A stretch of DNA of 64,000 nucleotides from an uncultured Candidatus Saccharibacteria bacterium (lineage in GTDB: Bacteria; Patescibacteriota; Doudnabacteria; UBA920), in assembly GCA_964348935.1 (NCBI GenBank), contig CAYGEJ010000001.1, positions 51,807 to 115,806 of the forward strand. The letters run 5' to 3'. Within the stretch, counting starts at the first letter, position 1; every line of letters starts with the position of its first letter. A model generated the notes under the pieces. The model did no database searches. It had not been told where the DNA came from and saw nothing but the letters and a program-made list of their open reading frames with translations. Of this stretch, positions 1-64,000 are shown one piece after another. The position numbers and the translations under genes were made by a program.

Positions 1-34
1 GGCATATGATTCAAAAGATCTCACTGGAGCTGAA

Positions 35-826
35 ATGACTTGGACAGATGACCATGGACATACTCATATTATTAAAACAGAGTTTATTCCAGCAGAAAAA
101 AAATTCAAAGTTGTTGGTATGGATGATTATATAGCTTTAAGGGATTTTGCGTTAAATTATGCGTCTGCTAACGGATTGAATAAAGAACAAAGAGCTACGC
201 TTATTTCTGATATTGAAAAAAATAATACCCAAGGTACATATGGAGATCAAGCAACTGCCTTCAGACAATCACGCCCTGGGTTTAATCAGGCAAATTATAT
301 TAATGCAATGAAAGATCAGACAAAAATTGTAGAAAAAAATAACAACCTTAGTAAAAAAGGTGATATTGATCAAATTACTCAATGGTGGGAATCTTTAGTT
401 ACAAAAGATGCGACAGGTAATATAAGGTTGGGTAGTTCCGGAAAATATTTATTTACACATTGGAAATCTGGTCACGAATTTGCAGCTACACGTGGTAATT
501 TTGCCGACAAAGTACAAGCTCTAATGATGCCTATGGTGATAAATCACCCTGATATTTTAAAGGAGAATTTAAAAGATGCAATTCTTGAAAATTCTAGAGC
601 AGTAGGAAAACTTATGCCACCAGCAGTTTTGGCAAAAAAAGTCGCAGAAGCAGAGTACAAAACATTAAGAGTTGCATTTATGGCTGCGTTTAGAAATGAA
701 ACAGATTTAAAAAATACCATAAGAGAAGCTGGAGAGTTAGGCGATGGTAGTGAAGCGGATTATATACGTTTAAGTACAGCTCTAAGAACTAAATTAAATG
801 CTCCAGGTGTTTTAGATGAAGAATAA
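35..826 (+). CDS. hypothetical protein at the start of the T4SS-like locus
   Basis: Uninterrupted 263-aa ORF in the same orientation and closely spaced with the downstream VirB4-like genes. No motif I recognise. Confidence 0.4.
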   Translation: MTWTDDHGHTHIIKTEFIPAEKKFKVVGMDDYIALRDFALNYASANGLNKEQRATLISDIEKNNTQGTYGDQATAFRQSRPGFNQANYINAMKDQTKIVEKNNNLSKKGDIDQITQWWESLVTKDATGNIRLGSSGKYLFTHWKSGHEFAATRGNFADKVQALMMPMVINHPDILKENLKDAILENSRAVGKLMPPAVLAKKVAEAEYKTLRVAFMAAFRNETDLKNTIREAGELGDGSEADYIRLSTALRTKLNAPGVLDEE

Positions 827-842
827 TAAAACTTAATTTTTT

Positions 843-2129
843 ATGTTTTTAAGTATACAACAAGTTACAGAAATTATTAAACGATCTAAGTTTAAAAACG
901 ATTTTAAAGAACGACTTTTTTTGATTTTACCTAAACTTGAAAAATATACGTTAACAGGTCTTGGTTTAGAGGTGGATAAAAAAGATAGTCAACTTATTTC
1001 TGGTAAATTGGTTAAAACTTGGGAAGAATATGCTAAAATTATTAAAGAATTTGTAAATAATAATGAAACAGGTAAATCTTTTTTAGAGTTATTATCAGAA
1101 GCGAATGAGACCTTCAACGAAGAAAGAAAAATATTTTTTTTATATTTAGCAATGGATATAAAAAACCTTGTCGTTACTAATAAAGTAAATATTGAGGCTG
1201 AAATATATAATCAAATATTAGAATACGAAATAACTTTGTTTTGGAACTTGCCAAAAGAAGAAGTTTTATTTTTGTTAAAATTTAAAATTTTATTATTAGA
1301 AAGTAAATTTCAATTAGTTGAGAATATAAAGGTGGTAATCTGGTTTAATAGTTGGCACTACGAAAAAGATTTTAGCAAAATATTTACTTCATGCATTACG
1401 CAAAACTTCGAAGTTCTTGGAGGTATAAAAATAAGTAATTGGATTGAGAAGTATTTTAATTTTAGCACATCATCTACATTTAGAAATGATGTCATTCAGG
1501 TCGCTGAATTTTTAGTTAAAGACCCTAGTGTAAATATTTTAAAAGACAATGAAAGAAAAACTCTATCTGAAATACTCAAATTATATATATGGTTACTTAA
1601 GCCTGAAATAAATGAAGAGGAGATTTTGGCCTATAAAGAATTTATACGTCAGCAGAAAATGGATGAATTAAACGTCGGTATTGGAGATTTGGATGAAGAT
1701 GATATTGTGTACATTAACTCTCAACAATTTCAGTTGCCTGAGTTGGCGTTTGAGTCTCAGGTTGTTCCTCCGGTTGTTCCAGTACCCAATAAATCGGTAG
1801 TTGAAAAGCAGTCTAAGATTAAGCTGAATTTTGATGTAGATAAGACTGCAGTCGAATTAAATACCAAACCTGTTAAGATTGACGAAATTTTAAAGAAAAA
1901 AGAGGCTTTAATATCCCCGGGGTTGAGATTTCAGTCTAATGAAGACCAGCAAGCGACTCTTAAGTCCATACAAAGACCAAAAGAGATGTCGAAAGTGGAA
2001 GTGCCTGTTATTGCTCCGAAAAGTATAGATAGTTTTCAACCAAAAGCAGTAGAAATAGCTAAGCAAAACGATTTGGACATTGATAAAAAATTACAAGAGT
2101 TGGAAAAAAGGGTAAAGAATAAAAAATAA
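843..2129 (+). CDS. hypothetical protein
   Basis: 428-aa ORF starting 17 nt after the preceding gene. Acidic, Pro-rich C-terminal half. No recognisable domain. Confidence 0.4.
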   Translation: MFLSIQQVTEIIKRSKFKNDFKERLFLILPKLEKYTLTGLGLEVDKKDSQLISGKLVKTWEEYAKIIKEFVNNNETGKSFLELLSEANETFNEERKIFFLYLAMDIKNLVVTNKVNIEAEIYNQILEYEITLFWNLPKEEVLFLLKFKILLLESKFQLVENIKVVIWFNSWHYEKDFSKIFTSCITQNFEVLGGIKISNWIEKYFNFSTSSTFRNDVIQVAEFLVKDPSVNILKDNERKTLSEILKLYIWLLKPEINEEEILAYKEFIRQQKMDELNVGIGDLDEDDIVYINSQQFQLPELAFESQVVPPVVPVPNKSVVEKQSKIKLNFDVDKTAVELNTKPVKIDEILKKKEALISPGLRFQSNEDQQATLKSIQRPKEMSKVEVPVIAPKSIDSFQPKAVEIAKQNDLDIDKKLQELEKRVKNKK

Positions 2130-3349
2130 TGAATATTGCTCAACTTGAAAAATTAAAGGCACTTATTGCAAGTTCACCCATACTTAATGTTACGGAAAGA
2201 GCGGAATGGTTGGCGCTTTTGGAATTGATGAATGACAAGCAGTTAGGGGAGCTGGAAAAAATTTTATTAGAATATCAGCCAGCTAGTGAAGCTATAAATA
2301 AACCTGTCAGCTCTAAGTCTGTGACAGGTGCGCAAATTTTGCCAAAAAAAGCTGAGCCAAGCCAGCAGGTAAATGGTTTGGTAAATTCGTTAAGCGGTAA
2401 GTCTATAGGTGATTTGGCAGGCGATTTGGCGTTACATAAAGAACCAATTGCTAAATTGGCGCAAACTCAAAGTGCTTCCAAGTCGGCTCCGGTTATGCAA
2501 CTTCCTCATTTGAGTCATATTATGAACTTGCCTAATCATTGGGATGAGAAAAAATCTCAAACGCCTTTAGTTGCTAAGGAAAAGATTGATAAGACTGTTA
2601 AGGGCATTGGTAATAAGCAGAGTTTTGCGAGCAAGTTAAAGTCAATCTTTTTAGAAAAAGAACTGACAACCAGTAAGCCGGAATACCCTTTGGAATTAGC
2701 TGATCGTATGGAATTGGAGGCTCAACCCGTGGCAGTTGAAATTTCGCAAATCGAAACACAAAACAAACCAACTGTGCATTTGCCGGAAGTTGAAGTTAAA
2801 ACCAAAACCGAACCAATTGCAGTGGCTGTGCCGAAGCCAAAAGTTCCGTTGCCGAAGATATCGCTGAAACCTCAAATTATTCCTGAGAAGCCAGTTTGGA
2901 AGCCTATAAAGAAGCCTGATTTTTCACAAGGTAAATTTATTCCGGGAGTTGAATTTAAAGAGGATTCAATTGCTTCCCGTAATGACACACTTGCTAATGT
3001 TAAAAAACATTTGGAAGAAAAAGAAGACTTGCATGAGTCATTAAGACCGTTGAATACTAATGTAAATTTAAATGGTTTAGCAGATTTAAAAAATTTAACA
3101 ATAGATACTGTTGACTCTAGTGATTTAAGCAGTATGGTTAATAAAATTAGACAAATGATTTCGAAATACGGTTTTTTTGAAGTTATTTTCAATCTCGAAG
3201 ACAGTTGGGTTTATAAATCATATCTTGCTACCGGGGTAAAATTAATGTCAGAAAATACCCAGGGAGACGATAATTCACTAGAAAAGGTTATGAATAAATC
3301 GCAATTTGAAAAATTTGCAGATTTGTTGTCAAAAATTCAGTCAGCATAA
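2129..3349 (+). CDS. hypothetical Pro/Lys-rich protein
   Basis: 406-aa ORF whose start overlaps the stop of the previous gene (ATAATG). It has repetitive P-K-P-K stretches. Confidence 0.4.
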   Translation: MNIAQLEKLKALIASSPILNVTERAEWLALLELMNDKQLGELEKILLEYQPASEAINKPVSSKSVTGAQILPKKAEPSQQVNGLVNSLSGKSIGDLAGDLALHKEPIAKLAQTQSASKSAPVMQLPHLSHIMNLPNHWDEKKSQTPLVAKEKIDKTVKGIGNKQSFASKLKSIFLEKELTTSKPEYPLELADRMELEAQPVAVEISQIETQNKPTVHLPEVEVKTKTEPIAVAVPKPKVPLPKISLKPQIIPEKPVWKPIKKPDFSQGKFIPGVEFKEDSIASRNDTLANVKKHLEEKEDLHESLRPLNTNVNLNGLADLKNLTIDTVDSSDLSSMVNKIRQMISKYGFFEVIFNLEDSWVYKSYLATGVKLMSENTQGDDNSLEKVMNKSQFEKFADLLSKIQSA

Positions 3350-3388
3350 ATAAATTTTAAGATTTTTGTGTTATAATAAAAAGAGACT

Positions 3389-3835
3389 ATGCAATTTCCA
3401 GTCCCACAATTTACAGATGTTGAAGATCGAATAATTGGTCCTTTGACGATAAAGCAATTCGGTATTGTTTTTGTGGCAGGTGTTATAGTTTTTCTTGGAT
3501 ATTCGGCTACCAAAAGCATTCTCGTTTTAGTTTTTTTAATAGTATTATTTGGAGTTCCGGCTTTAGCCTTAGCTTTTCTGCCATTTAACGGCAGACCAGT
3601 TTATAACACTTTGGGGAATTTAATGAGATTTATGAATAGTCCAAAGGAATTAATTTTTCATAAAGAAGCCCAGAATTCAAATATAAAAATTGTAAAAGAT
3701 GCTGAAATAACTTCGGTGGCTGAGGTTCAAGCGGAAAATATAAACCCGGTAGATACTAAAGCTAATTTAAAAGAGGTACAAAAATTATTACGTGAGACAG
3801 CCTCAAAGCAAAGAGATGTAATTGGTAGAATGTAG
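3389..3835 (+). CDS. small two-TM membrane protein, possibly a PrgI/VirB3-like T4SS component
   Basis: 148 aa with two adjacent hydrophobic helices (FGIVFVAGVIVFLGY...LVLVFLIVLFGVPALALAFLPF). It sits directly upstream of the VirB4-like ATPase, which is the usual position of VirB3/PrgI-like proteins. Confidence 0.4.
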   Translation: MQFPVPQFTDVEDRIIGPLTIKQFGIVFVAGVIVFLGYSATKSILVLVFLIVLFGVPALALAFLPFNGRPVYNTLGNLMRFMNSPKELIFHKEAQNSNIKIVKDAEITSVAEVQAENINPVDTKANLKEVQKLLRETASKQRDVIGRM

Positions 3836-3889
3836 GACTAAGTTGCGAGTTGCTAATATTTAGTAACTAGCCACTAACAACTAGAGCTT

Positions 3890-4573
3890 ATGAAATTAGA
3901 CATGCAAAATAAAAATAAAACTACCACAAAAAGTACCCAGAGCTTTTTAAGAATATCTGAAATAAAAAATGACACAGTAGTAATGGATGACGGTACGCTA
4001 AGGGCAATAGTGGCTGTTTCAAGTACAAATTTTGATCTTAAAAGTCAAGATGAGCAAAATTCCATAATTTTTAATTTCCAAAGATTTTTGAATTCTTTAG
4101 ATTTTTCTATTCAGATTTTGATGCAAAGTCGAAAAATGGAAATTGGGGGCTATATGGAAAAGTTAAGGCGATTGGCTGAAAAACAGACAAATGAGTTGCT
4201 TCGCGTGCAAACTATTGAATATGTGGAGTTTATAAATAGACTTATTGAAAATGCGAGCATTATGAATAAGAATTTTTATATTATTGTCCCGTTGGGGACT
4301 TCCATATTACCGGTTGCATCTGGTTTTTTCTCGAACTTATTTGGTAATGGTAAAAATAAAGAGATTGCCCAAAAAATAGAGAATTTTGAAAGAGAAAAAG
4401 AAAAATTAGATACCCGAGTTTCCTCTTTATTATCTAACTTATCCGGTATAGGAATAAGGGGGGTTCCTTTAAAAACCGAAGAGATTATTCAATTGTATTA
4501 TAATTCTTATAATTTTGAAGCAGGTCCTCTAATAAACCCGTCGCAACTTAAAGATATTAAGATTAGTGAGTAG
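3890..4573 (+). CDS. VirB4/TrsE-like conjugal ATPase, N-terminal fragment (split gene)
   Basis: 227-aa ORF resembling the N-terminal domain of Gram-positive-type VirB4 (FLRISEIKNDTVVMDDGTLRAIVAVSSTNFDLKSQDEQNSIIFNFQRFLNSL..IQIL). It ends just before the four-helix-bundle gene. The downstream ORF continues with the next conserved VirB4 segment. Confidence 0.55.
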   Translation: MKLDMQNKNKTTTKSTQSFLRISEIKNDTVVMDDGTLRAIVAVSSTNFDLKSQDEQNSIIFNFQRFLNSLDFSIQILMQSRKMEIGGYMEKLRRLAEKQTNELLRVQTIEYVEFINRLIENASIMNKNFYIIVPLGTSILPVASGFFSNLFGNGKNKEIAQKIENFEREKEKLDTRVSSLLSNLSGIGIRGVPLKTEEIIQLYYNSYNFEAGPLINPSQLKDIKISE

Positions 4574-4587
4574 TTACTAGGTGCTAG

Positions 4588-5007
4588 GTGCAAGTGACTA
4601 GTATCAAACAAGCAGATATTAAGTATTTAATGAGTAATTCTATTATGTCGATATCTCATTATAAAGAATTAATAGTTTGGCAAAAATCTATGAATTTAGT
4701 AGATCTAATATATATAATAACTAGACAATTTCCAAAGTCGGAAACTTATGCATTAGCAAGTCAGATGCAAAGGTCAGCAATTTCTATACCTTCTAATATT
4801 GCAGAAGGGCAAGGTAGAAATCATAAAGCAGAATTTGTACACTTTTTAGGTATATCTTTTGGTTCCTCTGCCGAATTAGAAACACAAATTTTAATAGCTA
4901 AAAAACAGTATCCGCTATTAAATTATAATAAAGCTGAGGATTTATTAGTAGAAGTACAAAAAATGTTATCAGTTTTAATTAATCGTTTACTAGTCACTAA
5001 CAACTAG
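4588..5007 (+). CDS. four helix bundle protein (23S rRNA intervening-sequence protein family)
   Basis: 139 aa with the family signature (ELIVWQKSMNLVDLIYIITRQFPKSETYALASQMQRSAISIPSNIAEGQGR...FLGISFGSSAELETQILIA), as I recall this family. Located between the two VirB4 fragments. Confidence 0.8.
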   Translation: MQVTSIKQADIKYLMSNSIMSISHYKELIVWQKSMNLVDLIYIITRQFPKSETYALASQMQRSAISIPSNIAEGQGRNHKAEFVHFLGISFGSSAELETQILIAKKQYPLLNYNKAEDLLVEVQKMLSVLINRLLVTNN

Positions 5008-5024
5008 AAACTAGCAACTAACTC

Positions 5025-6872
5025 ATGGCTATATTTGGCACAATTGATGAGCAGGAATTAAAAGAGAAGCGAGAAGCTTTGAACGAAGCTGAGAAAGAAA
5101 GAGATTTAAGCTCTAGTCTTGGAGATTTGGAAAAAACCTACAAGGAAGGTTTGACTACTCTAAAAGACCTTATTGCTCCTGCTTCGCTTAAATTTAATAG
5201 TTCTAACTTTGAACTTAACGGTAAGTTTGGTCGTAGTTTTTTTGTGCTGGCATATCCGCGATTTCTTTCTACCAATTGGTTGTCTTTTATTATTCAAGCC
5301 GAAGGTGCATTGGATTTGTCCATGTTTATATATCCGATTGAGTCTGCGGATATCTTAAAAAAATTGAAGTCAAAAGTCGGGGAATTGGGATCCCAAATGT
5401 CCATAAATCAATCTAAGGGAATGGTTCGCGACCCAATGCTGGAAACGGCGTATAAGGATGTTGAAGGTTTGCGTGATAACTTAATGCAGGGTACGGAAAA
5501 GTATTTTCGATTTGCTTTGTATTTTACAATTTATGCAAATGACCTAAAAGAGTTAGACAAATTTTCTTCAACGTTGGAAAGTTCTTTGGGGTCAAAATTA
5601 GTGGTTACTAAACGAGCTTTATTGCAAACTCAAAATGGGTTGAATTCCACTTTGCCTTTAGGTTTAGATGAACTGGATGTTGCTAGTAATATGAATACCA
5701 GCCCACTTTCTAGCTGCTTCCCCTTTGTTTCCTCGGACTTGAGTAGTAATGACGGAGTTCTTTATGGTATAAATAGGCATAACAATAGTCTAATCCTATT
5801 TGACCGCTTTGCAATGGAAAATGCTAATTCAGTAGTATTTGCCAAATCCGGTGCTGGGAAGTCTTACGCGGTAAAATTAGAGGTTTTGAGGGCCTTAATG
5901 GTGGGGACGGAAGTAATTATTGTTGACCCGGAAAATGAATATCAGCATTTAGCGTCTGCTGTGGGCGGTACTTATTTAAGCGTTTCTTTAAATTCACCTT
6001 CCAGAATTAACCCGTTTGATTTACCGGTAGCTATTGAAGGAGAAGATAATACCGATGTACTTAGAAGTTCGGTTATTAATTTACTTGGATTGTTTAGTTT
6101 AATGCTTGGAAAATTAAACCCGACTGAAGAAGCATTAATGGATAAAGCTATTTGGCAGACTTATGCGAAAAAAGATATTACTCCTCAGCTTGCAGATTTT
6201 CGTGGAGTGGAATATCCGACGATGAATGATTTGGTGGAGATTCTAAATGGTATGGTTGGGGCGGAAAGTTTGGCTCAGAGAATGACAAAATATACGGAAG
6301 GGACTTTTGCCGGGTTGTTAAACCAGCAGACCAATGTCGTTTTAAATAATCAGCTGGTAGTGTTTTCTATTCGCGACCTGGAAGAGGAGTTGCGACCTAT
6401 TTCTATGTACATTATTTTGAATTATATTTGGAATATTGTTCGATCAGAACTTAAAAAGCGTATACTTGTTGTGGATGAAGCTTGGATTTTAATGCAGCAT
6501 GAAGATAGTGCGCGTTTCTTGTTTGGTATAGCCAAGCGTGCTCGAAAATATTATTTAGGATTAACCACAATAACTCAAGATGTCGCAGATTTTTTAGCCT
6601 CGCCTTACGGTAAGCCAATTGTGACAAACTCCTCTATACAGCTTTTACTTAAGCAAAGCCCCGCAGCTATTAATGTAATTGCAGAAACTTTTTTTCTTAC
6701 AGAAGGTGAAAAATATTTGCTTTTGGAAAGCGAAGTTGGAGAAGGGATTTTCTTTGCAGGTTTAAAACACGCGGCGATTAAGATTTATGCGTCTTATGTT
6801 GAAGACCAGATTATTACCACGGATCCAAAACAGTTGTTGGAAATTCAGGATAGCCAGGATAAACTTGGTTAA
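5025..6872 (+). CDS. virB4: VirB4/TrbE/TraC-like type IV secretion ATPase (C-terminal ATPase part)
   Basis: Walker A FAKSGAGKSYAV, Walker B ILVVDEAWIL and the conserved VirB4 N-proximal segment (GKFGRSFFVLAYPRFLSTNWLSFII...DLSMFIYPIE). 615 aa. Confidence 0.8.
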   Translation: MAIFGTIDEQELKEKREALNEAEKERDLSSSLGDLEKTYKEGLTTLKDLIAPASLKFNSSNFELNGKFGRSFFVLAYPRFLSTNWLSFIIQAEGALDLSMFIYPIESADILKKLKSKVGELGSQMSINQSKGMVRDPMLETAYKDVEGLRDNLMQGTEKYFRFALYFTIYANDLKELDKFSSTLESSLGSKLVVTKRALLQTQNGLNSTLPLGLDELDVASNMNTSPLSSCFPFVSSDLSSNDGVLYGINRHNNSLILFDRFAMENANSVVFAKSGAGKSYAVKLEVLRALMVGTEVIIVDPENEYQHLASAVGGTYLSVSLNSPSRINPFDLPVAIEGEDNTDVLRSSVINLLGLFSLMLGKLNPTEEALMDKAIWQTYAKKDITPQLADFRGVEYPTMNDLVEILNGMVGAESLAQRMTKYTEGTFAGLLNQQTNVVLNNQLVVFSIRDLEEELRPISMYIILNYIWNIVRSELKKRILVVDEAWILMQHEDSARFLFGIAKRARKYYLGLTTITQDVADFLASPYGKPIVTNSSIQLLLKQSPAAINVIAETFFLTEGEKYLLLESEVGEGIFFAGLKHAAIKIYASYVEDQIITTDPKQLLEIQDSQDKLG

Positions 6873-6958
6873 ATATTTTACAGAAACTATAACCATAACA
6901 ATAACGCGAAATAGGTAGCTGTTATAGTTGTGGTTATTATTTATAGGTAGGATTTTTT

Positions 6959-9454
6959 ATGGCAGATGACCTGGTAGATGAATTAAATACTGACAGCTCT
7001 AGTTCTCCGACGGCACAAGATGTGGACGCTTTGTCAAGCGAACAGGTGTCTTCTAATACGGTTAAAGTTAGAGAGCTTTTTAAAACCGGGAATACTGACA
7101 GAATTATTTATGATATTTCCACAGATGGTAAACCAAAACGTACTTCCGGCTGGAGAATTCATGACAATAGCCAGGTAGAAATTTCAGGAAGCGGACTTGG
7201 AGTTTATGATCAGGTTGTTTTGTGGATAAGTGGTAGTCCTTTTTATCATAAAAATTTAGGAGGTCGTGAACAAGGGCGGTTGTTAACTTTTCAGGTTGAA
7301 GATTTAAGTAATTTGTACAGTGAAGGTACTCCGGTTGAAATTCAATTTGTTGATTCTAAAAATCCGGAAAATAGTAGATTTTTACAGCAGAAATTTACTT
7401 ATGTACAAGCAAAAACCGATGAAGAACAAGCGAAAAAAAGTCCGGAAGATGTAGAGAACGCAAGATTAGAACGACAAAAAGAGGATGCAAAAATAAATGG
7501 CCCAATGTCTGTGATGATGGACGGTATGGGGCAAGCTATTGGAGGTGTTGGTGGTGTACTACCCAGCAGTGCCAATAAAGATATTAGACCAAAAGGAAAT
7601 ATAGAAAATAATCAAGCAGTTCCTGCTAAGAGTAGTCTTTCTCAGAATGTGGAAGAAGGTGATTCTATAGATACTGAAGAGAATTTAAGTGTAGATGGTG
7701 AGGTTGTAAATTCATCTACCAATGTATCGGATGATAGAGTTCCGATTAGTGAAATGGGAACTGTGAAAAAATCTGATATTTCCCAGGATTCTTCCACTAC
7801 GGTTACAGAGAGTAGTACTCAAAAAACTTCAGGGAATTTGGAATCATCCAGAACAGTAAAAGGTGGGGGTAAGTTAAATGGGGCTGGGTCAGTGAATGCG
7901 ACAGATGACGGAGCTGTGAGCTTGGGTGTTAAATCTCAAGTTTTGGAGACAGGAAATGATGGGGTGGTAGAAAAAGAACCAACACCACCAAATGCTATTG
8001 TGTCAGGTAAAGCTGAAAGTTCGACTCAAGAAAAACTTGATGTATTCGGAACAAGTCAAGTTTCGGAACAAGAACAAGCAAATTTTTCGGCTAATGGAAA
8101 CATTGGAACCTCTAAACAAAAAAAAGCTTCAGAGTTAAAGTCAAAAACTCAAACAGGAATAAGTTCTAGTACTAAGGGGCGAGTACAGGCTTCAGCTTCG
8201 AACCAGCAATTGAATACAGATGATTCAAGACCACAGGCAAGCACTATGTCTAGTGCTAATGCCACTGCACAAGCAAAGCCTTTAAAACCTCCTGCTGGAC
8301 TAGGAGCGATGAAGTCGCTTGAAATAAATTTAAACAAGACTTTGGGTGTGCCTCTAGGAGTTGGAAGTGCTCCCGGAGTATTAAATAAGCCTAGTGAAAT
8401 TACTAAAAGTAGTAATCAGCCTGAAACCAAGAATCAACCTACGACAGAATTGGAAGGTGAAACTATAAATCTTCAGGGGGTTGAAAGTGGACAGGGTTTA
8501 GAGGTTGGTGGTTTAGCCGAACCAGTAGTTCCTCATGAAGGTCAAGAAAAAAAACCGGATGTTGGTTTGGTCTTGAGTAAATCCGACAGAGCTGGTAGCG
8601 AGCCATTTAGACCAAAAACTGGAGTGGAGTCAAGAGGGAAGTCATTTGGTTCAGAAAGGCCTATTGGCGATTTAAACAGACGAACTGAGCCGGATGTTAT
8701 ATTAAATAAAAAGCTCAAGAATAATGAAGATTTGTCATTTGGTGAAAGGAGTTTGGGAATGTCGGCAAGACCGGCAGGTCCAGATGTTGCAGGTGGCGCT
8801 TCTGTCGGTGCGGAAACACAAGATCCGGTAGAGAGTGGAAAAAAGGATGGTGGTGAAACTCAGGATAGCGAGGAGGAGGCAGAAGAGGAAAATCTGGGTT
8901 TACAGCCAGTTATACCGGAAGAGGTAATGCCTGATCCAAGTACAAGCAAGGCGGACGCCTCGAAAGAGGATGTTGCTGACAAGGCTTTAAGTGTTATAGC
9001 AGATAGTAAAGCTGGAAAAGAATTGGTAGGTCAGGCCGTAAGTGAATTTTGGTGGTGGGGATTTGGTATTTCATCCGCTTCATTATTTATTGGTTTGGAT
9101 TTTTTAGCCGGTGCGGTAATAATGAATGTTTATTGGTGGAGACATAGAAAACAGCCAGAGCTTTTACCTATGAAAGGCTGGCAAAAAGTTGTTACAGTTT
9201 TTGCCAGTGTATTTCCTTTTTTTGTTATAACCTTTTTATTGGGATTATTTATGATAGTAGGATGTAATTATCCAATTCTTGGTAAGTATTCAAAATTAGT
9301 GAGTTATAAAACAACAGTCGTGGGAGCATTTATAGGGGAAGATTGTAAATATTTTGATATTACAAGTAGTTCCGAGCTAGATGGCACAGAGAATAACACA
9401 AATCCCCAAAATTTAACCCCTAATCCTTTAAATCCAAGGGGAGTGTCACCTTAG
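6959..9454 (+). CDS. large low-complexity (Ser/Thr/Gly-rich) protein with a C-terminal multi-TM anchor
   Basis: 831-aa ORF. Long disordered S/T/G/E-rich region, then hydrophobic helices near the C-terminus (FWWWGFGISSASLFIGLDFLAGAVIMNVYWW ... VFPFFVITFLLGLFMIVG). Immediately downstream of VirB4, so it may be a T4SS-associated surface or channel protein. Confidence 0.5.
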   Translation: MADDLVDELNTDSSSSPTAQDVDALSSEQVSSNTVKVRELFKTGNTDRIIYDISTDGKPKRTSGWRIHDNSQVEISGSGLGVYDQVVLWISGSPFYHKNLGGREQGRLLTFQVEDLSNLYSEGTPVEIQFVDSKNPENSRFLQQKFTYVQAKTDEEQAKKSPEDVENARLERQKEDAKINGPMSVMMDGMGQAIGGVGGVLPSSANKDIRPKGNIENNQAVPAKSSLSQNVEEGDSIDTEENLSVDGEVVNSSTNVSDDRVPISEMGTVKKSDISQDSSTTVTESSTQKTSGNLESSRTVKGGGKLNGAGSVNATDDGAVSLGVKSQVLETGNDGVVEKEPTPPNAIVSGKAESSTQEKLDVFGTSQVSEQEQANFSANGNIGTSKQKKASELKSKTQTGISSSTKGRVQASASNQQLNTDDSRPQASTMSSANATAQAKPLKPPAGLGAMKSLEINLNKTLGVPLGVGSAPGVLNKPSEITKSSNQPETKNQPTTELEGETINLQGVESGQGLEVGGLAEPVVPHEGQEKKPDVGLVLSKSDRAGSEPFRPKTGVESRGKSFGSERPIGDLNRRTEPDVILNKKLKNNEDLSFGERSLGMSARPAGPDVAGGASVGAETQDPVESGKKDGGETQDSEEEAEEENLGLQPVIPEEVMPDPSTSKADASKEDVADKALSVIADSKAGKELVGQAVSEFWWWGFGISSASLFIGLDFLAGAVIMNVYWWRHRKQPELLPMKGWQKVVTVFASVFPFFVITFLLGLFMIVGCNYPILGKYSKLVSYKTTVVGAFIGEDCKYFDITSSSELDGTENNTNPQNLTPNPLNPRGVSP

Positions 9455-9549
9455 TAAAAAATTAAATTTGGAGTTTTTACAAAACAGTGATATAATAAAT
9501 AAAAGATGTATTTATTCGACACCAAAATAAACAGATTTAATTTATAAAT

Positions 9550-10704
9550 ATGAATAAAAAAGCTATTGCTATATTAGGCGCTATTTTTTTGCTGATCGTT
9601 GGTACACTAGGATTTTTAATATATTCCAAATATTCAGTAAAAGATAACACCACTACTACAAATTCTAGCACTACTACACCGGATAGCGGAATTATTGGGG
9701 ATCCTGTTGAAAATCCGGACACTATAATTCCGGAGACTCCAACAGACTCTGTTGTTAAATTAACAGAATCGGAAGTAGTATCACCGGCTTTATTTTTTGA
9801 CGGTAGCGGAATAACTTATTTTGATATTCAGGGTAATTTGTTTCAGTCAGTAATACAAAATGATAATGGTAAAGTTTCCTTAACTGGTAAAAAGCAGTTG
9901 GATATTCCTCAAAAGCAAAATATTACCAAAGTCCTTTGGCCAGCCAAAGGTAGTGATTTTATTGTCGAGTTTAAAGGTTCAACTGGGAAGAGATTGTTTA
10001 GTTATTTTAACAGTGTTACTCAGCTTTATACTGATTTGCCAGAACAGGTATATAGCCTTGATTGGATGCCTAATGGCAATCAGATTATGTACACCTGGTT
10101 GGAAAACAATAAATCTACTTTGAATTTGAGTGATGGTGATACAAAAAATTGGAAATATTTGGCTGATATGTGGGAAAATGATGACGCTTTAGCAATTTCT
10201 CCAGACGGTACTCAGTTGATTTATTACGAAACAGAAAATACCGGAACCAGTAATCCTATTAATTCTGTGACCAGTGACGGTAAGATTTGGAAGACTTTGG
10301 TGAAAACTGGACAAAATATTGGCGCGCTTTGGAGTCCGGACGGACAAAAGTTTTTATTTGCCAAAAAAGATTTAACTTCATTAAAGTATCAGTTGTGGGT
10401 TTATAATTTAACCTCCGAAGAAGTTAAAAATTTAGGATTTTTTTCTACCCCTGAAAAAGCAGTGTGGGATAAAGATAGTAATGTAGTTTATGTTAGTGTG
10501 CCAAGTTTAAATACTTCTTCTAACGAGGTATTGACCCAAGATTCGTTCTTCAGAATGGATACTACCACTCTTGAGAAGAAAGAATATACTTCTTCAAGTA
10601 TGACCTTGGACGGTAGGAATTTGTTTTTAAATTCAACCAGTGATAAGTTATTTTTTAAAAATGCACAAGATGGTGCTTTATATTATCTTGATTTGACGAA
10701 GTAG
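9550..10704 (+). CDS. TolB-like / PD40 beta-propeller repeat protein with an N-terminal TM anchor
   Basis: N-terminal helix AIAILGAIFLLIVGTLGFLIY. Repeated motifs typical of PD40/WD40-like propellers (LDWMPNGNQIMYTW, ISPDGTQLIYYE, WSPDGQKFLFAKKD). Confidence 0.55.
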   Translation: MNKKAIAILGAIFLLIVGTLGFLIYSKYSVKDNTTTTNSSTTTPDSGIIGDPVENPDTIIPETPTDSVVKLTESEVVSPALFFDGSGITYFDIQGNLFQSVIQNDNGKVSLTGKKQLDIPQKQNITKVLWPAKGSDFIVEFKGSTGKRLFSYFNSVTQLYTDLPEQVYSLDWMPNGNQIMYTWLENNKSTLNLSDGDTKNWKYLADMWENDDALAISPDGTQLIYYETENTGTSNPINSVTSDGKIWKTLVKTGQNIGALWSPDGQKFLFAKKDLTSLKYQLWVYNLTSEEVKNLGFFSTPEKAVWDKDSNVVYVSVPSLNTSSNEVLTQDSFFRMDTTTLEKKEYTSSSMTLDGRNLFLNSTSDKLFFKNAQDGALYYLDLTK

Positions 10705-10792
10705 ATTATTAGTAATCAATTGACAGAATTTATCAAAATTGACAGAATTACTTAAGAGTTCTGTCAATTTTTTAATTTTTTGGTGAGTATAT

Positions 10793-12124
10793 ATGGTTAA
10801 ATCTCAATTAGTATTTATATGTAGTAACTGTCAATTTAAAGCCACCCGTTGGCAGGGGAAGTGCCCAGAATGTGGGCAGTGGAATTCTTTTGAAGAACAA
10901 AGGGTTACTATAACTGGAAAAAAAGGGTTCACAGGAATTGCTTCAAAATCTGTTGAGTTATCTGGGGTTGAGTTGTTAAATCATGCAAGAGTAAAAACCG
11001 GAATAGGAGAGTTTGATGAGGTCATTGGTTCAGGAATTGTGCCTGGAAGCTTAATATTGCTCGGTGGTGACCCGGGAATTGGAAAATCTACACTTGCCCT
11101 ACAACTTTCCATGCAAGTAAAAGCGGACGTGTTGTACGTCTCAGGAGAAGAATCGGTTAACCAAATTAAACTTCGAGCGAATAGATTGAATAAAAATCAT
11201 CAGTTGAATGTTTTGGCTGAAACCGATTTGCAAAGCGTACTTGCGAATGTAGATAGTCAAAAACCTGAATTGGTAATTATAGACTCAATTCAAACTATGT
11301 ATAGTGAAGAGGCGAGTGGTGTGGCTGGGGGAGTTGCTCAAGTGACTTTTGCTGTTCAGCAAATTATGCGTATGGCAAAACAAAACCATATTTCTTTTAT
11401 TGTAATTGGGCACGTAACAAAAGAAGGCTACTTAGCTGGCCCAAAAACTTTGGAACATATGGTAGACACAGTTTTGTATTTAGAAGGTGAGCGCTTTGCT
11501 TCTTTTAGAATTTTACGTTGTGTTAAAAACCGCTTTGGTACCACCAACGAAGTTGGAGTGTTTGAAATGCAAGGTGAAGGTTTGGTGGAAGTTAAAAATC
11601 CTTCCCAATTATTTTTAGGTGAAGATAGTATAAAAGCTTCTGGAAATGTTATAACTGCAGTCCAAGAGGGAAGCCGGGCATTGCTTTTAGAAATTCAAGC
11701 GCTTACCTCAATTAGTAATTTTGGTTACCCTAAAAGAACTACCGCTGGTTTTGATTCTAACCGTTTACAGTTGTTAACCGCTATTCTTGCTAAGCGCGCG
11801 GGACTTAACCTTTCTAACCAGGATATTTATATTAATGTAGTAGGTGGAATAAAAATAGAAGAGCCAACCGCAGACTTGGCCGTGGCTTTGGCTATTTATT
11901 CTAGTCTTAAAGATATTATTATTAGTGATACTGTAGTTATAGGTGAGCTTGGGCTTTCTGGTGAGGTTAGGTATGTTTCTAATTTAGAAAAAAGAATAAA
12001 AGAAGCAAGTAAGCTTGGGTTTAAAAAAGTAATTTGTCCAAAAAATAAACTGACCTTAAAAATTCCGGGAGTGGAAATTGTAGGTGTAAAAACTTTAAGC
12101 GAAGCTATTAAAAATATTTCATAA
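10793..12124 (+). CDS. radA: DNA repair protein RadA/Sms
   Basis: N-terminal C4 zinc finger (CSNCQFKATRWQGKCPECGQW), Walker A GGDPGIGKSTL, KNRFG motif and a Lon-like C-terminal domain. 443 aa. Confidence 0.9.
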   Translation: MVKSQLVFICSNCQFKATRWQGKCPECGQWNSFEEQRVTITGKKGFTGIASKSVELSGVELLNHARVKTGIGEFDEVIGSGIVPGSLILLGGDPGIGKSTLALQLSMQVKADVLYVSGEESVNQIKLRANRLNKNHQLNVLAETDLQSVLANVDSQKPELVIIDSIQTMYSEEASGVAGGVAQVTFAVQQIMRMAKQNHISFIVIGHVTKEGYLAGPKTLEHMVDTVLYLEGERFASFRILRCVKNRFGTTNEVGVFEMQGEGLVEVKNPSQLFLGEDSIKASGNVITAVQEGSRALLLEIQALTSISNFGYPKRTTAGFDSNRLQLLTAILAKRAGLNLSNQDIYINVVGGIKIEEPTADLAVALAIYSSLKDIIISDTVVIGELGLSGEVRYVSNLEKRIKEASKLGFKKVICPKNKLTLKIPGVEIVGVKTLSEAIKNIS

Positions 12125-12130
12125 ATAAAA

Positions 12131-12189
12131 GGGCGGGAAATGTCTACGACTTGCAGGTGTACGTAGATCAATTCTCGCCCTTTGTTTGG
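12131..12189. terminator. bidirectional intrinsic terminator (nested hairpin followed by a U-run on both strands)
   Basis: GGGCGGGA...UCUACG-loop-CGUAGA...UCUCGCCC followed by UUUGUUU on the + strand and UUUUAUUUAU on the - strand. Sits right after the radA stop and at the 3' end of the minus-strand peptide transcript. Confidence 0.5.
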
Positions 12190-12300
12190 AGCCCCATGAC
12201 CCCACTAAAGACTACCTGTCCGGGAAGTGGTTGGTTCCACTTCTCAGGCCTGGCAAACTGTGCCAGAGTCTCAAGTGAGAAAACGGTTCTGGGTTCTTGG

Positions 12301-12495
12301 TTATACAGGCATCAGGCCTGTCGTTTGGAAGACACTGAGACTACCTTTCTTCTCCGGTTTGGAGATTTTTTGAAAAGGTTCATGGCACATACTGCATTTT
12401 TGTGCCGCAATTGGCTGTAATATTCCACAGCACCAAGTTTCAGGTGGTCCCGTTTGAAGAACCTTTTTTGGTTCAGTCTCGGGTTTATTCTTCAT
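12301..12495 (-). CDS. small Cys/His-rich peptide (64 aa) with a zinc-ribbon-like CC..CxxCH motif
   Basis: ATG preceded by UAAGGAGCAACUACC. Sequence MKNKPETEPKKVLQTGPPETWCCGILQPIAAQKCSMCHEPFQ... The C-S-M-C-H-E-P-F segment is reminiscent of the CSxCHPF zinc motif of ribosomal protein L31, but the overall match is weak. Lies in a GC-enriched intergenic island. Confidence 0.45.
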   Translation of the reverse strand: MKNKPETEPKKVLQTGPPETWCCGILQPIAAQKCSMCHEPFQKISKPEKKGSLSVFQTTGLMPV

Positions 12496-12578
12496 GGTAG
12501 TTGCTCCTTAATTGATACCGATATGGCAATCGGCTGTCTATACCAGAAGGCAATCCGGCACAGACCTAACAAATCCCC

Positions 12579-12622
12579 CTGAAGATTTCATTTATTATAC
12601 TGAAATCTTCAGAAATGTCAAT
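12579..12622 (-). promoter_or_regulatory. consensus sigma70 promoter (TTGACA-N16-TATAAT) with the -10 hexamer inside a 12-bp inverted repeat, a putative operator
   Basis: Minus strand reads aTTGACAtttctgaagatttcagTATAATaaatgaaatcttcag. Arms CTGAAGATTTCA / TGAAATCTTCAG flank the -10. The -35 begins 2 nt after the recG stop codon. Confidence 0.4.
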
Positions 12623-12625
12623 CTA

Positions 12626-14689
12626 CTATTCAAAATGTATAATTTTTCCTTCGATTTTCTTTGCAAGTAGTAGGAAGTTTTTTAAGTTTATATCCACACT
12701 TATTATTTTTATGGCTTCCTCGCGGGCAATAGGAATTAAAGAAGTGTATGCAGGGGAGAAGTATTTAAAATTCCAACCAGATTGTTTGAAGCCATAAAGG
12801 TCGCCAAAGCCTCTTTGTTTTAAGTCTAGCTCGGCAAGCGCAAAACCGTCGGTGGTTTTACTAAAATCTTCCAGGCGTTTTTTGGTAAGTAAATATTGTT
12901 CTTCGTTGTTTATACCAACAGTTTCAGACATAAACAAAAAACAATAACTTTGATGCTCAGCTCTACCCACACGACCACGGAATTGGTGTAGTTGAGCAAG
13001 TCCAAAACGCTCAGCTCCTTCAATAAGCATGACCGATGCATTGGGGACGTCTACCCCAACTTCTACTACAGAAGTAGAAACTAGAATGTGAATTTTTCCA
13101 GCCAAAAAGTCCGCCATAACTTGGTCTTTATCTGCACTACGCATTTTTCCATGTAAGAGCCCAACGTTTAAACCTTTAAAAATTTTTTGCAAGGTCTCGT
13201 GCTCAGCTTTAGCAGACTTAATTTGTAAGCTTTCATTTTCTTCTATTAGTGGAGTTATTACAAAGGCTTGTCTGCCTTGTTTAATTTGTTCAGAAATAAA
13301 ATTATAAGCCTCGGTTCTTGAGTTTGGTTCTACTAAAAAAGTAGAAATAGCTTTTCTGCCCTGTGGTTTAGTTTTTATTTGGGAAATATCCAGTTCGCCA
13401 TAATAGGCAAGTTGTAGTGTTCTTGGAATGGGTGTGGCGGTAAGTGAGAGTAAATGCGGGACGCGACCTGTATTTTGCAAAAGAGAAGAGCGTTGCTCTA
13501 CGCCTAGCCTGTGTTGTTCGTCTATGGTTACCAGAGCTAATTTTTTAAATTTTACTTTGTCTGCAATTAAAGCATGGGTACCAAAATAAATACCAGGCAT
13601 TCCTTCAGCAAGGAGCGCCTGAAGTTTTTTCTTTAAAATTACTTCGCCGTTTAATTTACACTCTTTACTTGTAATTAAAGCTATAGTTACATCTTTAAAA
13701 TATTTTTGAGCAGAGGCGTAATGTTGTTTGGCAAGTATTTCTGTTGGAGCTAGGAACGCTGTCTGAAGTTCTTCTTTAGCGGTTTCTAAACTGGCAATAA
13801 AAGCTACCAGAGTTTTTCCGCTTCCAACATCACCCTCAACTAAACGATTCATAGGGGTATTTTTTTCAATATCTTTTAAAATATCCCAACTGGCTTGTTT
13901 TTGGGCTGGAGTGAGTTGGAAAGGCAGGCTGTCTACAAAGGATTTGACTAAATCTTTATTAAACTTAATTTTATAACTTTGTCTTAAGGCAAGTTCCTTT
14001 TTGTGCTTTTGGGCAAGTAGTTGATTTATAAATATTTCTTCAAACGCCAGCCTGGTTTTAGCTCGGTCTACCTCTTCCAGTTGTTTTGGGAAATGGCTAA
14101 TGTTAATTGTTTTTGAAATTGTTAGTAAATTGTATTTTTTTAAAATATCTTCAGGGATAATTTCTTCGACCTCGGTTGCTAATGAAAGTATGTTATTTAT
14201 TAAGTTTCTTAGCGTTTTTGGGTAGAGTCCTTCAGTCATGTGATAAATTGGGACAAGGCGGGCTGTGTGAAGCGGGAAATCGGAAATTTTTTCGTATATG
14301 GGATTGGTTAGTTGGAGTTGGTTGGCGTAATATTCCGGTGTACCGGACAGGTAGAGTTGGTCGCCTGGCTTTAGACTTTTGGCTAAGTAGGGTTGGTTGA
14401 ACCAAATAATTTTCAAAGCCCCGGTAGTGTCGAATACCTGGGCTTCTGCAAGTGATATATAACTTTTAAAAGATTTTCTACTCCCTATGCTTTTTAGCGT
14501 AACGGCTATAGTAGCCGGTTGTTCAGGGATTAGTTCTTGAATTTTTTTAGTGATTGAAAAATCTAAATATCTAAACGGAAAGTATAACAAAAGATCTCGG
14601 ACTGTTAAAATTCCGAGTTTTTTTAAAGCCGCAATTTGCGGCTTTGTAATTTTAGGAAGTACTTGAATTGGCGAGTTTATATTTAGCAT
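12626..14689 (-). CDS. recG: ATP-dependent DNA helicase RecG
   Basis: Wedge/helicase architecture. GDVGSGKT Walker A, DEQHRLGV (DEQH box), QFRGRVGR motif. 687 aa. Confidence 0.9.
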   Translation of the reverse strand: MLNINSPIQVLPKITKPQIAALKKLGILTVRDLLLYFPFRYLDFSITKKIQELIPEQPATIAVTLKSIGSRKSFKSYISLAEAQVFDTTGALKIIWFNQPYLAKSLKPGDQLYLSGTPEYYANQLQLTNPIYEKISDFPLHTARLVPIYHMTEGLYPKTLRNLINNILSLATEVEEIIPEDILKKYNLLTISKTINISHFPKQLEEVDRAKTRLAFEEIFINQLLAQKHKKELALRQSYKIKFNKDLVKSFVDSLPFQLTPAQKQASWDILKDIEKNTPMNRLVEGDVGSGKTLVAFIASLETAKEELQTAFLAPTEILAKQHYASAQKYFKDVTIALITSKECKLNGEVILKKKLQALLAEGMPGIYFGTHALIADKVKFKKLALVTIDEQHRLGVEQRSSLLQNTGRVPHLLSLTATPIPRTLQLAYYGELDISQIKTKPQGRKAISTFLVEPNSRTEAYNFISEQIKQGRQAFVITPLIEENESLQIKSAKAEHETLQKIFKGLNVGLLHGKMRSADKDQVMADFLAGKIHILVSTSVVEVGVDVPNASVMLIEGAERFGLAQLHQFRGRVGRAEHQSYCFLFMSETVGINNEEQYLLTKKRLEDFSKTTDGFALAELDLKQRGFGDLYGFKQSGWNFKYFSPAYTSLIPIAREEAIKIISVDINLKNFLLLAKKIEGKIIHFE

Positions 14690-14774
14690 TTAAACTCTAT
14701 TAAAATAAAGATTCCTTGCAGTAAGAGAGGGGGTGTATTAACTTCCTGGTTTGAGTCTATCAATAAAGACGTAT

Positions 14775-14954
14775 CTAAGTTGTTAATAAATTTGCCAGAA
14801 AATATATAATAATAACTAGTGGCCAAAGAAAAGTGAGATATAAAAAGGTTATAATTTTTTCAAGTAGGGGGACATCTCCAATTTTGGAAGTTAAGAAGGT
14901 ATATACTCCGATACTTAAATAAAGTATGGTAAAAAGGACGAGTTTCTTTTTCAT
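14775..14954 (-). CDS. possible 59-aa two-TM membrane peptide
   Basis: ATG-initiated ORF MKKKLVLFTILYLSIGVYTFLTSKIGDVPLLEKIITFLYLTFLWPLVIIIYFLANLLTT, just downstream of the 157-aa membrane protein gene on the same strand. Below the ORF-track length cutoff. No RBS check possible. Confidence 0.25.
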   Translation of the reverse strand: MKKKLVLFTILYLSIGVYTFLTSKIGDVPLLEKIITFLYLTFLWPLVIIIYFLANLLTT

Positions 14955-14974
14955 TTTTGTTTTTCACAAAATTT

Positions 14975-15448
14975 TTAAAATTTTGTGTGGTGCATTATTT
15001 TTTGAGTTATGGTTTCTTCTGTCTCAGGATGTTCAGGAAGGTATGCGATTAAAAAATCTGTTACTTCCTCCGGGTTTTGTTCATCCAATTGGATTATTAA
15101 GCTATTGTTTACGTAAGCCGAAGTTTGAAAGTTTAAGGTTTTATGTCTGTCGTTAAATACTACCCAGAAATGTTTAATTTGTTTGTATGGATAAAATAAA
15201 TTTCCAAAATGAACGCCTTTAGAGGTCAGCTCAATTGTTACACGCTGGGGCATTTGTTTAGAAAAAGCCAGTATAAGCAAAGCAATAATTCCAAGTGAGA
15301 CTGCGGCAAATATATCGTTTTGTACAAATATAAAAAAAGCTACAACTATGACTGATATGGAAATTACAGTAACATACCACCCGATATTTTTTGGGTAGTG
15401 TTTAAATTCCCAAGCTTCCCATGAAATGTTATTTATATTATTTGCCAT
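14975..15448 (-). CDS. membrane protein with N-terminal TM hairpin and cytoplasmic C-terminal domain (bacterial PH-like?)
   Basis: 157-aa ORF with two hydrophobic helices (GWYVTVISISVIVVAFFIFV, FAAVSLGIIALLILAF) followed by a soluble domain. Confidence 0.5.
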   Translation of the reverse strand: MANNINNISWEAWEFKHYPKNIGWYVTVISISVIVVAFFIFVQNDIFAAVSLGIIALLILAFSKQMPQRVTIELTSKGVHFGNLFYPYKQIKHFWVVFNDRHKTLNFQTSAYVNNSLIIQLDEQNPEEVTDFLIAYLPEHPETEETITQKIMHHTKF

Positions 15449-15581
15449 ATGTTAATTTTTATTTTTTCGTCTAAAATCTCAATTTATAAATTAAATGTTT
15501 ATTTCTAAAAGCTTGCCCCGATCCTGTTTTTAAATAATTTTCAAATCTTCTAGCTAATAGTCTGTTTGGAAAACTACAAAA

Positions 15582-15770
15582 CTATACTAATTTTATTGGT
15601 CTAAAATTTTTAGTTGATTCACATTCTCCTTTTTGATGTTCTTTAAATCTTCCCTTAACATCTGGAGTGGAGCCTGTATAAATTGATTGATTATTAAGTT
15701 TAAGTAAATATACGAAGTACAAATAATCTTTTGTCACCCTTCACTATTATTGTGGCTAAAGGCCACATGT
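15582..15770 (-). CDS. GIY-YIG nuclease superfamily protein (YhbQ-like), short or C-terminally truncated
   Basis: My own reverse-complement translation gives MWPLATIIVKGDKRLFVYFVYLLKLNNQSIYTGSTPDVKGRFKEHQKGECESTKNFRPIKLV. This matches the GIY-YIG core (Y-x-G-x-T-x-D...R...EH..G) but stops straight after KLV, where homologues continue. Not in the ORF track, so coordinates need checking. Confidence 0.4.
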
Positions 15771-15785
15771 AGCTTTAGCGAAGTG

Positions 15786-15875
<90 letters not shown>

Positions 15876-16178
15876 AATAAGGTATAAGTATCTGAAGTTG
15901 TAGATGAGAAAGGTCAGCCAAGACCTGTTATCTTAGTATAAAATACCATAAATATTATAACATTTTCAAATTAAATAAACAAAACAGCTCTTTCTCTAGA
16001 AAAGAGCTGTTTTTTTACGAACATGACGCCTGTGCTTTAATCGTTGGCATCTTTTTGTTTCAAAGCCTTTTTGGCTTTGATGAGAACGAAAACAAGAAGT
16101 ATTAATGCTTTTTGTTGTCGTTCTAGGGTTGTGGTAGGAAAATTCCTGCCTCAACCCTAGAAAAACATTTTAGTTAAG

Positions 16179-17351
16179 CTAGTTTCCTATAAATTGAGGT
16201 GCGGGATCTTCTAAGATGAATGACCCTATTGCCTGGTTTGGATCAAGAACTTCTTCAGTAGAAATTGTCACACTGGAATTTGTCGCAGTGGCAGTCTTGG
16301 TAATAATAGTGGTAATAGTGCCTGTCGAGGTACCTTTAACTATTGCTTCGGAAGCTTCAGGGTTCGTTAAGATTATTTTTGTGGCAATTATATGGTTGAT
16401 ATTTTTTGTTCCAGAAACGTTAACTTTTGTATTTAATTTTAGGTCGATTGCAGAAATATTTTTTCCAGATTCGTCCAAGATAATTGTTTGAGTGTTAATA
16501 ATAAAGTTGGTTTTTTCAACAGTGATTTCGTCTTTGGTAATTTTCGTTATGTAACCCAAAACAATAACTGAGTTTAGATCAGAATTTAATTTAGTAAGAG
16601 CTTGGTCATTGCTGGCAATAGCAACCAAATTTTTAATCTCAGTAATTTTGGCTGAGGATTCATTTAAAGCAAGTTGGGCAGTGTTGGCTTCCAGCCGAAC
16701 TTCGTTACTGGATTTTATTTCTGTCAGCAGATTCTGCTGGTCTTTGGTTAAGGTCTCCAAGGTGATAAGTAGAGGGTGATTTTTATCCGATTGGGGATTA
16801 TTCTTAGTTACGGAACTTACTACTTCTATAGCATTATTAGTTTGATTAGTTAATTCTTTTAAAGCTGCCTGTTCGTCTTTGGTGTCACTATTTGGGTTGT
16901 TAAAAATTTCCCTGGCCTCATTGAGCCTTTTTTGAGTAATTTTTATTTGTAAATCGGCTTTTTTGTCCTGGTTATATGCCAAAATCACTTGTAATTGTTC
17001 GGTAGTTTTTTTCACTGAAAACAACACTTGTCCAGGTGCACTTCTTAAGGAAATTAAGCTGGTGAATAAAAACATACTTACCAATAGCATTATACTCATA
17101 CTAACTCCCGCAAATTTGGAAATATGGAGCCAGGCAAGCCAAAAAGATTTTGTAGGAGCAAGTATATATTTTCTTTGCATGGCCGGTTCTGGGACAATAT
17201 TTTTTGGCAAGGTGGAAAGTGTTAGAGAAATATCTAAAAGGGGAGAGAGTTCTTTTTCGTAATCTGGGAAAACAAAAAGCACCTCTTCTTTCGAGTGGCC
17301 GGAATGCAACATATCCATTGCTTTATTATAAATGTTTTCTATGTTATTCAC
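16179..17351 (-). CDS. putative anti-sigma factor / membrane-anchored coiled-coil protein (partner of the ECF sigma)
   Basis: 390-aa ORF immediately downstream of the ECF sigma gene on the same strand. Cytoplasmic N-terminus, one TM helix (FAGVSMSIMLLVSMFLFTSLISL) and a long coiled-coil or Thr-rich extracytoplasmic region. Assignment is by context. Confidence 0.5.
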   Translation of the reverse strand: MNNIENIYNKAMDMLHSGHSKEEVLFVFPDYEKELSPLLDISLTLSTLPKNIVPEPAMQRKYILAPTKSFWLAWLHISKFAGVSMSIMLLVSMFLFTSLISLRSAPGQVLFSVKKTTEQLQVILAYNQDKKADLQIKITQKRLNEAREIFNNPNSDTKDEQAALKELTNQTNNAIEVVSSVTKNNPQSDKNHPLLITLETLTKDQQNLLTEIKSSNEVRLEANTAQLALNESSAKITEIKNLVAIASNDQALTKLNSDLNSVIVLGYITKITKDEITVEKTNFIINTQTIILDESGKNISAIDLKLNTKVNVSGTKNINHIIATKIILTNPEASEAIVKGTSTGTITTIITKTATATNSSVTISTEEVLDPNQAIGSFILEDPAPQFIGN

Positions 17352-17429
17352 CCAGTTTTTAAATTTAAAAATAAATAAATTATTGGTAGTTTATTATTAT
17401 ACAGCCTGAGAAGTGAGGATTTTTTGAAT

Positions 17430-18026
17430 TTAACGGAGATCTTTATTATCTAATTTTATTAATTCTTGAAGTTTTGTAATTGCACGGTGTTGTATGACCC
17501 TAATAGCACCTTCGCTTTTATTTAAAATTTCTGAGATTTCACTGTTATCTAAATCTTCAAAAAATTTAAGTTTTAAAACAATTTGTTGGTCTTGAGGTAG
17601 CTCCTTGATAAATTTTAACAGTGAGATTTGTTGTTGCTCCAGGTTGACTACATCGATAACATTTGTTTCATATTCCAGTGTGTTTTCTACTTCATCTAGA
17701 CTAATAGTCATTTTTTTCCCTCGGTAGTAATCTATGACTTGATTTCTCGCAATTTGGTATAGCCATCCCAAGAAAGCTTTATTTTCATTCACAGAGCTTA
17801 TTCGGGTGAAGGCTTTAAGAAAAACTTCTTCGGTTAAGTCCTCAGATATCTCTTTATGACTAACACGGAAATAAATAAAGGTATAAATTTTTTTGAAATA
17901 TAAGTTATATATTTCACCAAAGGCAGTTTGTTCGCCATTTTTGGCTTTATTTAGTAAGGACTCCAAAATACGAGGTTTGTCCTCTAAATTGCTGGAACTA
18001 ATATTAAAGACGTAGGAGTTGGTCAT
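17430..18026 (-). CDS. RNA polymerase sigma-70 factor, ECF subfamily
   Basis: Region 2 (FLKAFTRISS, WLYQIARNQVIDYYR) and region 4 HTH (DNSEISEILNKSEGAIRVIQHRAITKLQE). 198 aa. Confidence 0.8.
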   Translation of the reverse strand: MTNSYVFNISSSNLEDKPRILESLLNKAKNGEQTAFGEIYNLYFKKIYTFIYFRVSHKEISEDLTEEVFLKAFTRISSVNENKAFLGWLYQIARNQVIDYYRGKKMTISLDEVENTLEYETNVIDVVNLEQQQISLLKFIKELPQDQQIVLKLKFFEDLDNSEISEILNKSEGAIRVIQHRAITKLQELIKLDNKDLR

Positions 18027-18197
18027 TTGTTACAAGTATTTGGTAAATTATGCAATAAACTTGATTTCTCAGTAATACTCTGAAAGATATGTTAATTTTA
18101 GCAATTATTGCTATATTTTTCCATTAAAAATTAGTAATTTTTTTACTCGGTATTAATTAAAAACCCAAAAAGTTTTGCTTTAAGATTAGTTCTAATA

Positions 18198-18650
18198 TTA
18201 GAGCCTGTTGGAAATAAAATATATTATTAAAATAAAGTTACTCCACCAAGCGGTAAAAGAGATAATAAAAGCTATTGTAATTTTTATTTGCCAGATTTTG
18301 GGAAGGAGGACATTGCCTTGGCCATTTTTTTCTCTATTAATTAGAAAGGGGCTGACTGAAAAAGAAAGAAAAATACCATTGAGAGACATTATAATTGCTG
18401 AAATAATATGCACAATAAAAATGTTGTTAAATTCATAAGTGCTATAAAACAATGTACCACCTATTATAGCCAAAACTATTCCAATCCAGATTAAAGGTTT
18501 AGTGACTTTATGGGTTCTTGTTGTAGCCTCTGTCCAGTAAGAAGATTTTCGTCCTAAAAAACCTAATAAGTCGATGACAGTAACAGCCCCAAGTCCAATT
18601 ATGAATCCTGCAAACAAAATAAGTAAGCTGACAAAATTTGTATTAGGCAT
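18198..18650 (-). CDS. integral membrane protein (4 TM), unknown function
   Basis: 150-aa hydrophobic ORF. Overlaps the TspO gene start by 8 nt. Confidence 0.45.
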   Translation of the reverse strand: MPNTNFVSLLILFAGFIIGLGAVTVIDLLGFLGRKSSYWTEATTRTHKVTKPLIWIGIVLAIIGGTLFYSTYEFNNIFIVHIISAIIMSLNGIFLSFSVSPFLINREKNGQGNVLLPKIWQIKITIAFIISFTAWWSNFILIIYFISNRL

Positions 18651-19044
18651 TTTTGTTTAAAATAGTAATTGAGAGTTGTAATATGGTAGCAAAGCTCACC
18701 CAAAGTAAGTATGGGATTTGTATGTAGGTAATCCATTTAGTATACGGATAAATTGCGTACATTGCCCAAATTAAAGTAATTAGTGCTAGTAATATATCTA
18801 CAGCTGCAAGTAGGTTATTTTTTAAACCAAATTGAAGTGGAGTAAAAGAAGCGTTAAAGATTAAATTAAGTAAAAAAGGTAATGCGACTATATACGGAAT
18901 TTTCTTTTGCCAAACCATTAAAAATACTTTGCCAAAAGAAATTGCTATTCCTAAATAGAGGACTGACCATACCGGACCAAATAACCACGAAGGAGGCGAC
19001 CAAGAGGGTTTTATGAGTTGTGAGTACCAGTTGTATGTATTCAT
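18643..19044 (-). CDS. tspO: TspO/MBR family tryptophan-rich sensory protein
   Basis: N-terminal signature WYSQLIKPSWSPPSWLFGPVWSVLYLGIAISFG and five predicted TM helices. 133 aa, slightly short for the family. Confidence 0.6.
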   Translation of the reverse strand: MNTYNWYSQLIKPSWSPPSWLFGPVWSVLYLGIAISFGKVFLMVWQKKIPYIVALPFLLNLIFNASFTPLQFGLKNNLLAAVDILLALITLIWAMYAIYPYTKWITYIQIPYLLWVSFATILQLSITILNKNA

Positions 19045-19126
19045 GATTTAATTTTAATTTTATATATTTTATTATATAACTTAATTGTAAAAGAAAAAAG
19101 TTCCAAAATATTTTGGAACTTTTTTC

Positions 19127-19218
19127 TGGCGGAGAGGGAGGGATTCGAACCCTCGGAAGGATTTGACTCCTTCACCGGTTTAGCAAACCAGCGCACTAGG
19201 CCTCTATGCGACCTCTCC
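19127..19218 (-). tRNA. tRNA-Ser (anticodon GCU), encoded CCA, long variable arm
   Basis: Reverse complement: GGAGAGGUCGCAUAGAGGCCUAGUGCGCUGGUUUGCUAAACCGG UGAAGGAGUCAAAUCCUUCC GAGGGUUCGAAUCCCUCCCUCUCCGCCA. Anticodon loop UUGCUAA. Shares identical acceptor and T-arm sequence with the other tRNA-Ser. Confidence 0.85.
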
Positions 19219-19405
19219 TCGTCGTAATTCCCTTAACGTCCTCATCTCGCCGGAGGCGAGCTGTTACCGTAGGGTCTTACTCCTTCTTCCCAAAAATCCG
19301 TGCTCGTTTAGATAAAGCCCTGAACTGTGCTCCTAATTTTCGGGAACCCTATTTAAATCTACTATAAAATGCAGAGTTAAATCTTTAGATATTCTAGCAA
19401 AAAGT

Positions 19406-20137
19406 TTAATCTCTGGCAACGGTTAGGCAAAAGACCTTGTTTGCCCCGTTTCTCTTAAGAATTTTTGTGGCTTCTTGTAACGTTGCCCCGGTAGTTGTTA
19501 CATCGTCTATTAGTATAATGTTCTTATTTTTAATATCAGTTTTTGATATTATCTCAAAGGCACTTTGAATATTTTTTAGGCGCTGTTCTTTTTTTAAATT
19601 TTTTTGAGTTTTGGTGAATTTGATTCTGTTTAGAGTCTCCATAACTGGAATATTTAAGTTTTGAGAAATGACATTGCACAGTATTTGTGCTTGGTTGAAT
19701 CCGCGCCAGCGTTTCCGCCATTTGTGCAAAGGAATTGGGGTTAGAACCAAGTTTTCTGTTGAAATTAAATTAGAAAAATCTGTTAGTAGTGATGTACTTA
19801 AAATATTGCCGAGAATTTCATAGGATTTTGGAAGAAAAGAATATTTGGCAAATATTACTATTTTTGCAACTTTTTTATCGTGATAGTCGAAAACAGTTAT
19901 TAATGCATCTGGGTTTTGCGGACTTTTACAGTATGAGTGAGTTAGTCCAAAAGGTGTGGGTTTTTTACAGGCTATGCAAATTTGATTTTTTGCCTTGGAA
20001 AGCTGGGCTTGGCATTCGGTACAAATTAAAGCTCCTTCAGCTTCGCATGAAAGACAGGTAATAGGGAAGACCGTATCTAATATTAATTTAGAAAAATCTT
20101 TATAAAAAGGCTTAATAATTTTCTGGTATAATTTCAT
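19406..20137 (-). CDS. comFC: ComF family protein (ComFC-like phosphoribosyltransferase-domain competence protein)
   Basis: N-terminal Cys cluster (CLSCEAEGALICTECQAQL...CIACKKP) and C-terminal PRTase motif IILIDDVTTTGATLQEA. 243 aa. Confidence 0.75.
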   Translation of the reverse strand: MKLYQKIIKPFYKDFSKLILDTVFPITCLSCEAEGALICTECQAQLSKAKNQICIACKKPTPFGLTHSYCKSPQNPDALITVFDYHDKKVAKIVIFAKYSFLPKSYEILGNILSTSLLTDFSNLISTENLVLTPIPLHKWRKRWRGFNQAQILCNVISQNLNIPVMETLNRIKFTKTQKNLKKEQRLKNIQSAFEIISKTDIKNKNIILIDDVTTTGATLQEATKILKRNGANKVFCLTVARD

Positions 20138-20187
20138 TTGCTTTAAATATTAAAACCCGCCATAAGGTTGGCGGGTTTTAATTACGT

Positions 20188-22743
20188 TTAGACTAACACT
20201 GGAATTTTGGCACTTTTGTGGACGGTAAAGGCAATTTTATCCTTTTTAACATCTGCGTTAATGACCACACCGGCTTTAGCACCACCGGCAATAATTTTTT
20301 CTGCCAACGGGTCTTCTAGAAAGATTTGAATATTTTTTCTGACAAAACGAGCACCTTGTGCAGGATCGAAACTTTTTTCAGAAATAAATTTTGTTACTGC
20401 AGAAGTTACTTTTAGTTGGACTTCCTGTTCAAGGAGTCTGCTTTGAAGTTGTGAAATTTGTAAGGTGGTAATTTTTTTGAGTTCACCAAAGCCTAAAGGT
20501 TTAAAAACAATAATTTTGTCGATACGGTTGAGAAATTCAGGTTTAAATTCTTGTTTTAACTGTTCCAATACACCATTTTTAACCTTTTCGTAATCTTGTT
20601 CCAGCTTAATTTTATGATCTTTAACTTCATCCAGTTTTTCTATAAAACCAATTTTTGCGGCTTGGTTGGTAAGTTCTTGCATGCCTAAATTAGAGGTCAT
20701 AATTATTACTGAGTTGCGGAAGTTGACTTTCTTACCTTCTGCGTCTGTTAGTTGTCCGTCTTCAAGAATTTGTAAGAAGATATTAAAGACATCTGGATTA
20801 GCTTTTTCAATTTCGTCAAACAGGATAACAGAATAAGGTTTTCTCCTGACTGCTTCGGTAAGTCTGCCACCTTCGCCGTATCCAACGTAACCGGCTGGTG
20901 CGCCAATAAGGCGGGCGACATTATGGCGTTCCATAAGTTCACTCATATCGACTCTTATCAGTGCTTCTTCGTCTTCAAAAATTTCTTTGGCTAGAACTTT
21001 TGCGGTTTCAGTTTTGCCAACTCCTGTAGGACCAAGAAAAATGAAAGAACCAAGAGGTTTTTTTGGGTCAGTAATTCCGGCTCTACTTCTTCTTATTGCC
21101 TTGGCGACTTCTTCCACTGCAGTATCTTGCCCAACAATTTTAGATTTTAAAGTTTTTTCTAAATTAACTAGCTTGCCGATATCGGTTTTGGCCAACTTAT
21201 GCAGGGGGATTTTAGTCATCATGGAAACTGTATGGGCAATATCTTCGGATGAGATAATATGGGAAGGAATTTTTTCTTCAGCAGCGAGGCTTTTGCTTAA
21301 GGTTTCTTTTTGCTTCAAAAGTTTCTCTTCTTGAGTTCTTAAGTGTAATGCCGTGGTAAAGTCTTGAGCAAGTACGGCTTTGGTTTTTTCTTCTTCGAGT
21401 GCCAAAAGGTCGCTTTCAATTTTTTTAGTGGCTCTTAGTAGTTTACTACTAGAGTTTATTGATCTTAAAAAAGCCGCTGTTTCGTCTATTAAATCCACTG
21501 CTTTGTCGGGGAGGAAACGGTCTTGAATGTAGCGTGAGGAAAGCTCAACAGCTGATTTAATTGCTTCGTCGGTAATAGTGACATTATGATGTTTTTCATA
21601 GTTTGGTTTAAGGCCATGTAAAATTTCAATGGTTTCTTCTTTGCTTGGTTCTTCGACCAAAATTGGCTGGAAACGGCGTTCAAGAGCCGCATCTTTTTCA
21701 ATGTGTTGTTTGTATTCGGTTAGGGTAGTGGCGCCAATGGCACGAAGTTCGCCACGGGCAAGAGCCGGTTTTAAAATATTTGCAGCATCTAGTGAGCCAG
21801 TGGTAGCGCCAGCGCCTACCATGGTGTGGAGTTCGTCTATAAATAAAATGACATTTTTGTCGTTCTTAACTTCGTCGATTATTTGTTTCAGGCGATTTTC
21901 AAACTCGCCTCGAAACATGCTCCCGGCTACAATTAAAGCTAAATCCAAAGACAGGATTTTTTTATCGAGCAGGGTATCGGGTACTTCGCGTTTGGTAATA
22001 GCTAAAGCCAAACCTTCTACAATGGCGGTTTTTCCCACTCCAGCTTCGCCAATTAAAATTGGATTATTTTTAGTTCTGCGGTTTAATATGGAAATCAATC
22101 TTTCAATTTCGCTTTTTCTGCCAATAACTGGATCTATAAGACCGTTGGTTGCTTTTTTGGTTAGGTCGGTGGTAAAAAGTTCAAGGAGGTTGCCTTTTTT
22201 GGTATCTATAATTTTTTGAACTTGAGGAGAACTGGTTTCAAAGCCCGGCTGTTGTCCAGGTTCACTCCCAGAAGGCATTTCGGGAAATTTGGAAATATTA
22301 TCGAACACATTAAGTAGGTTATGATCCAGCTCGTTTATATCTATTCCTAGTTTAGTTAAAATAACCTTGGCTTTATTCTGTTGAACATTAAGTAAGCCAT
22401 ATAGGAAATGTTCAGTACCAATAAATTGATAGCCGTATTGACTTGCAATAATCGCAGATTTTTCAATAACTAATTTCAAATTCTCGGACAAGACGGGTTT
22501 CCAAGTATTTACAGAGTTATTGCTGTTAACAATGGAGAGTTCTTGTTTAATGGAGTCCGGGGTGAGTTTGGTCTTGGTTAAAATTTCTGCGGCAAAAGAA
22601 CTTTTTTCACTGACAACCCCATAAAGTAAATGTTCGGTACCAATATGATCATGCTTCAGTTCCTCACTGACCAGTTGTGCCATAATCAGCGCATTTTTTG
22701 CACGGGAGGAAAGTCGTTCAAGTATGTATGTAAAATTTGTCAT
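20188..22743 (-). CDS. clpC: ATP-dependent Clp protease ATP-binding subunit ClpC (Clp/Hsp100 with two AAA+ domains)
   Basis: Clp N repeats. NBD1 GEAGVGKTAIVEGLA and NBD2 FLGPTGVGKTETAKVLA. Short UVR-like linker (LEEEKTKAVLAQDFTTALHLRTQEEKL) rather than the long ClpB M-domain. KIGF loop. 851 aa. Confidence 0.85.
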   Translation of the reverse strand: MTNFTYILERLSSRAKNALIMAQLVSEELKHDHIGTEHLLYGVVSEKSSFAAEILTKTKLTPDSIKQELSIVNSNNSVNTWKPVLSENLKLVIEKSAIIASQYGYQFIGTEHFLYGLLNVQQNKAKVILTKLGIDINELDHNLLNVFDNISKFPEMPSGSEPGQQPGFETSSPQVQKIIDTKKGNLLELFTTDLTKKATNGLIDPVIGRKSEIERLISILNRRTKNNPILIGEAGVGKTAIVEGLALAITKREVPDTLLDKKILSLDLALIVAGSMFRGEFENRLKQIIDEVKNDKNVILFIDELHTMVGAGATTGSLDAANILKPALARGELRAIGATTLTEYKQHIEKDAALERRFQPILVEEPSKEETIEILHGLKPNYEKHHNVTITDEAIKSAVELSSRYIQDRFLPDKAVDLIDETAAFLRSINSSSKLLRATKKIESDLLALEEEKTKAVLAQDFTTALHLRTQEEKLLKQKETLSKSLAAEEKIPSHIISSEDIAHTVSMMTKIPLHKLAKTDIGKLVNLEKTLKSKIVGQDTAVEEVAKAIRRSRAGITDPKKPLGSFIFLGPTGVGKTETAKVLAKEIFEDEEALIRVDMSELMERHNVARLIGAPAGYVGYGEGGRLTEAVRRKPYSVILFDEIEKANPDVFNIFLQILEDGQLTDAEGKKVNFRNSVIIMTSNLGMQELTNQAAKIGFIEKLDEVKDHKIKLEQDYEKVKNGVLEQLKQEFKPEFLNRIDKIIVFKPLGFGELKKITTLQISQLQSRLLEQEVQLKVTSAVTKFISEKSFDPAQGARFVRKNIQIFLEDPLAEKIIAGGAKAGVVINADVKKDKIAFTVHKSAKIPVLV

Positions 22744-22814
22744 TTTAGTATTTTTATTGCTAGGTATAAATTTCAGTTTAGCTTATAATTATTATATCAG
22801 ATAAATTTAGTATA

Positions 22815-22855
22815 GTATGTGTTATCACTCGTGTCAAGAGAGTGATAACACATAC
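22815..22855. promoter_or_regulatory. CIRCE-like inverted repeat (TTATCACTC-N9-GAGTGATAA within a 16-bp perfect palindrome) overlapping the clpC promoter
   Basis: GTATGTGTTATCACTC gtgtcaaga GAGTGATAACACATAC. Matches the HrcA operator consensus TTAGCACTC-N9-GAGTGCTAA with one change per arm. On the minus strand the spacer holds a TTGACA -35, and 17 nt further on is TATACT. Confidence 0.45.
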
Positions 22856-22863
22856 TTAAAATC

Positions 22864-23367
22864 ATGAATGAAGATTTAAAGACAGAAAAAGAAAAGGCCT
22901 ATAATTATGCAATATATTTGCTGTCTTTAAAATTGCGAACTGAAGGAGAGCTTAGAGACAAATTAAATATTAAGAAATACAAAGACGATATAATAGAGCT
23001 TGTTGTAACTCAGTTGAAAAATGATAAATATATTAACGATCTTAAATATGCGGAAGTTTATGTGCAAAATTTAAAAGCCTATAAATATTTTGGTTTTTAT
23101 GGAATAAAAAAGAAACTATTGGAAAAAAAATTGACAGGGAATTTAATAGAAAAAATTTTAAAAGCTCATTTATCAATTTCGGAAGAGCTGGTTATTGCTA
23201 AAAAATTTTTGAAAAAAGAAAAATTGGAAACAAAAATACCTTCCGAAGAAGGTGTAGCTCATTATCAGGAATTTAACCAAGAAGGGAATAAGGAAAAACA
23301 GAAAATTATGAATAGGCTTAGATCTCGTGGTTTTAGAAGTGAAGTGATATCAAGGTTGATTGTTTGA
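22864..23367 (+). CDS. recX: regulatory protein RecX
   Basis: 167 aa with a RecX-like three-repeat helical pattern (AYNYAIYLLSLKLRTEGELRDKL, KYINDLKYAEVYVQNL, GFYGIKKKLLEKKL). Confidence 0.6.
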   Translation: MNEDLKTEKEKAYNYAIYLLSLKLRTEGELRDKLNIKKYKDDIIELVVTQLKNDKYINDLKYAEVYVQNLKAYKYFGFYGIKKKLLEKKLTGNLIEKILKAHLSISEELVIAKKFLKKEKLETKIPSEEGVAHYQEFNQEGNKEKQKIMNRLRSRGFRSEVISRLIV

Positions 23368-23368
23368 T

Positions 23369-23674
23369 TTAATTGAAGAAACCATCTTGTTCTAACATTT
23401 GATTGAGTTCCGATAGGGTTAGTCTATTTCCCCAGAATTTTAATATTACGTTACCTATTATTTTATTTTTGTTTCCTAAAGATTGAGCGACGCGTAAGAC
23501 ATCTTCTTTGGTTAAACGTTCATTCTTTTGAAAATTTCCAGATTTTTTTAAAGTCTCGTAATAGTCTTTCAAGTGGTGTTTAAAATTATCCCGAACATTT
23601 TGTTGAAATTTAAGAAGTTCAGTGTCGGACATTTCAAATCTTAAAGCAGCTTTAGATCTGTTTTCTCTGCTCAT
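23369..23674 (-). CDS. hypothetical small protein
   Basis: 101-aa ORF whose stop region overlaps the htpX start (ATGA). No recognisable motif. Confidence 0.4.
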   Translation of the reverse strand: MSRENRSKAALRFEMSDTELLKFQQNVRDNFKHHLKDYYETLKKSGNFQKNERLTKEDVLRVAQSLGNKNKIIGNVILKFWGNRLTLSELNQMLEQDGFFN

Positions 23675-24582
23675 AGATTCATTTCTCTTAACCTTTTAAT
23701 TCGTTCTTCAATAGGTGGATGAGTATTAAATAAGTTGGCAAACCAGCCCACGCTGTCACCTTTATGTTCTTTGAGTGGATTAATTATATACATATGAGCG
23801 GTGGCTTTGTTAGCTGCTTCAAGAGGTTCGGTGTCTTTGCTGATTTTTTCTAAAGCTCGAGCTAGGCCCTCCGGATGGCGGGTTAGGAGAGCCCCTGAGG
23901 CATCTGCCAGGAATTCTCTTTGTCTGGAGACAGCAAGTTTTATAAGTGTGGCAATAATTGGGGAAAGAATCGCTAGTAGAATACCAGCAATCATAAAAAA
24001 TATTTGCATTTGGTTGCCGCCTTCACTGTCAGATTTGCGTCTGCCACCGAAAAAGCTGGCACGTAGAAACCAATCTGCCAGTAGGGTGATTGTGCCGACC
24101 AATACTACAACCAAAGTCATTACACGAATATCATAGTTCCCAATATGGGAAAGTTCATGGGCTATAACACCTTCAAGTTCGGCTTTGTCTAATTTTTGTA
24201 AAATTCCGGTGGTAACGCAAACTACGGCATGTTGTGGGTCGCGCCCAGTTGCAAAAGCGTTTGGTGCGGTATCGTCTATAATATAAATTTTTGGAGTTGG
24301 AAGTCCTCCCGCAATACAGAGGTTTTCTACAATTCTAAATAGTTCTTGATTGTTTTGGCGGTTAATTTCTTTTGCTTGAGAAAGCGCAAGGGTTATTGAA
24401 TCGCTGAAGTAGTAGGAAATAAAACTGGAAAAAATACTAAAACCAACCGCAAAGTAGAGTATTGCGGAATTGTTGTAAACTCGGGAAAATGCAAAGCCGA
24501 GTAAACTAATTATGACTAAAAAGCTGAATATTAAAATCCAGCTTTCGCGTTTATTTTTATTTATAAGATCGTAAGTTAACAT
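23671..24582 (-). CDS. htpX: protease HtpX (M48 zinc metalloprotease)
   Basis: HELSHIGNYD (HExxH). Four TM segments. C-terminal NTHPPIEERIKRL. 303 aa. Confidence 0.85.
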   Translation of the reverse strand: MLTYDLINKNKRESWILIFSFLVIISLLGFAFSRVYNNSAILYFAVGFSIFSSFISYYFSDSITLALSQAKEINRQNNQELFRIVENLCIAGGLPTPKIYIIDDTAPNAFATGRDPQHAVVCVTTGILQKLDKAELEGVIAHELSHIGNYDIRVMTLVVVLVGTITLLADWFLRASFFGGRRKSDSEGGNQMQIFFMIAGILLAILSPIIATLIKLAVSRQREFLADASGALLTRHPEGLARALEKISKDTEPLEAANKATAHMYIINPLKEHKGDSVGWFANLFNTHPPIEERIKRLREMNL

Positions 24583-24616
24583 AGCTTATAAGTTTTTGGG
24601 GGATTGTTCCTAACAA

Positions 24617-25162
24617 CTAAAAGCTAACTTTTACTGGTTGTCCTTCTACACCTTTTTCATCTATATCAAAGAATTGCTTTACAGTAAAGCCAAAAAGAGA
24701 AGCGAAAAGATTGGTTGGGAAAACTTGGAGTTTGGTGTTGTAGTCGCGCACGTTGCCGTTGTAAAAGCGCCTGGCTGCTTGAATTTTGTCTTCTGTGTCG
24801 GTAAGATCGCTTTGCATTTTTAAAAAGTTAGTATTACTTTTTAAATCCGGGTAAGCCTCGCTAACTGCAAATAAAGATTTTAAAGCTCCAGAAAGCATAT
24901 TTTCATCTTTTAACTTTTCTTCCATACTGCCAGCACCCATAGCCAAAGTACGGGCCTTGGTGACATTTTCTAATACTGAAGATTCCTGTTTAGCATAACC
25001 TTTTACAGTGTCTACTAAGTTTGGAATTAAGTCGTAGCGCCTTTTTAATTGAACTTCAATATCACTCCAGGCTTCTTCTACTTGGTTTCGGCTTCTGATT
25101 AGAGAGTTGTATAAAACAACGAGAATGACCAGAATGGCTAAAATTATATACCAAAATATCAT
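24617..25162 (-). CDS. lemA: LemA family protein
   Basis: N-terminal TM helix then the conserved LemA domain (SEAYPDLKSNTNFLKMQSDLTDTEDKIQAARRFYNGNVRDYNTKLQVFPTNLFASLFGF). 181 aa. Confidence 0.8.
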   Translation of the reverse strand: MIFWYIILAILVILVVLYNSLIRSRNQVEEAWSDIEVQLKRRYDLIPNLVDTVKGYAKQESSVLENVTKARTLAMGAGSMEEKLKDENMLSGALKSLFAVSEAYPDLKSNTNFLKMQSDLTDTEDKIQAARRFYNGNVRDYNTKLQVFPTNLFASLFGFTVKQFFDIDEKGVEGQPVKVSF

Positions 25163-25356
25163 ATGATTAATTTAATGATTAATGTATATATTATAGCATA
25201 GTTAAGGATAGTTATAAAAGTTAGAAAGTTTGAACTAATTTGAAGAGTTGAGACGGTTTGTATCCTTACGAGTATATATTTTTATAACTCTCGATTTTAT
25301 GGTATAATAAATTGAGTAAAATACTGATTGAAATCAAAAATAAAATTGTTATACAA

Positions 25357-27780
25357 ATGTCATTTGTAGAAGATTTAAAAGAAAGTACAAATAAATTTAT
25401 AGATAATTTGGCTTTGCAGGATTTGGAATACAGAGTCAAATTAATTTTGAAAGAAAGAGAAGAGCTGAAAAGTTGGTCGGATAAGGAACTTAAACTTGCA
25501 ACGACCGCATTTAAGCAAGATCTTTCAAAAGGAAAAAAGATGGATACTCTTGTAGTGTCGGCTTTTGCCGTAGTAAATGAAGCCGCCAGGCGAGTGTTCA
25601 ATAAGTCTCCTTTTCCTGTGCAGATTTTAGCGGGTTTGGTTATTCATTCTGGTAAAGTTGCGGAAATGAAGGCTGGAGAAGGTAAAACTTTAACTGAAAC
25701 TATGCCAGTTTATTTAAATGCGTTAGTTGGCAAAGGTGTGCATTTAATAACGACTAACGATTATTTGGCGGAACGCGATGCTAAAGAAATGGGTAAGCTA
25801 TACGAATTTTTAGGTTTAACTACGGGCTTTGTGACTTCTTCTATGGAAAACGACGCTCGAAAAAAAGCTTACGCTTGTGACGTTACTTATGTAACAAATC
25901 AAGAAATTGGTTTTGATTATTTAAGAGATAATTTAGTATTTTCCAAAAAGGAGCGAGTTTTGAGGGCGGATGATCCTTTGAATTTTGGTATAGTTGATGA
26001 AATTGATAGTATTTTAATTGATGAATCACGTACACCGTTAATTATTGCCGAGCCAGTCAAGGAAGAGAGAAATTTTTACGATATTTTTACTAAAATTGTC
26101 GACAAGTTAGTTGAGGATGCTGACTTTAAGGTTGATTATCAAAAGAAACAGGTGGCAATGAGCGACGAAGGTTTGGATAAAGTGGAAAAATTATTGGGTG
26201 GGCGAGTTTTTTCCGAAGAAAATCCAATGAATGTTTTTTATTTGGATGTTTGTTTAAAGGCCAAGGTTATTTTTGAAAAAGATCGCGACTATATTATTAC
26301 CGAAGACGGAATTGAGATTGTCGATGAGTTTACCGGAAGGGTTCTGCCTGGTCGAAGATTTACCGACGGAGTGCACCAAGCCATTGAAGCCAAAGAAAAA
26401 GTCAAAGTCAAAGAAGGTGATAGAACTCAAGCGGCTATAACTTTCCAAAATTTTTTTCCAATGTATAAAAAACTTTCGGGAATGTCTGGTACCGTAATGC
26501 GTTCACGGGATGAATTTAACAAAGTTTACAAGTTAGAAGTTATTCAAATTCCGACAAATCGTCCATTGGCTCGTATTGATCATAACGATTTATTTTTTAA
26601 AACACAAAAAGGTAAATTTTTGGGTTTAATGAAACGCGTATCGCAAATACACAAGCGCGCCCAGCCACTTTTAATAGGAGCTAGGAATGTGGAAACTGCA
26701 AATTTAATTTCTAAAATGTTAGACGATGCAGAATATCCTCATCAGTTACTAACCGCCAAAGATCACAAGGCAGAAGCGGAAAAAATTGCCAAAGCCGGAC
26801 AGTCTGGGATGATAACAGTGGCAACCAACATGGCCGGAAGAGGTACGGATATTTTGCTCGGTCCAGGCGTAGTGGAAACTGGTGGACTGTACGTTATTGG
26901 TACGGAAAGGCATGACTCCAGAAGAATAGATGACCAATTAGTTGGAAGATCTGGTAGACAGGGGGAGCCTGGCGAGTCTTTGTTTATGATTTCAATGGAA
27001 GATGAAATTATGCAGTTGTTTGGTAGTGAAAAAATTATTGATATTATGGAGGCTTATGATATTCCGGAAGATGAATATATTTCTGGGGAAGGATTAAATA
27101 AAGCATTTAAAAAAGCCCAAGATTTTGTTGATAGTAAAAATTTAGACAGCAGGTTGTATTTATATAAATATGACAGTGTGGCTTCCTTTCAAAGGAAGTT
27201 TGTTTACGATTTGCGTAATTCTTTGCTTGAAAATGAACAAAATTTTTTAGAATATTTAAAAAATGCCATTTCAGATGTGCTTAGTGATATGTTGTCTTTG
27301 AAAGATGCGAAATTAATTTCCAGTCAACTTCATAACGTTTTTCATTTGGAAGCTCCAGCTGACGAAATTGCAAAAAATTTAGGTTTAAAATTATCTAACG
27401 AAAAAGAAAGTGCCGTGAATGAGTATTTTAATCCATTTTATATCAAGCAAGAGGGCAGTGAATCTGCTATTTTAGAAATGCAGGAAAAATTAGAAATATT
27501 TTTACAACGTGCATCGCAAAGAATAAAAAATGATCAAGAAATTTACAAAGCCTGTCAGAATCTTATTTTAGAAATAGTAGATAACCAATGGAGTGGGCAA
27601 CTGGATCTTATGGATATGCTGAAAGAAGAAGCTAATTTATTTTCGTATGCTTCCCCGGATCCGTTAATTGATTATATTTTAGAAAGTAAGAAACTTTTTC
27701 AACAATCTATTTTAGAGACTAAAAAACAGTTTTTAACTTCTATATTTTTGCTTTTGGACCAAAAAGGGTTACTAACTTAG
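25357..27780 (+). CDS. secA: preprotein translocase subunit SecA
   Basis: DEAD-like motor motifs MKAGEGKTLTETMPVYLNAL, ITTNDYLAERD, DEIDSILIDE. 807 aa from the internal ATG (MSFVEDLKE...). The ORF-track start at 25312 adds 15 aa right after a TGgTATAAT box and is probably 5' leader. Confidence 0.88.
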   Translation: MSFVEDLKESTNKFIDNLALQDLEYRVKLILKEREELKSWSDKELKLATTAFKQDLSKGKKMDTLVVSAFAVVNEAARRVFNKSPFPVQILAGLVIHSGKVAEMKAGEGKTLTETMPVYLNALVGKGVHLITTNDYLAERDAKEMGKLYEFLGLTTGFVTSSMENDARKKAYACDVTYVTNQEIGFDYLRDNLVFSKKERVLRADDPLNFGIVDEIDSILIDESRTPLIIAEPVKEERNFYDIFTKIVDKLVEDADFKVDYQKKQVAMSDEGLDKVEKLLGGRVFSEENPMNVFYLDVCLKAKVIFEKDRDYIITEDGIEIVDEFTGRVLPGRRFTDGVHQAIEAKEKVKVKEGDRTQAAITFQNFFPMYKKLSGMSGTVMRSRDEFNKVYKLEVIQIPTNRPLARIDHNDLFFKTQKGKFLGLMKRVSQIHKRAQPLLIGARNVETANLISKMLDDAEYPHQLLTAKDHKAEAEKIAKAGQSGMITVATNMAGRGTDILLGPGVVETGGLYVIGTERHDSRRIDDQLVGRSGRQGEPGESLFMISMEDEIMQLFGSEKIIDIMEAYDIPEDEYISGEGLNKAFKKAQDFVDSKNLDSRLYLYKYDSVASFQRKFVYDLRNSLLENEQNFLEYLKNAISDVLSDMLSLKDAKLISSQLHNVFHLEAPADEIAKNLGLKLSNEKESAVNEYFNPFYIKQEGSESAILEMQEKLEIFLQRASQRIKNDQEIYKACQNLILEIVDNQWSGQLDLMDMLKEEANLFSYASPDPLIDYILESKKLFQQSILETKKQFLTSIFLLLDQKGLLT

Positions 27781-27831
27781 GGATTAATTAAGCCTCTACA
27801 CAAGTTTATATGATTTTGATATAATCCACGT

Positions 27832-28113
27832 ATGCTGACACGTGAAGAAGTTATTAAAATTGCCCAATTATCCAGAATTGCTTTGACAGAAGCAGAGGTG
27901 GAAAAATTCCAAAAGGATCTTTCTACTGTTTTGGATTATGTTGAAGAATTGAAACTGGTAAATGTAGAAGGTTTAGAGGAAGTAACGCAAGTTACTGGGC
28001 TTGTAAATGTTCAACGCGAAGACAAAGTTGAAATTTCTGAAATAGTAGAGGATATTTATAAAAATGCTCCAGAGATGAAAGATGGATATTATAAAGTAAA
28101 AGCAATTTTGTAA
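27832..28113 (+). CDS. gatC: Asp-tRNA(Asn)/Glu-tRNA(Gln) amidotransferase subunit C
   Basis: 93 aa. LTREEVIKIAQLSRIALTEAEVEKFQKDLSTVLDYVEEL matches the GatC pattern. Followed by gatA and gatB. Confidence 0.8.
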   Translation: MLTREEVIKIAQLSRIALTEAEVEKFQKDLSTVLDYVEELKLVNVEGLEEVTQVTGLVNVQREDKVEISEIVEDIYKNAPEMKDGYYKVKAIL

Positions 28114-28202
28114 CTTTACCAAGTACGAAAAAGATACGAACTTACGAACCAAAAGTTGTCTGTTCTGTATCAATTTCTTAATAATTTGTATTTCGTAAAA
28201 TC

Positions 28203-29678
28203 ATGAATTTTGAATTCCTTGAGTTATCTGAACTCAGAACAAAACTAGATAAAAAAGAAATTAGCTCGGTTGAATTAACCAAGTATTTTTTAGCGCGCAT
28301 TAAAGAAAAAGACCAAGAACTTAATGCCTTTATAACTGTTACAGAACAAGAGGCCTTAAAACAGGCTAAAGAGGCAGATGAATACATGAGTTCCAGTGGT
28401 GAGAATCCTTTTTTATGTGGAATTCCATATGTAGCCAAAGATTTATTTAACACCAAAGGCATTCGTACTACCGCAGCGAGTAAAATTTTAGATAATTATA
28501 TTTCTCCTTACGATGCAACGAGTATAAAAAAGATTAAAGACCAACATGCGGTGCTTTTAGGTAAGGTTAACTTAGATCAATTTGCACATGGTAGCAGTGG
28601 GGAGACTTCTGGTTATGGAGCAACTAAAAACCCTTGGGATGTTACTAGAATGCCAGGAGGTTCTTCTTCTGGTTCTGTTTCTGCAGTAGCTTCAGGTATG
28701 GCACCATGGGCAACAGCCACTGAAACAGGAGGAAGTATTCGTCAGCCTGCAAGTTTAACTGGGCTTAGTGGCTGGAAGCCAACTTACGGAAGAGTAAGTA
28801 GGTACGGTGTTATTGCTATGGCTTCTTCTCTCGACTGTCCTGGTGCTGTGGCGTATTCTGTAAAAGATTTAGCAAAAATTGCCGAAGTTATGTCTGGAAT
28901 GGACCCAAAAGATTCCACCACAGGACAAGGCGCTGTACCAGAGTATTCTAATAATTTAATTACTACTCTAAAAGGTATTAAAGTAGGGATTCCAAAACAA
29001 TATTTTGTAGAAGGAATGGAACAGGGTGTTAAGCAAAGAGTGATGGAAGGTATTAAAGAGTTAGAAAAACAAGGAGCAGAATTAGTCGAAGTAGATTTAC
29101 CAAATACTAAATACGGCTCATTAGTTTATGCAATTGTATGTCCTTCTGAAGTTGCTTCTAACCTTTCTAGGTATGATGGTATTCGCTATGGCCATGTAAC
29201 CAAGGAAGCTAAAAACTTACTTGAAGTTTACGAAAAGAGTCGCGCCGAAGGTTTTGGTAACGAAGCAAAGCGCAGAATTTTAACTGGTACCTATGTTCTT
29301 ACTGCTGGTTATTACGACGCATACTACAAAAAAGCTCAAAAAGTTCGTAGGCTTATAGTAAATGAATTTGAAGAAGTATTTAAAAAGGTAAATGTCTTAG
29401 CTTGTCCTTCAACTCCAAACGTCGCTACTAAGTTAGGACACGCAGCAGAAAACCCGCTCCACGGATACATTGCCGACCAGTTAAATATTCCAGGGTCCCT
29501 AGCCGGACTACCGGCACTTTCCATTCCTTGTGGTTTTTCTAAACCAAGTGACGGAGAAGTTGAGCTTCCTGTAGGTTTGCAAATTATAGGTCCTCAATGG
29601 GGTGAGCAAATGGTATTTAATGTCGGACATGTTTATCAGTTAAATACCGATTGGCACCGCAAACACCCAGTGATTTAA
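28203..29678 (+). CDS. gatA: Glu-tRNA(Gln) amidotransferase subunit A (amidase signature family)
   Basis: Amidase signature GGSSSGSVSAVASG and Ser-cisSer-Lys triad context. 491 aa. Confidence 0.9.
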   Translation: MNFEFLELSELRTKLDKKEISSVELTKYFLARIKEKDQELNAFITVTEQEALKQAKEADEYMSSSGENPFLCGIPYVAKDLFNTKGIRTTAASKILDNYISPYDATSIKKIKDQHAVLLGKVNLDQFAHGSSGETSGYGATKNPWDVTRMPGGSSSGSVSAVASGMAPWATATETGGSIRQPASLTGLSGWKPTYGRVSRYGVIAMASSLDCPGAVAYSVKDLAKIAEVMSGMDPKDSTTGQGAVPEYSNNLITTLKGIKVGIPKQYFVEGMEQGVKQRVMEGIKELEKQGAELVEVDLPNTKYGSLVYAIVCPSEVASNLSRYDGIRYGHVTKEAKNLLEVYEKSRAEGFGNEAKRRILTGTYVLTAGYYDAYYKKAQKVRRLIVNEFEEVFKKVNVLACPSTPNVATKLGHAAENPLHGYIADQLNIPGSLAGLPALSIPCGFSKPSDGEVELPVGLQIIGPQWGEQMVFNVGHVYQLNTDWHRKHPVI

Positions 29679-29719
29679 GATTTATGATTTCAGATTTAAG
29701 AATCTAGACATAAAAGATT

Positions 29720-31213
29720 ATGAAGGAATATCCAAAATCAGATGAATACAAAGCCGTAATTGGTTTTGAAATCCACGTTGAACTTAAAACTAAGTCCAAA
29801 ATGTTTGGGCCGGCTGTAAATAATCCAGACGAGGAAAAACCAAACTATAACATAGACGAAATTGTAACGGCTGAGCCTGGAACTTTACCCGTGGCGAATA
29901 AAGAAGCTATCCGTCTTTCCGCAATGGTTGGTTTGGCTATAAATTGTAAAATAGACGAATGGAGTAAGTTTGACCGTAAGCATTATTTTTACCCAGATTT
30001 GCCTAAAGGCTACCAAATTTCTCAGTTTGACCAACCAATTGCTAGAGATGGTTATTTAGACGTAACAGTTGCAGGACAAAGAGTTAGAATTGGTATAACT
30101 CGCGCTCATTTAGAAGAAGATGCAGGAAAAAATATGCACCCAGAAGGTTTGCCATATTCTTTAGTTGACTATAACCGCGCTGGTTGTGCATTACTTGAAA
30201 TTGTTACAGAACCAGATATAGAAAGCGGTGAACAAGCTAAAGCATTTTTAACCGAGCTTAGAAATATTATTCGTTATGTTGGAGCTAGTGATTGCAATAT
30301 GGAAAAAGGTACTATGCGTGTAGAGCCAAATATTTCTGTACGCAAACCAGGCGAAACCATATTGCCAAAATATAAATGTGAAGTTAAAAATATCAACTCT
30401 TTTAAGTTTGCGCAATTGGCAATAGACTACGAAATAGCTCGCCAAACTGAAATATTAAAAGAAGGTGGAATTCCAAAACAAGTAACAATGGGATGGGATG
30501 AGAAAAATAATTGTACAGTAGAACAGCGGAGTAAAGAAGAGGCGAATGACTACCGGTATTTTCCAGATCCAGACTTGCCGGTCATGCAATTTACTGAGGA
30601 GTATTTAAATGAACTGCGAGCGATAATGCCAGAGTTGCCTGCTCAAAAAAGAAGTAGGTTTTTGACTGAGTTTGCACTTCCAGAGGCAGATGTTGAAAAT
30701 TTAATTAATTGGAAAGAGTTGGCAAATTATTTCGAAGCAGTAGTGAGTGAGATTGAGGAGTGGATAGGGCAAGAGAAAGATTTAAATAGGAATAGCTTAA
30801 TAAAAAGTGCTGCCAATTGGTGTTTGCAAGATTTTTCTGCGTTACTGAATGCAGAACAATTAAATCCTTTGGATTCCAAAGTTGTACCAGAAAATTTTGC
30901 TGAACTTGTAATGCTTATTGTTCAAGGAAAAATTTCTAGCAGTGCGGCAAAAACTGTCTTTAAGGTAATGTTTGAAAAAGGCGGAGAACCTGACAATATT
31001 GTTCAAGATTTAGGTTTAACGCAAGTAAGTGATGAAAGTGCTATTTCTGGAGCAATAGATAAGGTCATAAGTGAAAATTCTAAAGCTGTAGAAGATTATA
31101 AAGCTGGAATGCAAAAGAGTTTTGGTTTTTTGGTGGGGCAAACCATGAAAGAACTTAAAGGAAAAGGTAACCCGCAAATTATAAACGAACTTTTGAAAAA
31201 GAAACTTAGTTAG
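29720..31213 (+). CDS. gatB: Asp-tRNA(Asn)/Glu-tRNA(Gln) amidotransferase subunit B
   Basis: GFEIHVELKTKSKMF N-terminus, GatB central region and C-terminal GatB/YqeY domain. 497 aa. Confidence 0.9.
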   Translation: MKEYPKSDEYKAVIGFEIHVELKTKSKMFGPAVNNPDEEKPNYNIDEIVTAEPGTLPVANKEAIRLSAMVGLAINCKIDEWSKFDRKHYFYPDLPKGYQISQFDQPIARDGYLDVTVAGQRVRIGITRAHLEEDAGKNMHPEGLPYSLVDYNRAGCALLEIVTEPDIESGEQAKAFLTELRNIIRYVGASDCNMEKGTMRVEPNISVRKPGETILPKYKCEVKNINSFKFAQLAIDYEIARQTEILKEGGIPKQVTMGWDEKNNCTVEQRSKEEANDYRYFPDPDLPVMQFTEEYLNELRAIMPELPAQKRSRFLTEFALPEADVENLINWKELANYFEAVVSEIEEWIGQEKDLNRNSLIKSAANWCLQDFSALLNAEQLNPLDSKVVPENFAELVMLIVQGKISSSAAKTVFKVMFEKGGEPDNIVQDLGLTQVSDESAISGAIDKVISENSKAVEDYKAGMQKSFGFLVGQTMKELKGKGNPQIINELLKKKLS

Positions 31214-31255
31214 CTAGTTGTATGTTATAAGTTGTAATAAGAATAGTAAAAAATA

Positions 31256-31289
31256 AACAACTCTGTACTATTAAAAGTACAGAGTTGTT
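31256..31289. terminator. bidirectional intrinsic terminator at the island 2 left edge (14-bp perfect stem)
   Basis: AACAACUCUGUACU-AUUAAA-AGUACAGAGUUGUU with U/A-runs on both sides. Serves gatB on the + strand and the minus-strand island operon. Confidence 0.5.
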
Positions 31290-31307
31290 TTAAAAATAAA
31301 AAAAATG

Positions 31308-31337
31308 CGTCGCCCATGCTGTGAAGCGAGGGCGACG
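31308..31337 (-). terminator. GC-rich intrinsic terminator of the minus-strand Cys-rich peptide operon
   Basis: Minus strand CGUCGCCC-loop-GGGCGACG followed by CAUUUUUUUUAUUUUU, 24 nt after the P3 stop codon. Confidence 0.5.
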
Positions 31338-31360
31338 GTTGGGTGGTTTGCGTTTCGTCA

Positions 31361-31684
31361 TTAAATAGGATGACGTGGGCTGTCGCCGAAAGGGTCGGAA
31401 TCCAGAAATTCTTTCCCTGGGTGCCCTGATTGGCTTGGTATGTCATCAGGGTTTCCAGAGGGGGTGTTGATGGTCGCACCCATCCAACCGTTATCCACAG
31501 CGGCTGAATTGTCTTCGAGGTAGTGCTCTTTCACACCACGTTTTGGCGACAGTAACCCGTCGGCGTATGGCGGGGCGATAATGATGGAATGTTGTAGTGG
31601 TTGCTGGCCAATCTTGTCGCAACAGTGACGTATGCTACAGGGTTGGTCAATTTCTTTATGGCAATTGCAAGGACATATCGCCAT
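31361..31684 (-). CDS. Cys/His-rich small protein P3 (107 aa), paralogue of the upstream 41-aa peptide plus a C-terminal extension
   Basis: Internal ATG of the 212-aa track ORF with an SD (UAAGGAGAAAAACU-AUG) that overlaps the stop of the preceding peptide gene. N-terminus MAICPCNCHKEIDQPCSIRHCCDKIGQQPL. GC-rich codon usage unlike the host. Confidence 0.5.
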   Translation of the reverse strand: MAICPCNCHKEIDQPCSIRHCCDKIGQQPLQHSIIIAPPYADGLLSPKRGVKEHYLEDNSAAVDNGWMGATINTPSGNPDDIPSQSGHPGKEFLDSDPFGDSPRHPI

Positions 31685-31695
31685 AGTTTTTCTCC

Positions 31696-31821
31696 TTAGT
31701 CTGTGAACGGGTGAGTTTGGTCGACCTCTTCGAGAGGTTTTCCTTTCTGCGAACAGCAACGGTGATTTTCGCACTCGTCGTTTTCTACTCCCACATGGCA
31801 AGAGCAGTGACAGGTTTTCAT
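31696..31821 (-). CDS. Cys/His-rich peptide P2 (41 aa): MKTCHCSCHVGVENDECENHRCCSQKGKPLEEVDQTHPFTD
   Basis: My own reverse-complement translation. ATG preceded by AAAGGAGGACUGGAAA. Not in the ORF track (under 60 aa). Shares C-x-C-x-C-H-x(6,7)-C-x(2,3)-H-x-C-C-x-K-x-G-x-x-P-L with P3. Confidence 0.45.
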   Translation of the reverse strand: MKTCHCSCHVGVENDECENHRCCSQKGKPLEEVDQTHPFTD

Positions 31822-31881
31822 TTTCCAGTCCTCCTTTGAATGAAATAGTAGCAAGAAAAGGGGAAAAAGGCAAAAAGAAAA

Positions 31882-31911
31882 CGCGGACAGGGTGGCAAGC
31901 CACTGTCCGCG
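31882..31911 (-). terminator. intra-operon intrinsic terminator or attenuator between the PEP-CTERM gene and the Cys-rich peptide genes
   Basis: Minus strand CGCGGACAG-UGGCUUGCCACC-CUGUCCGCG followed by UUUUCUUUUUGCCUUUUUCC. Confidence 0.4.
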
Positions 31912-31973
31912 TAAAGGTTGTAATGCGCGTTGCTATTTTTACCCAGCACTTTGCCGTGTGGTGGGGTTTCTTC

Positions 31974-32720
31974 TTACCGCTGGCGCCGTATCGCGGCAAT
32001 GCCTACGAGTCCAGCACCCATCAGTACGAAGGTCGTGGGTTCGGGAGTCTCGGTCCCAAGTCCACCCGACGGCTGGCTCGGAAAGCTGTAGTCCCAATAC
32101 TCAGGGTGGCGGTAAAAGTAAGGAGTGTGTTCACCCCTCAGGTAGTTTACAATCTCCCCAAGGTTGTTGATGTCGTAGGAGAACCACACTGAGGCGAGCA
32201 AGTAGTTATCGGTGTAACGATAACCGCTGTTAGTGCCGGCACAACCGCCACTAAGCCCTGCCAGAACCAAATCCCGGCAGTCGTAGGTACTGGTGGTGTT
32301 TTCTGATACCGCAATAAGCGACCTCGATTTTTGTCCGTAAACATGGGTTATGTTCTCGAACGGAAATAGGACTGTCTGGATATACGAGTTCGTTATAAAA
32401 CTCAACGATTCGTACAAGGTGTTAGTCCGTCCCGAGTTACTGGTTGGGTCTGTGAACATAGTAATGCTTACTTGATTGTCTTTTCTTTCGTTGAGACTTG
32501 AACCCTGGTAACTCGTAATCCAGCGACCAGAACCATCTGGGGCTTCGTATGACCCCTGATAGGTGGTGAGTGTGCGATAGTTGTAATCGTACCCATTGGC
32601 ATAACCACCATCTAAGTTGAGGTTCCAGGGCTGAAAATCGTCCTGGAGGACGATTGTGCCGGCCGTTGCCGACATGGCCAGAGCAAAAAAGCCGAACATA
32701 GAAATAAAAAGAGCGCGCAT
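31974..32720 (-). CDS. PEP-CTERM sorting-domain protein (secreted, Gly/Tyr/Asn-rich)
   Basis: Internal ATG with strong SD (AAGGAGGACUUAC-AUG). Signal peptide MRALFISMFGFFALAMSATAG. C-terminal TPEPTTFVLMGAGLVGIAAIRRQR is the PEP-CTERM tripartite motif (PEP, TM helix, Arg cluster). 248 aa from this start. The track ORF extends upstream to 32879 with no RBS. Confidence 0.6.
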   Translation of the reverse strand: MRALFISMFGFFALAMSATAGTIVLQDDFQPWNLNLDGGYANGYDYNYRTLTTYQGSYEAPDGSGRWITSYQGSSLNERKDNQVSITMFTDPTSNSGRTNTLYESLSFITNSYIQTVLFPFENITHVYGQKSRSLIAVSENTTSTYDCRDLVLAGLSGGCAGTNSGYRYTDNYLLASVWFSYDINNLGEIVNYLRGEHTPYFYRHPEYWDYSFPSQPSGGLGTETPEPTTFVLMGAGLVGIAAIRRQR

Positions 32721-32838
32721 GTAAGTCCTCCTTAAGGACTTGTGGAGCTTAAAAGCTCCACGGTTTTGTTCTTGGTTGGCCTTTAGGGGCCGAAAATAAA
32801 TAGATCGAACTGTTAAAAGTTTTACAGGTCGACGATAT

Positions 32839-32867
32839 ATTATACTCTTTTTTTGGGTTTTTGTCAA
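32839..32867 (-). promoter_or_regulatory. consensus sigma70 promoter (TTGACA-N17-TATAAT) of the island 2 operon
   Basis: Minus strand cattGACAaaaacccaaaaaaagagTATAATatatcg. About 115-nt structured 5' UTR, including a hairpin that pairs part of the SD (AAGUCC-UUAAGGA-GGACUU) next to the start codon. Confidence 0.4.
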
Positions 32868-32878
32868 TGCTAAATACA

Positions 32879-32906
32879 AATAACACCCTTATTTAAGGGT
32901 GTTATT
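32879..32906 (-). terminator. hairpin terminator or insulator at the island 2 right edge, downstream of the HTH gene
   Basis: AAUAACACCCU-UAUUUA-AGGGUGUUAUU (11-bp stem) then UUGUAUUU on the minus strand. Sits between the HTH gene stop and the island promoter. Confidence 0.4.
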
Positions 32907-32970
32907 TTTGGTTATTAGGTATTAGCTTATAGGTTTTAGTACAAAATTTATATTTTATACATAATTAAAG

Positions 32971-33225
32971 TTAACTGCTTGTGTTTGTTCTTTGCTTAGC
33001 TTTTTTATAAGCATTTTTAACCGTGACTAAATTTAGTCCAAGTTCCTTAGCAACTTCTTCAGGAGTTTTACCGGAGTCTACCATGTTCATTATTTGAAGC
33101 TGTCGTTCTGTAGCTTCTTTTCCTTTTGGGCTAAATTCTTCTAGAGCTCTACCAGCTTTAACTCTCATAGTAGGGTCTTCTAATACTTCTTGTAAATTTT
33201 TACTTAAGAATTTTTTCTCAGACAT
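32971..33225 (-). CDS. small DNA-binding protein with a sigma-70 region-4 / LuxR-type HTH
   Basis: 84 aa. LQIMNMVDSGKTPEEVAKELGLNLVTVKNAYKKAKQ resembles region 4.2 HTH. Start is a few nt from the miaA stop. Confidence 0.5.
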   Translation of the reverse strand: MSEKKFLSKNLQEVLEDPTMRVKAGRALEEFSPKGKEATERQLQIMNMVDSGKTPEEVAKELGLNLVTVKNAYKKAKQRTNTSS

Positions 33226-34189
33226 TTTTTAAAAAGTTAATTATTAGTTTAGTTGCAATGGAAACTTTTGGTGGTATCCAATTAATATTTTTATTTCGTT
33301 TCCACCAGGTAAGTTGACGCTTGGAATAATGTTTAATTGCAAATGAGAGTTGGGTTTGCATTTCTTCTTTGCTAATTTTATTTTGTATGTAGAGGGCTAA
33401 GTATTTGTATTCTAAGCCAAAACTTTCAAGTTTTTTCCAAGATAATTTATTTTTCTTAAGTTTCTTTACTTCTTCAAGCATTCCTTGCTTAAGTCGCTCA
33501 GCTAGACGTTTGTCTATTTTGTTGTAGAGATCAGTTTGATTTGTTTGGATTCCTAACCATAATACTTTATTACTGTTATCTGTTTGCTGTGAACTGTTTA
33601 CAGGAACTGGTTTGCCAGTGGTAATAACTATTTCTAAAGCTCGGACAAGACGGCGTTTATTAAATCTATCTATATTTGATGCGCGGGTACTATCTAACTT
33701 TTGCAATTGTGAAAATAATTTTTCCGCAGATTTTTTTTCTAAACTGGCGCGAAGTTTAAAATTTGGTTTAACTTCAGGAATTATTTGATTATTGACAAGT
33801 GCGTCTAACCAATGACCTGTACCACCACAAAGTATAGGTATGTGTCCGCGTTCTAAAATTTCTTGAATTTTTTTTTGGGCGACTCGCTGGAATTTTGCAA
33901 CTGAGAATTGTTGTTTTGGATTTAGAAAATCAATAAGGTGGTGGGGAATACCCTTATACTTGAATATAGAATTTTGTCCGCCAGCTGGCGGATTGAATTT
34001 GGACTTAGTCCATTTCCCTTGAACCTTACCAGTTCCCAAGTCCATACCTTTGTATATTTGCCTGCTGTCGGCAGAAATAATTTCACCATTAAAACGTTTA
34101 GCCAGTTTAACGGCTAACTCAGATTTTCCAGAGGCGGTAGGACCCACGATAGATATAAGCTTATAGGTTCTAGGGATTAAGCTTGGCAT
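33218..34189 (-). CDS. miaA: tRNA dimethylallyltransferase MiaA
   Basis: P-loop IVGPTASGKSELAVKLAKRF, ISADSRQIYKGMDLGTGK motif. 323 aa with a C-terminal extension. Confidence 0.85.
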   Translation of the reverse strand: MPSLIPRTYKLISIVGPTASGKSELAVKLAKRFNGEIISADSRQIYKGMDLGTGKVQGKWTKSKFNPPAGGQNSIFKYKGIPHHLIDFLNPKQQFSVAKFQRVAQKKIQEILERGHIPILCGGTGHWLDALVNNQIIPEVKPNFKLRASLEKKSAEKLFSQLQKLDSTRASNIDRFNKRRLVRALEIVITTGKPVPVNSSQQTDNSNKVLWLGIQTNQTDLYNKIDKRLAERLKQGMLEEVKKLKKNKLSWKKLESFGLEYKYLALYIQNKISKEEMQTQLSFAIKHYSKRQLTWWKRNKNINWIPPKVSIATKLIINFLKNV

Positions 34190-34326
34190 TATCTTTTTGT
34201 TAAAGCCTTGCCAGAGTATTTGGAGCCTAAGATTAAAGAGCGGGAATGGACTTGCATTCTTGGACGTTTCTTAATCTCTCTTTTTTTAGATTTGGTAGGC
34301 ACTTCGTCAAATATTTTTTTACGCAT
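34189..34326 (-). CDS. possible 45-aa highly basic peptide, translationally coupled to miaA (TAATG)
   Basis: My translation: MRKKIFDEVPTKSKKREIKKRPRMQVHSRSLILGSKYSGKALTKR. Stop overlaps the miaA ATG. No recognisable family. Below the ORF-track cutoff. Confidence 0.25.
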   Translation of the reverse strand: MRKKIFDEVPTKSKKREIKKRPRMQVHSRSLILGSKYSGKALTKR

Positions 34327-34377
34327 CCTAAGCATGTTATACTTAATATAGGCATTATATCATTAACATAAAATTAT

Positions 34378-34938
34378 ATGAATGGAAAATTTACAGGTGC
34401 AACTTCAACCAGAGCAATAATTATACTGGTAATAATTCTTTTTTTAGGAGCCGGTGTATATTATTTTATGAATAATAGAGCAATTGCTCCAGCTGGTAAC
34501 GGAATAAAAACGACACCACAAGCAGAAGAAGACAAGAGTCCAGCAACTCAAGACATAGCAACGACAACACCGAATAGGATACAGTTAGATACTACCGTAG
34601 ATACAGGCAAATCTGTACCTGTCTATAGCTCTGGCGAAGAAGAAACCCAGAATCCGGATATTCAAGTAGTGGCGATAAATTATGACGGTAAAGAGTTTTC
34701 ACCTGTCTCGGTAAATATTAAGGTGGGAGATTATGTAATTTTCTATAATAAAGGAACCTCTGCCTTTTGGCCAGCTTCTGGACCTCATCCGACTCATACA
34801 AGCTACCCTGAATTCGATGCTAAGAAAGCAATTGATGCTGGTGGAAAGTTTCAGTTTGAGTTTACGAAAACAGGAACTTGGAGTTTTCATGACCATTTAA
34901 ATCCCAGTGCAAAAGGTACAGTTATAGTCACTCAATAG
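34378..34938 (+). CDS. secreted/membrane-anchored protein with a cupredoxin-like C-terminal domain
   Basis: N-terminal TM helix IIILVIILFLGAGVYYF, then a beta-rich domain (VNIKVGDYVIFYNKGTSAFWPASGPHPTHTSY...WSFHDHLNPSAKGTVIV) resembling plastocyanin/EfeO-type folds. No clear Cys copper ligand. Followed by terminator hairpin CCUCUCCG...CGGGGAGG-UUUUUG. Confidence 0.4.
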   Translation: MNGKFTGATSTRAIIILVIILFLGAGVYYFMNNRAIAPAGNGIKTTPQAEEDKSPATQDIATTTPNRIQLDTTVDTGKSVPVYSSGEEETQNPDIQVVAINYDGKEFSPVSVNIKVGDYVIFYNKGTSAFWPASGPHPTHTSYPEFDAKKAIDAGGKFQFEFTKTGTWSFHDHLNPSAKGTVIVTQ

Positions 34939-35082
34939 TGTAATTTAACAACCTCTCCGTTGCTGTTGCTAGCGGGGAGGTTTTTGCTTAATGCTTCAGA
35001 AAATGTTATAGTAAATTATTAAAAGAGCAACTTCTTGCTTAAAAAGTTTGTTTTTTTGGCAGAATTAAGGATTGATACGTAA

Positions 35083-35931
35083 ATGGGAATTGCAAATTTG
35101 AATTGGCAAGTTTTTGGCCACGAAAACGTAAAACAAATCTTGAATAGACAGTTTACTTCTGGAAAGTTTCCTAATACGTATTTATTTGTGGGAAATGAAG
35201 GTATTGGTAAGAAAACTTTAGCTTTGGAATTTGCCAAAAAAATATTAGTCACAGAAAACTTAAATAACCATCCTGACTTTTTAATACTCGACGAAATAGG
35301 GGAGCTCGGCATAGAATCGGCAATTAATTTTATTTCCAAGTTAAATTTCCGTCCTTTTATTGCACAGAAAAAAGTGGCGATTATAAATAACGCTGAAAAT
35401 TTAAATATTAACAGTAGTAACGCACTTTTAAAAACACTTGAAGAACCCAGCGAAAGTACAATACTAATTTTAATTTCAAGTAAATTAAGGTTGCTTCCGA
35501 CTATTGTTTCCCGCTGTCAGGTTATTAAATTTCATACTTTTTCAAGCATAGCACTCAAAAAGTTTGCTGAGCTGAATAAATTAAATATTCCGACCAGTGC
35601 CTTTGATTTAAGTTTTGGAAAAATTAACCAATTAATTAAATTTTCTGAAGATAAGAACGCTTTAATACAAGCAGGATTATTGGCACAAAAGTATAAGGAT
35701 TTAATTAGACAAAGTACAGGGGAGAAACTACTTTCAATAGGTGAATACGCGGAATTGGAAACGGAAGATTTAGAAAAGACTTTTTTGTTTTGGTTAAGTT
35801 TGCAAGTTAGGGATTTGGGAGAAAACCCAACTGATTACAAAAAAATGGAAGCTTTGAATGATTCGATTTTAGGACTAAAATTAAATAAAAATAAAAAATT
35901 AATTTTACAAAATTTGTTTTTAAAAATATAA
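35083..35931 (+). CDS. holB: DNA polymerase III delta-prime subunit (HolB-like clamp-loader AAA+ protein)
   Basis: YLFVGNEGIGKKTLALEFAKKIL Walker A-like, sensor TLEEPSESTILILISS and SRC-like motif VSRCQVIKF. 282 aa. Confidence 0.7.
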   Translation: MGIANLNWQVFGHENVKQILNRQFTSGKFPNTYLFVGNEGIGKKTLALEFAKKILVTENLNNHPDFLILDEIGELGIESAINFISKLNFRPFIAQKKVAIINNAENLNINSSNALLKTLEEPSESTILILISSKLRLLPTIVSRCQVIKFHTFSSIALKKFAELNKLNIPTSAFDLSFGKINQLIKFSEDKNALIQAGLLAQKYKDLIRQSTGEKLLSIGEYAELETEDLEKTFLFWLSLQVRDLGENPTDYKKMEALNDSILGLKLNKNKKLILQNLFLKI

Positions 35932-35933
35932 AT

Positions 35934-37001
35934 ATGAAAATAAAAATTGTTCTTGTATTTTCACTGCTAGTTTTACTTTCGGCTTCATGTAATCCGTTTC
36001 AGTCAACTTTACCTTCAGGTGTTGTGAAGAGTACTAATGGTGGAGTGGATTGGCAGTTTACAAATGCGGTTAAGGGAAGCACTACTGCGTCTATTGGAGG
36101 ATTGAGTATTTCTAAATTGGCCTTTGAACCGAATAATAATAAAATCTTAATAGCTTCAACATATAACGACGGGATGTTTAAGTCGGAAGATTCTGGTGCC
36201 AGCTGGACGAGATTGCTTTCTAAAATTATGGTTTATGATTTTGTGATAAATCCGTTTGATGCCAAAATTATCTACGCTGCTGGTTTCTGTGTAAATCATG
36301 GTTGTGTGGTTAAGACTACGGATGGTGGCGGGAGTTGGAACGAGGTTTATAAAGAAGGTAGTACAACAAATCCGAATCCAGTGCGAGGGGTAGGAATTAA
36401 CCCAAAAAACCCGAATCAGTTGGTAATTGGAACTTTGTCTGGTAGTGTTATTAAATCCGCAGATGCCGGTAATACATGGCAATTGGTAAATAATTTTGCT
36501 GACCAGGTAAATCGGGTGCTGTGGCAGGAAAATAACGTTTATGTTTTATTAAAAGGCAAAGGTCTTTATTCCGGATCGGGGTTTGTGGAGAACTTGTCTG
36601 ATATTACCACTAGTTTAAGTAAAACTTATAGTATCGGAAATTTATCTTATACTCAGGAAACTATAGATAACTTTAGCCAAGTCTTTGTGGATTCGACCAG
36701 TGTCTTATTAATATATGTCACTACAAATAAAGGGGTTTATAAGACGGTAGATGGAGGTAAAACCTGGGAGTTAAAAAAATTACCAATAAAACCAAGTGAC
36801 AGCGCAACCAGGGCTATTGCTATTTCTAAAGCTTCCAGTAATATAGTATTTACAAGCGTGGCTTCAACTATATATAAGTCTTTGGACGGGGGGACTAGCT
36901 GGCAAACACAGAATATTAATTCCGGTGGATTTGTAAATTATATTTTAATAGATCCAATTTTGCCTCAAGTGATTTATTCCGGAATATATTTAAACGAGTA
37001 A
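35934..37001 (+). CDS. BNR/Asp-box repeat beta-propeller lipoprotein (Ycf48/sialidase-like)
   Basis: Lipoprotein-like signal (LLSASC). Six S-x-D-x-G-x-(T/S)-W repeats (STNGGVDW, SEDSGASW, TTDGGGSW, SADAGNTW, TVDGGKTW, SLDGGTSW). Confidence 0.65.
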   Translation: MKIKIVLVFSLLVLLSASCNPFQSTLPSGVVKSTNGGVDWQFTNAVKGSTTASIGGLSISKLAFEPNNNKILIASTYNDGMFKSEDSGASWTRLLSKIMVYDFVINPFDAKIIYAAGFCVNHGCVVKTTDGGGSWNEVYKEGSTTNPNPVRGVGINPKNPNQLVIGTLSGSVIKSADAGNTWQLVNNFADQVNRVLWQENNVYVLLKGKGLYSGSGFVENLSDITTSLSKTYSIGNLSYTQETIDNFSQVFVDSTSVLLIYVTTNKGVYKTVDGGKTWELKKLPIKPSDSATRAIAISKASSNIVFTSVASTIYKSLDGGTSWQTQNINSGGFVNYILIDPILPQVIYSGIYLNE

Positions 37002-37020
37002 ATTAATTAAGAAATATAAT

Positions 37021-37578
37021 ATGATAGAACAAATTTTAAATTCGCATAAAGAAAATTTTGAAAAAGCTTTGGAACATTTTGCCCATGAACTTTCCGGCGT
37101 ACGTACTGGAAGAGCTAATCCGGCGTTACTTAATTCAGTTCAGGTAGAAAGTTATGGAAGCAAAATGCCACTAGAACACGTTGCCTCTGTGTCAGCATCG
37201 GACGCTAAAACCTTGGTAATTAGCCCTTGGGATAAGGGGATGATACAGCCAATAGAAAAGGCAATCCAAGTTGCTAATTTAGGGTTTAATCCAAGCAATG
37301 ATGGGGTTGTAATTAGAATTACTTTACCTTCCTTAAATGAAGAGCGTAGAAAAGAAATGGTAAAGTTGGTTGGTCAAATTGCTGAAAAGGGTAAAATCGG
37401 AATTCGTAATGCACGTGAAGGTGTAAATAAGGAAATGAAAAAAGCTGAAACCGATGGTAAAATTAGTAAAGATGATTTGCAGGTTGGGCAGAAGAAATTA
37501 CAAGAAGTGGTAGATAAATATAATGATGAAATTAAAAAACACGCCGAAGTAAAAGAGAAAGAAGTGATGACGGTTTAG
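37021..37578 (+). CDS. frr: ribosome recycling factor
   Basis: 185 aa. ISPWDKGMIQPIEKAIQVANLGFNPSNDGVVIRITLPSLNEERRKEMVK matches the RRF core. Confidence 0.9.
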   Translation: MIEQILNSHKENFEKALEHFAHELSGVRTGRANPALLNSVQVESYGSKMPLEHVASVSASDAKTLVISPWDKGMIQPIEKAIQVANLGFNPSNDGVVIRITLPSLNEERRKEMVKLVGQIAEKGKIGIRNAREGVNKEMKKAETDGKISKDDLQVGQKKLQEVVDKYNDEIKKHAEVKEKEVMTV

Positions 37579-37631
37579 TTAGAGAAATGAGTTACTAATT
37601 AAGAATTAAGCGTTTAATAGGAATAATCTAA

Positions 37632-38756
37632 ATGTTTACAACAATTATATTTTTTATAATAATTTTAGGAGTTTTAGTTTTTGTCCACGAGTTTGGCCAT
37701 TTTATTGTGGCTAAAAAAAGCGGTATGCAAGTGGATGAGTTTGGTTTTGGTTTTCCGCCAAGGATTGGCGGGGTATATAAGTCTGGTGGGAAGTGGAAAT
37801 TTATTTTTGGCTCAAAACAGCCTACGGATATAGACCAGGGTAATACTGTATATTCTTTAAATGCTATTCCATTGGGTGGGTTTGTGAAAATTGTGGGAGA
37901 AAATAACGAAGATGAGACTAACCCGAAAAGCTTTATTAATAAAGGTTTCTGGCCGAGACTTTTTACGTTAGTAGCTGGTGTGGTTATGAATGTAATTTTG
38001 GCTTGGGTGCTTTTATCAATTGGTTATATGGTTGGTATGAAAGTTGGAGTGAACACATTAAGTGATGTACCAGCCGGAGCCAGTTTTACCAATGCTCAAA
38101 TGCAAATTACAGAAGTAGTTAAAGACTTACCGGCTTATAACTCAGGACTTAAGCCAGAAGATATTATTGTAAGCTTAGATGGTCAGAAATTTGAAACAGT
38201 AAAAGATATTCAAGAATATGTAAAGGTACATGCAGGAAGTCAGATAGATTTTGGTCTGAAACGGGCAAGTGGAGATTTGAACTTGAAAGTAACGCCAAGT
38301 GTAAATCCACCCGAAGGACAAGGTCCCACAGGTATTGCCATAGCGTTAGTTGGAAAATTGCAGTATGTTTGGTATCAGGCATTATGGGAAGGCGCAGTTA
38401 CCACAGGTAAAGGTTTAGTTGGGATTGTTTCGGGTTTGTACCAGTTATTTGCAGGTAATATAGGTTTTGGAAATTTGGGAGGTCCTATTCAAATAGCTAA
38501 AATTGTAGGTGTGGTTAAGCAATCTGGTATATTAGCATTGTTGAATTTAACCGCTTTTCTTTCACTCAATCTTGCTGTGCTGAATATTTTACCTTTTCCT
38601 GCGCTTGACGGTGGTCGAGTGTTATTCTTAATTATTGAAAAAATTCGTAGAAAAAGAAACAATCAAAAAATTGAACAGTATGTTAATGCCTTCGGGTTTG
38701 TATTTTTAATTTTATTAATGGTCGCTGTGACTATTAACGATGTAATAAGAAAATAG
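37632..38756 (+). CDS. rseP: RIP metalloprotease RseP (site-2 protease, M50) with PDZ domain
   Basis: HEFGHFIVAK (HExxH) in TM1, PDZ segment, C-terminal LDGG motif (FPALDGGRVLF). 374 aa. Confidence 0.85.
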   Translation: MFTTIIFFIIILGVLVFVHEFGHFIVAKKSGMQVDEFGFGFPPRIGGVYKSGGKWKFIFGSKQPTDIDQGNTVYSLNAIPLGGFVKIVGENNEDETNPKSFINKGFWPRLFTLVAGVVMNVILAWVLLSIGYMVGMKVGVNTLSDVPAGASFTNAQMQITEVVKDLPAYNSGLKPEDIIVSLDGQKFETVKDIQEYVKVHAGSQIDFGLKRASGDLNLKVTPSVNPPEGQGPTGIAIALVGKLQYVWYQALWEGAVTTGKGLVGIVSGLYQLFAGNIGFGNLGGPIQIAKIVGVVKQSGILALLNLTAFLSLNLAVLNILPFPALDGGRVLFLIIEKIRRKRNNQKIEQYVNAFGFVFLILLMVAVTINDVIRK

Positions 38757-38759
38757 TTT

Positions 38760-39218
38760 ATGAAGCAATTTTGGCCAAAAAAAAATCCAGAGATTCAAGA
38801 AAGTCAGGACAAAGTCTTTGTTGAGTTGGCAAATCCTAAATTATTCAATTTGCTTAAGGAGTTGACAGGGTTAATAGATGGCTTTGATGAAGAACCGAGA
38901 AAGGATTATTTTGAAGCTGGTGTCTTAGGTCAGTCATCAGACTTATTAAATCCTGAACAGTTGACATATAAAAATGAACTGCTTGCTAGATTACAGAAGG
39001 CATTAAATGATCCAGAGTTACTGGCTGAAAAGCAAAAATATTATTTAATAAAGGTGTATTTAGAAGAAGTGGATGTAGATCAATTTGCAGAACAAGTGGG
39101 TTTGAAGCCTCAAAGTATTAAGGAAGTAATTAATAGTGCTTTCCATAAGATACGTGGTTCTAAGTATTTTATAGATTTAAAACCTACGAGTGCAGGAAAA
39201 GGAAAATTAAATATTTAA
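38760..39218 (+). CDS. hypothetical protein
   Basis: 152-aa ORF starting 4 nt after rseP. No recognised motif. Confidence 0.4.
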   Translation: MKQFWPKKNPEIQESQDKVFVELANPKLFNLLKELTGLIDGFDEEPRKDYFEAGVLGQSSDLLNPEQLTYKNELLARLQKALNDPELLAEKQKYYLIKVYLEEVDVDQFAEQVGLKPQSIKEVINSAFHKIRGSKYFIDLKPTSAGKGKLNI

Positions 39219-39220
39219 AT

Positions 39221-40921
39221 ATGAAGCAATCACAATATTTTTTAAAGACAAGCAAAACTTTTTCCGAAGAAGATAAAATGGCTTCGGCAAAATTATTAAA
39301 ACAGGCAGGTTACATTACTGAATCTGTTGCTGGTAGGTATTATTTTTTACCCGCGGGTCAGCGAGTTCAGCAAAAAGTTATGGCTATTGTAAAGCAGGAA
39401 ATGGATGCTGTGGGTGCTCAAGAAATGGTTGCTCCAATTTTGCATCCGTTAGAATTGTGGAAAGAAACCAATAGAACCAATACCGCCGGTTTTGAACTGA
39501 TGAAAGTAAAAGATAGGAGAGATGCAGAATTTGCTTTGGGTGGTACAGCGGAAGAAATGTTTGTCGATTTGGTGCGTAAGTACCAGCTTTCGTATAAGGA
39601 ACTGCCTTTTCAACTCTATCAGTTTTCTCCCAAATTTAGGGACGAATTACGTGCCAGAGGTGGTCTTTTGCGGGTTAGAGAATTTATAATGAAAGATGGT
39701 TATTCGTTTCATAGAAACGAAGAAGATTTTAAAGTTACTTACGAGAAAATGAAACAGGTTTATACCCAAATTTTTAATCGGATGAATTTAAAAACTGCAA
39801 TTGTGGAATCTGATAACGGTTATATTGGTGGGGATTATTGTCACGAGTTTGTGGTAGAATCGGAAATTGGAGAAACCAGATATTTTGCCACGGAAGATAA
39901 TAGCTATGCGGCGCATGAAGATGTGGCAAAATGTTTGAAGGAAGACAAAAATAATTTGGAGAGTGTAAAAGAAATACAAGAGGTGGTAGCGGAGCGTGGA
40001 AACACTATGGAAGATGGGGTAAATTTTCATAAATTACCTTTATGGCAACAAATTAAGGATGTGGTCTTTGTGGACGAAGCAGGGAGGTTTATTTTGGCAG
40101 TTATTCGAGGTGATTTTGAGGTGAATGAAACAAAGCTTAAACATCTTGTTGGTGCTAGAGATTTACGCCACGCTACAGGCGAAGAAATTCGTGAAGTCTT
40201 AAATTCTGAACCGGGTTTTATTTCCCCGGTAAAGATAAAAGAGATTAAAAAAGAGGAGGCGGAATTAATTATTGTCGCAGATGATTCTTTAATTAGTTTG
40301 AAAAATGCTTATGGTGGCGCCAATAAAAAACATACTGATTTGATTAATGTAAATATTGAGAGAGACTATAAACCGGATTTAGTCGGTGATATAGCATTAG
40401 TTTTTCCAGGAAGTTTAAGTTTAACCGGTGGTATTCTGGTGGAAAAGCGCGGGATTGAAGTTGGGAATATATTTCAATTAGGTTACCACTATTCAAAGTT
40501 AATGAAGGGTGCTGTGTATAGAGACGAGGATGGTAGCGAGAAGCCTTATTATATGGGCTGCTATGGTATAGGGATTGGGAGAACAATGGCTTCGGTTGTG
40601 GAAAAGTTTAATGATGAAAAAGGTATAATTTGGCCCGAAAGCGTAGCACCATTCAAAGTTCATTTAATTGGATTAAAGGGTGCGGAAGAAAAGGCTGGGG
40701 AAATATATAATACTTTATTAAATTCAGGAATTGAGGTATTATATGATGACAGGGAAATAAGTGCTGGAGCTAAGTTTGCAGATTCAGATTTAATCGGAAT
40801 CCCTTATAGATTAGTGGTTTCTCCAAAAACTATTGAAAAAAATAGTGTGGAAGTTAAAAAAAGAAATGAAAAAGAGTTTGTTTTGGTAGAAATGTCTAAA
40901 ATTATAGACACGGTAAAATAA
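39221..40921 (+). CDS. proS: proline--tRNA ligase
   Basis: Class II aaRS motifs and a ProRS-specific anticodon-binding C-terminal domain. 566 aa. Context: frr, rseP, proS. Confidence 0.88.
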   Translation: MKQSQYFLKTSKTFSEEDKMASAKLLKQAGYITESVAGRYYFLPAGQRVQQKVMAIVKQEMDAVGAQEMVAPILHPLELWKETNRTNTAGFELMKVKDRRDAEFALGGTAEEMFVDLVRKYQLSYKELPFQLYQFSPKFRDELRARGGLLRVREFIMKDGYSFHRNEEDFKVTYEKMKQVYTQIFNRMNLKTAIVESDNGYIGGDYCHEFVVESEIGETRYFATEDNSYAAHEDVAKCLKEDKNNLESVKEIQEVVAERGNTMEDGVNFHKLPLWQQIKDVVFVDEAGRFILAVIRGDFEVNETKLKHLVGARDLRHATGEEIREVLNSEPGFISPVKIKEIKKEEAELIIVADDSLISLKNAYGGANKKHTDLINVNIERDYKPDLVGDIALVFPGSLSLTGGILVEKRGIEVGNIFQLGYHYSKLMKGAVYRDEDGSEKPYYMGCYGIGIGRTMASVVEKFNDEKGIIWPESVAPFKVHLIGLKGAEEKAGEIYNTLLNSGIEVLYDDREISAGAKFADSDLIGIPYRLVVSPKTIEKNSVEVKKRNEKEFVLVEMSKIIDTVK

Positions 40922-40978
40922 AAATTAAAAAAACACAAATTAAGTATTGAACAAGTTGCTTTAATTTGTGTTTTTATT

Positions 40979-42043
40979 TTGGAACTATACGTGCTTCAAA
41001 GAATATATCAAAAATTTAGTAAAGATATTGGAATAGATTTAGGGACGGCTAACACGCTTGTTTATGTGAAAGGCAAGGGTATTGTTATTAATGAGCCCAG
41101 TGTTGTTGCAGTTAACCAGCGTACGAAACAAATTTTAGCAATTGGTAGCGAGGCACGGCTAATGGTTGGTCGTACTCCACCACATATTGTAGCTACCAGA
41201 CCGTTAGTAGACGGGGTTATTTCGGATTTTGAAGTAACCGAAGCCATGTTGAGATATTTTATAGATAAAGTCCATGCGCAAACTTATACTTTCCTAAGAC
41301 GTCCGAGAGTGGTTATTGGAATTCCGAGCGGAGTGACTGAGGTGGAAAAACGCGCGGTACAGGATGCAGCTATAAATGCAGGGGCAGCTCAAGCCTATTT
41401 AATCGAAGAGCCTATGGCGGCAGCCATCGGGAGTCGTTTAAATGTTCAGGATGCTTCGGGTTCAATGATTGTGGATATTGGCGGGGGCACTACGGAAATT
41501 GCCGTAATTTCTTTGGGAGGAATTGTTATCTCCAAATCTTTAAGGATTGCCGGTGATGAGATGAACGAGAATATTATTCAGTATGCAAGGGATAATTTTA
41601 ATTTGCTTCTTGGGATTAGAACAGCTGAAGATGTAAAAATTAAAATTGGAAGTGCCTACCCGTTGGACAAGCCAATTTCAACTCAAATGCGTGGAAGGGA
41701 TTTGGTTTCCGGGCTTCCTAAAGAAGTTACAATTACCGACACTCAAGCTCGTGAAGCCCTTCTCCATAGCTTAAAGGTTATAGTAAACAGTATTAAAGGA
41801 GTGATTGAAGAAATTCCACCTGAGCTAATTTCTGATATTATGACCAAGGGGATAGTATTAGCCGGAGGTGGGGCATTGTTACGTGGCTTGGATAAACTGG
41901 TTCATGAAGCCACTGCTATGCCGATAACAATTGCGGAAGACCCGCTAACCTGTGTGGTTAGAGGTACGGGTGTTGTGGTGGAAGATTTGGAAGTACTGAA
42001 GGATGTATTAGTCCCTACTGATTTTGGAAAAATTCCAAGATAA
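40979..42043 (+). CDS. mreB: rod shape-determining protein MreB
   Basis: Actin-fold phosphate 1 IGIDLGTANTLVYV, DIGGGTTEIAVIS, adenosine motif LAGGGALLRGLD. The true start may be the in-frame GTG 12 nt downstream of the track TTG start. Confidence 0.9.
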   Translation: MELYVLQRIYQKFSKDIGIDLGTANTLVYVKGKGIVINEPSVVAVNQRTKQILAIGSEARLMVGRTPPHIVATRPLVDGVISDFEVTEAMLRYFIDKVHAQTYTFLRRPRVVIGIPSGVTEVEKRAVQDAAINAGAAQAYLIEEPMAAAIGSRLNVQDASGSMIVDIGGGTTEIAVISLGGIVISKSLRIAGDEMNENIIQYARDNFNLLLGIRTAEDVKIKIGSAYPLDKPISTQMRGRDLVSGLPKEVTITDTQAREALLHSLKVIVNSIKGVIEEIPPELISDIMTKGIVLAGGGALLRGLDKLVHEATAMPITIAEDPLTCVVRGTGVVVEDLEVLKDVLVPTDFGKIPR

Positions 42044-42077
42044 CCTTAACCGACTAGCTAGTAATTAATTTTGTGCT

Positions 42078-42878
42078 ATGCGTTTTATATATACAAAAGC
42101 TTTTGGAATATTTGCTGGCTGTGTAGTAGTGTTATCGCTATTTGTGTTTCTGCAGGTTAAAGGCGTGTTAGATCCTATTAGGGTAGCTATCTTAAGGTCA
42201 CCACGACCGATTGTTTATTTAGTTAAAAATTTTACTTTACCAATTAAAAATTTTTTTGGAACAATCTATCAGTTAAGAAAAATATCACAAGAAAATACCG
42301 AGTTAAGATCCAAGGTTTTAGACTTACAGCTTAAACTGGTGCAGGAAAATCAAGTACAGCGAGAAAATGAAGCATTACGCAAGGAGTTGGGTTTTATCAA
42401 GGATTCAAAAATGCAATTGGCTTCCTGTACAGTGTTATCTGAAAATTCCTTTGGGCTGAGTAACTCATTAATTTTAAATTGCGGATCTGATGACGGGGTT
42501 AATTTGGGGGATGCTGTTATTTCACAAGGGTTTTTAGTTGGGAAGATTAATTATGCGGGAAAAAATTATAGTACGGTGCTACTTACAGTAGCGGCAGATT
42601 TTTTGGCCGATGCTAAAATCAGTCAAACCGGCTCTACGGCGTTGGTAAAAGGTTCTTATGGATCGGGTTTAATTTTAGATCAGGTTCCTCAATCATCACC
42701 CTTGGAGAAAGGCTGGATGGTAATAACAGCAGGAATCAATTCTCAAGTCCCAAAAAATATATTAATTGGCGAGGTTGGTGATATTATTTCTCCTAGTAGC
42801 GACTTGTTTAAAAGAGCGGTGTTGGTAAGTCCTGTGGATTTTCATAATTTAGAATTTGTTTTTGTGGTTAAGGGATAA
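42078..42878 (+). CDS. mreC: rod shape-determining protein MreC
   Basis: N-terminal TM, coiled-coil (LRSKVLDLQLKLVQENQVQRENEALRKEL) and beta-rich C-terminal domain. Between mreB and mreD. Confidence 0.7.
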   Translation: MRFIYTKAFGIFAGCVVVLSLFVFLQVKGVLDPIRVAILRSPRPIVYLVKNFTLPIKNFFGTIYQLRKISQENTELRSKVLDLQLKLVQENQVQRENEALRKELGFIKDSKMQLASCTVLSENSFGLSNSLILNCGSDDGVNLGDAVISQGFLVGKINYAGKNYSTVLLTVAADFLADAKISQTGSTALVKGSYGSGLILDQVPQSSPLEKGWMVITAGINSQVPKNILIGEVGDIISPSSDLFKRAVLVSPVDFHNLEFVFVVKG

Positions 42879-43419
42879 ATATATGAGGTATTTAATTTAT
42901 ATTGCAGTTATTGTTAGTTTGTTTGGTCTAAATTTAGGGATATTTCACAATCTGCAAATTAATAATCAAATACCAAATTTACTTTTTTTATTATCAATCT
43001 GTTTTACCTTAGACAATGAAGGTTTTGACTTCTTTTTTATAGCGTTTACTTCCGGAATAATTTTAGATTTTTATTCTACCGGTTTTTTTGGAGGTTATAC
43101 ATTAGGATTATTGATAATTAGCGTTTTAATGTATTTATTTATAAATAATATTTTGGTAATTGAAGTAAAGTTTAGAAGTCTGGCGGTATCCTTATTATTA
43201 GCACTGATTCTTTTAAATGTTATTGTATGGCTTTACGGTTTTACTGCGTATAAATTAAATATTACGCCAAGTTTTATAAGCTTTAAGACTTATATAGACA
43301 GTTTTCCAATTAACTTTTTCTATAATCTATTCTTTATATATCCCGTCTATTTATTTTCCAGTAACTTAAGATTATTTGTTGAAAAATTAAATATGCGCAG
43401 TAAAGGTGTGGTGCGCTAA
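42856..43419 (+). CDS. mreD: rod shape-determining protein MreD (polytopic membrane protein)
   Basis: 187-aa, five-TM ORF overlapping the mreC stop and the PBP2 start. Assignment is by position. Confidence 0.6.
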   Translation: MFLWLRDKYMRYLIYIAVIVSLFGLNLGIFHNLQINNQIPNLLFLLSICFTLDNEGFDFFFIAFTSGIILDFYSTGFFGGYTLGLLIISVLMYLFINNILVIEVKFRSLAVSLLLALILLNVIVWLYGFTAYKLNITPSFISFKTYIDSFPINFFYNLFFIYPVYLFSSNLRLFVEKLNMRSKGVVR

Positions 43420-45385
43420 CATTATTGAAGATATGTGGAACCCTTTTGAAATAAAAACTAGTTACAACAAGCAAAAATATTCCAATAAATTAGATTGGGA
43501 TGAGTCTGCTGCGGATACTCAAAGCACAGTTGAAGATATTCATGATGAAGACAGAGTTGTGCCAAACTTAACTTGGTTGAAGTTTATATTGGTGATTGCT
43601 TTTGGGGTTTTAACTTGGAGAATTTTTTATTTACAAATAATTCAAGGGTATAATTTTAGAGCCTTGTCAGACAGTAATAGAGTGAGAAGTCAGAGTTTGT
43701 TAGCCCCAAGAGGCTTAATTTTAGATAGAAATGGGCAAATATTGGCTCAAAATACTGCAAGTTTTAATTTAATTGCAGTGCCTTTCGATTTGCCTAAAAA
43801 TTCTGAAGAGTTAAATAGCGTGCTTCAGAGGGCTTCTGAGTTATTTAAATTTAATGTTGACGAGTTAAAAGGTAAGTTAAAAAAAACTAGCACCAATTCT
43901 TTGTTGCCTATTGTCGTTCTGCAGGATATTAATCAAGAACAATCCATACTATTCGAAACTAAGGCCAGTGAGTTTATTGGAATGTCTGTACAAAGAATTC
44001 CGGTTAGAGATTATGTATCGCCAGAAGTATTTTCACACTTACTCGGATATACCGGGCTTGTTAGTCAGCAAGATTTAAAAAATTTAGATCAAGATAAATA
44101 TGATGCCGTGGATTTTACAGGAAAAACCGGTATTGAATTAATGTATGAAAAATATGTTCACGGAATAAATGGTCAGGACTTGGTAGAGGTAGATGCAACA
44201 GGCAAGCTTTTAAGTAGCTTAGGAAAAAATTTACCAATAGCAGGAAATACACTGGCACTTAATATTGATAAAGAGCTTCAAGAAAAATTGTACAAATCTT
44301 TAGAAAGGGGTAAGGATCCACGAGCTACAGCGGTTGCGATAAATCCTAATAATGGGCAAATTTTGGCTCTTGTTAGTTTGCCGGGGTTTAATAATAATTT
44401 GTTTGCCAGAGGTATAAAGTCAGATATTTACAACAGCTTGCTAAACGATAAAGATTTACCTTTGTTTAATCGGTCAATTGCCGGAACTTACCCTCCAGGT
44501 TCAACCGTGAAGCCAATGGTAGCCATAGCAGGGATTGAAGAAAAGGTGGTTACAGAAAATACTAGAATTATTGATAATGGAAAAATTGTCATACCTAACC
44601 AGTTTGACCCGTCATTAAATTATGAATTTAGGGGTTGGAAACCTTCAGGGTTAGGATCTATGGATGTGAAGAGTGCTATAGCTATGAGTAGTGACATTTA
44701 TTTTTATGTTGTGGCAGGCGGTGCGCCTAACGGTTCTATTTCTGGTTTGGGGATAGAAAAATTGGCAAGTTATTATCGTAAGTTTAATTTGGGAGCTTTG
44801 AGTCAAATAGATTTGCCGGGCGAGAAATCCGGTTTAGTACCGGATCCAGATTGGAAGATGAAATTTTATAAAAATGATCCTTTAAGAGGTAAATGGTATT
44901 TGGGGGATACTTATCATGTGGGTATTGGTCAGGGTGATTTATTGGTTACTCCGCTTCAGGTCGCCATATGGACTGCGACAATTGCCAACAACGGTATTGG
45001 TTATGCCCCGCAAATTGCCAATCGAGCAGTGGATGCAAATGGAAAAGTAATTTGGCAGAACGAACCAAAGGTTTTGGTGAAGGATATTGGTTCCAAGGAA
45101 AGTATTAGAATTGCGCAAGAGGGAATGAGACAGACTGTGCTGGATGGAACCGCTAAGGCGTTATCGGCTTTGCCTATAACTTCCGCTGGTAAAACCGGAA
45201 CATCACAGTTTGATGGAAGTAATTTAGCCAGAACCCACGCATGGTTTACTTGTTATGCTCCTTATGAAAATCCTGAGATAGTGATTACGGTTTTGGTTGA
45301 ATCTGGTGGTGAAGGTAATGCCGTAGCAGAGCCAGTGGCAAGAGAGGTTTTGGATTGGTGGGCAAAAAATAGGATGGGTAAATAA
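43406..45385 (+). CDS. mrdA: penicillin-binding protein 2 (class B transpeptidase)
   Basis: N-terminal TM. SxxK (GSTVKP), SxN (MSSDIY), KTG (AGKTGTSQ). 659 aa. Downstream of mreBCD. Confidence 0.85.
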   Translation: MWCANIIEDMWNPFEIKTSYNKQKYSNKLDWDESAADTQSTVEDIHDEDRVVPNLTWLKFILVIAFGVLTWRIFYLQIIQGYNFRALSDSNRVRSQSLLAPRGLILDRNGQILAQNTASFNLIAVPFDLPKNSEELNSVLQRASELFKFNVDELKGKLKKTSTNSLLPIVVLQDINQEQSILFETKASEFIGMSVQRIPVRDYVSPEVFSHLLGYTGLVSQQDLKNLDQDKYDAVDFTGKTGIELMYEKYVHGINGQDLVEVDATGKLLSSLGKNLPIAGNTLALNIDKELQEKLYKSLERGKDPRATAVAINPNNGQILALVSLPGFNNNLFARGIKSDIYNSLLNDKDLPLFNRSIAGTYPPGSTVKPMVAIAGIEEKVVTENTRIIDNGKIVIPNQFDPSLNYEFRGWKPSGLGSMDVKSAIAMSSDIYFYVVAGGAPNGSISGLGIEKLASYYRKFNLGALSQIDLPGEKSGLVPDPDWKMKFYKNDPLRGKWYLGDTYHVGIGQGDLLVTPLQVAIWTATIANNGIGYAPQIANRAVDANGKVIWQNEPKVLVKDIGSKESIRIAQEGMRQTVLDGTAKALSALPITSAGKTGTSQFDGSNLARTHAWFTCYAPYENPEIVITVLVESGGEGNAVAEPVAREVLDWWAKNRMGK

Positions 45386-45451
45386 GGTTTGACAATATGC
45401 AATTATCTTAGCATACTGTGATTAGTAAAAAATTATATAGGACTCTGTGGA

Positions 45452-46282
45452 ATGGTTATTATTGATGGGAAAAAAATTGCTGAAGATATTCTGAATGAAA
45501 TTAAAAGTGAAGTGGAAAAACTTAAATTCCAGCCGATTTTTTGCGATATTTTAGTTGGCGACGACCCTTCTTCGGTGCAGTACGTAAAAATGAAAGCCAA
45601 AACTGCGGAGAGAGTCGGGATGAAATTTTTAAATGCAAATTATCCGGCAACAATTTCCACAGAAGATCTTATCCTAGAGGTTAAAAAGCTTAACGCCGTA
45701 CCAAATTTATGTGGTTTAATTATGCAGTTGCCTCTTCCTGAAAGTATTAGTAAACAGGAGGTTTTAGATGCTATAGATCCTAGGATCGACGTTGACTGCA
45801 CTGGAAAAGTGAATACCGATTTATTTTATAAAGGCAGGGCATATATGAGGTATCCTACAGCCTTGGCGGTTATGGAAGCTTTAGACAGTTTGGAAATAAA
45901 TTTTGAAAGAAAAAAATTTCTTGTTGTTGGATATGGTCAGTTGGTGGGTAAACCGGTCAATTATTTATTGGAAAAAAGAAGGTTAATGGTGGATGTGGCA
46001 AGAAGTAAGACTCCCGATATTTTTGATTTAATGAAAAAAGCCGATGTTATAATCAGTGCCGTAGGAAAACCTAATTTAATTACTGGTGATAAAATTAAAC
46101 CAGGGGTGGTTGTTATAGATGCCGGGACATCAGAAGCAGACGGAGGGGTAGTCGGGGATGTGCAATTTGATTCGATTAAAGATATTGCTAGTTTTATTTC
46201 TCCGGTGCCGGGAGGGGTAGGACCGGTAACCGTAGCGAAGTTGCTTTCTAATGTTTTAAAGGTTGCTAAAATGAGTAAATAG
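45452..46282 (+). CDS. folD: bifunctional methylene-THF dehydrogenase/methenyl-THF cyclohydrolase
   Basis: IIDGKKIAEDI...VGDDPSSVQYVKMKAKTAERVGM N-terminal domain, NAD(P)-binding GxGxxVG-like (VVGYGQLVGKPV). 276 aa. Confidence 0.85.
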   Translation: MVIIDGKKIAEDILNEIKSEVEKLKFQPIFCDILVGDDPSSVQYVKMKAKTAERVGMKFLNANYPATISTEDLILEVKKLNAVPNLCGLIMQLPLPESISKQEVLDAIDPRIDVDCTGKVNTDLFYKGRAYMRYPTALAVMEALDSLEINFERKKFLVVGYGQLVGKPVNYLLEKRRLMVDVARSKTPDIFDLMKKADVIISAVGKPNLITGDKIKPGVVVIDAGTSEADGGVVGDVQFDSIKDIASFISPVPGGVGPVTVAKLLSNVLKVAKMSK

Positions 46283-46284
46283 TT

Positions 46285-47208
46285 ATGGAAGAACAAAAAC
46301 CAAAAATAATATCACCTGAGAAGTACAAGATAAGAGTTAAATTAAGTTCGGCTGTGGCCGTAAAAATTTTAACATTAGTGAATTCAGTATTAAAATTTTT
46401 GGGTTTGAAAAAAACTAAGAGATTTTGGGGAATAGTATATGATAGTGTTAGTAAACAGCCTTTGGATCCGGTAATTGTAAAATTACTTTACGCAGACGGT
46501 AGGGAAATTGAAAGTTGTGTAACTGACATTATGGGTCGGTATGGTTTTTTGGCAGCTCCGGGGAAATTTAAAATTTTTGCTAGGAAGACTAATTATATTT
46601 TTCCTTCGACTGTGGTGACAGGTGAGCGCGATGGTATCTTTGAAAATATTTATCGAGGTGAATTTTTTACTTTGAGTGGTGATTTGGAGGTAGTGGCGCC
46701 GAATATTCCCATGGATCCGGTAAATTTTGATTGGAACCAACAGGCAAAGAAAAAAATGGATCAAAGTTACCCATTTTTTAAACTTTTTTTGCAAAGATTG
46801 TCCGCAACTTTTTTTTGGTTTTTTTTGGTTTTCGGTTTGTTGAGTGTTTGGGAATTTTACCCTAATGTCCCTACTCCTATTTATGTTATTATAGCTATTT
46901 TTTTAGTAGTTATAATTTTGGCGAAGTTAGTGCCTGAGTCTAGACTTTTTGGGCGAGTGGTTTTTCGAAAAGAAATTGAAGATATGAAATACTTGTTTTT
47001 GGAATTGCATAATGCCCAATTTCCGGATGTTAGTTTTGGTAAGACTATTACTCATGAGGATGGTAGGTTTTTATTGAGAGCAAACCCCGGCAAATATCTT
47101 TTAACAGTTAGTCGGGTGAACACTCAGACTGAGAAAGTTTTACTTGGTTCTATAAATATTAAAATAGGACGCGAAGGGGTTTTCCAAAGTACTTTAATTA
47201 TTAGGTAA
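46285..47208 (+). CDS. hypothetical membrane protein
   Basis: 307-aa ORF with central TM helices (FFWFFLVFGLLSVWEFY, IYVIIAIFLVVIILA). Confidence 0.4.
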   Translation: MEEQKPKIISPEKYKIRVKLSSAVAVKILTLVNSVLKFLGLKKTKRFWGIVYDSVSKQPLDPVIVKLLYADGREIESCVTDIMGRYGFLAAPGKFKIFARKTNYIFPSTVVTGERDGIFENIYRGEFFTLSGDLEVVAPNIPMDPVNFDWNQQAKKKMDQSYPFFKLFLQRLSATFFWFFLVFGLLSVWEFYPNVPTPIYVIIAIFLVVIILAKLVPESRLFGRVVFRKEIEDMKYLFLELHNAQFPDVSFGKTITHEDGRFLLRANPGKYLLTVSRVNTQTEKVLLGSINIKIGREGVFQSTLIIR

Positions 47209-47247
47209 ATTTTTTTAAAAGTGCTATAATTAAGCAAATATATTTTT

Positions 47248-47637
47248 ATGGATAATACAAGAAAAAGAATTTTAGTAGTAGAAGATGATGCAGATTTAAG
47301 AACCGTACTATCGGATAAGTTAGAAACTTTGAATTATCAGGTTATTCAAGCTGGAGATGGCGAAGAGGCTATTACTCTACTTTTAGATGAAAAGCCGGAT
47401 TTAATCCTTTTGGATTTAATGTTACCAAAATTAGATGGGTTTAAGGTACTAGAGCGAATAAGGCATTACCCTGAAGAGGTTATTGCTTCCACTAAGGTCA
47501 TTGTTTTAAGTAACCTTTGGAGCGATAAAGACATTCTTAGGGCCCAGGCTTTAAAAGTAGACGAATATTTTGTTAAGGCTAATACTAATTTAGACGAAGT
47601 TTATACCAAGATTAAAACGATTATTTCCTCTAAATAA
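47248..47637 (+). CDS. response regulator receiver-domain protein (CheY-like, stand-alone)
   Basis: ILVVEDDADLR...LILLDLMLPKLDG...VIVLSN. Conserved Asp pocket and phospho-acceptor D. 129 aa, no output domain. Confidence 0.75.
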   Translation: MDNTRKRILVVEDDADLRTVLSDKLETLNYQVIQAGDGEEAITLLLDEKPDLILLDLMLPKLDGFKVLERIRHYPEEVIASTKVIVLSNLWSDKDILRAQALKVDEYFVKANTNLDEVYTKIKTIISSK

Positions 47638-47785
47638 GTCTGATTTTGGCTGTATTATTCTTGGAATTTTGAGGGAAAGGGTGTTAGGGCTGATGTTTGA
47701 CAAAAATTAGAAAGTTATGTATTATGTTAGTAATAAAGGCCTCGTGAGGGCCTTTTAAAAAAGACAAATAATTGTAAGCAAGATT

Positions 47786-47968
47786 ATGAATATAGTGCAA
47801 TTTTTTAGTGAAGTAAAAGCTGAGCTTTTAAAAGTAGTTTGGCCATCGAAGTCTGAGACTTTTCGCTACACTATGACCGTTATAGTTTTTAGCGTTGCTG
47901 TGGCACTTATTTTAGGTGCTTTTGACTATATGTTACTCAGGGTTTTTGAAGCAATTATAAATAGATAA
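47786..47968 (+). CDS. secE: preprotein translocase subunit SecE
   Basis: 60 aa with a single TM (TMTVIVFSVAVALILGAFDYML) and the KVVWP motif. Upstream of nusG, rplK and rplA. Preceded by a TTGACA-N17-TATTAT promoter and an AGGCC-loop-GGCCU-UUU hairpin. Confidence 0.7.
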   Translation: MNIVQFFSEVKAELLKVVWPSKSETFRYTMTVIVFSVAVALILGAFDYMLLRVFEAIINR

Positions 47969-47977
47969 AACAAGGTT

Positions 47978-48523
47978 ATGTTACCAACAGGGCATGTTGC
48001 CGGAGGGTATTTAACCGGTATTGTACTTTTAAAAATTTTAAAACCTGAGTTTAATCCAAATGAGATTAATGGTTTAATAGTTTGGGCTGTATTCTTTGGC
48101 TTTGCACCGGATTTAGATGTCTTTTGGTTCTTTTTTAAGAACAAAACAATGTTAGTAGCAAGTAGTACTAACGAAACAAGCCATAGAAAATTTATAGGTC
48201 ATGCACCGTTGTTGTGGTTAGTGGTTGGATTCGGAATATATTTTTTAGCAAACGATTTATATATAAAATATATTGGGTTGATGTTGTGGATGGGGAGTTG
48301 GAGTCATTTTCTGCTCGATAGTATTGAATACGGGATAATGTGGCTTTGGCCTTTTAGCACCAACATTTATGCTTTAAAAAATACAGCAGTAGCTAAACCA
48401 ATTACAGAGCAGGGTTTTATTAAACATACAGTTACATTTTTAAAATATTATTTAACAAGATTAACTTTTTATTTAGAAATTTTAGTTATAATTACAGCTT
48501 TAGCTGTTTACTTACAACATTAA
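47978..48523 (+). CDS. membrane-bound metal-dependent hydrolase-like protein (YdjM/DUF457-type)
   Basis: 181-aa polytopic ORF with His-containing motifs (MLPTGHVAGG, SHRKFIGHAPLLW, WSHFLLDS). Unusually placed between secE and nusG. Confidence 0.45.
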   Translation: MLPTGHVAGGYLTGIVLLKILKPEFNPNEINGLIVWAVFFGFAPDLDVFWFFFKNKTMLVASSTNETSHRKFIGHAPLLWLVVGFGIYFLANDLYIKYIGLMLWMGSWSHFLLDSIEYGIMWLWPFSTNIYALKNTAVAKPITEQGFIKHTVTFLKYYLTRLTFYLEILVIITALAVYLQH

Positions 48524-48542
48524 TCTTAAATCTTTAATCAAT

Positions 48543-49088
48543 ATGTCAAGACAACAAGTTACAGGACAAAGAAATTGGTACGTACTTCATACCTATAGCG
48601 GTTATGAAGACAGTGTGGCTTTTAACTTAAAGCAACGTATTGAAAGTATGGATATGCAGGATAGTATTTTTGACGCAATTGTTCCTAAAGAAAAAAAGAT
48701 CAAGATTAAGGATGGCAAGAGAACTACTATAGAAGAAAAGATTTTTCCAGGTTATGTGCTAGTCAACATGATTGTAACAGATGATTCTTGGTATGTAGTT
48801 AGAAACACCCCTAACGTTACCGGTTTCGTAGGTAGCGGAACTATTCCTTCTCCGATTGATGATGAAGAATTGGCTTACTTGAAAAAGAGAATGGGCGCAG
48901 ACGAACCTAAATATAAAATTGAATTTGCATTGGGTGATTTGGTAAAAATTCAAGACGGGCCGTTTAAAGATTATGAAGGTAAAGTAAGTAGTTTAGATGA
49001 AGCTCATGGTAAAGTAAAAGTAATGGTTACAATTTTCGGCAGAGAAACACCAGTAGAGTTAGACTTCTTGCAGGTAAAGAAAATGTAG
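48543..49088 (+). CDS. nusG: transcription termination/antitermination protein NusG
   Basis: NGN domain (WYVLHTYSGYEDSVAFNLKQRI) and KOW motif (GDLVKIQDGPFKDYEGKV). 181 aa. Confidence 0.85.
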   Translation: MSRQQVTGQRNWYVLHTYSGYEDSVAFNLKQRIESMDMQDSIFDAIVPKEKKIKIKDGKRTTIEEKIFPGYVLVNMIVTDDSWYVVRNTPNVTGFVGSGTIPSPIDDEELAYLKKRMGADEPKYKIEFALGDLVKIQDGPFKDYEGKVSSLDEAHGKVKVMVTIFGRETPVELDFLQVKKM

Positions 49089-49271
49089 ATACACAGATGG
49101 GAAACAGATGACGCAGATATAACCCACTATATCATCTTGGACGAAGATCTTGGGATCCAGAAGTATTATAAATCTAATAAGAAAGGAATGGTTGGCGGCA
49201 GTGCCGTCCCGATCGCACTAAAAAGTCAAAGCAAGTAATTGCCGAGATAGCGGTCTACCATCACAACATAT

Positions 49272-49694
49272 ATGGCAAAGAAAATTAAGACCACCATAAA
49301 ACTCCAGCTACCAGCTGGAAAAGCAACTCCTGCTCCACCAGTAGGTACCGCCCTTGGACCCCACGGTGTGAACATAGCTGCATTCGTTAAAGAATTTAAC
49401 GACAAAACAGCAGGCGGGGATATGACTATCCCAGTTTTAATGACTGTTTATGAAGATAGAAGTTTTAGCTTTATTTTAAAAACCCCTCCAGCTTCTAACC
49501 TTATTATGAAAGCAATTGGCTTGGCAAAAGGTAGTGCTAACCCACTTACAACAAAGGTTGGTAAAATAACTGCAAAGCAAATTACTGAAATTGCAGAAAA
49601 GAAAATGTCTGACTTAAACGCCAATGATTTAGCAGCAGCCGAGAAAATTATCCGCGGTACTTGTAGAAGTATGGGCGTGGAAGTTATAGGTTAA
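49272..49694 (+). CDS. rplK: 50S ribosomal protein L11
   Basis: [43 protein letters not shown] is near-canonical L11. 140 aa. Confidence 0.92.
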
Positions 49695-49760
49695 TATTTT
49701 AATTTTAATTTGTGGGACCCCGATGTCCATCGGGGGTTTGTACCACGAAAGGAAAACAAT

Positions 49761-50447
49761 ATGGCAAAATTAGCAAAGAGAGTTAAAGCAAATAATGAAT
49801 TAGTAGATTTTAATAAAGTCTATTCAGCTGAAGAAGCTATTGAATTAGCTAAAAAGACTGCAACTACCAAGTTTGTTGGAAGTATTGAAGTGCATATTCG
49901 TACTTTAATTGAAGCCAAGAAAACAGACCAAGCGGTAAGAGGCACAGTTTCTTTGCCAAACGGCACTGGTAAAACCAAGCGCGTAGCCGCTTTCGTAACC
50001 GAATCCAAAGAAAAAGATGCTAAAGATGCGGGTGCTTTTGTGGTTGGTGGAGAAGATTTGATTAAGAAGATTAAAGAAACTGAAAAAACCGATTTCGATG
50101 TAGCTATTGCTGAACCAGCATTAATGCCTAAGCTTGCCGCTATTGCTAAAATTTTGGGTACTCGCGGACTTATGCCTAACCCAAAAACTGGCACCGTAGG
50201 ACCAAATATTGCTGAGATGGTAAAAGAAATTGCCGGTGGTAAAGTTAACTTTAAAAATGATGACTCCGGAAATATTCATCAAGTAATTGGTAAGACCAAT
50301 TTTGACAGTAAAGCATTGTTGGAAAATTTAAAAACATTTTATCAAGCGGTTTTACAAAGCAAGCCACAAACCGTAAAAGGACAATTAGTTGCCAGTGTGG
50401 TTTTAAATTCCACAATGGGACCTGGAATAAAGGTTAAAATAAGCTAA
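49761..50447 (+). CDS. rplA: 50S ribosomal protein L1
   Basis: From the internal ATG (MAKLAKRVKAN...), which gives the canonical L1 N-terminus. The track start at 49710 would translate through an intergenic hairpin (GGGACCCCGAUGUCCAUCGGGGGUUU). 228 aa. Confidence 0.9.
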   Translation: MAKLAKRVKANNELVDFNKVYSAEEAIELAKKTATTKFVGSIEVHIRTLIEAKKTDQAVRGTVSLPNGTGKTKRVAAFVTESKEKDAKDAGAFVVGGEDLIKKIKETEKTDFDVAIAEPALMPKLAAIAKILGTRGLMPNPKTGTVGPNIAEMVKEIAGGKVNFKNDDSGNIHQVIGKTNFDSKALLENLKTFYQAVLQSKPQTVKGQLVASVVLNSTMGPGIKVKIS

Positions 50448-50465
50448 TTATCTATTAAGTAAATA

Positions 50466-50494
50466 AGAAAGCCGGTGCATGGTTTGCACCGGCT
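50466..50494. terminator. rplA intrinsic terminator, also usable from the minus strand
   Basis: GCCGGUGCA-UGGUU-UGCACCGGC followed by UUUUGAUUU on the + strand and UUUCUUAUUU on the - strand. Confidence 0.55.
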
Positions 50495-50519
50495 TTTGAT
50501 TTGGGCGACGAAGTCATGG

Positions 50520-50654
50520 TTAGACTCCCCACAGGTATTGGTCATCATCAGGTTCTTGTGTTGTTGGTTGATCCAGTTTTTTATTGTTGGATTCCTCGTA
50601 AGGAAATCCGGTTGCATCTGCTTGATGAAAATCGCGTTGTGTATCGCTTTGCAT
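50520..50654 (-). CDS. possible 44-aa acidic peptide (MQSDTQRDFHQADATGFPYEESNNKKLDQPTTQEPDDDQYLWGV)
   Basis: My translation. ATG preceded by AAAGGGGGGCUUAUU. Lies between a minus-oriented terminator (50728-50750) and the rplA terminator. Not in the ORF track. Confidence 0.25.
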   Translation of the reverse strand: MQSDTQRDFHQADATGFPYEESNNKKLDQPTTQEPDDDQYLWGV

Positions 50655-50767
50655 AATAAGCCCCCCTTTGTGGCCTAATATCTGAGTATTTAAATAAACA
50701 GTCAGATATTAAAACACAAATAAAAACCCCGCTCCTTTTAGGGAAGCGGGAATTAAAGTTAAAGTAA

Positions 50768-50860
50768 TTAATTACTTGTTATAACCTTAACGAACCCAAA
50801 TTCCCTGGAGGAAATAAGGCTAAGAAGGAGAGACAACAAGTTTTGGTAAATATTTTTCAT
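50768..50860 (-). CDS. leaderless 30-aa hydrophobic peptide or sRNA module (MKNIYQNLLSLLLSLISSREFGFVKVITSN) driven by a consensus promoter
   Basis: Minus strand TTGACA(50891-96)-N16-TATAAT(50869-74), ATG 8 nt after the -10. Intrinsic terminator CCCGCU...AGCGGG-UUUUUUAUUUGUGUUUU at 50728-50750. Transcript about 130 nt and rich in anti-SD-like CUCCUUCUU/UUCCUCC. Coding status uncertain. Confidence 0.25.
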   Translation of the reverse strand: MKNIYQNLLSLLLSLISSREFGFVKVITSN

Positions 50861-50967
50861 GTATATAAATTATAGCTGATTTGGAAAAAGTGTCAAATGA
50901 CAAAATGAAAGCGACCCAGACTGCTTTCTCACTCGGTAAAGGTGAAGGGCTGTGGGGTCGCTTGTCG

Positions 50968-51246
50968 CTATTGGTTTGGCGTTAAAATCACCTCCTTTGA
51001 TGATTTGATTGCGGTTGGTTTTTGTACCATCCGTCGTGCTTCTCCAGCAAGTGAAGTTTCGTTTATTCTGGCAGACCAGATAAAGCGAGTTTCCTCTTGT
51101 GCAAGGTAGAAGCAGAATTCGTAATTCTCGTTACGGTGTTGAGCATTGTCTTTTAGGACAATGGTCACGCTTTTTCCGTCGAGAGTCGCGCTTATTCCAA
51201 CACAGGGAAAGTAGTTTTCAATTGGGTAAAGCAACTGCAGGGTCAT
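50968..51246 (-). CDS. hypothetical 92-aa protein (island 3)
   Basis: ATG preceded by AAAAGGAGCGUUU. GC-rich codons. Followed by a 7-bp stem/long-loop hairpin plus U-run. No recognisable domain. Confidence 0.45.
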   Translation of the reverse strand: MTLQLLYPIENYFPCVGISATLDGKSVTIVLKDNAQHRNENYEFCFYLAQEETRFIWSARINETSLAGEARRMVQKPTAIKSSKEVILTPNQ

Positions 51247-51352
51247 AAACGCTCCTTTTGTGGACTAAAAATTAAATCGACTCGGTGTCAATTTATTTTC
51301 CTAAGCCACAAAAAAAACCCGCCGCGGCGGGGAAGTAAGCTTAAATAAAACT

Positions 51353-51454
51353 TTAGCTATTTATTTCCCACAACCGCATAAATAAAGACTTGATGGACTT
51401 AGTGCCCATTTTGGTTGTCTTCTTGCTAATTTGGGAAACAATGAATAAATTCAT
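51353..51454 (-). CDS. second leaderless small-ORF or sRNA module (33 aa: MNLFIVSQISKKTTKMGTKSIKSLFMRLWEINS)
   Basis: Minus strand TTGACA(51484-89)-N17-TAATAT(51461-66), then ATG at the predicted TSS. Terminator CCCGCCGCGGCGGG-UUUUUUUU at 51318-51331. Transcript about 140 nt. Coding status uncertain. Confidence 0.2.
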   Translation of the reverse strand: MNLFIVSQISKKTTKMGTKSIKSLFMRLWEINS

Positions 51455-51540
51455 ATGAATATATTAAAGTATTTTAGAAATATTGTCAAAAAAATTCCCC
51501 GCCGGTTTGTAAGAGCCGGCGGGGTGTTTTGGATACCTTG

Positions 51541-51795
51541 CTACTTCAATAGTTGTAGATTTTGGCGGGCCCAGTTAATGAGTTCCTGCATCTCTTTTTT
51601 TGTAGGTTTTTCAAGCCCAAAGCCTTTGCCGTTTTTGTTCGAATAACCCTCACGAGACTGGCCACATAAAGTCAGATCGTGGTGTTGAAGAGGGTCTAAA
51701 CTTAGACTCAGCATCCTCATTCTGAGAGATTCGCCTTGAAGTTGAAATCCATATATTGCCTTCCCATTGGAAAGGTGGCCGTGAATTTTTTCCAT
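51541..51795 (-). CDS. hypothetical 84-aa protein (island 3)
   Basis: Internal ATG (MEKIHGH...) with SD UUUAAGGAGUGGGAAC-AUG. The track ORF starts 24 codons upstream with no RBS. Followed by terminator CCCCGCCGG-UUUGUAAGAG-CCGGCGGGG. Confidence 0.45.
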   Translation of the reverse strand: MEKIHGHLSNGKAIYGFQLQGESLRMRMLSLSLDPLQHHDLTLCGQSREGYSNKNGKGFGLEKPTKKEMQELINWARQNLQLLK

Positions 51796-51869
51796 GTTCC
51801 CACTCCTTAAAGTTTTTTTGCAACTTGGTTCTGGGGTTCTGTTAAAACTCCAAAATTTAGGTAACAAAA

Positions 51870-51893
51870 AACTCCTTCCGCCAAGGCGGAAGG
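51870..51893 (-). terminator. minus-oriented intrinsic terminator at the island 3 right edge (11-bp stem then U6)
   Basis: CUCCUUCCGCC-AA-GGCGGAAGGAG followed on the minus strand by UUUUUUGUU. No minus-strand gene lies upstream of it, so it reads as an insulator. Confidence 0.4.
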
Positions 51894-52074
51894 AGTAAAG
51901 TTTAAGTAAAAAACTATTAACTCAACCGTCTTGGAAAAGAAAGAATAATAATGCTTATAATAGAAATTTTATCCTGAATTAACTTCATACAAAGTAATTT
52001 TAAAGGAAACCTAGCCTTTTTGTCAATTACTGTAAGATATAGTAGAATTGAATATATTACTAAAATAAAATTAT

Positions 52075-52608
52075 ATGGCAGAAGAGCGAAAGCATTTTAG
52101 ACCTTCGTGGGATGATTATTTTATGGCTATTGCCAAGATAATTGCGGCCAGAGGAACCTGTGATAGGCTTTACGCCGGTTCAGTTTTGGTTAAAGATAAT
52201 AGAATTATTGCTACTGGATATAATGGTTCGCCAGCAGGGTTACCACATTGTAACGATGTAGGTCATTTACTTGAAGAAGGGCATTGTGTGAGAACTGTGC
52301 ATGGTGAACATAATTCACTATTACAAGCTGCCAGACAAGGTGGAACTGCCACACAAGGTTCAACTATGTATACCAAATATAGCCCTTGCATTCATTGTAC
52401 TAAGTACGTAATTGCTTGTGGAATTAAACGAGTAGTTATTGGTAAAATTTATAGAAACCCTCAAGCATTAGATATGCTTAAAGAAGCAGGTGTGGTGGTA
52501 GATGTGTATGCAGAAAACGAAAATTGGCGTGGGGAGTTAGGTCAAATTTTTATGGAAGATATTCCTGTCAGGCAAAATGAAGGTGAAGTAAAAATGGCAA
52601 ATAAATAA
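52075..52608 (+). CDS. dCMP deaminase (ComEB-type cytidine/deoxycytidylate deaminase)
   Basis: Zinc motifs H(G)EHN (TVHGEHNSLLQAARQG) and PCxxC (SPCIHCTKYVIACGIKRVV). 177 aa. Confidence 0.8.
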   Translation: MAEERKHFRPSWDDYFMAIAKIIAARGTCDRLYAGSVLVKDNRIIATGYNGSPAGLPHCNDVGHLLEEGHCVRTVHGEHNSLLQAARQGGTATQGSTMYTKYSPCIHCTKYVIACGIKRVVIGKIYRNPQALDMLKEAGVVVDVYAENENWRGELGQIFMEDIPVRQNEGEVKMANK

Positions 52609-52614
52609 TTTTAT

Positions 52615-53175
52615 ATGAATAATATTTTACTTGCCGTAGTCGGTTTAGCCGGTGCCGGTAAAACAGAAAGCACAGAGTATTTAATAAAAAAAACATCTTG
52701 GCCTAAAGTTTATTTTGGACAAGCAGTAGTTGATGAAGCAAATAAGCGAGGCATGCCTGGAGAAACTGGGGAAAGGCAAGTGCGAGAAGAATTTCGCGCT
52801 AAGGACGGAATGGCGGCAATGGCTATTGCCAGCTTGCCAAAAATAAAAGAGTTATACGCTCAGGGAAATGTAATTATTGAAAGTTTATATTCTTGGGAAG
52901 AATACACTAAACTTAAAGAGGAGTTTCGAGAGCAGTTTAAGGTTTTAGCTATTTATACTTCTTTTAACACAAGAGTAAAAAGAATGGCAGTTCGTGAAAT
53001 TCGTCCTTTAAATCAGCAAGACTTATTTACCCGGGATTATTCTCAAATAGAAAATTTGCATCAAGCAGGGCCAATTGCTAGAGCTGAATGGACAATTGTT
53101 AATGAAGGAAGTAAGGAAGATTTGTATAAGGAAATAGATAATATATTAGAAAATTTGAATGAAAGTAAAAATTAG
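52615..53175 (+). CDS. P-loop nucleoside/nucleotide kinase-like protein (uncharacterised)
   Basis: Walker A VVGLAGAGKTEST at the N-terminus. 186 aa. Embedded in the dNTP-metabolism cluster. Confidence 0.5.
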   Translation: MNNILLAVVGLAGAGKTESTEYLIKKTSWPKVYFGQAVVDEANKRGMPGETGERQVREEFRAKDGMAAMAIASLPKIKELYAQGNVIIESLYSWEEYTKLKEEFREQFKVLAIYTSFNTRVKRMAVREIRPLNQQDLFTRDYSQIENLHQAGPIARAEWTIVNEGSKEDLYKEIDNILENLNESKN

Positions 53176-53617
53176 CAAATCTGACCCAAATATAGAATTG
53201 CCAAAATATGGAACCAAAGAGTCTGCGGGTTTTGACATAGCTTCAAATAAGGACTTGGTAGTGCCTGCAGGTGGGGTGGAGAAAATCCCTACAGGGTTAA
53301 TTATAGAGGCCCCAGAAGGTTATTTTTTGCTTGTATCGGCACGTAGTAGCCTATCTGTTAAAAAAGGTTTGACTTTGGCGAATGGTATAGGTGTTGTGGA
53401 TAGGGATTATTCTGGGCCAAAAGACGAAATTTATATTATTGTTCATAATTTTACAAACAATTCAGTTGAAGTAAAAAAGGGTGAACGTGTGGCACAAGGT
53501 ATATTTCTACCAGTCAGTCAGGCTGAGTGGGAAGTTTTGGGTGAATTAAGGAAAGAGGATAGGGGTGGATTTGGAAGTACCGGTGGGTATATTGACAGTG
53601 AAAAAGTAATAAGTTAA
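53159..53617 (+). CDS. dut: dUTP diphosphatase
   Basis: dUTPase motifs (KESAGFDIAS, RSSLSVKKGLTLANGIGVVDRDYSG, GERVAQ, C-terminal RGGFGSTG). 152 aa. Confidence 0.85.
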   Translation: MKVKISKSDPNIELPKYGTKESAGFDIASNKDLVVPAGGVEKIPTGLIIEAPEGYFLLVSARSSLSVKKGLTLANGIGVVDRDYSGPKDEIYIIVHNFTNNSVEVKKGERVAQGIFLPVSQAEWEVLGELRKEDRGGFGSTGGYIDSEKVIS

Positions 53618-53626
53618 AAGAACAAT

Positions 53627-54166
53627 ATGATAATAGGACTCGTCGGTGAAAAATTAGCAGGGAAAGACACTGTGTCTAATTATTTGGTAGAAAAGTATGG
53701 TGCTACCCAGTTTAAGTTTACCCATATTTTAGATGCAATTTTAGAAGATCTGAATTTAGAAATTTCCAGAAAAAATGAAATAGATTTAGGTTTGGGGTTG
53801 CGTAAGATTTTTGACGAGCATGTTTTGGTAAATGCCTTGGAGCAAAGAGTTAAAAAATCCCTTTCCAGCTATCGTGTGGTAAATGGTATTCGTATGGACG
53901 AGCTTGGTGTGGTTAAGGGTTGGGGCGCTAAAATTATTTATATCACAGCACCTATTTCAGTTCGTTTTGAAAGATATAAAAATCGTAGAGAAAAGGCAGA
54001 TGATGCTTTGATGAACCTGCAGGAGTTTATTGAACAGGAAAAAGGCCCGACAGAATTAGAAATTCCTGAACTTGGCAAGCGAGCGGATTTTAGAATTGAT
54101 AATACAGGGTCATTGGAAGAGCTTTATGCGAAAATAGAAATGATATTAAAGTCTTTGATAAAATAA
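53627..54166 (+). CDS. second P-loop kinase-like protein (dNMP kinase-like?)
   Basis: Walker A IIGLVGEKLAGKDTVS. 179 aa. Between dut and tmk. Confidence 0.5.
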   Translation: MIIGLVGEKLAGKDTVSNYLVEKYGATQFKFTHILDAILEDLNLEISRKNEIDLGLGLRKIFDEHVLVNALEQRVKKSLSSYRVVNGIRMDELGVVKGWGAKIIYITAPISVRFERYKNRREKADDALMNLQEFIEQEKGPTELEIPELGKRADFRIDNTGSLEELYAKIEMILKSLIK

Positions 54167-54167
54167 T

Positions 54168-54908
54168 ATGGCGTTACTTAAATTTGGAAAATCAAATAAA
54201 AAACATCATACCCAAAAAGGGAAGTTTGTTGTTATTGACGGTACTGATGGCAGTGGTAAAGCGACTCAGACTCAAAGGTTGGTAGAAACTTTAAAAACCG
54301 AAGGCTATATGGTGGAAATGGCGGACTTTCCACAGTATGGAAAAAAGTCAGCCGGGCTAGTAGAAGATTATTTAAACGGCAAATATGGACAGGTGAGTCC
54401 GCAGGCTGCATCTATTTTTTATGCTGTAGATAGATTTGATGCTTCTTTTCAAATTAAGAAATGGCTCGAGGAAGGCAAGATTGTGGTTTGTAATAGGTAT
54501 GTAACGGCTAATGCAGGACATCAAGGTGGTAAAATTGCCGACGATATAGATAGGATGAAGTTTTTTCGATGGTTGGACAATTTAGAGTATGGAATTTTTA
54601 ATATCCCAAAACCAGATTTAAATATTATTTTGCATATGCCTGCAGAAATGGCACAGAAGTTAGTAGACCAAAAGTCAGCTAGTTCTCGTGAATATGTTGG
54701 TGGTAAAAAGAGGGATTTACACGAAGCAGATTTAGATCATTTAAAAAATGCGGAACATGTGTATATGGAAATTGCAAAACTTTTCCCAAATACTAAGTTA
54801 GTAGAGTGTGTACAAGAAGATAAATTATTAACTAAAGATGAGGTTCATAATAAAGTTTGGGCTTTAGTGAGAAGAATCGCTTTAAAAGATTTAAAACCAC
54901 AAAATTAA
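54168..54908 (+). CDS. tmk: thymidylate kinase
   Basis: P-loop [17 protein letters not shown]-like motif (AVDRFDAS), lid region. 246 aa. Confidence 0.85.
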
Positions 54909-54913
54909 AAAAT

Positions 54914-55726
54914 ATGCAAGTATATCACGACTTATTAAAAAAAATATTAGCAGATGGCGTTCAAAAGCACGACCGTACTGGGACTGGAACTAAAAGTATT
55001 TTTGGTTACCAAATGCGTTTTAATTTAGCAGAAGGTTTTCCTTTAATGACTACTAAAAAAGTTCATTTAAAATCTATAATTTATGAACTGCTTTGGTTTT
55101 TAAAAGGGGACACTAATGTAAAGTGGTTGAATGAAAATGGAGTAACTATTTGGGATGAATGGGCAGACGAGAATGGTGATTTGGGGCCAGTATATGGAAA
55201 GCAGTGGCGCGCCTGGAAAGGTTACAGTGGAGAAACATTTGACCAAATAGCTTACGTGGTAGACCAAATTAAAAACAATCCTGACAATAGAAGAATGGTA
55301 GTTTCTGGTTGGAATGTGGCAGACTTGCAAAGTTTAATTGCGGGCAAAAAAACCGCACCACCACCATGCCATACCATGTTTCAGTTTTATGTAGCTAATA
55401 ATAAACTTTCCTGCCAGCTTTACCAACGAAGTGCAGACGTATTTTTAGGAGTACCATTTAACATTGCCTCTTACGCACTTTTAACTATGATGATAGCGCA
55501 AGTAACCGGTAGAGAGCTTGGAGACTTTGTTCATACTTTGGGAGATGCACATATTTACAACAACCATTTTGAACAAGTAAATTTACAACTTTCCAGAACA
55601 CCAAAAGCACTTCCAACAATGAAAATAAACCCAGAAGTGAAAGATATTTTTAAGTTTCGTTACGAAGATTTTACTCTAGAAGGTTACAACCCAGACCCAG
55701 GAATTAAAGCACCTATTGCAATTTAG
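54914..55726 (+). CDS. thyA: thymidylate synthase (ThyA)
   Basis: From the internal ATG ([12 protein letters not shown]...). Motifs [26 protein letters not shown], active-site PPCH. 270 aa. Confidence 0.9.
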
Positions 55727-55791
55727 ACGACTGGACAACTTTAACGCATTTTATACTACCCTCTAATCCCTAATCGCTATTCACTAACTAC

Positions 55792-56271
55792 ATGATTTCA
55801 ATAATTGCTGCTGTAGCGGAAAATAATGTTATAGGTATAAACAACACTCTTCCGTGGAATATCCCAGAAGATTTAAAACATTTTCAGGAAGTTACCAAAG
55901 GTAAAATTGTTTTAATGGGCAATAAAACATTTGAGTCTATTGTTTCTATTTTGGGTAAGCCACTGCCAAACAGAAAAAATGTTGTGGTAACATTAAATAA
56001 ATCCTATACTGTGCCAGCTGGAGTGGAGTTGGAGTTTGATTTATTTAATGCTTTAGAAAAATATAAAAATGAAGATTTATTTGTAATTGGCGGGGCGCAA
56101 ATTTGGAAATTGGCTTTGCCATTTGTAGACCAGTTGTATATAACTCACGTACATAAAAATTATGAAGGCGATGCTTTTTTCCCAGAAGTTAACTGGCAAG
56201 AATGGGAAAAAGTAGAAGAAGAAAAGCATTCAGAGTTTACATTTGCTAAATACATAAAAAAATCCCCATAA
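55792..56271 (+). CDS. folA: dihydrofolate reductase
   Basis: MISIIAAVAENNVIGINNTLPWNIPEDLKHFQEVTKGKIVLMG is the canonical DHFR N-terminus. 159 aa. Stop codon lies in the loop of a CCCCA-UAAU-UGGGG hairpin. Confidence 0.85.
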   Translation: MISIIAAVAENNVIGINNTLPWNIPEDLKHFQEVTKGKIVLMGNKTFESIVSILGKPLPNRKNVVVTLNKSYTVPAGVELEFDLFNALEKYKNEDLFVIGGAQIWKLALPFVDQLYITHVHKNYEGDAFFPEVNWQEWEKVEEEKHSEFTFAKYIKKSP

Positions 56272-56334
56272 TTGGGGTTTAAATTTAAATTGTGGCCGAA
56301 AGTGTAATTCGGCCGAAGTTTTTCGGACTCTTTG

Positions 56335-56547
56335 TTAGGAGTCCTGTTTTTTTGGTTGCTCAAGTCGGATCGCGGTTTTGTACGCCCATTTGGAAATGGG
56401 CATGAAAATCGAGATTCCATGGAGTATGGTCACTCCTACGGTGTTGCTAGTGCAACTTTCGGGAGTGTAGCACGCTCCATTTGCCATGGGTATTACCCAA
56501 AACTCGAGTGCCAGGCTCAGTAAGCCAAAACCAAGAAACCAATACAT
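56335..56547 (-). CDS. secreted or membrane-anchored 70-aa peptide with two Cys (island 4)
   Basis: ATG preceded by GUAGGAGGGCACA. Signal or TM segment MYWFLGFGLLSLALEFWVIPMANGA, then CYTPESCTSNTVGVTILHG... Divergent from the RHH regulator gene. Its stop overlaps a folA terminator hairpin. Confidence 0.45.
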   Translation of the reverse strand: MYWFLGFGLLSLALEFWVIPMANGACYTPESCTSNTVGVTILHGISIFMPISKWAYKTAIRLEQPKKQDS

Positions 56548-56654
56548 TGTGCCCTCCTACGGGTCATTGTTTGCAAAGACTTGTCAATTATTCTTTGCAC
56601 ACTAATTTTGCCATAAACCTTTGGGAATATCCATACCCCCAAAAAACGGTACCC

Positions 56655-56683
56655 TTGACAAAACGGGTAAAAGGGTGTATAAT
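56655..56683 (+). promoter_or_regulatory. consensus sigma70 promoter (TTGACA-N17-TATAAT) for the RHH regulator gene, with a second TATAAT 15 nt downstream
   Basis: cccTTGACAaaacgggtaaaagggtgTATAATaatcaattttttgtTATAATttg. Lies 50 nt upstream of the ATG at 56734. Confidence 0.4.
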
Positions 56684-56733
56684 AATCAATTTTTTGTTAT
56701 AATTTGTGAGCTCTGGTTTTTGAGATAATCGTT

Positions 56734-57174
56734 ATGTCACAATATATCGATCGTCACAAAAACAAACGTATGGTTGCACCAAGACTGTGCGAAACCGAAA
56801 TCCAAAAGCTCATGGCAACAAGGATGTTGCCAGGTCACGACCGCCATTCGAGGTTAGAGTTTTTGCTTACGCTAATGACCGAATTAGCCGAGCAGGAACT
56901 TGAATATCGTTTGGCGCCTACTAATACAGAGGCAAGGCATGGGCACGGAACACATCTTCGTATTTCAGACGAGCTGTGGGACAGATTACAAACCTATGCT
57001 TCAGTGTATAGGATGAGAACAGGTGAGCTTGCTCACGAACTGATACTGCTTGGCCTAGAGCTAGTGGAAGAAATAGAGAAAGTGGTCAAGTGGCCACTTA
57101 GGAAGGAGGAGATAAAAAGCCGGTTTAAAAGGACACTTGAACTTCGGTATGGGCGCATGCGCCAGCCGATTTAA
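56734..57174 (+). CDS. tandem ribbon-helix-helix (RHH) DNA-binding protein, putative repressor
   Basis: Two beta-alphaA-alphaB units: KRMVAPRLCETEIQKLMATRMLPGHDRHSRLEFLLTLMTELAEQ and THLRISDELWDRLQTYASVYRMRTGELAHELILLGLELVEE. GC-rich. 146 aa. Confidence 0.5.
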   Translation: MSQYIDRHKNKRMVAPRLCETEIQKLMATRMLPGHDRHSRLEFLLTLMTELAEQELEYRLAPTNTEARHGHGTHLRISDELWDRLQTYASVYRMRTGELAHELILLGLELVEEIEKVVKWPLRKEEIKSRFKRTLELRYGRMRQPI

Positions 57175-57399
57175 GACCTTACCGGGTCACACCTAAATGC
57201 AGTTTAAAACCCGCCTGGGGCCTTGCTCGCGCACAATTGTTACGTATGCGACAAGGCCTCTTAAATTTGGTAAAAATAAATGATATACTTAGTAAATGAA
57301 TCCCTTTTTAAAAAGGGATAGTCCATTATAAAGGGTTTTTGTATCTTTAAAATTTATTTCTTTATTATTTTAGGAGTAAATTAGAAATTTCAAACAAAG

Positions 57400-58494
57400 T
57401 TGAACGAATTAGCAAAAAAATTAGAACTACTTAAATCTGAAATTTTAAATCTTAAATCTCACTTAAATTTACCCCAAAAAGAGCAAAGAATTTTAGAGCT
57501 CGAAAGTGCTATGCAAGAAGGGGATTTTTGGGCAGATAATTTAAATGCACAAAAAGTTAGTCAAGAGTATAAAAATTTAAAAACATTTTACGATTTTTGG
57601 AAAGGTCTTGAAGATAAAACGCTTGAGCTTTTAGAATTGGTTAAAAATAATACTGACGAGTCGGATGAAACAAAAAGCTATTTAGTTGAGCAGTTTGAAG
57701 TTTTAGAAGAGCAATACAAGAAAAATCGCTTTGTTGCACTGCTTTCTAAAAAATATGACGATCATAATGCAATTTTTTCTATTCACTCAGGTGCGGGTGG
57801 GGTAGATGCGCAAGATTGGGCAGATATGCTCCTACGAATGTTTTTAAGATATTGCGAGAAAAAAGGTTTTAGCACAGAAGTATTGGAATTAAGCAAAGGT
57901 GAACAGGGTGGAGTAAAAACCGCAGTGGTGGAAGTTCATGGGGCATACGCGTATGGACTTTTAAAAAGTGAAGCTGGAGTTCATAGGTTGGTGCGTTTGT
58001 CTCCTTTCAACCCAGCACACACTAGAGAGACTTCATTTGCTTTAATGGAATTATTACCACTCTTAGAAGAAAAAGAAGAACTTACAATAGACCCGAAGGA
58101 CTTAAAAATAGAAGCCAATACTGCAAGTGGTCACGGTGGGCAAAGCGTTAATACTACATATTCTGCAATTCGTATAACTCATATTCCAACTGGACTTAAA
58201 GTTAGCATTCAAAATGAACGTAGCCAACACCAAAACCGCGAAATGGCTATGAAAATTTTAATGGCTAGACTTAAAATTTTAGAAGAAGAAAAACTACAAA
58301 AGGAAAAGCAAGAATTACGCGGAGAATTTAAGAGTGCGGAATGGGGTAATCAAATTCGCTCTTACGTGGTACATCCTTATAAAATGGTAAAAGATCATCG
58401 CACTAATTTTGAAACTAGTGATCCAGATTCAGTATTAAATGGCGAACTTGATGAATTTGTGGAAAGTTATTTGGAAAAAATAGCTTCAAGCTAG
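57400..58494 (+). CDS. prfB: peptide chain release factor 2
   Basis: SPF tripeptide (RLSPFNPAH) and GGQ (SGHGGQSVNTT). 364 aa in one frame from a TTG start. No programmed +1 frameshift site is evident. Confidence 0.85.
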   Translation: MNELAKKLELLKSEILNLKSHLNLPQKEQRILELESAMQEGDFWADNLNAQKVSQEYKNLKTFYDFWKGLEDKTLELLELVKNNTDESDETKSYLVEQFEVLEEQYKKNRFVALLSKKYDDHNAIFSIHSGAGGVDAQDWADMLLRMFLRYCEKKGFSTEVLELSKGEQGGVKTAVVEVHGAYAYGLLKSEAGVHRLVRLSPFNPAHTRETSFALMELLPLLEEKEELTIDPKDLKIEANTASGHGGQSVNTTYSAIRITHIPTGLKVSIQNERSQHQNREMAMKILMARLKILEEEKLQKEKQELRGEFKSAEWGNQIRSYVVHPYKMVKDHRTNFETSDPDSVLNGELDEFVESYLEKIASS

Positions 58495-58595
58495 AATTTT
58501 TGGTATAATAAATATATTAGAAATATTTTGAAATAAATATAAATATAATTTTTTAGTATCCGCGTTATCTGAGTGTATTTGTATATCCGCGATCT

Positions 58596-59273
58596 ATGAT
58601 AAAGTTTGAAAACGTAGTAAAAACCTATAAAAATAGAAAAGCTTTGGACGGTATTAATTTACAAATCCGCCACGGCGAATTTATTTCGCTTGTTGGACTT
58701 TCCGGTGCTGGAAAATCCACTTTTCTTAAGCTTATAATAGGAGAAGAAGATATAGACGGCGGGCAAATATATATTGATGACGTAGATATATCTAAGGTTA
58801 AAAAGTCAGATATGCCTTATTTGCGAAGAAAGATAGGTATGGTTTTTCAAGATATTAAATTACTTCCTAAACGAACAGCTTATGAAAATGTAGCATTCGC
58901 TATGGAGGTGTGTGGGCATAGTCTGGAAAAAATTAAAAAAGAAGTACCTAAAATTTTAGATTTGGTTGGTTTATCCCATAAGAAAGACAGTTTTCCGCAT
59001 GAGATGTCAGGAGGAGAGAAGCAGAGAGTTGCTATTGCTAGGGCTTTATCACATCGTCCAGTGTTGCTATTGGCAGATGAGCCGACTGGAAACTTAGACG
59101 AAGTTAACGCAGCGGAAGTTTTGGATTTGCTCCTGAAAATAAACCAGCTTGGAACTACGGTTATTTTGGCCACTCACGCAGCGGATTTGGTGAATAAAGT
59201 TAAAAAAAGAGTTATTACAATTGAAGGTGGAAAAGTTACAATTGAACAAGCTAAAGGAAAGTATAAACTTTAA
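58596..59273 (+). CDS. ftsE: cell division ATP-binding protein FtsE
   Basis: ABC ATPase: Walker A GLSGAGKST, signature MSGGEKQRVAIARAL, Walker B LLLADEPTGNLD. Followed by ftsX. Confidence 0.85.
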   Translation: MIKFENVVKTYKNRKALDGINLQIRHGEFISLVGLSGAGKSTFLKLIIGEEDIDGGQIYIDDVDISKVKKSDMPYLRRKIGMVFQDIKLLPKRTAYENVAFAMEVCGHSLEKIKKEVPKILDLVGLSHKKDSFPHEMSGGEKQRVAIARALSHRPVLLLADEPTGNLDEVNAAEVLDLLLKINQLGTTVILATHAADLVNKVKKRVITIEGGKVTIEQAKGKYKL

Positions 59274-59322
59274 GTAGGTTAAAGGTCTTGCACCTAGAAC
59301 CTTGCACCCTAGAACCTAAATT

Positions 59323-60240
59323 ATGTTAGACTCAATTTCATTTTTTCGAATAGTAAAAACCGGTTTCACAAATTTTATTAGAAATTTGTGGTTATCTATG
59401 GCAGCGACTATGGTCATGAGTATTACCTTGGTAATTTTTTCTACGCTTTTTTTAATGTTTTTTTTAACAAATTACTCCATTAACACGATACAAAATACTG
59501 TAGATATAAGCGTGTATTTTAAAATAGGTTTAGCTGAGGAGCAGATTAACAATATTAAAGCTGAAATTGCTGGTGATTCTAGGGTTAAGGAGATTAGTTA
59601 TGTTTCCGCAATGCAAGCCTTTGAAGAATTTAAGGCTCGACACCAGTCAGATCCGCTTATTTCTCAGTCATTAAATGAATTAACAGAAAATCCATTACCT
59701 GCAACTTTACACGTCAAAGCAAATAATTTAGAAGATTATCCTGCTATATCCGGCATGCTTCAATCTGAGCAATACGCAAGTTTTATTGATAAAGTCAATT
59801 TTGATGACAATCGTTTAGTTATTGAAAGGCTGAGTAGTATTTTAAAATTTATTGTCACTTTTGGGTTGGGTTTAGTAATAGTTTTTGCAATTATCGCTAT
59901 ATTGGTAATTTATAATACAATTACCCTGACAATTTACAATCGCAAGGAAGAAGTGGAAATAATGCGTCTTGTTGGCGCTACAAATTGGTATATTCGAGGA
60001 CCTTTTTTAACAGAAAGCATATTGTATAGCATATTTTCTACGTTAATTACCGCGTTGTTGTTTGTTCCAGTTTTTACCAAGATAGTCCCCAAGGTTTTAA
60101 TATACGTAAATCCTCAGTTAAGCGCTTATGGTACTGAAGTTTTTAATTTTACGTATCTAGTAATTATTTTATTTAGTTTGGCCTTAGTACTTTCAATAAT
60201 TTCCACAATGTTTGCTATTCGAAAGTACTTAAAAATTTAG
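59323..60240 (+). CDS. ftsX: cell division permease FtsX
   Basis: Four-TM FtsX topology with a large first periplasmic loop. 305 aa. Downstream of ftsE. Followed by a CUCUC-UUAAUAG-GAGAG-U7 terminator. Confidence 0.8.
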   Translation: MLDSISFFRIVKTGFTNFIRNLWLSMAATMVMSITLVIFSTLFLMFFLTNYSINTIQNTVDISVYFKIGLAEEQINNIKAEIAGDSRVKEISYVSAMQAFEEFKARHQSDPLISQSLNELTENPLPATLHVKANNLEDYPAISGMLQSEQYASFIDKVNFDDNRLVIERLSSILKFIVTFGLGLVIVFAIIAILVIYNTITLTIYNRKEEVEIMRLVGATNWYIRGPFLTESILYSIFSTLITALLFVPVFTKIVPKVLIYVNPQLSAYGTEVFNFTYLVIILFSLALVLSIISTMFAIRKYLKI

Positions 60241-60525
60241 CTTAGTTAAGCTAAATTTAAGAATATCTTAATAAGCACTTGATAAAATTAAATAAACTAG
60301 TATACTAACAAAGAGCCCAAGTTAGCTTTTAGGTGTTAGTGGGTAGGTGTTAGAAAAAACATTTACATTCCACTGCAATCGGTGACTCTCTTAATAGGAG
60401 AGTTTTTTTATTTTTTGATAACTAAAATTTATTTTTTACGAATAATAGCGAATGATAACTAATGCTATTGTTTAGGATTAGTTATCATTCGTTGTGTATA
60501 AACTTATTTTTAATTAGTGAATGTT

Positions 60526-60972
60526 ATGAAGGTTATTTTTATCAAAGAACTATCTGGAACTGCAAAAAAAGGTGAAATAAAAGAAGTCAATGACGGTTAC
60601 GCCAAAAATTTTTTAATTGCTAAAGGTTTTGCCCAAATGGCTACAGCGGACATTCAAGCCAAAATTGCCAAAGAGCAAAAAGAAGCAGATGCGAAACATA
60701 AAAAAGAAAAAGAAAAGTTGGAAGCCTTAAAAGCTGAAATGGAAAAAAGAGTTTTTACTGTCAAAGTGAAAGTTGGAGACAAGGGTCAGGTTTTTTCCGG
60801 TGTACACGAAAAAGAAATAGCTGGTGTGGTTAACGCCAAAATGTCTTTAAATATTGAGAAGAATCAGGTTAAATTAGACAAACCAATTAAAGATCTTGGT
60901 GAGCATAAAGTTTCTTTAAAGTTACATTCTGGACTGATTGCTACAATTAAATTAAATGTAGAGGCACAATAA
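60526..60972 (+). CDS. rplI: 50S ribosomal protein L9
   Basis: [36 protein letters not shown] matches the L9 N-domain. From the ATG 9 nt inside the track GTG start. 148 aa. Confidence 0.85.
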
Positions 60973-60981
60973 AAAACAATT

Positions 60982-61686
60982 ATGGATAACCAATTACCAC
61001 AATCTGCAGTGCCTACTATTTGGGAAACTAACCCAAAACTTAAAATACTACTACTTGTTTTAATTTTTGTCTTTTTATTTTCCGGAATTGGTCTAACCGC
61101 TTTTTCTGTTTGGGGTAATAATTATCGCCAGAAAGTTTATGAAGAAACCAAAGCCGGGTTGCCAGTGCACCAAGAGAGTAAATCAGCTAGTCAGCAAATA
61201 AGTGAATCAGAATGGAAAACTTATAGGAATGAAGAATATGGATTTGAGTTTAAATATCCTAATAATTTATCTCTTAGCGAAAATAATTCACAAGTGGTAT
61301 TGAATCATAGTATTCCTTATAAAAACGGTGGGGATTGTGATATGATCGGTGACGGTAAACAATATGACAACTTGGTTGATTTTAAGGTTTCATTTCAAAT
61401 AGCATCCACAGCCCCTTTAAGTTTTTTCGACGGCAGTTATGATAGTGGTAATTTAAAAGGCTCGTGGGTATATGAGGGGGTAGAGGGTTGTGGTCAAGTT
61501 GTATATTATTTTGACTTCAGCAAAGGCAAGACTCTTGTTGTAAAAAAAGATGTCGTACAAGCTCTATCGGGTGTTAGTACGTTATGGGACAAAGAAGCTA
61601 TATTGAAAGTACCGGGAGTAATTAGCGTAAATGATTCCGCTCAATTCTTAGACCAAATCCTTTCTACGTTTAAATTTACCAAGTAA
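60982..61686 (+). CDS. hypothetical N-terminally anchored protein
   Basis: 234 aa. TM helix ILLLVLIFVFLFSGIGLTAFSVW, then a soluble domain with 3 Cys. Confidence 0.4.
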   Translation: MDNQLPQSAVPTIWETNPKLKILLLVLIFVFLFSGIGLTAFSVWGNNYRQKVYEETKAGLPVHQESKSASQQISESEWKTYRNEEYGFEFKYPNNLSLSENNSQVVLNHSIPYKNGGDCDMIGDGKQYDNLVDFKVSFQIASTAPLSFFDGSYDSGNLKGSWVYEGVEGCGQVVYYFDFSKGKTLVVKKDVVQALSGVSTLWDKEAILKVPGVISVNDSAQFLDQILSTFKFTK

Positions 61687-61722
61687 TTGCAAATTGAAAA
61701 TTAATAATTGAAAATCGTTCAT

Positions 61723-63438
61723 ATGTCCTATCACATAAAAGCTCGTAAGGCAAAAAAGTTGAAAACAAAATTTATATTCGTTTCTGGTGGGGTAATATCC
61801 TCGGTAGGAAAGGGTGTTACCACGGCGTCTCTCGCCGCGCTTTTAGAAGCTCGTGGTTATGTTGTAGCTCCGGTGAAAATGGATATGTATTTAAACGTAG
61901 ACGCTGGAACAATTCGTCCACAGGAACACGGGGAAGTATTTGTGACTAAGGACGGTATGGAAACAGATCAAGATTTGGGGAACTATGAAAGATTTATGAA
62001 TGCCGACCTTACAGGAGCCAATTATTTAACCAATGGACAAATATACCAAACTATTATTCAAAAGGAAAGAAATTTTGAATACGACGGAGAAGATGTTGAA
62101 ATTGTCCCGCACGTTCCAGAAGAAATAATTCGTAGAATGGAAAAGGCTGCCGCAGAGCGAAAAGCCGATTTTGTAATTGCTGAAGTTGGTGGAACTGTCG
62201 GAGAATACCAAAATGTGCTTTACATGGAAGCTAATAGAATTATGAAGTTTAGAGATGGGCGTGATGTAATTCATATTCATGTGGGTTATTTGCCAACCCC
62301 GCCAAGTGTTGGGGAGATGAAGAGTAAACCAATGCAGACTTCGGTAAGAATTTTAAATGGGAGTGGAATTCAGCCAGACTTTTTAGTTTGCAGGGCAGAA
62401 AAACCCATAGATGACAGACGTAAAGAAACCTTGGCATGGATTACCAGTGTACCAGTAGCTAATATTATTGCGGCTCCAAATGTTGACAGTATTTATCGTG
62501 TCCCTTTGAGTTTTGATCAGCAAAAATTTACAGATAAAATTTTAGCAAAATTTGGAATGTCCCGCGGAGCGGGATCCGCCTCTGGCGGAAAGGGTTTAAA
62601 GAAATGGACTGACTTAGCAAAAAAGATTACTAAAATCAACTCCAGTAAAAACGAAGTTAATATTGCGGTAGTGGGAAAGTATTACGAAACCGGTTCTTAT
62701 AAACTTGGAGACGTTTATATTTCGGTTGTAGAGGCTATTAAACATGGATCTTGGGCAAATAATACTAAAGCAAATTTGCATTGGGTGTCGAGTATGGATA
62801 TAGAAAAACAAGGTGCAGAAAAAGCCTTGGGTGGATTTGATGGGATTGTAGTTCCAGGAGGTTTTGGAAAGCGGGGGACAGAAGGGATGATTGAAACAAT
62901 TAAGTACGCACGTGAAAAAAAAGTTCCTTACTTAGGATTGTGTTATGGTATGCAAATGGCGAGTATTGAATTTGCTAGGCATGTGGCAGAATTGAAAGGT
63001 GCAAATACTACGGAAGTTGATGATAATGGTCCATATCCAGTAATTCATATTATGCCTGACCAGGAAAAGAAAATGTTAAATAGGGAATATGGTGCCAGTA
63101 TGCGTCTTGGTGCTTGGGATTGTATAGTTGCTAGAGGCACTATGGCTGAAAAGTGTTATTTGGAAGGTAAGTGGATTCAAAAGATTGGTAAAGCAAAAAT
63201 TAGCGAAAGGCATCGCCACCGTTTTGAGTTTAACAATGAATATAGAGAAAAATTAGAACAGTCAGGCTTGGTTATTTCCGGAACCAGTCCAGATGGAAAG
63301 CTGGTGGAGATTGTTGAAATTAAAGATCATCCTTTTTTTGTGGCAACTCAGTTTCACCCGGAATTTTTAAGTCGACCTCTTTCTCCTCACCCGTTATTTT
63401 CCGGATTTATTAAGGCTGTAAATAAACTTAAAAAGTAA
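61723..63438 (+). CDS. pyrG: CTP synthase
   Basis: From the internal ATG (MSYHIKARK...). Synthetase-domain P-loop FVSGGVISSVGKG and glutaminase triad region GLCYGMQMASIEFAR / HPEF. 571 aa. Confidence 0.9.
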   Translation: MSYHIKARKAKKLKTKFIFVSGGVISSVGKGVTTASLAALLEARGYVVAPVKMDMYLNVDAGTIRPQEHGEVFVTKDGMETDQDLGNYERFMNADLTGANYLTNGQIYQTIIQKERNFEYDGEDVEIVPHVPEEIIRRMEKAAAERKADFVIAEVGGTVGEYQNVLYMEANRIMKFRDGRDVIHIHVGYLPTPPSVGEMKSKPMQTSVRILNGSGIQPDFLVCRAEKPIDDRRKETLAWITSVPVANIIAAPNVDSIYRVPLSFDQQKFTDKILAKFGMSRGAGSASGGKGLKKWTDLAKKITKINSSKNEVNIAVVGKYYETGSYKLGDVYISVVEAIKHGSWANNTKANLHWVSSMDIEKQGAEKALGGFDGIVVPGGFGKRGTEGMIETIKYAREKKVPYLGLCYGMQMASIEFARHVAELKGANTTEVDDNGPYPVIHIMPDQEKKMLNREYGASMRLGAWDCIVARGTMAEKCYLEGKWIQKIGKAKISERHRHRFEFNNEYREKLEQSGLVISGTSPDGKLVEIVEIKDHPFFVATQFHPEFLSRPLSPHPLFSGFIKAVNKLKK

Positions 63439-63444
63439 TTTTAC

Positions 63445-63630
63445 ATGTCAGACTTTGAAATGGGGATTGAGAAGAAAAAGGCGATTGTAGAACAGTTTAA
63501 GCTAAACAAAATAAAATTTTATAATTTGCTTATTGAGTTGTCTGGTAGGGATTTTGATAAATATGATGAGTTACAGGATGAATTGATTGTTGATGCAGTG
63601 AACAAGTCGGAGAGCAAAGTATGGAAGTGA
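63445..63630 (+). CDS. hypothetical small acidic protein
   Basis: 61-aa ORF 6 nt after pyrG. No motif. Confidence 0.3.
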   Translation: MSDFEMGIEKKKAIVEQFKLNKIKFYNLLIELSGRDFDKYDELQDELIVDAVNKSESKVWK

Positions 63631-63775
63631 AGAAGTTTTAAAATCATATCTACATCATTTGTTTATTGGTAGTACTACTGATTGGGAAAAAAGTCCAAAT
63701 TTGGATTTAGAAGGTGGGGTAATTGAAAAGCATTTGAATGAAGTCGCCATTCCTAGACTTGAGCAAGAATTAAAA

Positions 63776-63810
63776 AAACTCCCCGAATAACGGGGAGTTT
63801 TTTTAATTCT
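63776..63810. terminator. bidirectional intrinsic terminator
   Basis: AAAAAA-CUCCCCG-AAUAA-CGGGGAG-UUUUUUU. Serves the + genes and the minus-strand rpmA. Confidence 0.55.
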
Positions 63811-63814
63811 ATAG

Positions 63815-64000
63815 TTATTTAGCAGATGGTACTACGTTTACAACTCTGGTTCTCTTTAGGTTGCCGTGGAATTTTTTAACCATTTTGCTTTGAAATTTTA
63901 CTAAACCATCTACTAAAGAGTAGAGGGTAGAGTCTCCACCCTTACTAACATTTTTACCTGGGTGGTATTTGGTTCCATTTTGTCTAATAATAACATCTCC
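63815..64000 (-). CDS. rpmA: 50S ribosomal protein L27 (3' part; gene continues beyond the window)
   Basis: Reverse-complement translation from the window edge: [61 protein letters not shown]. This is the canonical L27 core (RQ-GTK-HPG-NVG-G-D-TL). Confidence 0.7.

Follow-up and report, generated by a model that had tools for sequence, protein, structure and literature searches.

Background

A window of 64 kb (the whole stretch of DNA analysed) from Candidatus Doudnabacteria (Patescibacteria/CPR), an uncultured groundwater bacterium, contains four GC-rich intergenic islands. The original prediction left open whether these are engineered expression cassettes, recent acquisitions by horizontal gene transfer or dispersed parts of one system. 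From the sequence comparisons below, we judge it reasonably probable that they are natural, lineage-specific accessory transcription units, neither engineered nor recently imported, and independent of one another despite a common style. Each would be self-contained in an intergenic hotspot, with a maximal-strength promoter of the host sigma70 type, a structured 5' leader, Shine-Dalgarno (SD)-dependent translation and intrinsic terminators, while core genes would start without an SD. They would produce small orphan proteins, namely a PEP-CTERM surface protein and two Cys/His-rich peptides paralogous to each other (island 2), a protein with a tandem ribbon-helix-helix (RHH) fold next to a small membrane protein containing Cys (island 4), and three unrelated small proteins (island 3).

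Composition, placement and expression signals

All four islands exceed the background GC of 0.355 (0.451, 0.472, 0.403 and 0.434 for islands 1 to 4), in line with the original prediction. Same-size background windows reached these values in fractions of 0.003, 0, 0.021 and 0.002, respectively; given its fraction of 0.021, the elevation of island 3 is only modest. The contrast with the host is sharper at synonymous sites than in overall GC. Host genes have a GC3 of 0.281 +/- 0.031 (maximum 0.341, n = 57), and eight of the nine island ORFs lie above that maximum (0.38, 0.58, 0.52, 0.50, 0.31, 0.45, 0.44, 0.54 and 0.47 for the nine). Host orphan genes without Pfam matches showed no GC3 enrichment. 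The neighbors of the islands are CPR core genes with housekeeping functions; orthologs from named Doudnabacteria and a best GTDB match to a Patescibacteria MAG also speak for this host. For island 4, precise intergenic placement was confirmed by relatives whose site is empty; flanking host genes are intact at all four islands.

Perfect TTGACA-N16/17-TATAAT matches occur exactly four times in the window, once per island (expected 0.03 +/- 0.17). SD matches of at least 5 nt precede 7/9 island ORFs vs 4/57 host genes. Those seven consist of 6-8 nt of TAAGGAGG; the exceptions are the 146-aa gene of island 4, which has none, and the 44-aa ORF of island 3, which has only a weak one. When the whole window was scanned, genuine ORFs that start with ATG and combine an SD of 6 nt or more with a GC3 of 0.39 or more were confined to the islands. 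The predicted consensus promoters and long SDs are thus present, and the original prediction was right in seeing accessory units that have their own expression style. Near-consensus sigma70 promoters are also found at host genes (22837, 47697), as are hairpin terminators. The island promoters and terminators appear to be of host type, though stronger, and what is un-host-like would be confined to SD dependence and composition.

Terminator-like sites are about twice as frequent in the window as in shuffles, and the strongest GC-rich hairpins are concentrated in the islands. To that extent the proposed insulator-like edge terminators exist, but several island-edge hairpins are terminators of the host genes themselves, some of them bidirectional.

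Products of islands 1, 2 and 4

Island 1 lies between recG and radA and comprises the following features.

12594..12621, minus strand: promoter, perfect TTGACA-N16-TATAAT
12496..12592, minus strand: 5' leader with three hairpins and the SD TAAGGAG (12504-12510) at its end
12301..12495, minus strand: 64-aa ORF with CC and CSMCH motifs, GC3 0.38
12125..12300, minus strand: structured RNA segment of 176 nt, 3' of the 64-aa ORF

An inverted repeat (12579-12590 / 12601-12612) sits immediately 3' of the recG stop and holds the -10 box of the promoter within its loop. The leader folds with a minimum free energy (MFE) of -29.9 kcal/mol (z -2.26), and the 176-nt segment with -70 kcal/mol (z -5.42; 0/200 shuffles equally stable). 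The segment matched no Rfam family; its final hairpin (12128-12183) is a head-to-head terminator common to island 1 and radA. The 64-aa ORF is annotated as a gene in independent assemblies and gave a weak, below-threshold match to Paired_CXXCH. The predicted output of island 1 is a peptide of 64 aa with a CxxCH motif and, 3' of it, a highly structured RNA.

Island 2 occupies the miaA-gatB site.

32839..32867, minus strand: promoter, perfect TTGACA-N17-TATAAT
32721..32838, minus strand: conserved 5' leader with three hairpins
31974..32720, minus strand: gene 1, 248 aa, secreted (signal peptide; PEP-CTERM sorting signal at the C-terminus)
31882..31911, minus strand: intrinsic terminator 3' of gene 1, a hairpin followed by a T-run
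31696..31821, minus strand: gene 2, 41 aa, Cys/His-rich (MKTCHCSCH...C...H.CC), SD AAGGAGG
31361..31684, minus strand: gene 3, 107 aa, N-terminal MAICPCNCH...C...H.CC, SD TAAGGAG
31255..31329, no strand assigned: left edge, operon terminator (31310-31329, minus strand) and a long hairpin (31255-31290) adjoining the gatB stop

In the relative L008 the island lies at the same site, with its three genes and with the same promoter, leader, SD and terminator. The promoter hexamers and spacer are unchanged there, the terminator after the PEP-CTERM gene is conserved, and the left edge is ~90% identical. Mean column identity is higher in the leader (84%) than in the coding sequences (73-76%). The last leader hairpin (AGUCCU-UAAGG-AGGACU) encloses the SD, the hairpin preceding it shows compensatory changes, and a second copy of the leader precedes a second gene in L008. 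The PEP-CTERM signal scored 26.2 bits against Pfam PF07589 (cut-off 20.7) and 19.3 bits against TIGR02595 (cut-off 16); outside its signals the protein is an orphan. Its sole non-self homolog among 5.8 billion clusters, P0002, is 63% identical and comes from the same genomic site; dN/dS of the gene is 0.19. PEP-CTERM proteins require an exosortase, and no exosortase gene was found within the 64-kb window. The 41-aa and 107-aa proteins are paralogs with a common N-terminal Cys/His motif, and both have L008 orthologs (67% identity and dN/dS 0.34 for the 41-aa peptide; dN/dS 0.21 for the 107-aa protein).

Island 4 separates the DHFR and RF1 genes.

56264..56344, no strand assigned: left edge, three consecutive hairpins after the DHFR stop
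56335..56547, minus strand: gene 1, 70 aa, SD TAGGAGGG, conserved C-x4-C...G-V-x-x-L-H motif
56573..56598, no strand assigned: palindrome GCAAAGA-N12-TCTTTGC between the divergent genes
56655..56683, plus strand: promoter, perfect TTGACA-N17-TATAAT
56734..57174, plus strand: gene 2, 146 aa, DNA-binding protein of single-chain tandem RHH type, no SD
57219..57258, plus strand: terminator after the 146-aa gene, hairpin GGCCTTGCTCGCG...CGACAAGGCC

The island is found after DHFR in L090, L095, L098 and L099. The left-edge hairpins, which overlap the 3' end of the 70-aa gene, are kept in L090 and L095 and missing from empty-site relatives. The promoter and palindrome are likewise conserved in L090 and L095, and the final terminator in L090. 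The RHH fold of the TraY-like 146-aa protein was confirmed; the protein has five representatives among 1.84 billion, and its divergence follows the same rank order as that of DHFR. The 70-aa product, apparently a two-helix membrane protein, has homologous ORFs in L090 and L095 (read from sequence) and L098 (listed). The RHH protein probably regulates this divergent gene, with the conserved palindrome as its candidate operator, although the palindrome might instead form a 5' stem-loop of the 70-aa mRNA.

The predicted Cys/His-rich, secreted or regulatory character therefore fits the motifs of the 64-, 41-, 107- and 70-aa proteins, the PEP-CTERM signal and the RHH fold. None of these features occurs in the three proteins of island 3.

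Origin, age and gain or loss

Independent public metagenome assemblies, made from separate environmental sequencing runs, contain all four islands with 100% identity, both junctions included. In other Doudnabacteria, sampled elsewhere, diverged orthologous versions of islands 2 and 4 occupy these same sites. The engineered-cassette explanation is refuted by this identity in independent assemblies, together with the diverged orthologs. Recent transfer is not supported either: the same sites are occupied in diverged relatives, dS of island genes (~0.8-1.7) is like that of flanking host genes (0.4-2.1), and dN/dS of 0.10-0.34 in islands 2 and 4 indicates purifying selection. Homologs of island genes were not found outside the clade. 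As judged from the orthologs of islands 2 and 4, the units are old and vertically inherited with occasional loss and replacement, under purifying selection; for islands 1 and 3, age and coding status are read from SD, GC3 and gene calls only.

The proposed check of sister genomes revealed empty versions of site 4 in L091, L097 and L102 (DHFR-RF1 gaps of 41, 4 and 54 bp) and in L108, where the two genes overlap. Site 4 in L107 carries an unrelated gene. At site 3, the cassettes of L091, L093 and L098 are non-homologous, and L101 has no cassette. Because relatives have empty sites or unrelated cassettes, the sites appear to be gain/loss hotspots, and the existence of empty sites makes it likely that the cassettes were gained at some point in the history of the clade. 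A single dispersed system finds no support in these data: the four islands, compared with one another, have no common sequence, site 3 genes are unrelated between genomes, and the occurrence of one island in relatives is not tied to that of another, as in L091, with cassettes at site 3 and an empty site 4.

Maintenance of high GC3

Cassette GC3 is 0.47-0.65 vs 0.25-0.33 for the host in both members of each pair, and 0.68 vs 0.45-0.55 in L107. The cassettes are GC-rich with nearly unbiased codons and are held ~0.2 GC3 above the host in all lineages examined. Neutral amelioration fails as a cause, since this offset persists in every lineage; under a two-state decay model, the ancestral GC3 would have to exceed 0.85-1.0. 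We infer that selection at the mRNA level maintains the high GC3. In an AT-rich cell with SD-less initiation, a GC-rich message would stay silent as long as its SD is not exposed, and it would lack spurious promoters and start sites of the AT-rich kind; the cassettes would then be tightly switchable. Repeated replacement out of a GC-richer gene pool would give the same pattern, as would GC-biased gene conversion at recombination hotspots.

Island 3 and the attenuator reading

In island 3, a promoter, a leaderless mini-ORF (rich in Ile, Leu or Thr/Lys), a terminator and an SD-led gene follow one another in each of three tandem modules. The features are as follows.

51997..52026, minus strand: module A promoter, TTGACA-N18-TAAAAT (11/12)
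51917..51988, minus strand: module A leaderless mini-ORF, MKLIQDKISIISIIILSFPRRLS, Ile-run family, ATG 8 nt past the -10 box
51871..51896, minus strand: module A intrinsic terminator, proposed attenuator, 19 nt past the mini-ORF stop
51541..51795, minus strand: module A gene, 84 aa, SD TAAGGAG
51497-51524, minus strand: terminator after the 84-aa gene
51461..51489, minus strand: module B promoter, TTGACA-N17-TAATAT (10/12)
51353..51454, minus strand: module B leaderless mini-ORF, MNLFIVSQISKKTTKMGTKS..., Thr/Lys/Met-rich family, ATG 6 nt past the -10 box
51318..51331, minus strand: module B terminator, proposed attenuator, CCCGCCGCGGCGGG then T8
50968..51246, minus strand: module B gene, 92 aa, orphan, SD AAGGAG
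50869..50896, minus strand: module C promoter, perfect TTGACA-N16-TATAAT
50768..50860, minus strand: module C leaderless mini-ORF, MKNIYQNLLSLLLSLISS..., Leu-run family, ATG 8 nt past the -10 box
50727..50751, minus strand: module C terminator, proposed attenuator
50520..50654, minus strand: module C ORF, 44 aa, acidic, weak SD AAAGGGGGG, GC3 0.31
50468..50496, no strand assigned: left-edge hairpin that scores as a terminator on the minus strand, 3' of the 44-aa ORF

Homolog searches gave no matches for the 84-aa and 92-aa proteins, and the island 3 genes have no orthologs in the relatives compared; the 92-aa gene was found in an independent Logan assembly. The 44-aa ORF, with a GC3 within the host range, is the least certain gene, and its coding status is doubtful. 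The mini-ORFs do recur. The Ile-run family has four more members in relatives, with covariation in the module A terminator across five genomes. Module B orthologs occur in L091 (78% nucleotide identity), L098 and L100, and the L091 ortholog of module C (MQKFNLNNLSLLLSL...) keeps a Ser despite a TCT-to-AGC codon switch.

In island 3, the terminators described as having no gene to terminate follow a promoter plus mini-ORF and precede the next SD-led gene; they look like attenuators rather than insulators, and the layout of leader-peptide attenuators accounts for them. On this arrangement, we lean slightly towards ribosome-mediated transcription attenuation as the island 3 switch. A ribosome stalling on the Ile, Leu or Thr/Lys codons of the leaderless mini-ORF, ahead of the terminator, would release the ORF tail, which could pair with the terminator 5' arm and permit read-through into the SD-led gene. 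A strict pattern (promoter; ATG 6-9 nt past the -10 box; ORF of 12-40 aa; terminator 11-26 nt past the stop) had all its matches in site 3 cassettes; these came from six genomes and gave three peptide families. Inspection of the three modules of the window by eye showed no convincing promoter in the stretch from terminator to SD. In the consensus fold of the Ile family the Ile codons are paired with the ORF tail. Pairing of the tail with the terminator 5' arm beats shuffles in 5/5 members (z -1.7 to -3.1), in a register common to 4/5; in-register pairing occupies 77.5% of cells vs 35-55% in slid controls, and in L091 the alternative duplex reaches -19.6 kcal/mol vs -20.2 for the terminator. 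Antiterminator covariation among the five Ile-family sequences was not significant, a signal was seen in 1/4 Thr/Lys members, and the Leu family gave none. CPR bacteria make few amino acids, so control of small orphan proteins by Ile or Leu sensing is not easily explained.

The mini-ORF leader families are found repeatedly ahead of different genes. At the left edge of the island, the hairpin lies ~20 nt past the rplA (L1) stop and presumably also serves rplA.

Composition and expression signals

The window has a GC content of 36% and carries the core genes radA, recG, gatCAB, secA, miaA, holB, frr, proS, mreBCD, PBP2, folD, nusG-rplK-rplA, prfA, ftsEX, rplI and clpB, a T4SS-like cluster, and a dNTP-metabolism block (dCMP deaminase, dUTPase, tmk, thyA and DHFR). 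Orthologs of its thymidylate kinase carry the names Candidatus Doudnabacteria or Patescibacteria, and among GTDB species genomes a Patescibacteria groundwater MAG gives the best match, which makes the source an uncultured CPR bacterium. Four islands occupy intergenic positions among these genes:

12125-12625, island 1, between radA and recG: an ORF of 64 aa
31225-32910, island 2, between gatCAB and miaA: a PEP-CTERM protein and ORFs of 41 and 107 aa
50448-51900, minus strand, island 3, between rplA and the dCMP deaminase gene (site 3): genes of 84, 92 and 44 aa
56272-57330, island 4, between DHFR and prfA, encoding RF1 (site 4): genes of 70 aa and, on the plus strand, 146 aa (RHH)

The original prediction described these islands as GC-rich, neatly intergenic units with consensus promoters, long SDs and strong bracketing terminators that encode small Cys/His-rich, secreted or regulatory peptides, and these five observations are well borne out overall. 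GC is elevated to 0.45, 0.47, 0.40 and 0.43 in islands 1 to 4, respectively, against a background of 0.355, with island 3 the weakest case. The contrast is at the codon level. GC3 is 0.281 +/- 0.031 in 57 host genes, with a maximum of 0.341 that is exceeded by eight of the nine island ORFs (0.38-0.58), and third positions in island genes are nearly unbiased (A.26, C.28, G.21, T.25), whereas host genes have A.34 and T.37. Long SDs (6-8 nt of TAAGGAGG) precede seven of the nine island ORFs, while a match of at least 5 nt is found in only 4 of the 57 host genes. When every start codon in the window was scanned, genuine ATG-start ORFs combining an SD of at least 6 nt with GC3 of at least 0.39 were confined to the four islands, and the list of islands is therefore complete for this window. 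The near-absence of SDs also extends to a relative: an SD longer than 5 nt occurs in 0 of 25 genes of L091 (L numbers denote homologous loci or contigs in the databases), and core genes of the lineage almost entirely lack SDs, a notable trait for a CPR clade.

Exactly four perfect TTGACA-N16/17-TATAAT promoters exist in the window, one per island and each oriented with the strand of that island's genes, as compared to 0.03 +/- 0.17 in shuffled sequence. Sites with a hairpin and T-run are roughly two times as frequent as in shuffled sequence, and the strongest of the GC-rich sites are concentrated in the islands. Host sigma70 promoters with 11 of 12 consensus positions lie at 22837 and 47697, and host genes also have hairpin terminators. 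Judged by sequence, the promoters and terminators of the islands appear to be of the host's own type, and SD dependence and composition would be their only truly un-host-like traits. Structured-RNA genes (rRNA, RNase P and similar) were considered as a source of the GC-rich blocks; Rfam searches at gathering thresholds and ARAGORN returned only two tRNA-Ser, both outside the islands, and relaxing the Rfam thresholds for islands 1 and 3 yielded nothing beyond sub-threshold matches attributable to terminators.

Natural origin and age of the islands

Independent contigs from ERR3094302 and ERR3094292 are 100% identical to the window over 11-13 kb, including islands 1, 2 and 4 with both junctions of each. 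Island 4 is also present in two ENA assemblies, and the 92-aa product of island 3 is present in a Logan assembly. The textbook-perfect promoters, SDs and terminators had suggested engineered cassettes, and would equally suit vector contamination or an assembly artefact, but the probability of any such origin is practically nil: several independent environmental runs assemble to identical sequence across both junctions, uncultured genomes from other samples contain diverged orthologs whose substitutions show the pattern typical of purifying selection, and the clade itself is uncultured. The population and comparative data thus refute the engineered-cassette option. Two short ENA contigs, L004 (window 56156-57298) and L005 (56411-57288), both end no more than about 40 nt from the AT-rich right edge of island 4, possibly owing to low coverage or to strain heterogeneity at this border.

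A search of 5.8 billion protein clusters found a single homolog of the island 2 PEP-CTERM protein apart from itself, P0002 (63% identity). The gene for P0002 occupies the same site, with miaA/84-aa on one side and gatB on the other, in L008, a relative from SRR12901047. Island 2 of this relative has a GC of 0.46-0.57 against ~0.35 in its flanks and retains TTGACA-N17-TATAAT with an identical spacer, the 5' leader, the SD, the terminator and both Cys-rich small ORFs. Island 4 follows DHFR in the same relative (L090; 79% nt and 82% aa identity) and in a third genome (L095; 53% aa identity), and diverged forms were detected in L098 and L099/L100 (family-profile E = 4e-8 and 1e-13). In the set of 1.84 billion proteins, the 146-aa family comprises just five representatives when clustered at 50% identity. 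Outside the clade, homologs were found neither for the PEP-CTERM protein (5.8 billion set) nor for the 146-aa protein (1.84 billion set). Nei-Gojobori estimates of dN/dS between island genes and their relatives are 0.10-0.34, and dS is 0.8-1.7, as compared to 0.4-2.1 for flanking host genes of the same genome pairs; the divergence ranks of island genes match those of host genes. The ORFs are therefore genuine genes under selection, and the islands have shared the divergence of the chromosome.

Recent transfer from a GC-richer, SD-using donor, whose foreign composition has yet to ameliorate, had been proposed as an origin and would account for the higher GC and GC3, the SD use and the Gram-negative-type PEP-CTERM signal within an AT-rich, SD-poor CPR genome, as well as for the empty sites in some relatives. 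It is nevertheless very improbable. For islands 2 and 4, the two that can be compared, it is contradicted by relatives with host proteins that are 4-45% different, in which orthologous islands occupy the same sites and equal the host genes in synonymous divergence. GC3 decays in no lineage, and the lack of outside homologs in both protein sets also argues against a recent donor. The signature of a recently transferred genomic island (absence from close relatives or much lower divergence than the flanks, and homologs in a donor lineage) was not what we found. ThyA was also used as an anchor in GTDB genomes and gave 80 loci of ~70% identity from many phyla, too conserved to be informative; the only ThyA loci from distant CPR or unclassified MAGs, L010 and L011, had no usable synteny.

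Gain and loss at intergenic hotspots

Empty sites in relatives, for which the original prediction suggested a comparison with sister genomes, were found at site 4: DHFR and RF1 genes are separated by 41 bp in L091, 4 bp in L097 and 54 bp in L102, and they overlap in L108. The RHH family occupies this site in the window and in five other loci, while L107 has a gene there without a significant RHH-family match (E = 0.32) and with a GC3 of 0.68 as compared to 0.45-0.55 in its host genes. Site 3 holds 0.6-2.5 kb among genomes. In the window, L091, L093 and L098 it contains small minus-strand genes that are GC-rich and SD-led and for which no homology could be detected from one genome to another; in L101 the cassettes are absent and a host-like REC gene lies between the L1 and dCMP deaminase genes.

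A REC-only response-regulator gene directly follows rplA in L093 (5468-5896), L098 (5052-5489) and L101 (1632-2066), whereas that of the window (47248-47637) is 2 kb upstream of nusG; gene order around the site 3 hotspot has been rearranged. A 96-aa GIY-YIG-domain ORF that looks like a homing-endonuclease-type insertion lies between tmk and thyA in L093 (10846-11136), L094 (6068-6358) and L091 (10734-11024) and is absent from the window.

No DNA or repeats are shared among the four islands, which excludes one mobile element in four copies. A simple regular expression (RYYYAAC ... GTTRRRY) found no attC-like sites in any island, no integrase was found, and the islands have no convincing flanking repeats or target-site duplications. 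The 8-nt word GAAATGTC is directly repeated at both edges of island 1 (12136-12143 and ~12611-12618), a weak hint of a target-site duplication with an estimated chance occurrence of ~0.04. PHROGs and PADLOC gave no matches for any island protein, 2.9 million viral contigs contained no relatives of the two largest (the 146-aa and PEP-CTERM proteins), and a PDB sequence search with the 107-, 84- and 92-aa proteins returned nothing meaningful.

The islands had also been suggested to be parts of one dispersed accessory system. They would then cooperate, for example in metal or redox handling or in building a surface structure. Cys/His motifs in four products of three islands, the common expression style, the joint presence of islands 2 and 4 in the SRR12901047 relative and a cupredoxin-like host gene adjoining island 2 are consistent with this suggestion. 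We consider it quite unlikely, as the islands have no sequence or regulatory motif in common, L091 combines site 3 cassettes with an empty site 4, the site 3 genes of different genomes are unrelated, no family match ties the products to one pathway, and the RHH protein has its own adjacent candidate target. The suggestion of one system is thus left without support by the lack of shared sequence, the occupancy in L091 and the unrelated genes at site 3.

Maintained composition and affinity of the cassettes

In a two-state decay model with a host equilibrium of 0.28 and the observed synonymous divergence, 23-45% of an initial GC3 excess would be left per lineage, and the present GC3 of 0.47-0.65 would require an ancestral GC3 above 0.85-1.0. 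In every pair compared, the cassettes of both genomes exceed host GC3 by ~0.2, and the same applies to the GC-richer L107. Strand or replication bias does not explain this, as GC3 is just as high in the 146-aa gene, on the plus strand, as in the genes on the minus strand; neither does high expression, as ribosomal-protein genes of the window are host-like (GC3 of 0.34 or less), nor orphan status, as host orphans without a Pfam match have host-like GC3. We infer that selection acting on the mRNA keeps the GC3 of the islands high. In a cell whose translation begins on messages that are AT-rich, unstructured and devoid of an SD, a GC-rich message would stay silent unless its SD was exposed, and it would be free of accidental AT-rich promoters and start sites, as would suit tightly switched genes. 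Replacement from a GC-richer mobile pool and GC-biased gene conversion at recombination hotspots are alternatives.

A phage moron is an autonomous unit of promoter, gene(s) and terminator that lies between genes adjacent in relatives and differs from them in composition. Each island appears to be built in this way, with its own sigma70 promoter and factor-independent terminator around one or a few genes for small accessory proteins, with a composition unlike its neighbors, and, as the empty DHFR-RF1 sites indicate, between genes that adjoin in relatives. The moron concept is used in PMC4378225 and PMC8065619. Under a strict form of this comparison, phages, plasmids or ICEs of Doudnabacteria would make up a GC-richer pool that repeatedly delivered cassettes to, or replaced them at, the same hotspots, and island composition would reflect this pool rather than selection in the chromosome. 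Besides the moron-like architecture, the unrelated cassettes at site 3 across genomes, the unrelated gene at site 4 of L107, the high GC3 in all lineages and the T4SS-like cluster within the window favor such a pool. We rate it as unlikely given that the two largest proteins lack viral relatives, PHROGs gave no match, neither integrase nor attC-like sites nor convincing flanking repeats were found, and the islands share no sequence; moreover, homologs occur exclusively at the same chromosomal sites, and island dS equals host dS with matching ranks, as co-inheritance predicts.

The islands also differ from morons in their setting, as they lie in a cellular CPR chromosome among housekeeping genes (radA/recG, gatCAB/miaA, rplA/dCMP deaminase and DHFR/prfA) with no prophage, and in their vertical inheritance and a stable composition that is not a fading donor signature. 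Unlike the cassettes of integron arrays or CALINs, which usually lack promoters, each module has its own promoter and T-run hairpins and no attC. Like the islets of Lawrence and Ochman, they are compositionally deviant accessory genes between core genes that are missing in some relatives, but in none of the pairs compared has the deviation decayed, at ~1 or more substitutions per synonymous site, and it recurs in every lineage at about +0.2 GC3 over any host value. The best description, resting on sequence comparison and modeling, is that the islands are probably independent, moron-like but chromosomal, vertically inherited accessory cassettes of a CPR lineage with a maintained, GC-rich, SD-dependent coding style. 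These are known kinds in a new variant and not a new category; what is surprising is the persistent composition and the two-regime translation. Compositional islands are usually read as recent imports; a synonymous-site composition gap that outlasts ~1 or more substitutions per site contradicts this, and screens for GC or codon outliers would therefore misdate such genes.

Leader mini-ORFs and putative attenuators of island 3

Island 3 consists of three tandem minus-strand modules (A, B and C), each ordered as sigma70 promoter, mini-ORF, intrinsic terminator, SD, GC-rich gene (84, 92 or 44 aa) and terminator. In the window, the ATG of the AT-rich mini-ORF (23-33 aa) lies 6-8 nt after the -10 box, amounting to a leaderless start, and the intrinsic terminator follows 17-20 nt after the mini-ORF stop. 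Terminators with no gene to terminate had previously been called insulator-like; this modular arrangement of promoter, mini-ORF, terminator and SD-led gene explains them.

A search for the leader pattern covered twelve Doudnabacteria loci besides the window, and the distance from -10 box to ATG could be 4-10 nt. The pattern was found exclusively in site 3 cassettes, in six genomes, with observed spacings of 6-9 nt and a hairpin with T-run 11-26 nt after each mini-ORF stop. The peptides form three families:

Ile-run family: ..ISIISIIIL.., ..NIISIIIIP.., ..SLIIIITP.., ..NIIIIITP.., ..SIILSIIIP..
Leu-run family: ..NLLSLLLSL.. (two genomes; a TCT-to-AGC codon change preserves Ser)
Thr/Lys/Met-rich family: ..SQIxKxTTKxM..

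The amino-acid runs are conserved across the six genomes with synonymous changes inside them, as would suit the clustered codons of a translated leader peptide. Conservation covers the runs and the nucleotide sequence of the ORF tail, while flanking residues vary, and the leader families are found again before different, unrelated genes. The RNAalifold fold of the Ile family has the Ile codons paired to the ORF tail and also contains the terminator, which shows compensatory changes. Pairing of the ORF tail (nt 50-70) with the 5' arm of the terminator beats shuffles in five of five members (z -1.7 to -3.1, p 0.01-0.07), four of which have a common register; in L091 the alternative duplex reaches -19.6 kcal/mol as compared to -20.2 for the terminator. 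In register, 77.5% of cells pair versus 35-55% in slid registers, with covariation not significant in these five sequences. The predicted 1:2, 2:3, 3:4 topology is that of classical leader-peptide attenuation. No antiterminator signal was found in the Leu family, and the signal is present in one of four members of the Thr/Lys family (p 0.046). The island 3 leaders have no match among Rfam leader families.

On the combined evidence of sequence and predicted folding, we consider it reasonably probable, if far from certain, that island 3 works by leader-peptide attenuation. As the main alternative, the mini-ORFs would be small genes or sRNAs in their own right, such as type I toxin-like hydrophobic peptides, with their own promoter and terminator; the SD-led genes would then be transcribed from unrecognized promoters or by leaky read-through. 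We regard this as a real possibility, if a somewhat improbable one. The lack of an antiterminator signal throughout the Leu family and for three of the four Thr/Lys members, the non-significant covariation in the Ile family, and sub-threshold Rfam matches solely to terminator-containing sRNAs point in its direction, and the Ile-run peptide bears what we take to be a superficial likeness to Ibs-type toxins. The hydrophobic stretches, at ~11 residues, are too short to span a membrane, however, and the Thr/Lys family is basic and hydrophilic. The restriction of conservation to runs and ORF-tail nucleotides and the pairing topology of the Ile family also argue against this rival, as does the lack of a convincing promoter, as judged by eye, between leader terminator and SD in the three window modules.

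The arrangement of promoter, single-amino-acid-run ORF, terminator and putatively regulated gene resembles the enterobacterial trp, his, leu, ilv and thr attenuators and the antibiotic-sensing leader ORFs of Firmicutes, and in the Ile family the likeness extends to the predicted segments: Ile codons (1) with the ORF tail (2), the tail as a potential partner of the 5' arm of the terminator, and the terminator itself (3:4). It differs from known attenuators in that the leader mRNAs are apparently leaderless, single small orphan proteins instead of biosynthetic operons lie downstream, the organism's group has little amino-acid biosynthesis, and support for an antiterminator is missing from the Leu family and from most Thr/Lys members. 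The literature searched contained nothing relevant on SD usage or leader-peptide attenuation in CPR. If functional, amino-acid-run leader peptides with attenuators would, by the same literature, be the first cis-regulatory sensors of the CPR radiation, and the leaders would help to reveal which host cues these episymbionts sense.

A hairpin with GCCTTGGCG(A/G)AGG recurs in site 3 cassettes (window 51871-51896, L091 ~5265-5300, L097 ~3845-3880) on differing stems, such as CCCTCC/GGAGGG and, in the window, CTCCTTCC/GGAAGGAG. It may be a conserved RNA or protein-binding motif.

Products and RNA elements of islands 1, 2 and 4

The -10 box of the perfect promoter of island 1 lies in the loop of an inverted repeat, and the leader has three hairpins (z -2.3) ahead of the 64-aa ORF, which carries CxxCH. 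Downstream of the ORF, a 176-nt segment (12125-12300, minus strand) has a predicted folding energy of -70 kcal/mol (z -5.4); it has no match to an Rfam family and may be a structured 3' UTR or an sRNA.

The C-terminus of the island 2 protein, TETPEPTTFVLMGAGLVGIAAIRRQR, consists of a PEP motif, a hydrophobic helix and a basic tail, which are kept in the ortholog, and the sorting signal scores above curated cut-offs (PF07589, 26.2 bits versus 20.7; TIGR02595, 19.3 bits versus 16). An N-terminal signal peptide, MRALFISMFGFFALAMSATAG..., can be read directly from the sequence and is conserved in P0002. The protein thus has the PEP motif, transmembrane helix, basic cluster and signal peptide of PEP-CTERM/exosortase substrates, while its body, unlike theirs, is an orphan. 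An AF2 model from a two-sequence alignment had a pLDDT of 31, too low to be usable. The PEP-CTERM system is described for Gram-negative bacteria with an outer membrane and exopolysaccharide loci and is not known to have been described for CPR. The one paper found to mention PEP-CTERM/exosortase together with Patescibacteria (PMC11393006) reportedly concerns a Patescibacteria-Zoogloea association. No exosortase of the EpsH family is encoded among the genes of the 64 kb window. Two paralogous peptides of island 2 share M-x2-C-x-C-x-C-H...C...H-x-C-C.

The leader of island 2 is more conserved than its coding sequence, and the SD is buried in a 6-bp hairpin, which may be a translational switch:

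Window 32721-32760; L008 3470-3509 and 4462-4501: SD hairpin AGUCCU-UAAGG-AGGACU, conserved

Another hairpin just upstream shows compensatory changes between copies (GTGGAGC/GCTCCAC versus GTGGCGT/ACGTCAC). In L008, the PEP-CTERM leader has been duplicated, and its second copy precedes an extra cassette (4499-4846) for a secreted protein of 115 aa; the leader therefore moves as a module.

Island 4 is a divergent gene pair. The 146-aa protein is predicted to be a single-chain tandem ribbon-helix-helix (RHH), TraY-like protein, in which two copies of the beta-alpha-alpha fold would form a DNA-reading two-stranded sheet; it has no match in Pfam or NCBIfam at E up to 0.1 and belongs to no curated RHH family. 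It differs from the single-chain tandem proteins TraY (F plasmid) and VirC2 (Ti plasmid) and from the dimeric repressors or antitoxins Arc, CopG, ParD and MazE in its sequence (~12% identity), in an extra C-terminal helix with an invariant L-R-K-E-E motif, and in its surroundings, which include no relaxase, oriT or toxin gene. Its partner is instead a small, Cys-containing, apparently two-helix membrane protein of 70 aa with a conserved C-x4-C...GVxxLH and a strong SD. A palindrome between the two genes, GCAAAGA-N12-TCTTTGC, is conserved in three genomes and is a candidate operator of the RHH protein.

A possible separate gene class

CPR/Patescibacteria make up a large share of bacterial diversity, and gene regulation among them is almost unknown. 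One genome with two translation-initiation regimes, split cleanly by gene class, offers a natural setting in which to study the continued use of the anti-SD by SD-poor bacteria. The Cys/His-rich peptides, the PEP-CTERM protein and the pair of RHH and membrane protein, all from one clade only, are candidate host-interaction factors. A wider reading, which we hold tentatively and consider rather doubtful, is that Doudnabacteria keep a separately coded class of small-protein cassettes, held GC-rich and SD-dependent by selection and switched by cis-RNA devices, as a starvation- or host-contact-responsive regulon with its own translational regime. The devices would be leaderless leader peptides with Ile, Leu and Thr/Lys codons and their attenuators, SD-sequestering hairpins, and structured 3' RNA; an organism unable to make those amino acids would have to sense the host's supply. 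A bolder idea, with at most a very slight chance of being right, is that the promoter, SD, terminator and PEP-CTERM signals are kept for expression in a Gram-negative host cell after DNA transfer by the T4SS-like system, by analogy with the plant signals carried by T-DNA genes.

Further observations in the window and its relatives

A locus at 16179-18026 contains an ECF-type sigma factor (17430-18026) next to a DUF5667/DUF5666 protein that is a possible anti-sigma partner; the locus could bear on cassette regulation, but no link between the two was found. The T4SS-like genes (3389-6872) encode PrgI, a TraC-like protein and a VirB4/TraG-type ATPase, and large proteins without a Pfam match are encoded beside them (35-3349 and 6959-9454). 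A small gene of the bAvd/23S_rRNA_IVP family lies within this cluster (4588-5007), and extra genes of the same Pfam family occur between gatB and gatA in L008 (7366-7719) and between thyA and DHFR in L090 (2751-3113), where the window has none. These genes are a second kind of small intergenic insertion in the clade.

Follow-up and report, generated by a model that had tools for sequence, protein, structure and literature searches.

A probable CIRCE-type HrcA operator within the clpC promoter of a Doudnabacteria bacterium

The core of a palindrome lying between clpC and its divergent neighbor recX in a Doudnabacteria genome probably represents a CIRCE-type HrcA operator that is built into the clpC promoter, and we assign to this reading a probability of about 0.8. 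In the Doudnabacteria lineage, HrcA would then probably control the Clp protease machinery as well. The palindrome is situated in a window of 64,000 nucleotides (64 kb), by which we mean the whole stretch of DNA that was analysed, and the features of the clpC-recX region are collected in Table 1. Classic CIRCE/HrcA sites are known from many phyla, for example at groESL and hrcA-grpE-dnaK of Bacillus subtilis and Chlamydia. In sequence, in position, and in conservation the palindrome core corresponds to such a CIRCE element, and, like these class I sites, it is located in or beside a promoter of the sigma-70 type that drives a gene for protein quality control. In contrast to the class I sites at groE and dnaK, the target here is clpC and, in a related MAG, clpP.

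Table 1. Features of the clpC-recX region, with positions in the 64-kb window.
Feature	Position	Strand	Remark
clpC, ClpC-type AAA+ unfoldase	20188..22743	-	851 aa; Clp_N, two AAA domains, short M domain, IGF loop
Putative recX -10, TATAAT	22784..22789	+	appears to form a bidirectional core with P2
P2, extended -10 promoter TGATATAAT for clpC	22791..22799	-	TGnNATAAT kept in 21/21 unique relatives with shared layout
P1 -10, TATACT, 17 nt after the -35	22809..22814	-	promoter scan; TATAAT-like hexamer in relatives
Perfect inverted repeat, 17+9+17	22814..22856	.	repeat finder; arm unique in window
CIRCE-type operator core TTATCACTC-N9-GAGTGATAA, candidate HrcA binding site	22822..22848	.	single match in window; 26/26 relatives
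P1 -35, TTGACA, inside operator spacer	22832..22837	-	promoter scan; TTGAC kept at ClpC identity >=75%
recX, divergent neighbor of clpC	22864..23367	+	neighbor in every relative with enough upstream sequence

The palindrome, its host, and the clpC promoters

Three features assign the clpC product to the ClpC type, namely an M region of 63 amino acids, compared to 124 in the ClpB-type proteins encountered in the genome-collection scan described below, a UVR-like motif (AQDFTTALHLR) within the M domain, and a ClpP-docking loop (KIGF) in the second AAA module. ClpC proteins are recognized by their short M domain, which contains a UVR-like motif, and by an (I/L/V)GF loop for ClpP docking in the second AAA module. 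NCBIfam ranks ClpB as the best-scoring family for this protein, yet under its cut-off, and ClpA likewise stays under the cut-off; a reading of the product as ClpB was rejected on the length of the M domain and the IGF loop. The closest homologues (75-92% identity) carry the name ClpC at JGI, and those named by NCBI belong to Candidatus Doudnabacteria or to the Patescibacteria group, so that the host is a bacterium of the candidate phyla radiation (Doudnabacteria) and no Firmicute.

In the window, clpC is accompanied by recX, a lemA-htpX operon, secA, comF, and a gene for an ECF sigma factor. The operon, which consists of lemA, htpX, and a small ORF (23369-25162, minus strand), lies beside recX, and its synteny is kept in relatives. 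It has an extended -10 element at 25190-25198, without CIRCE; in other bacteria htpX is a heat-shock protease gene. At some distance, the region 3389-6872 encodes type IV secretion/conjugation-like proteins (a member of the PrgI family and a P-loop ATPase similar to TraG/VirB4), and genes of this kind lie on both sides of a gene whose product is a 23S rRNA intervening-sequence protein (4588-5007).

By direct reading, the sequence at 22815-22855 is GTATGTGTTATCACTC-GTGTCAAGA-GAGTGATAACACATAC. A preliminary description of this DNA had noted here a perfect 16-bp inverted repeat containing the CIRCE core with one substitution per arm. This is borne out, and the repeat finder adds one further pair, giving arms of 17 nt (22814-22830 and 22840-22856) that are 100% complementary and enclose a spacer of 9 nt. 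Compared to the CIRCE consensus TTAGCACTC-N9-GAGTGCTAA, as quoted in PMC3842655, the inner 9+9+9 nt (TTATCACTC-GTGTCAAGA-GAGTGATAA) carry one G>T change per arm, i.e., T instead of G at arm position 4 (the T-variant). They retain the 9-bp inverted arms and the 9-nt spacer of class I sites, with 8/9 identical bases per arm, and match TTAKCACTC-N9-GAGTGMTAA exactly. Even with <=3 mismatches, this is the sole match to the motif in the 64-kb window (0.13 expected), and a search with the 17-mer arm at <=3 mismatches yields no second copy there. The operator core is located 78 nt upstream of clpC and overlaps the -35 hexamer and the spacer of a promoter, P1, which agrees with the promoter consensus at 11/12 positions in the promoter scan.

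The outer 8 nt of the arms (AGTATGTG at 22814-22821 and CACATACT at 22849-22856) are not conserved in relatives, including L207 whose ClpC is 92% identical, and the perfection over 17 nt is peculiar to one strain. The full 17-nt arms were rejected as the functional unit, since the outer 8 nt vary even at this degree of ClpC identity. A template-switch mutation that perfected the palindrome is a possible, though speculative, origin of the outer arms, for which no function is evident. Perfect arms of 17 nt exceed the needs of a CIRCE element, and this extension, which the operator model leaves without explanation, counts against our main explanation.

The preliminary description had further proposed that, on the minus strand, the 9-nt spacer of the palindrome contains TTGACA, that one arm fills the 17-nt promoter spacer, and that TATACT follows. 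The promoter scan recovers exactly this arrangement (22837-22832 and 22814-22809), in which the promoter-proximal operator arm occupies the spacer between the -35 and -10 hexamers of P1. The proposal that the operator sits on the clpC promoter holds equally, as the two overlap and the layout is kept in relatives with a ClpC identity of at least 75%. The location of the -35 hexamer inside the operator spacer is another difference from the class I arrangement. A second promoter, P2, consists of an extended -10 element (TGnNATAAT) that in relatives is found 8-22 nt, mostly 8-12 nt, after the P1 -10; with regard to the P2 start, the operator extends from about -64 to -38. On the minus strand, transcription is predicted to begin near 22802 from P1 and near 22784 from P2.

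If HrcA binds here, the following sequence of events might be envisaged. Under non-stress conditions, an HrcA dimer would occupy the two 9-bp arms and, because the operator spacer contains the -35 hexamer and one arm fills the interval between -35 and -10, bound HrcA would shut RNA polymerase out of P1. Upon heat or proteotoxic stress, HrcA would become inactive and P1 would fire. P2, which needs no -35 hexamer and is situated downstream of the operator and outside of it, may provide basal clpC expression. The degree of clpC repression is therefore uncertain, and this is a point against the main explanation.

Extended -10 elements seem to be common in this DNA. TGNTATAAT occurs 13 times in the window where 4.2 occurrences are expected, an about threefold enrichment, and its sites (for example at 3369, 9488, 15954, 25190, 27817, 47222, and 56695) are mostly placed 10-60 nt upstream of gene starts or of a tRNA gene, suggesting that the extended -10 is probably the default promoter type in the host genome. 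A second tandem layout, TTGACA-17-TATAAT followed 11 nt on by TGTTATAAT, is present at 56655-56703; it resembles the P1/P2 pair of clpC and is without CIRCE, and the ORF downstream of it (56734-57174, 146 aa) has no Pfam match.

CtsR is a regulator of Firmicutes, its class III regulon comprises clpC, clpP, and clpE, and its operator, the CtsR box, is the direct heptad repeat RGTCADNNANRGTCADN. The situation described here is similar to class III control in that clpC and clpP would be subject to repression that responds to heat, through an operator overlapping the promoter, but regulator and operator are different ones and the host is no Firmicute. Within 22744-22863 no CtsR box is detected at <=2 mismatches, and in the window as a whole 30 such matches compare to 28.7 expected. 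The earlier suggestion had been that in this lineage HrcA has taken over clpC from CtsR. Of this suggestion, the CIRCE site at clpC is upheld, whereas a takeover from CtsR is the wrong frame, given a Doudnabacteria host and the absence of a CtsR box from the region upstream of clpC.

Conservation of the operator upstream of clpC

Relatives of clpC were chosen by protein similarity only, employing three exact-protein look-ups and one metagenome scan. A position weight matrix derived from groES and hrcA sites would be uninformative, because those sites had been gathered by exact match to the core, and the protein-selected clpC set therefore serves as an unbiased sample in its place. All of the 26 unique clpC regions (26/26; ClpC 68-92% identical) possess a CIRCE-like site with <=2 mismatches within <=300 nt upstream, compared to 0/5200 shuffled controls, and in 9/26 the site agrees exactly with TTAKCACTC-N9-GAGTGMTAA. 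Distal arms in these relatives read TTATCACTC, TTAGCACTC, TTAGCAGTC, TTATCAGTC, or TTATCAAAC, and proximal arms read GAGTGATAA or GAGTGCTAA, the latter, which is the canonical form, in several of them. At arm position 4 relatives have T or G, with A or C at the mirror position, and through this interchange the element is continuous with the canonical CIRCE sequence.

Both arms are kept symmetrically, and the flanks as well as those spacer bases that do not belong to TTGAC are variable. In close relatives (ClpC >=75% identical), TTGAC is always found in the spacer and a TATAAT-like hexamer follows 3-8 nt past the proximal arm (6-8 nt except for two loci). In the more distant loci L145, L146, L163, L177, and L182, the operator is located beside or downstream of the promoter hexamers and no longer around the -35. 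As the palindrome is kept while the position of the promoter shifts, it behaves as an operator and not as a by-product of the promoter.

One might argue that the conserved sequence is promoter DNA only, consisting of -35 hexamer, spacer, and upstream element, and that its palindromy has no repressor role. It is true that conservation extends to TTGACA and the -10 hexamers and that P1 is wholly overlapped by the element. A promoter alone, however, is difficult to reconcile with arms that are symmetrically kept between variable flanks, with distant relatives that retain the palindrome away from the -35, and with the occurrence of the palindrome before unrelated heat-shock genes, where the spacers differ widely. 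We consider a promoter without operator very improbable.

The T-variant at other heat-shock genes and its candidate repressor

A genome collection was scanned for exact copies of the T-variant, ORFs starting <=350 nt to either side were clustered, and the clusters were checked with Pfam. At least 120 loci were obtained. Among the matches listed, 113 of 121 loci lie upstream of groES, a short hrcA, clpB or clpC, hsp20, dnaK, or clpP. Beside the palindrome, groES is present at at least 48 loci (in 11 of which groEL is visible as well), a Clp ATPase gene at at least 28, a gene for an HrcA of 227 amino acids at at least 23, hsp20 at at least eight, dnaK at at least four, and clpP at at least two; none of these heat-shock genes accompanies it at eight loci among the matches listed. 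The T-variant thus precedes groES, dnaK, and hrcA in other genomes as canonical CIRCE does in class I systems. Also among the matches listed, 10 MAGs carry the T-variant at two heat-shock loci, with hrcA among them in 7/10. Together with the 26/26 relatives, the 113 of 121 listed loci at heat-shock genes sustain the CIRCE-type operator that had been proposed for clpC.

Hosts of the T-variant among the matches listed belong mostly to the candidate phyla radiation (Magasanikbacteria, Peribacteria, Saccharibacteria, Nomurabacteria, and others), and the remaining ones are Rhodobacteraceae, Salinibacter or Salinivenus, and Tissierellia. A number of contigs (L007, L014, L021, L025, L034, L036, L043, L053, L094, L096, L097, and others) are labelled 'uncultured Gammaproteobacteria'. 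They carry a short HrcA of the candidate-phyla-radiation type, or ClpB with a T-variant CIRCE, and their taxonomic labels may be wrong.

Might the palindrome be a dispersed repeat or the end of a mobile element, with no regulatory significance? Long perfect palindromes are typical of some repeat families, and the preliminary description had itself named recurrence at many unrelated loci as the mark of a repeat element. What is observed is the opposite, i.e., a single copy in the window even when three mismatches are allowed, the same intergenic position in all relatives, and heat-shock genes at 113 of the 121 loci among the matches listed. A repeat of this kind is hardly credible.

Clp ATPases associated with the T-variant are of the ClpB type in Magasanikbacteria and their relatives and of the ClpC type in Peribacteria, in L122, and in the Doudnabacteria loci. 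When the T-variant loci were compared with the window for synteny, only the clpC loci L052 and L101 were recovered. In the Doudnabacteria MAG JAEUSE01, clpP is preceded by TTATCACTC-ggcTTGCGT-GAGTGATAA-8 nt-TACTAT (L057:2-28). The design is the same as at clpC, in that the operator spacer contains a -35-like hexamer (TTGCGT), from which TACTAT is separated by 17 nt, and as the T-variant is thus found before clpP too, both partners of ClpCP seem to be CIRCE-controlled in the Doudnabacteria lineage. At other CIRCE-bearing genes among the matches listed, TTGAC is present in the CIRCE spacer in sense orientation at 17 loci versus 2 in antisense orientation, and 26 further loci have a TAnnnT hexamer in the spacer.

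HrcA is, to our knowledge, the only protein that binds CIRCE. According to the model established for B. subtilis and Chlamydia, GroEL is required for active HrcA. The HrcA proteins of the candidate phyla radiation that are encoded beside the palindrome (L010, L016, L021, L034, L039, L043, L044, L053, L061, L070, L073, L074, L094, and others) comprise about 227 amino acids, compared to 338 in HrcA from T. maritima (1STZ), and lack about 110 C-terminal residues. Their N-terminal winged helix is a true HrcA DNA-binding domain and aligns to residues 15-105 of 1STZ (E = 4e-29), and the Pfam family HrcA matches them at 9e-10, covering profile positions 96-215 only. This short form, the cognate HrcA in the candidate phyla radiation, is a further difference from the class I systems. 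A profile built from 16 such proteins gives at least 7961 matches, and short HrcA (PF01628) is abundant in Patescibacteria.

Among the best 120 of these at least 7961 profile matches, none is labelled Doudnabacteria or shares a contig with a Doudnabacteria ClpC. The 64-kb window contains no hrcA, groES/EL, dnaK, grpE, or clpP, and when HrcA, GroES, GroEL, DnaK, Hsp20, and ClpP were used as tblastn queries on the window and on every Doudnabacteria-like locus, no true match was returned. The sole match, obtained with DnaK, corresponds to MreB and was discarded as a false positive. The lack of hrcA, groES/EL, dnaK, and grpE in the window, and of a Doudnabacteria hrcA among the best 120 profile matches, counts against our main explanation.

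That HrcA is the protein binding in this host is what we infer from the company the element keeps in other genomes. Alternatively, another regulator might recognize a CIRCE-like sequence in Doudnabacteria. The lack of an hrcA assigned to Doudnabacteria among the best 120 profile matches would be in line with such a regulator, as would the tolerated changes in the left arm (TTATCAAAC, TTATCAGTC), which lead away from canonical CIRCE. However, the identical motif is encountered in other genomes of the candidate phyla radiation before hrcA (at least 23 loci), where autoregulation is expected, and before groES (at least 48 loci), the right arm is the canonical GAGTGCTAA in several relatives, and the only CIRCE binder we know of is HrcA. 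HrcA-CIRCE is described as a general system (PMC8762339). A regulator other than HrcA is thus unlikely, and a CIRCE-type operator bound by HrcA remains our preferred reading.

For Mollicutes, we know of no ClpP-dependent ClpC. Control of Clp genes by HrcA would not be unprecedented, as HrcA regulons vary and groESL is their sole constant member (PMC545781). In Mollicutes CIRCE is found at clpB and lon (PMC5138195), and in Lactobacillus gasseri clpL is HrcA-regulated, as cited in PMC3192767. The HrcA regulon of Mollicutes (clpB, lon, dnaK; PMC5138195) resembles the situation described here in that, in a small genome with few regulators, HrcA-CIRCE appears to be extended to genes for AAA+ proteases or disaggregases, and in other lineages of the candidate phyla radiation the T-variant precedes ClpB-type genes too. 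It differs in that the window encodes an ATPase of the ClpC type, whose M domain is short and whose IGF loop is of the ClpP-docking kind, and in that clpP is also targeted. In the literature searched, we found no paper that ties HrcA or CIRCE to Patescibacteria, the candidate phyla radiation, or Doudnabacteria.

A putative divergent promoter of recX, and significance

A pseudo-symmetric block at 22784-22799, with elements on both strands, is also present in L001, L005, L127-L149, L164, and L207. On the strand opposite to P2 and 3 bp beyond it, 16/21 unique loci have TGnTAnnnT and the rest have TATAAT or TATACT; this pattern, either a TG extension or a perfect hexamer, argues for a real promoter facing recX. 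Judged by its sequence, the block looks like a bidirectional promoter with predicted starts about 10-12 bp apart, and its geometry fits the 10-bp class, a spacing that is frequent when bacterial promoters are bidirectional (PMC12825309). Bidirectional promoters with pseudo-symmetric -10 elements are known from the work of Warman, Grainger, and colleagues, and the conserved block, TGnNATAAT-3 bp-(opposite strand) TAnnnT-n-CA, is comparable to them in the predicted distance between its starts; in the present case an upstream P1, presumably repressor-gated, is added, and transcription in the recX direction would read through the operator.

With the recX mRNA predicted to start near 22796, the operator would be transcribed, its core lying at about +27 to +53. 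As this mRNA would begin between clpC and the operator, HrcA bound to the latter would present a roadblock to recX transcription too. The preliminary description had stated that the repeat ends 8 nt before recX and had raised control of recX as a possibility. The distance is correct for the 16-nt repeat, as the ATG at 22864 is 8 nt past it and 7 nt past the 17-nt repeat. The possibility itself seems plausible in view of the conserved opposite-strand -10 beyond CIRCE, from which the operator would be read through. In relatives, the distance from operator to recX ATG varies from 1 to 122 nt, and in distant ones recX has its own -10 between operator and gene, so that any control of recX should be limited to the clade with the P1/P2 layout. 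In L129, L131, L143, L144, and L149, the stretch between CIRCE and recX is longer by an insert of roughly 70-90 nt, which harbors inverted repeats (CTACTAAATACTAAA...TTTAGTATTTAGTAG), and a T-run and then the recX ATG follow; this insert, absent from the window, may represent either a small mobile element or a hairpin of the attenuator type.

If the palindrome is transcribed, one may ask whether its main function is that of a hairpin in the 5' leader of the recX RNA, affecting translation or stability, and not that of a DNA operator. The predicted fold is a 17-bp stem of -26.6 kcal/mol (z = -5.3) that ends 7 nt before the recX AUG, and the hairpin would be transcribed if the recX mRNA starts near 22796. 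Yet the long stem exists in one strain only, relatives keeping the 9-bp arms alone, the hairpin lies anywhere from 1 to 122 nt from the recX AUG, and the presence of the motif at groES, hrcA, and clpP would be left unexplained. No known RNA family is found at the palindrome in Rfam, where the sole match is a meaningless miRNA (E = 0.69). A mainly RNA-based role is therefore quite improbable, and since its stem is not conserved, the 17-bp hairpin is at most a local add-on in one strain. An intrinsic terminator was rejected, because the stem has no T-run behind it on either of the two strands and is situated between genes that start divergently.

Returning to the DNA operator, what seems to be new is a CIRCE element on the promoters of clpC and clpP in an uncultured phylum, a plausible but, as read from these sequences, fairly ordinary extension of the system. 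It overturns nothing, since variation among HrcA regulons, with Clp ATPases as members in other reduced genomes, is already established. The interleaving of an operator with promoter hexamers provides a natural and compact template for promoters gated by a repressor. More tentatively, and with less than even odds in our view, a truncated HrcA of about 227 amino acids might be the single master of groESL, dnaK, hsp20, clpB/clpC, and clpP in Doudnabacteria and perhaps in much of the candidate phyla radiation, combined with a compound clpC/recX promoter in which P1 would be gated, P2 free, and recX roadblocked. If this were true, a regulator of RecA would be coupled to proteotoxic stress.

Bacteria of the candidate phyla radiation are uncultured and possess very few transcription factors, and the regulation of their stress genes is therefore almost unknown. 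The universal HrcA-CIRCE switch apparently governs, in these bacteria, not chaperonins alone but also the Clp unfoldase together with its protease, and possibly recX, which provides a testable case, and TTAKCACTC-N9-GAGTGMTAA offers a regulon signature with which heat-shock regulons can be annotated in metagenomes of the candidate phyla radiation.

Follow-up and report, generated by a model that had tools for sequence, protein, structure and literature searches.

The closest described counterpart of the locus analyzed here is the PEP-CTERM/exosortase protein-sorting system, which was reportedly set out by Haft and colleagues in 2006 and 2012. PEP-CTERM is regarded as a classically diderm feature, and the classical systems comprise many paralogous PEP-CTERM genes per genome, together with an exosortase and a linkage to EPS biosynthesis. 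A second point of reference is the S-layer genes, which have a strong promoter, a long, structured, mRNA-stabilizing 5' UTR and a strong terminator; S-layer glycoproteins are anchored via PGF-CTERM and archaeosortase A. Patescibacteria (CPR) are generally regarded as being without an outer membrane. A full-text literature search retrieved no paper linking PEP-CTERM or exosortase to CPR genomes.

The window, i.e., the whole 64-kb stretch of DNA investigated here, comes from a Candidatus Doudnabacteria host, as its gatB relatives show, and contains, between gatB and miaA, a GC-rich island encoding a PEP-CTERM protein (P1) and two Cys/His-rich small proteins (P2 and P3) (Table 1). P1 resembles the classical PEP-CTERM proteins in its signal peptide, its C-terminal PEP motif followed by a hydrophobic helix and an Arg cluster, and its low-charge body rich in Gly, Ser, Thr, Asn, and Tyr, and here as there a conserved tail is combined with unrelated bodies among paralogous or analogous genes. 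It departs from them in its CPR host, in the presence of a single PEP-CTERM gene per 64 kb instead of a large set, and in that no exosortase/EPS locus was seen in the loci scanned. Like PGF-CTERM/archaeosortase A systems and S-layer genes, the locus encodes one seemingly abundant envelope protein whose sorting helix is C-terminal, and it has a consensus promoter, a multihairpin leader with a 5'-proximal stem-loop, a strong Shine-Dalgarno (SD) sequence, strong terminators, and a fast-evolving protein sequence next to conserved regulatory elements. The convergent gatB/miaA gap itself is reminiscent of flexible genomic islets, given that its length varies between 0 and about 11.5 kb within one class, that surface proteins recur, and that mobility genes are lacking, but the cassette differs from such islets in being conserved rather than strain specific, in its flank-like synonymous divergence, and in its persistently atypical GC content at third codon positions (GC3).

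Table 1. Features at the gatB-miaA junction of the window
Feature	Position	Strand	Evidence or remark
HTH gene, 84 aa, LuxR/sigma-70-region-4-type	32971..33225	-	PF00196, 25.1 bits vs 23.5; overlaps miaA stop by 8 nt
Sigma-70 consensus promoter TTGACA-N17-TATAAT, A-rich spacer	32839..32867	-	Score 12/12
P1 mRNA 5' leader, 115 nt, four hairpins	32721..32835	-	Predicted fold, MFE -37.4 kcal/mol, z = -5.1
P1, 248-aa predicted exported protein, Gly/Ser/Tyr/Thr/Asn-rich all-beta body and PEP-CTERM tail	31974..32720	-	ORF; HMMs
PEP-CTERM sorting domain of P1, residues 225-248 (TPEP, hydrophobic helix, RRQR)	31977..32048	-	PF07589, TIGR02595
Intrinsic terminator after P1, GCGGACAGUGGC..GCCACCCUGUCCGC then U-tract	31870..31912	-	Folding
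Pyrimidine-rich element of about 55 nt, upstream of P2, includes P2 AAGGAGG SD	31829..31884	-	One base differs from L003 over about 56 nt
P2, 41 aa, Cys/His-rich (MKTCHCSCH...C..H.CC), no signal peptide	31696..31821	-	ORF; paralogue of P3 N terminus, E = 6e-4
P3, 107 aa, N-terminal C-x-C-x-C-H-x6-C-x3-H-C-C, PPYADGLLSP motif, variable disordered tail	31361..31684	-	ORF
Tandem terminators: GC-rich hairpin 31337-31308 and U-tract, then AT-rich hairpin 31290-31255	31255..31337	-	Folding, z = -9.6; terminator scan

Composition and setting of the island

The island (positions 31330-32835, 1,506 bp) has a GC content of 49.7%, versus 35.8% in the rest of the window, and is the sole stretch of more than 600 bp in the window that holds a value of at least 0.45. 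In the initial annotation, 52 to 55% had been set against about 35%; the elevation is real, but the quoted range corresponds to the peak (0.56 in 300-bp windows) and not to the mean. Codon usage deviates just as strongly, with GC3 values of 0.58, 0.52, and 0.50 for P1, P2, and P3, respectively, versus a mean of 0.279 (SD, 0.033; maximum, 0.34) for 59 host genes, which is equivalent to z-scores of 6.8 to 9.3. The promoter, the terminators, and the flanks of the island have a host-like base composition. Spurious long open reading frames were seen on both strands.

In agreement with the first description, the island lies within the interval from the gatB stop codon (31213) to the hairpin following the HTH gene, and not a single gene is interrupted. 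The HTH gene belongs to the variable region, yet its composition is host-like (GC3, 0.21); its product is 28% identical to the counterpart in the related species represented by locus L003, and it is missing wherever the gatB-miaA site is empty. An assignment of this gene to EpsA, the XrtB/PEP-CTERM-associated regulator (TIGR03020), was rejected at 27.2 bits versus a cutoff of 170, with an alignment of the LuxR-type HTH only.

Expression signals

The expression signals of the island are exceptional for the host genome. SD complementarity of at least 6 nt was found for P1, P2, and P3 alone among the 55 genes checked, 24 of which have none at all, which bears out the contention that AAGGAGG-type SDs are absent from the host housekeeping genes. 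The predicted mRNA of the island folds better than shuffled sequences (mean z = -1.7), versus values of 0 to -0.6 for gatB, gatA, and miaA. All the signals proposed in the initial annotation were recovered, namely, the textbook promoter, the structured 5' UTR of about 115 nt, the internal hairpin terminator or attenuator, detected by folding as a hairpin with U-tract, the terminator with a GC clamp at the end of the cassette, which turned out to be a tandem, and the UAAGGAG overlapping the P2 stop codon.

The 29-mer of the promoter occurs once in the window and is the same in the L003 orthologue, and a near-identical promoter even precedes P0008 of locus L086, a P1 homologue of just 33% identity. 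According to the predicted fold, the fourth hairpin of the leader sequesters the AAGGAGG SD sequence, and translation of P1 could consequently be low or conditional. A comparison of three copies of the leader (upstream of P1 in the window and in L003, and of an Nfu_N-like gene in L003) revealed compensatory changes in 7 of 29 pairs. Matches of the corresponding covariance model (R1) are confined to this lineage, and the Rfam search with the 115-nt leader gave only subthreshold chance matches (Histone3, 18.5 versus 34; Srn266, 26.9 versus 63). The pyrimidine-rich element contains the sequence TTGCCT-N17-TACTAT (31873-31845), which matches the consensus at 8 of 12 positions, below the scan threshold, and may represent a weak promoter-like sequence upstream of P2. 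The AT-rich hairpin of the tandem terminators also faces gatB. In comparison with L003, the promoter, the first leader hairpin, the terminators, and the 55-nt element are 90 to 100% identical (terminator of P1, about 95%, above the conservation of the coding sequence; tandem terminators, about 90%), versus about 73% for the coding sequences, the regulatory elements being the more conserved.

The PEP-CTERM protein P1

The proposal that P1 carries a PEP-CTERM sorting signal was substantiated by two profile searches, since both models exceed their curated cutoffs (PF07589, 26.2 bits versus a gathering threshold of 20.7, residues 225 to 246; TIGR02595, 19.3 bits versus 16). The protein starts with a hydrophobic signal and ends with ...TPEPTTFVLMGAGLVGIAAIRRQR. 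Its N terminus, MRALFISMFGFFALAMSATA, is hydrophobic after a basic residue, with residues 2 to 15 modeled as a helix, as expected for a predicted Sec signal peptide, and the tripartite tail, TETPEP-TTFVLMGAGLVGIAAI-RRQR, is located at the extreme C terminus. Only five members of the P1 family were found among 5.8 billion proteins, and the family is an orphan. The three members with a genomic context are all located in the Doudnabacteria gatB locus, while the other two are placed on short contigs or have the promoter and the GC3 signature in common. P226, E227, and P228 are invariant in all five members, as are D147, C148, and C160 across the family, and the latter would be consistent with an extracytoplasmic disulfide; the remote homologues (26 to 33% identity), which occupy the same site in other Doudnabacteria, retain the invariant Cys, Gly, and PEP residues.

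The AlphaFold model of P1 is confident and shows an all-beta, long-stranded beta-meander. Because this model was built on five sequences and Foldseek comparisons with the PDB reached TM-scores of at most 0.34 (0.10 to 0.15 for the best-ranked matches), the fold was assigned only as a beta-meander. A similarity to outer-membrane beta-barrel walls or beta-pore-forming proteins is structural only: the structures matched best are parts of barrels with 12 to 22 strands rather than closed barrels with 8 to 10, the strands of P1 are without a clear lipid-facing hydrophobic side, and the protein has a helical membrane anchor.

The window contains one PEP-CTERM open reading frame, and neither EPS genes nor an exosortase or archaeosortase was found in it, in line with the early remark that no exosortase is in view. 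Likewise, neither of these two enzymes was detected among the multi-TM and gap open reading frames in about 620 kb of Doudnabacteria loci that were covered by Pfam scans or precomputed Pfam matches.

The Cys/His-rich proteins P2 and P3

P2 and P3, which had been described as paralogues of 41 and 107 amino acids, indeed have the motif C-x-C-x-C-H...C...H-(x)-C-C in common, and the AAGGAG overlapping the TAA stop of P2 is located 11 nt upstream of the P3 start codon ATG. Homologues of P3 are present in L003/L005 (P0004) and at the same site in L010 (E = 2e-6), and they keep the Cys/His cluster and PPYxDG. Among 1.84 billion representatives, only P0004 and a repeat protein matching the tail were found at a reporting threshold of E = 0.001, and the AlphaFold2 model of P3 has a pLDDT of 53 and no secondary structure. 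P2 gave no family matches, the only Pfam line being a chance-level EGF-like hit (E = 0.047, 14 versus 27 bits). In the P2 copy of L003, the reading frame is interrupted by a TAG at codon 32 and one of the Cys residues has been lost, and P2 may therefore be dispensable.

The two proteins resemble bacterial metallothioneins (SmtA/BmtA, PF02069) and Cu/Zn-thiolate CxC domains in their small size, their predicted cytoplasmic location, and the clustering of six Cys and two His, including CxCxC and CC, in a stretch of about 20 residues; without metal, P3 would be disordered according to the prediction. They differ from metallothioneins in the spacing of these residues and in the attached conserved PPYxDG and long variable tail. 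No sequence match to Pfam, NCBIfam, or PDB was obtained even at E-values of 1 to 10, i.e., no metallothionein (PF02069) or Zn/Cu Cys-rich domain at E of ≤1, no zinc-finger model, and no PDB entry at E of ≤10, and the P2/P3 family is an orphan family as well. Most likely, its members would harbor a thiolate cluster with Zn or Cu as the metal, as might be guessed from the Cys/His pattern.

The gatB-miaA junction and the age of the island

Across the Doudnabacteria, the gene content of the gatB-miaA junction is hypervariable. The gap measures 38 to 63 bp in the empty sites of L034, L038, L044, and L046, about 11.5 kb in L089, and 0.3 to 4.5 kb elsewhere, and PEP-CTERM open reading frames convergent to gatB are present in seven further loci (L006, L009, L029, L030, L037, L043, and L052). 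The PEP-CTERM genes of this site fall into at least three unrelated body families and have GC3 values of 0.57 to 0.75, whatever the GC3 of the host gatB (0.27 to 0.59), thereby surpassing their own host even in GC-rich genomes; the genomic GC content of the class is about 37 to 51%.

Locus L003 of the related species harbors the orthologous, equally GC-rich island in the syntenic position; the housekeeping genes of this species have nucleotide identities of 78 to 86% with those of the window, and its GatB has an amino acid identity of 86%. The synonymous divergence (dS) between both loci is 1.39 for P1 and 1.45 for the N terminus of P3 (residues 1 to 73), versus 1.43 for gatB, 0.93 for gatA, and 0.90 for miaA; since the NG86 values of about 1.4 are close to saturation, any argument from amelioration is semiquantitative. 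The dN/dS ratios of P1 (0.205), P3 (0.16), and P2 (0.34 over 31 codons) are indicative of purifying selection. The island was found to be free of integrases, transposases, and recombinases, flanked only by chance-level, AT-rich repeats, and 12 kb away from the nearest tRNAs. No donor-like homologue of its proteins was detected among 5.8 billion proteins, and none outside the lineage, and scans of JGI metagenome and viral contigs gave zero matches.

Origin of the island

Overall, the island is probably an old accessory locus, specific to its lineage and passed on vertically, that lies at a hypervariable junction and comprises two self-contained transcription units; we favor this reading with reasonable, though not high, confidence. 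The initial annotation had regarded it as possibly recently acquired. The classically diderm occurrence of PEP-CTERM, the GC content and codon usage far from the host, and the lack of an exosortase in the window would all fit a recent transfer from a diderm, EPS-producing donor with an exosortase. We nevertheless consider it very unlikely, since the high GC content is not a fresh foreign signature in view of the orthologous same-site island with flank-like dS, the remote homologues at the same site, and the absence of mobility genes, tRNAs, att-like repeats, and a donor; moreover, three of the five known P1 family members are placed at the Doudnabacteria gatB locus, the metagenome and viral scans remained without matches, and promoter, terminators, and flanks are host-like. 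Measured against the features of genomic islands and mobile elements, the locus has the deviating composition and codon usage, whereas mobility genes, repeats, and donor homologues are absent. The companion idea of a deliberately insulated cassette is not supported either. A synthetic insert, contamination, or an assembly chimera could appeal to the sharp compositional boundaries and the textbook expression signals, but the probability of such an artifact is negligible. A diverged natural orthologue is present in the runs SRR12901047 and SRR12901042, and a chimera is excluded at the assembly level because two single-run assemblies (ERR3094302 and ERR3094292) match the window at 100% identity along 10.9 and 11.7 kb; the longer match covers both junctions with wide margins and thus confirms them, and the shorter one covers the island and about 0.5 kb of the gatA-side flank.

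An older transfer within the phylum is possible but doubtful. The cassette would then stem from GC-richer Doudnabacteria via homologous recombination at the gatB and miaA flanks before the split between the window and L003, and its GC content would be a slowly ameliorating relic. Compatible with this scenario are the genomic GC contents of up to about 51% and gatB GC3 values of up to 0.59 in the class, family-A homologues at the same site in the GC-richer genomes L009 and L029, the gene turnover at a hotspot without mobility genes, and the strong SDs and consensus promoters that PEP-CTERM genes of GC-richer genomes also possess. Yet, at a flank-like dS of about 1.4, the P1 GC3 is still 0.58 in the window and 0.65 in L003, versus 0.27 to 0.28 for host genes, while about 0.7 synonymous substitutions per site and lineage should have erased most of an inherited excess; the excess of PEP-CTERM genes over their host even in GC-rich genomes and the fully host-like HTH gene of the same variable region likewise speak against a relic. 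Islands of high GC content in AT-rich genomes frequently turn out to be structured RNAs, and the strongly structured, highly conserved leader and 3' end, the better-than-shuffled folding of the whole transcript, and the spurious long reading frames on both strands might suggest that the block is mainly noncoding, with open reading frames as by-products of stop-poor, GC-rich sequence. This is highly improbable given the low dN/dS ratios of P1 and P3 (0.16 to 0.21) at saturated synonymous sites, the signal peptide and HMM-validated tail of P1, its confident fold prediction, the remote protein homologues retaining Cys, Gly, and PEP, and the absence of an Rfam match; the contradiction holds for P1 and P3 and is weakest for P2.

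Proposed function and significance

Under the favored reading of an old accessory locus, the island is most likely a strongly expressed surface-protein cassette combined with a metal-binding small-protein unit. In the first unit, the consensus promoter, the stabilizing four-hairpin leader, the strong, hairpin-masked SD sequence, and the terminator would provide P1 in large amounts, a high expression that is suggested by the signals alone. P1 would be exported via Sec and retained in the cytoplasmic membrane by its C-terminal PEP-CTERM helix, and an exosortase-type enzyme encoded elsewhere would then presumably process it, so that the cell may expose the disulfide-stapled, long-stranded beta-sheet body at its surface, where this body would act as an envelope, adhesion, or pore-like component that evolves fast. 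In the second unit, translational coupling of P2 and P3 would yield small cytoplasmic Cys6His2 proteins binding a metal-thiolate cluster, with a disordered tail bearing PP(Y/F)xDG motifs. The high GC content, chiefly GC3, is a maintained property of the gene class and not the scar of a recent transfer; its likeliest cause would be selection acting on how stable or structured the mRNA is, or else a biased process, e.g., gene conversion at a recombination hotspot.

A farther-reaching and rather unlikely extension is that Doudnabacteria run an unrecognized PEP-CTERM/exosortase-type pathway that displays abundant, fast-diversifying barrel-wall-like proteins, possibly oligomerizing into a pore or lattice for host-cell contact, whose gene class is held at a GC3 of about 0.6 to 0.7 by mRNA selection whatever the genomic GC content, and that the Cys6His2 proteins form a new family of metal-cluster proteins tied to the envelope module.

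The island is a clean natural case in which atypical GC content and codon usage do not testify to a recent transfer, since they have outlasted about 1.4 synonymous substitutions per site, and this bears on the reading of compositional island detectors. It also suggests that one gene class is under selection or subject to a biased process. Furthermore, two orphan protein families were defined; for one of them, the P1 family, the long-stranded beta-sheet model is confident and unusual. With P1, a CPR class is shown to carry a validated PEP-CTERM sorting signal, which is found there in no fewer than three protein families unrelated to each other. From its presence in these organisms, an exosortase-like enzyme and a pathway for surface display can be predicted.

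A GC-rich island between gatB and miaA

The DNA between gatB and miaA stands out by its composition, with 49.7% GC in window positions 31330-32835 versus 35.8% across the rest of the 64 kb. The initial annotation was right about the GC-richness of this island, but its figure of 52 to 55% describes the peak rather than the mean. In 300-bp windows, GC reaches its maximum of 0.56 here, and the island is the sole stretch of more than 600 bp that stays at or above 0.45. Codon usage is likewise exceptional: GC3 is 0.58 for the PEP-CTERM protein P1 and 0.52 and 0.50 for the Cys/His-rich proteins P2 and P3, respectively, compared with a mean of 0.279 ± 0.033 and a maximum of 0.34 for 59 host genes (z = 6.8 to 9.3 for the island genes). 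The island is bordered by the gatB stop (31213) on one side and by the hairpin terminating an 84-aa HTH gene that itself overlaps the miaA stop on the other, and, as proposed from the sequence, disrupts no gene. The HTH gene lies within the variable region and has a host-like GC3 of 0.21; its identification as EpsA was rejected (27 bits, cut-off 170).

Further observations concern the rest of the window. A stretch of about 1.6 kb (50447-52075) just 3' of rplK-rplA, the expected place of rplJ/rplL, is devoid of a convincing plus-strand ORF; its sole ORFs are short (92 and 108 aa) and on the minus strand, its GC maximum is 0.45 to 0.46, and it has no Rfam match. Likewise without a match to an Rfam family is a 500-bp intergenic gap (12124-12626) between the ORFs 10793-12124 (plus) and 12626-14689 (minus), with GC up to 0.48 versus a background of 0.36. 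The highest GC3 outside the island, 0.47, belongs to a 146-aa ORF (56734-57174) that a GC-elevated, ORF-poor stretch (56301-56650) precedes. Near the window start, a PrgI-family membrane protein (PF12666; 3389-3835) adjoins large ORFs (615 and 831 aa; neighbors 5025-9454), which suggests a type IV secretion or conjugation-like cluster. An exact-protein look-up added 7 kb beyond one window end, whose genes are unannotated.

Features of the island in window coordinates
Feature	Position	Strand	Properties
Promoter TTGACA-N17-TATAAT	32867-32839	minus	12/12 consensus match
P1 leader	3' of promoter	minus	115 nt; four hairpins, -37.4 kcal/mol, z = -5.1
P1	32720-31974	minus	248 aa; N-terminal hydrophobic signal sequence
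Internal terminator after P1	~31912-31870	minus	GC-rich hairpin and U-tract
Pyrimidine-rich tract	upstream of P2	minus	~55 nt; holds weak TTGCCT-N17-TACTAT
P2	31821-31696	minus	41 aa
P3	31684-31361	minus	107 aa
Two tandem terminators	3' end of P2-P3 unit	minus	folding z = -9.6

Authenticity and age of the island

The island genuinely belongs to the DNA of this organism and is of old age. Over 10.9 and 11.7 kb, two single-run assemblies (ERR3094302 and ERR3094292) match the window with 100% identity; the longer match covers both island junctions with wide margins, and the shorter one covers the island and about 0.5 kb of its gatA-side flank. An orthologous island occupies the same site in a related species (locus L003, assembled from SRR12901047), where the gene order cupredoxin, miaA, HTH, island, gatB, gatA, gatC, secA is shared with the window. 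It has about 50% GC against a background of 37% and contains orthologs of P1 (64% identical), P2, and P3.

The recent or engineered acquisition that was originally proposed is wrong. Synonymous divergence between the window and L003 is 1.39 for P1 and 1.45 for residues 1 to 73 of P3, with 1.43 for gatB, 0.93 for gatA, and 0.90 for miaA; for P2 (31 codons), dS is 0.82. The island genes are thus as divergent at synonymous sites as their housekeeping flanks, as vertical co-inheritance since the split of the two lineages would predict. The corresponding dN/dS ratios of 0.205 (P1), 0.16 (P3), and 0.34 (P2) show that the island genes are under purifying selection. Only its composition would fit a mobile element, and the island fails all other tests for one: neither integrase or transposase ORFs nor a nearby tRNA are present at the island, and flanking direct or inverted repeats do not exceed chance level.

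The regulatory parts are more conserved between the two species than the coding sequences, which are about 73% identical. Hardly any difference is seen in the promoter and the leader's first 50 nt; identity is about 95% in the P1 terminator and about 90% in the 3' tandem terminators, and the tract upstream of P2 differs by one base over about 56 nt. L003 carries an extra unit (4378-4846; also L005 1-468) that encodes a secreted Nfu_N-domain protein of 115 aa (PF08712, 34.4 bits); upstream lies a second copy of the four-hairpin leader, the signal peptide is similar, and the unit ends in its own terminator. In the window, this unit is absent exactly between the P1 terminator stem and the GCGTTTTC run, which in L003 follows the terminator of the Nfu_N unit.

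Expression signals

The anatomy proposed in the initial annotation, comprising promoter, structured leader, terminators, and coupled Cys/His ORFs, was found in full on the minus strand. The AAGGAGG Shine-Dalgarno (SD) sequence of P1 is paired within the last leader hairpin. P2 and P3 are each preceded by an AAGGAG(G) SD, and the P2 stop sits within the P3 SD, 11 nt upstream of the P3 ATG. Such strong SDs are indeed exceptional for the host, since only P1, P2, and P3 among 55 genes examined have a complementarity of at least 6 nt, and 24 of the 55 have none at all. The weak element in the tract upstream of P2, which matches 8 of 12 consensus positions and lies under the scan threshold, is a putative promoter.

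In the three leader copies compared, 7 of 29 base pairs are altered on both sides with pairing kept, in support of an RNA structure over a protein operator. The reading of the first inverted repeat as such an operator was set aside, as the second copy in L003 shows covariation in its stem, in favor of an RNA hairpin. Neither the leader nor the island matched Rfam, whether in E-value mode on the region or in gathering mode on the whole window. A covariance model of the leader, run on the window and 50 fetched loci (L003, L005-L053), matched only the window and L003/L005, and the window contains no second copy of promoter or leader. Against dinucleotide shuffles, folding of the island transcript gave a mean z of -1.7, with 0 to -0.6 for gatB, gatA, and miaA.

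The PEP-CTERM protein P1

With a C terminus of TPEP-TTFVLMGAGLVGIAAI-RRQR and scores above the cut-offs of PF07589 (26.2 bits versus the gathering cut-off of 20.7) and TIGR02595 (19.3 versus 16), P1 qualifies at the sequence level as a PEP-CTERM protein, as had been recognized from its tail. Its family comprises five clusters among 5.8 billion proteins; a scan of viral contigs found no match to it, and PADLOC defense models matched neither P1, P2, P3, nor their relatives. The AlphaFold2 model of P1 from a five-sequence alignment (mean pLDDT 81.8, core mostly above 90) contains eight long beta strands, of which six span 16 to 24 residues and two span 9 to 13, as well as one short strand and a single short helix adjoining the invariant D147-C148...C160. 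The strands have no clear hydrophobic face, and Foldseek against PDB and BFVD returned no TM-score above 0.34 (best-ranked hits, 0.10 to 0.15). The safe statement is that the predicted fold is a long-stranded, gently curved beta-meander without a close solved relative.

At the system level, a PEP-CTERM protein is expected to come with a cognate exosortase, many paralogs, and EPS linkage. No exosortase was in view from the sequence, and Pfam found none on ten membrane or secreted proteins of the window, on the multi-TM and gap ORFs of related Doudnabacteria loci, or, precomputed, in the 10-kb flanks of two further genomes. Full-text literature searches combining PEP-CTERM/exosortase with Patescibacteria, Parcubacteria, or CPR yielded no paper on such CPR genes.

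The Cys/His-rich proteins P2 and P3

The paralogy proposed for P2 and P3 is backed by a pairwise alignment (E = 6e-4) from C-x-C-x-C-H...C...H-(x)-C-C into a P(P/H)(Y/F)xD motif. Because P3 has six Cys and two His inside 19 residues and lacks a signal peptide, its sequence suggests that it may hold a cytoplasmic metal-thiolate cluster. AlphaFold2 rendered P3 unstructured (pLDDT 53); it matched nothing in Pfam, NCBIfam, PADLOC, or PDB, and the P2/P3 profile had no match among PDB sequences at E ≤10. Against 1.84 billion representatives, HMMER with this profile found only the P3 ortholog and a repeat protein matching the P3 tail. Word-indexed searches of 5.8 billion proteins returned 2, 2, and 5 clusters, the five being those of the P1 family, and scans of JGI metagenomes with peptide patterns and a 30-nt conserved leader sequence had no match. 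The variable tail (residues 56 to 96, window 31396-31518; DIPSQSGHPGKEFLDSDPFG) matches the seven-fold repeat ELPDQSGHAGKxLTTDGTDPAW of P0005, a secreted repeat protein of 846 aa (E = 1.9e-7), and also bears a weak repeat of the GxP...DxxP(F/Y)xD motif found in P2 and mid-P3. The L003 copy of P2 carries an in-frame TAG as its codon 32 and has CY in place of CC; P2 may be dispensable.

The gatB-miaA site across Doudnabacteria

Relatives of gatB place the host in Candidatus Doudnabacteria (Patescibacteria/CPR). Convergent gatB and miaA are kept across 48 Doudnabacteria loci with a variable space in between, namely, 38 to 63 bp in four genomes (L034, L038, L044, and L046), 0.3 to 4.5 kb in most, and about 11.5 kb in the GC-rich genome of L089 (1787-13310). 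The last holds a family A PEP-CTERM gene, a GH1 glycosidase, and at least eight ORFs (77 to 683 aa) without a Pfam match; none of the gap ORFs is multi-TM.

Besides the window, seven genomes have PEP-CTERM-tailed ORFs convergent to gatB. With the tail removed, the bodies represent three or more unrelated families: A (window, L003, L029, L009, and P0008, the P1 homolog of L086), B (L043 and L052), and C (L006 and L030). All PEP-CTERM genes at the site have a GC3 of 0.57 to 0.75, above that of their own host's gatB (0.27 to 0.59), and strong SDs and long leaders precede most of them. In L086 (40-190), P0008 (GC3 0.75, flanks 0.39 to 0.42 GC), only 33% identical to P1, has a promoter almost unchanged from that of P1, A-rich spacer included (TTGACAAAAAGTCCAAAAAAATGTATAAT versus TTGACAAAAACCCAAAAAAAGAGTATAAT in the window). 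L010 carries a P3 homolog (CACPCH...CC, then PPYPDGSL; E = 2e-6) at the site without a PEP-CTERM gene, and the P1 and P2-P3 units are therefore independent modules.

Elsewhere, the gap is filled by a different small-protein family with an N-terminal ...NRDEIME.FFG... motif (L020 3934-4137, L021 8010-8252, L023 7765-8106, L017 6483-6656, and L022 7584-7784), some members of which end in a zinc-ribbon-like CGY.LN.DGSC.GC motif. Small selfish-looking genes, including 23S_rRNA_IVP four-helix-bundle genes and a GIY-YIG gene between gatA and gatB, occur within syntenic housekeeping operons of relatives (L003 7366-7719, L090 4455-4808, and L090 12596-12880); the window lacks them at these positions.

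Possible function and persistence of the composition

By analogy to S-layer genes, the P1 unit is built like a gene for a highly expressed envelope protein, with its consensus promoter, a stem-loop close to the 5' end, additional hairpins, a strong SD, and an efficient terminator. P1 would be exported through Sec and retained by its PEP-CTERM helix, and an exosortase-family enzyme encoded elsewhere might process it. Since a conserved hairpin covers the SD, translation of P1 may be conditional or standby dependent. P2 and P3 would be expressed either from the conserved element upstream of P2 or through transcripts that run past the P1 terminator.

The least ordinary feature of the island is its persistent GC3. 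With roughly 0.7 synonymous substitutions per site in each lineage and a host equilibrium GC3 of about 0.27, little of an inherited GC excess would be expected to survive; instead, P1 has a GC3 of 0.58 in the window and 0.65 in L003. As candidate explanations, we favor selection that acts on the mRNA through its structure or stability, or biased gene conversion at a recombination hotspot. The locus is thus an accessory one specific to its lineage; it encodes a new family of PEP-CTERM proteins and another of small Cys/His proteins, sits in an unexpected phylum, and has a maintained compositional anomaly.
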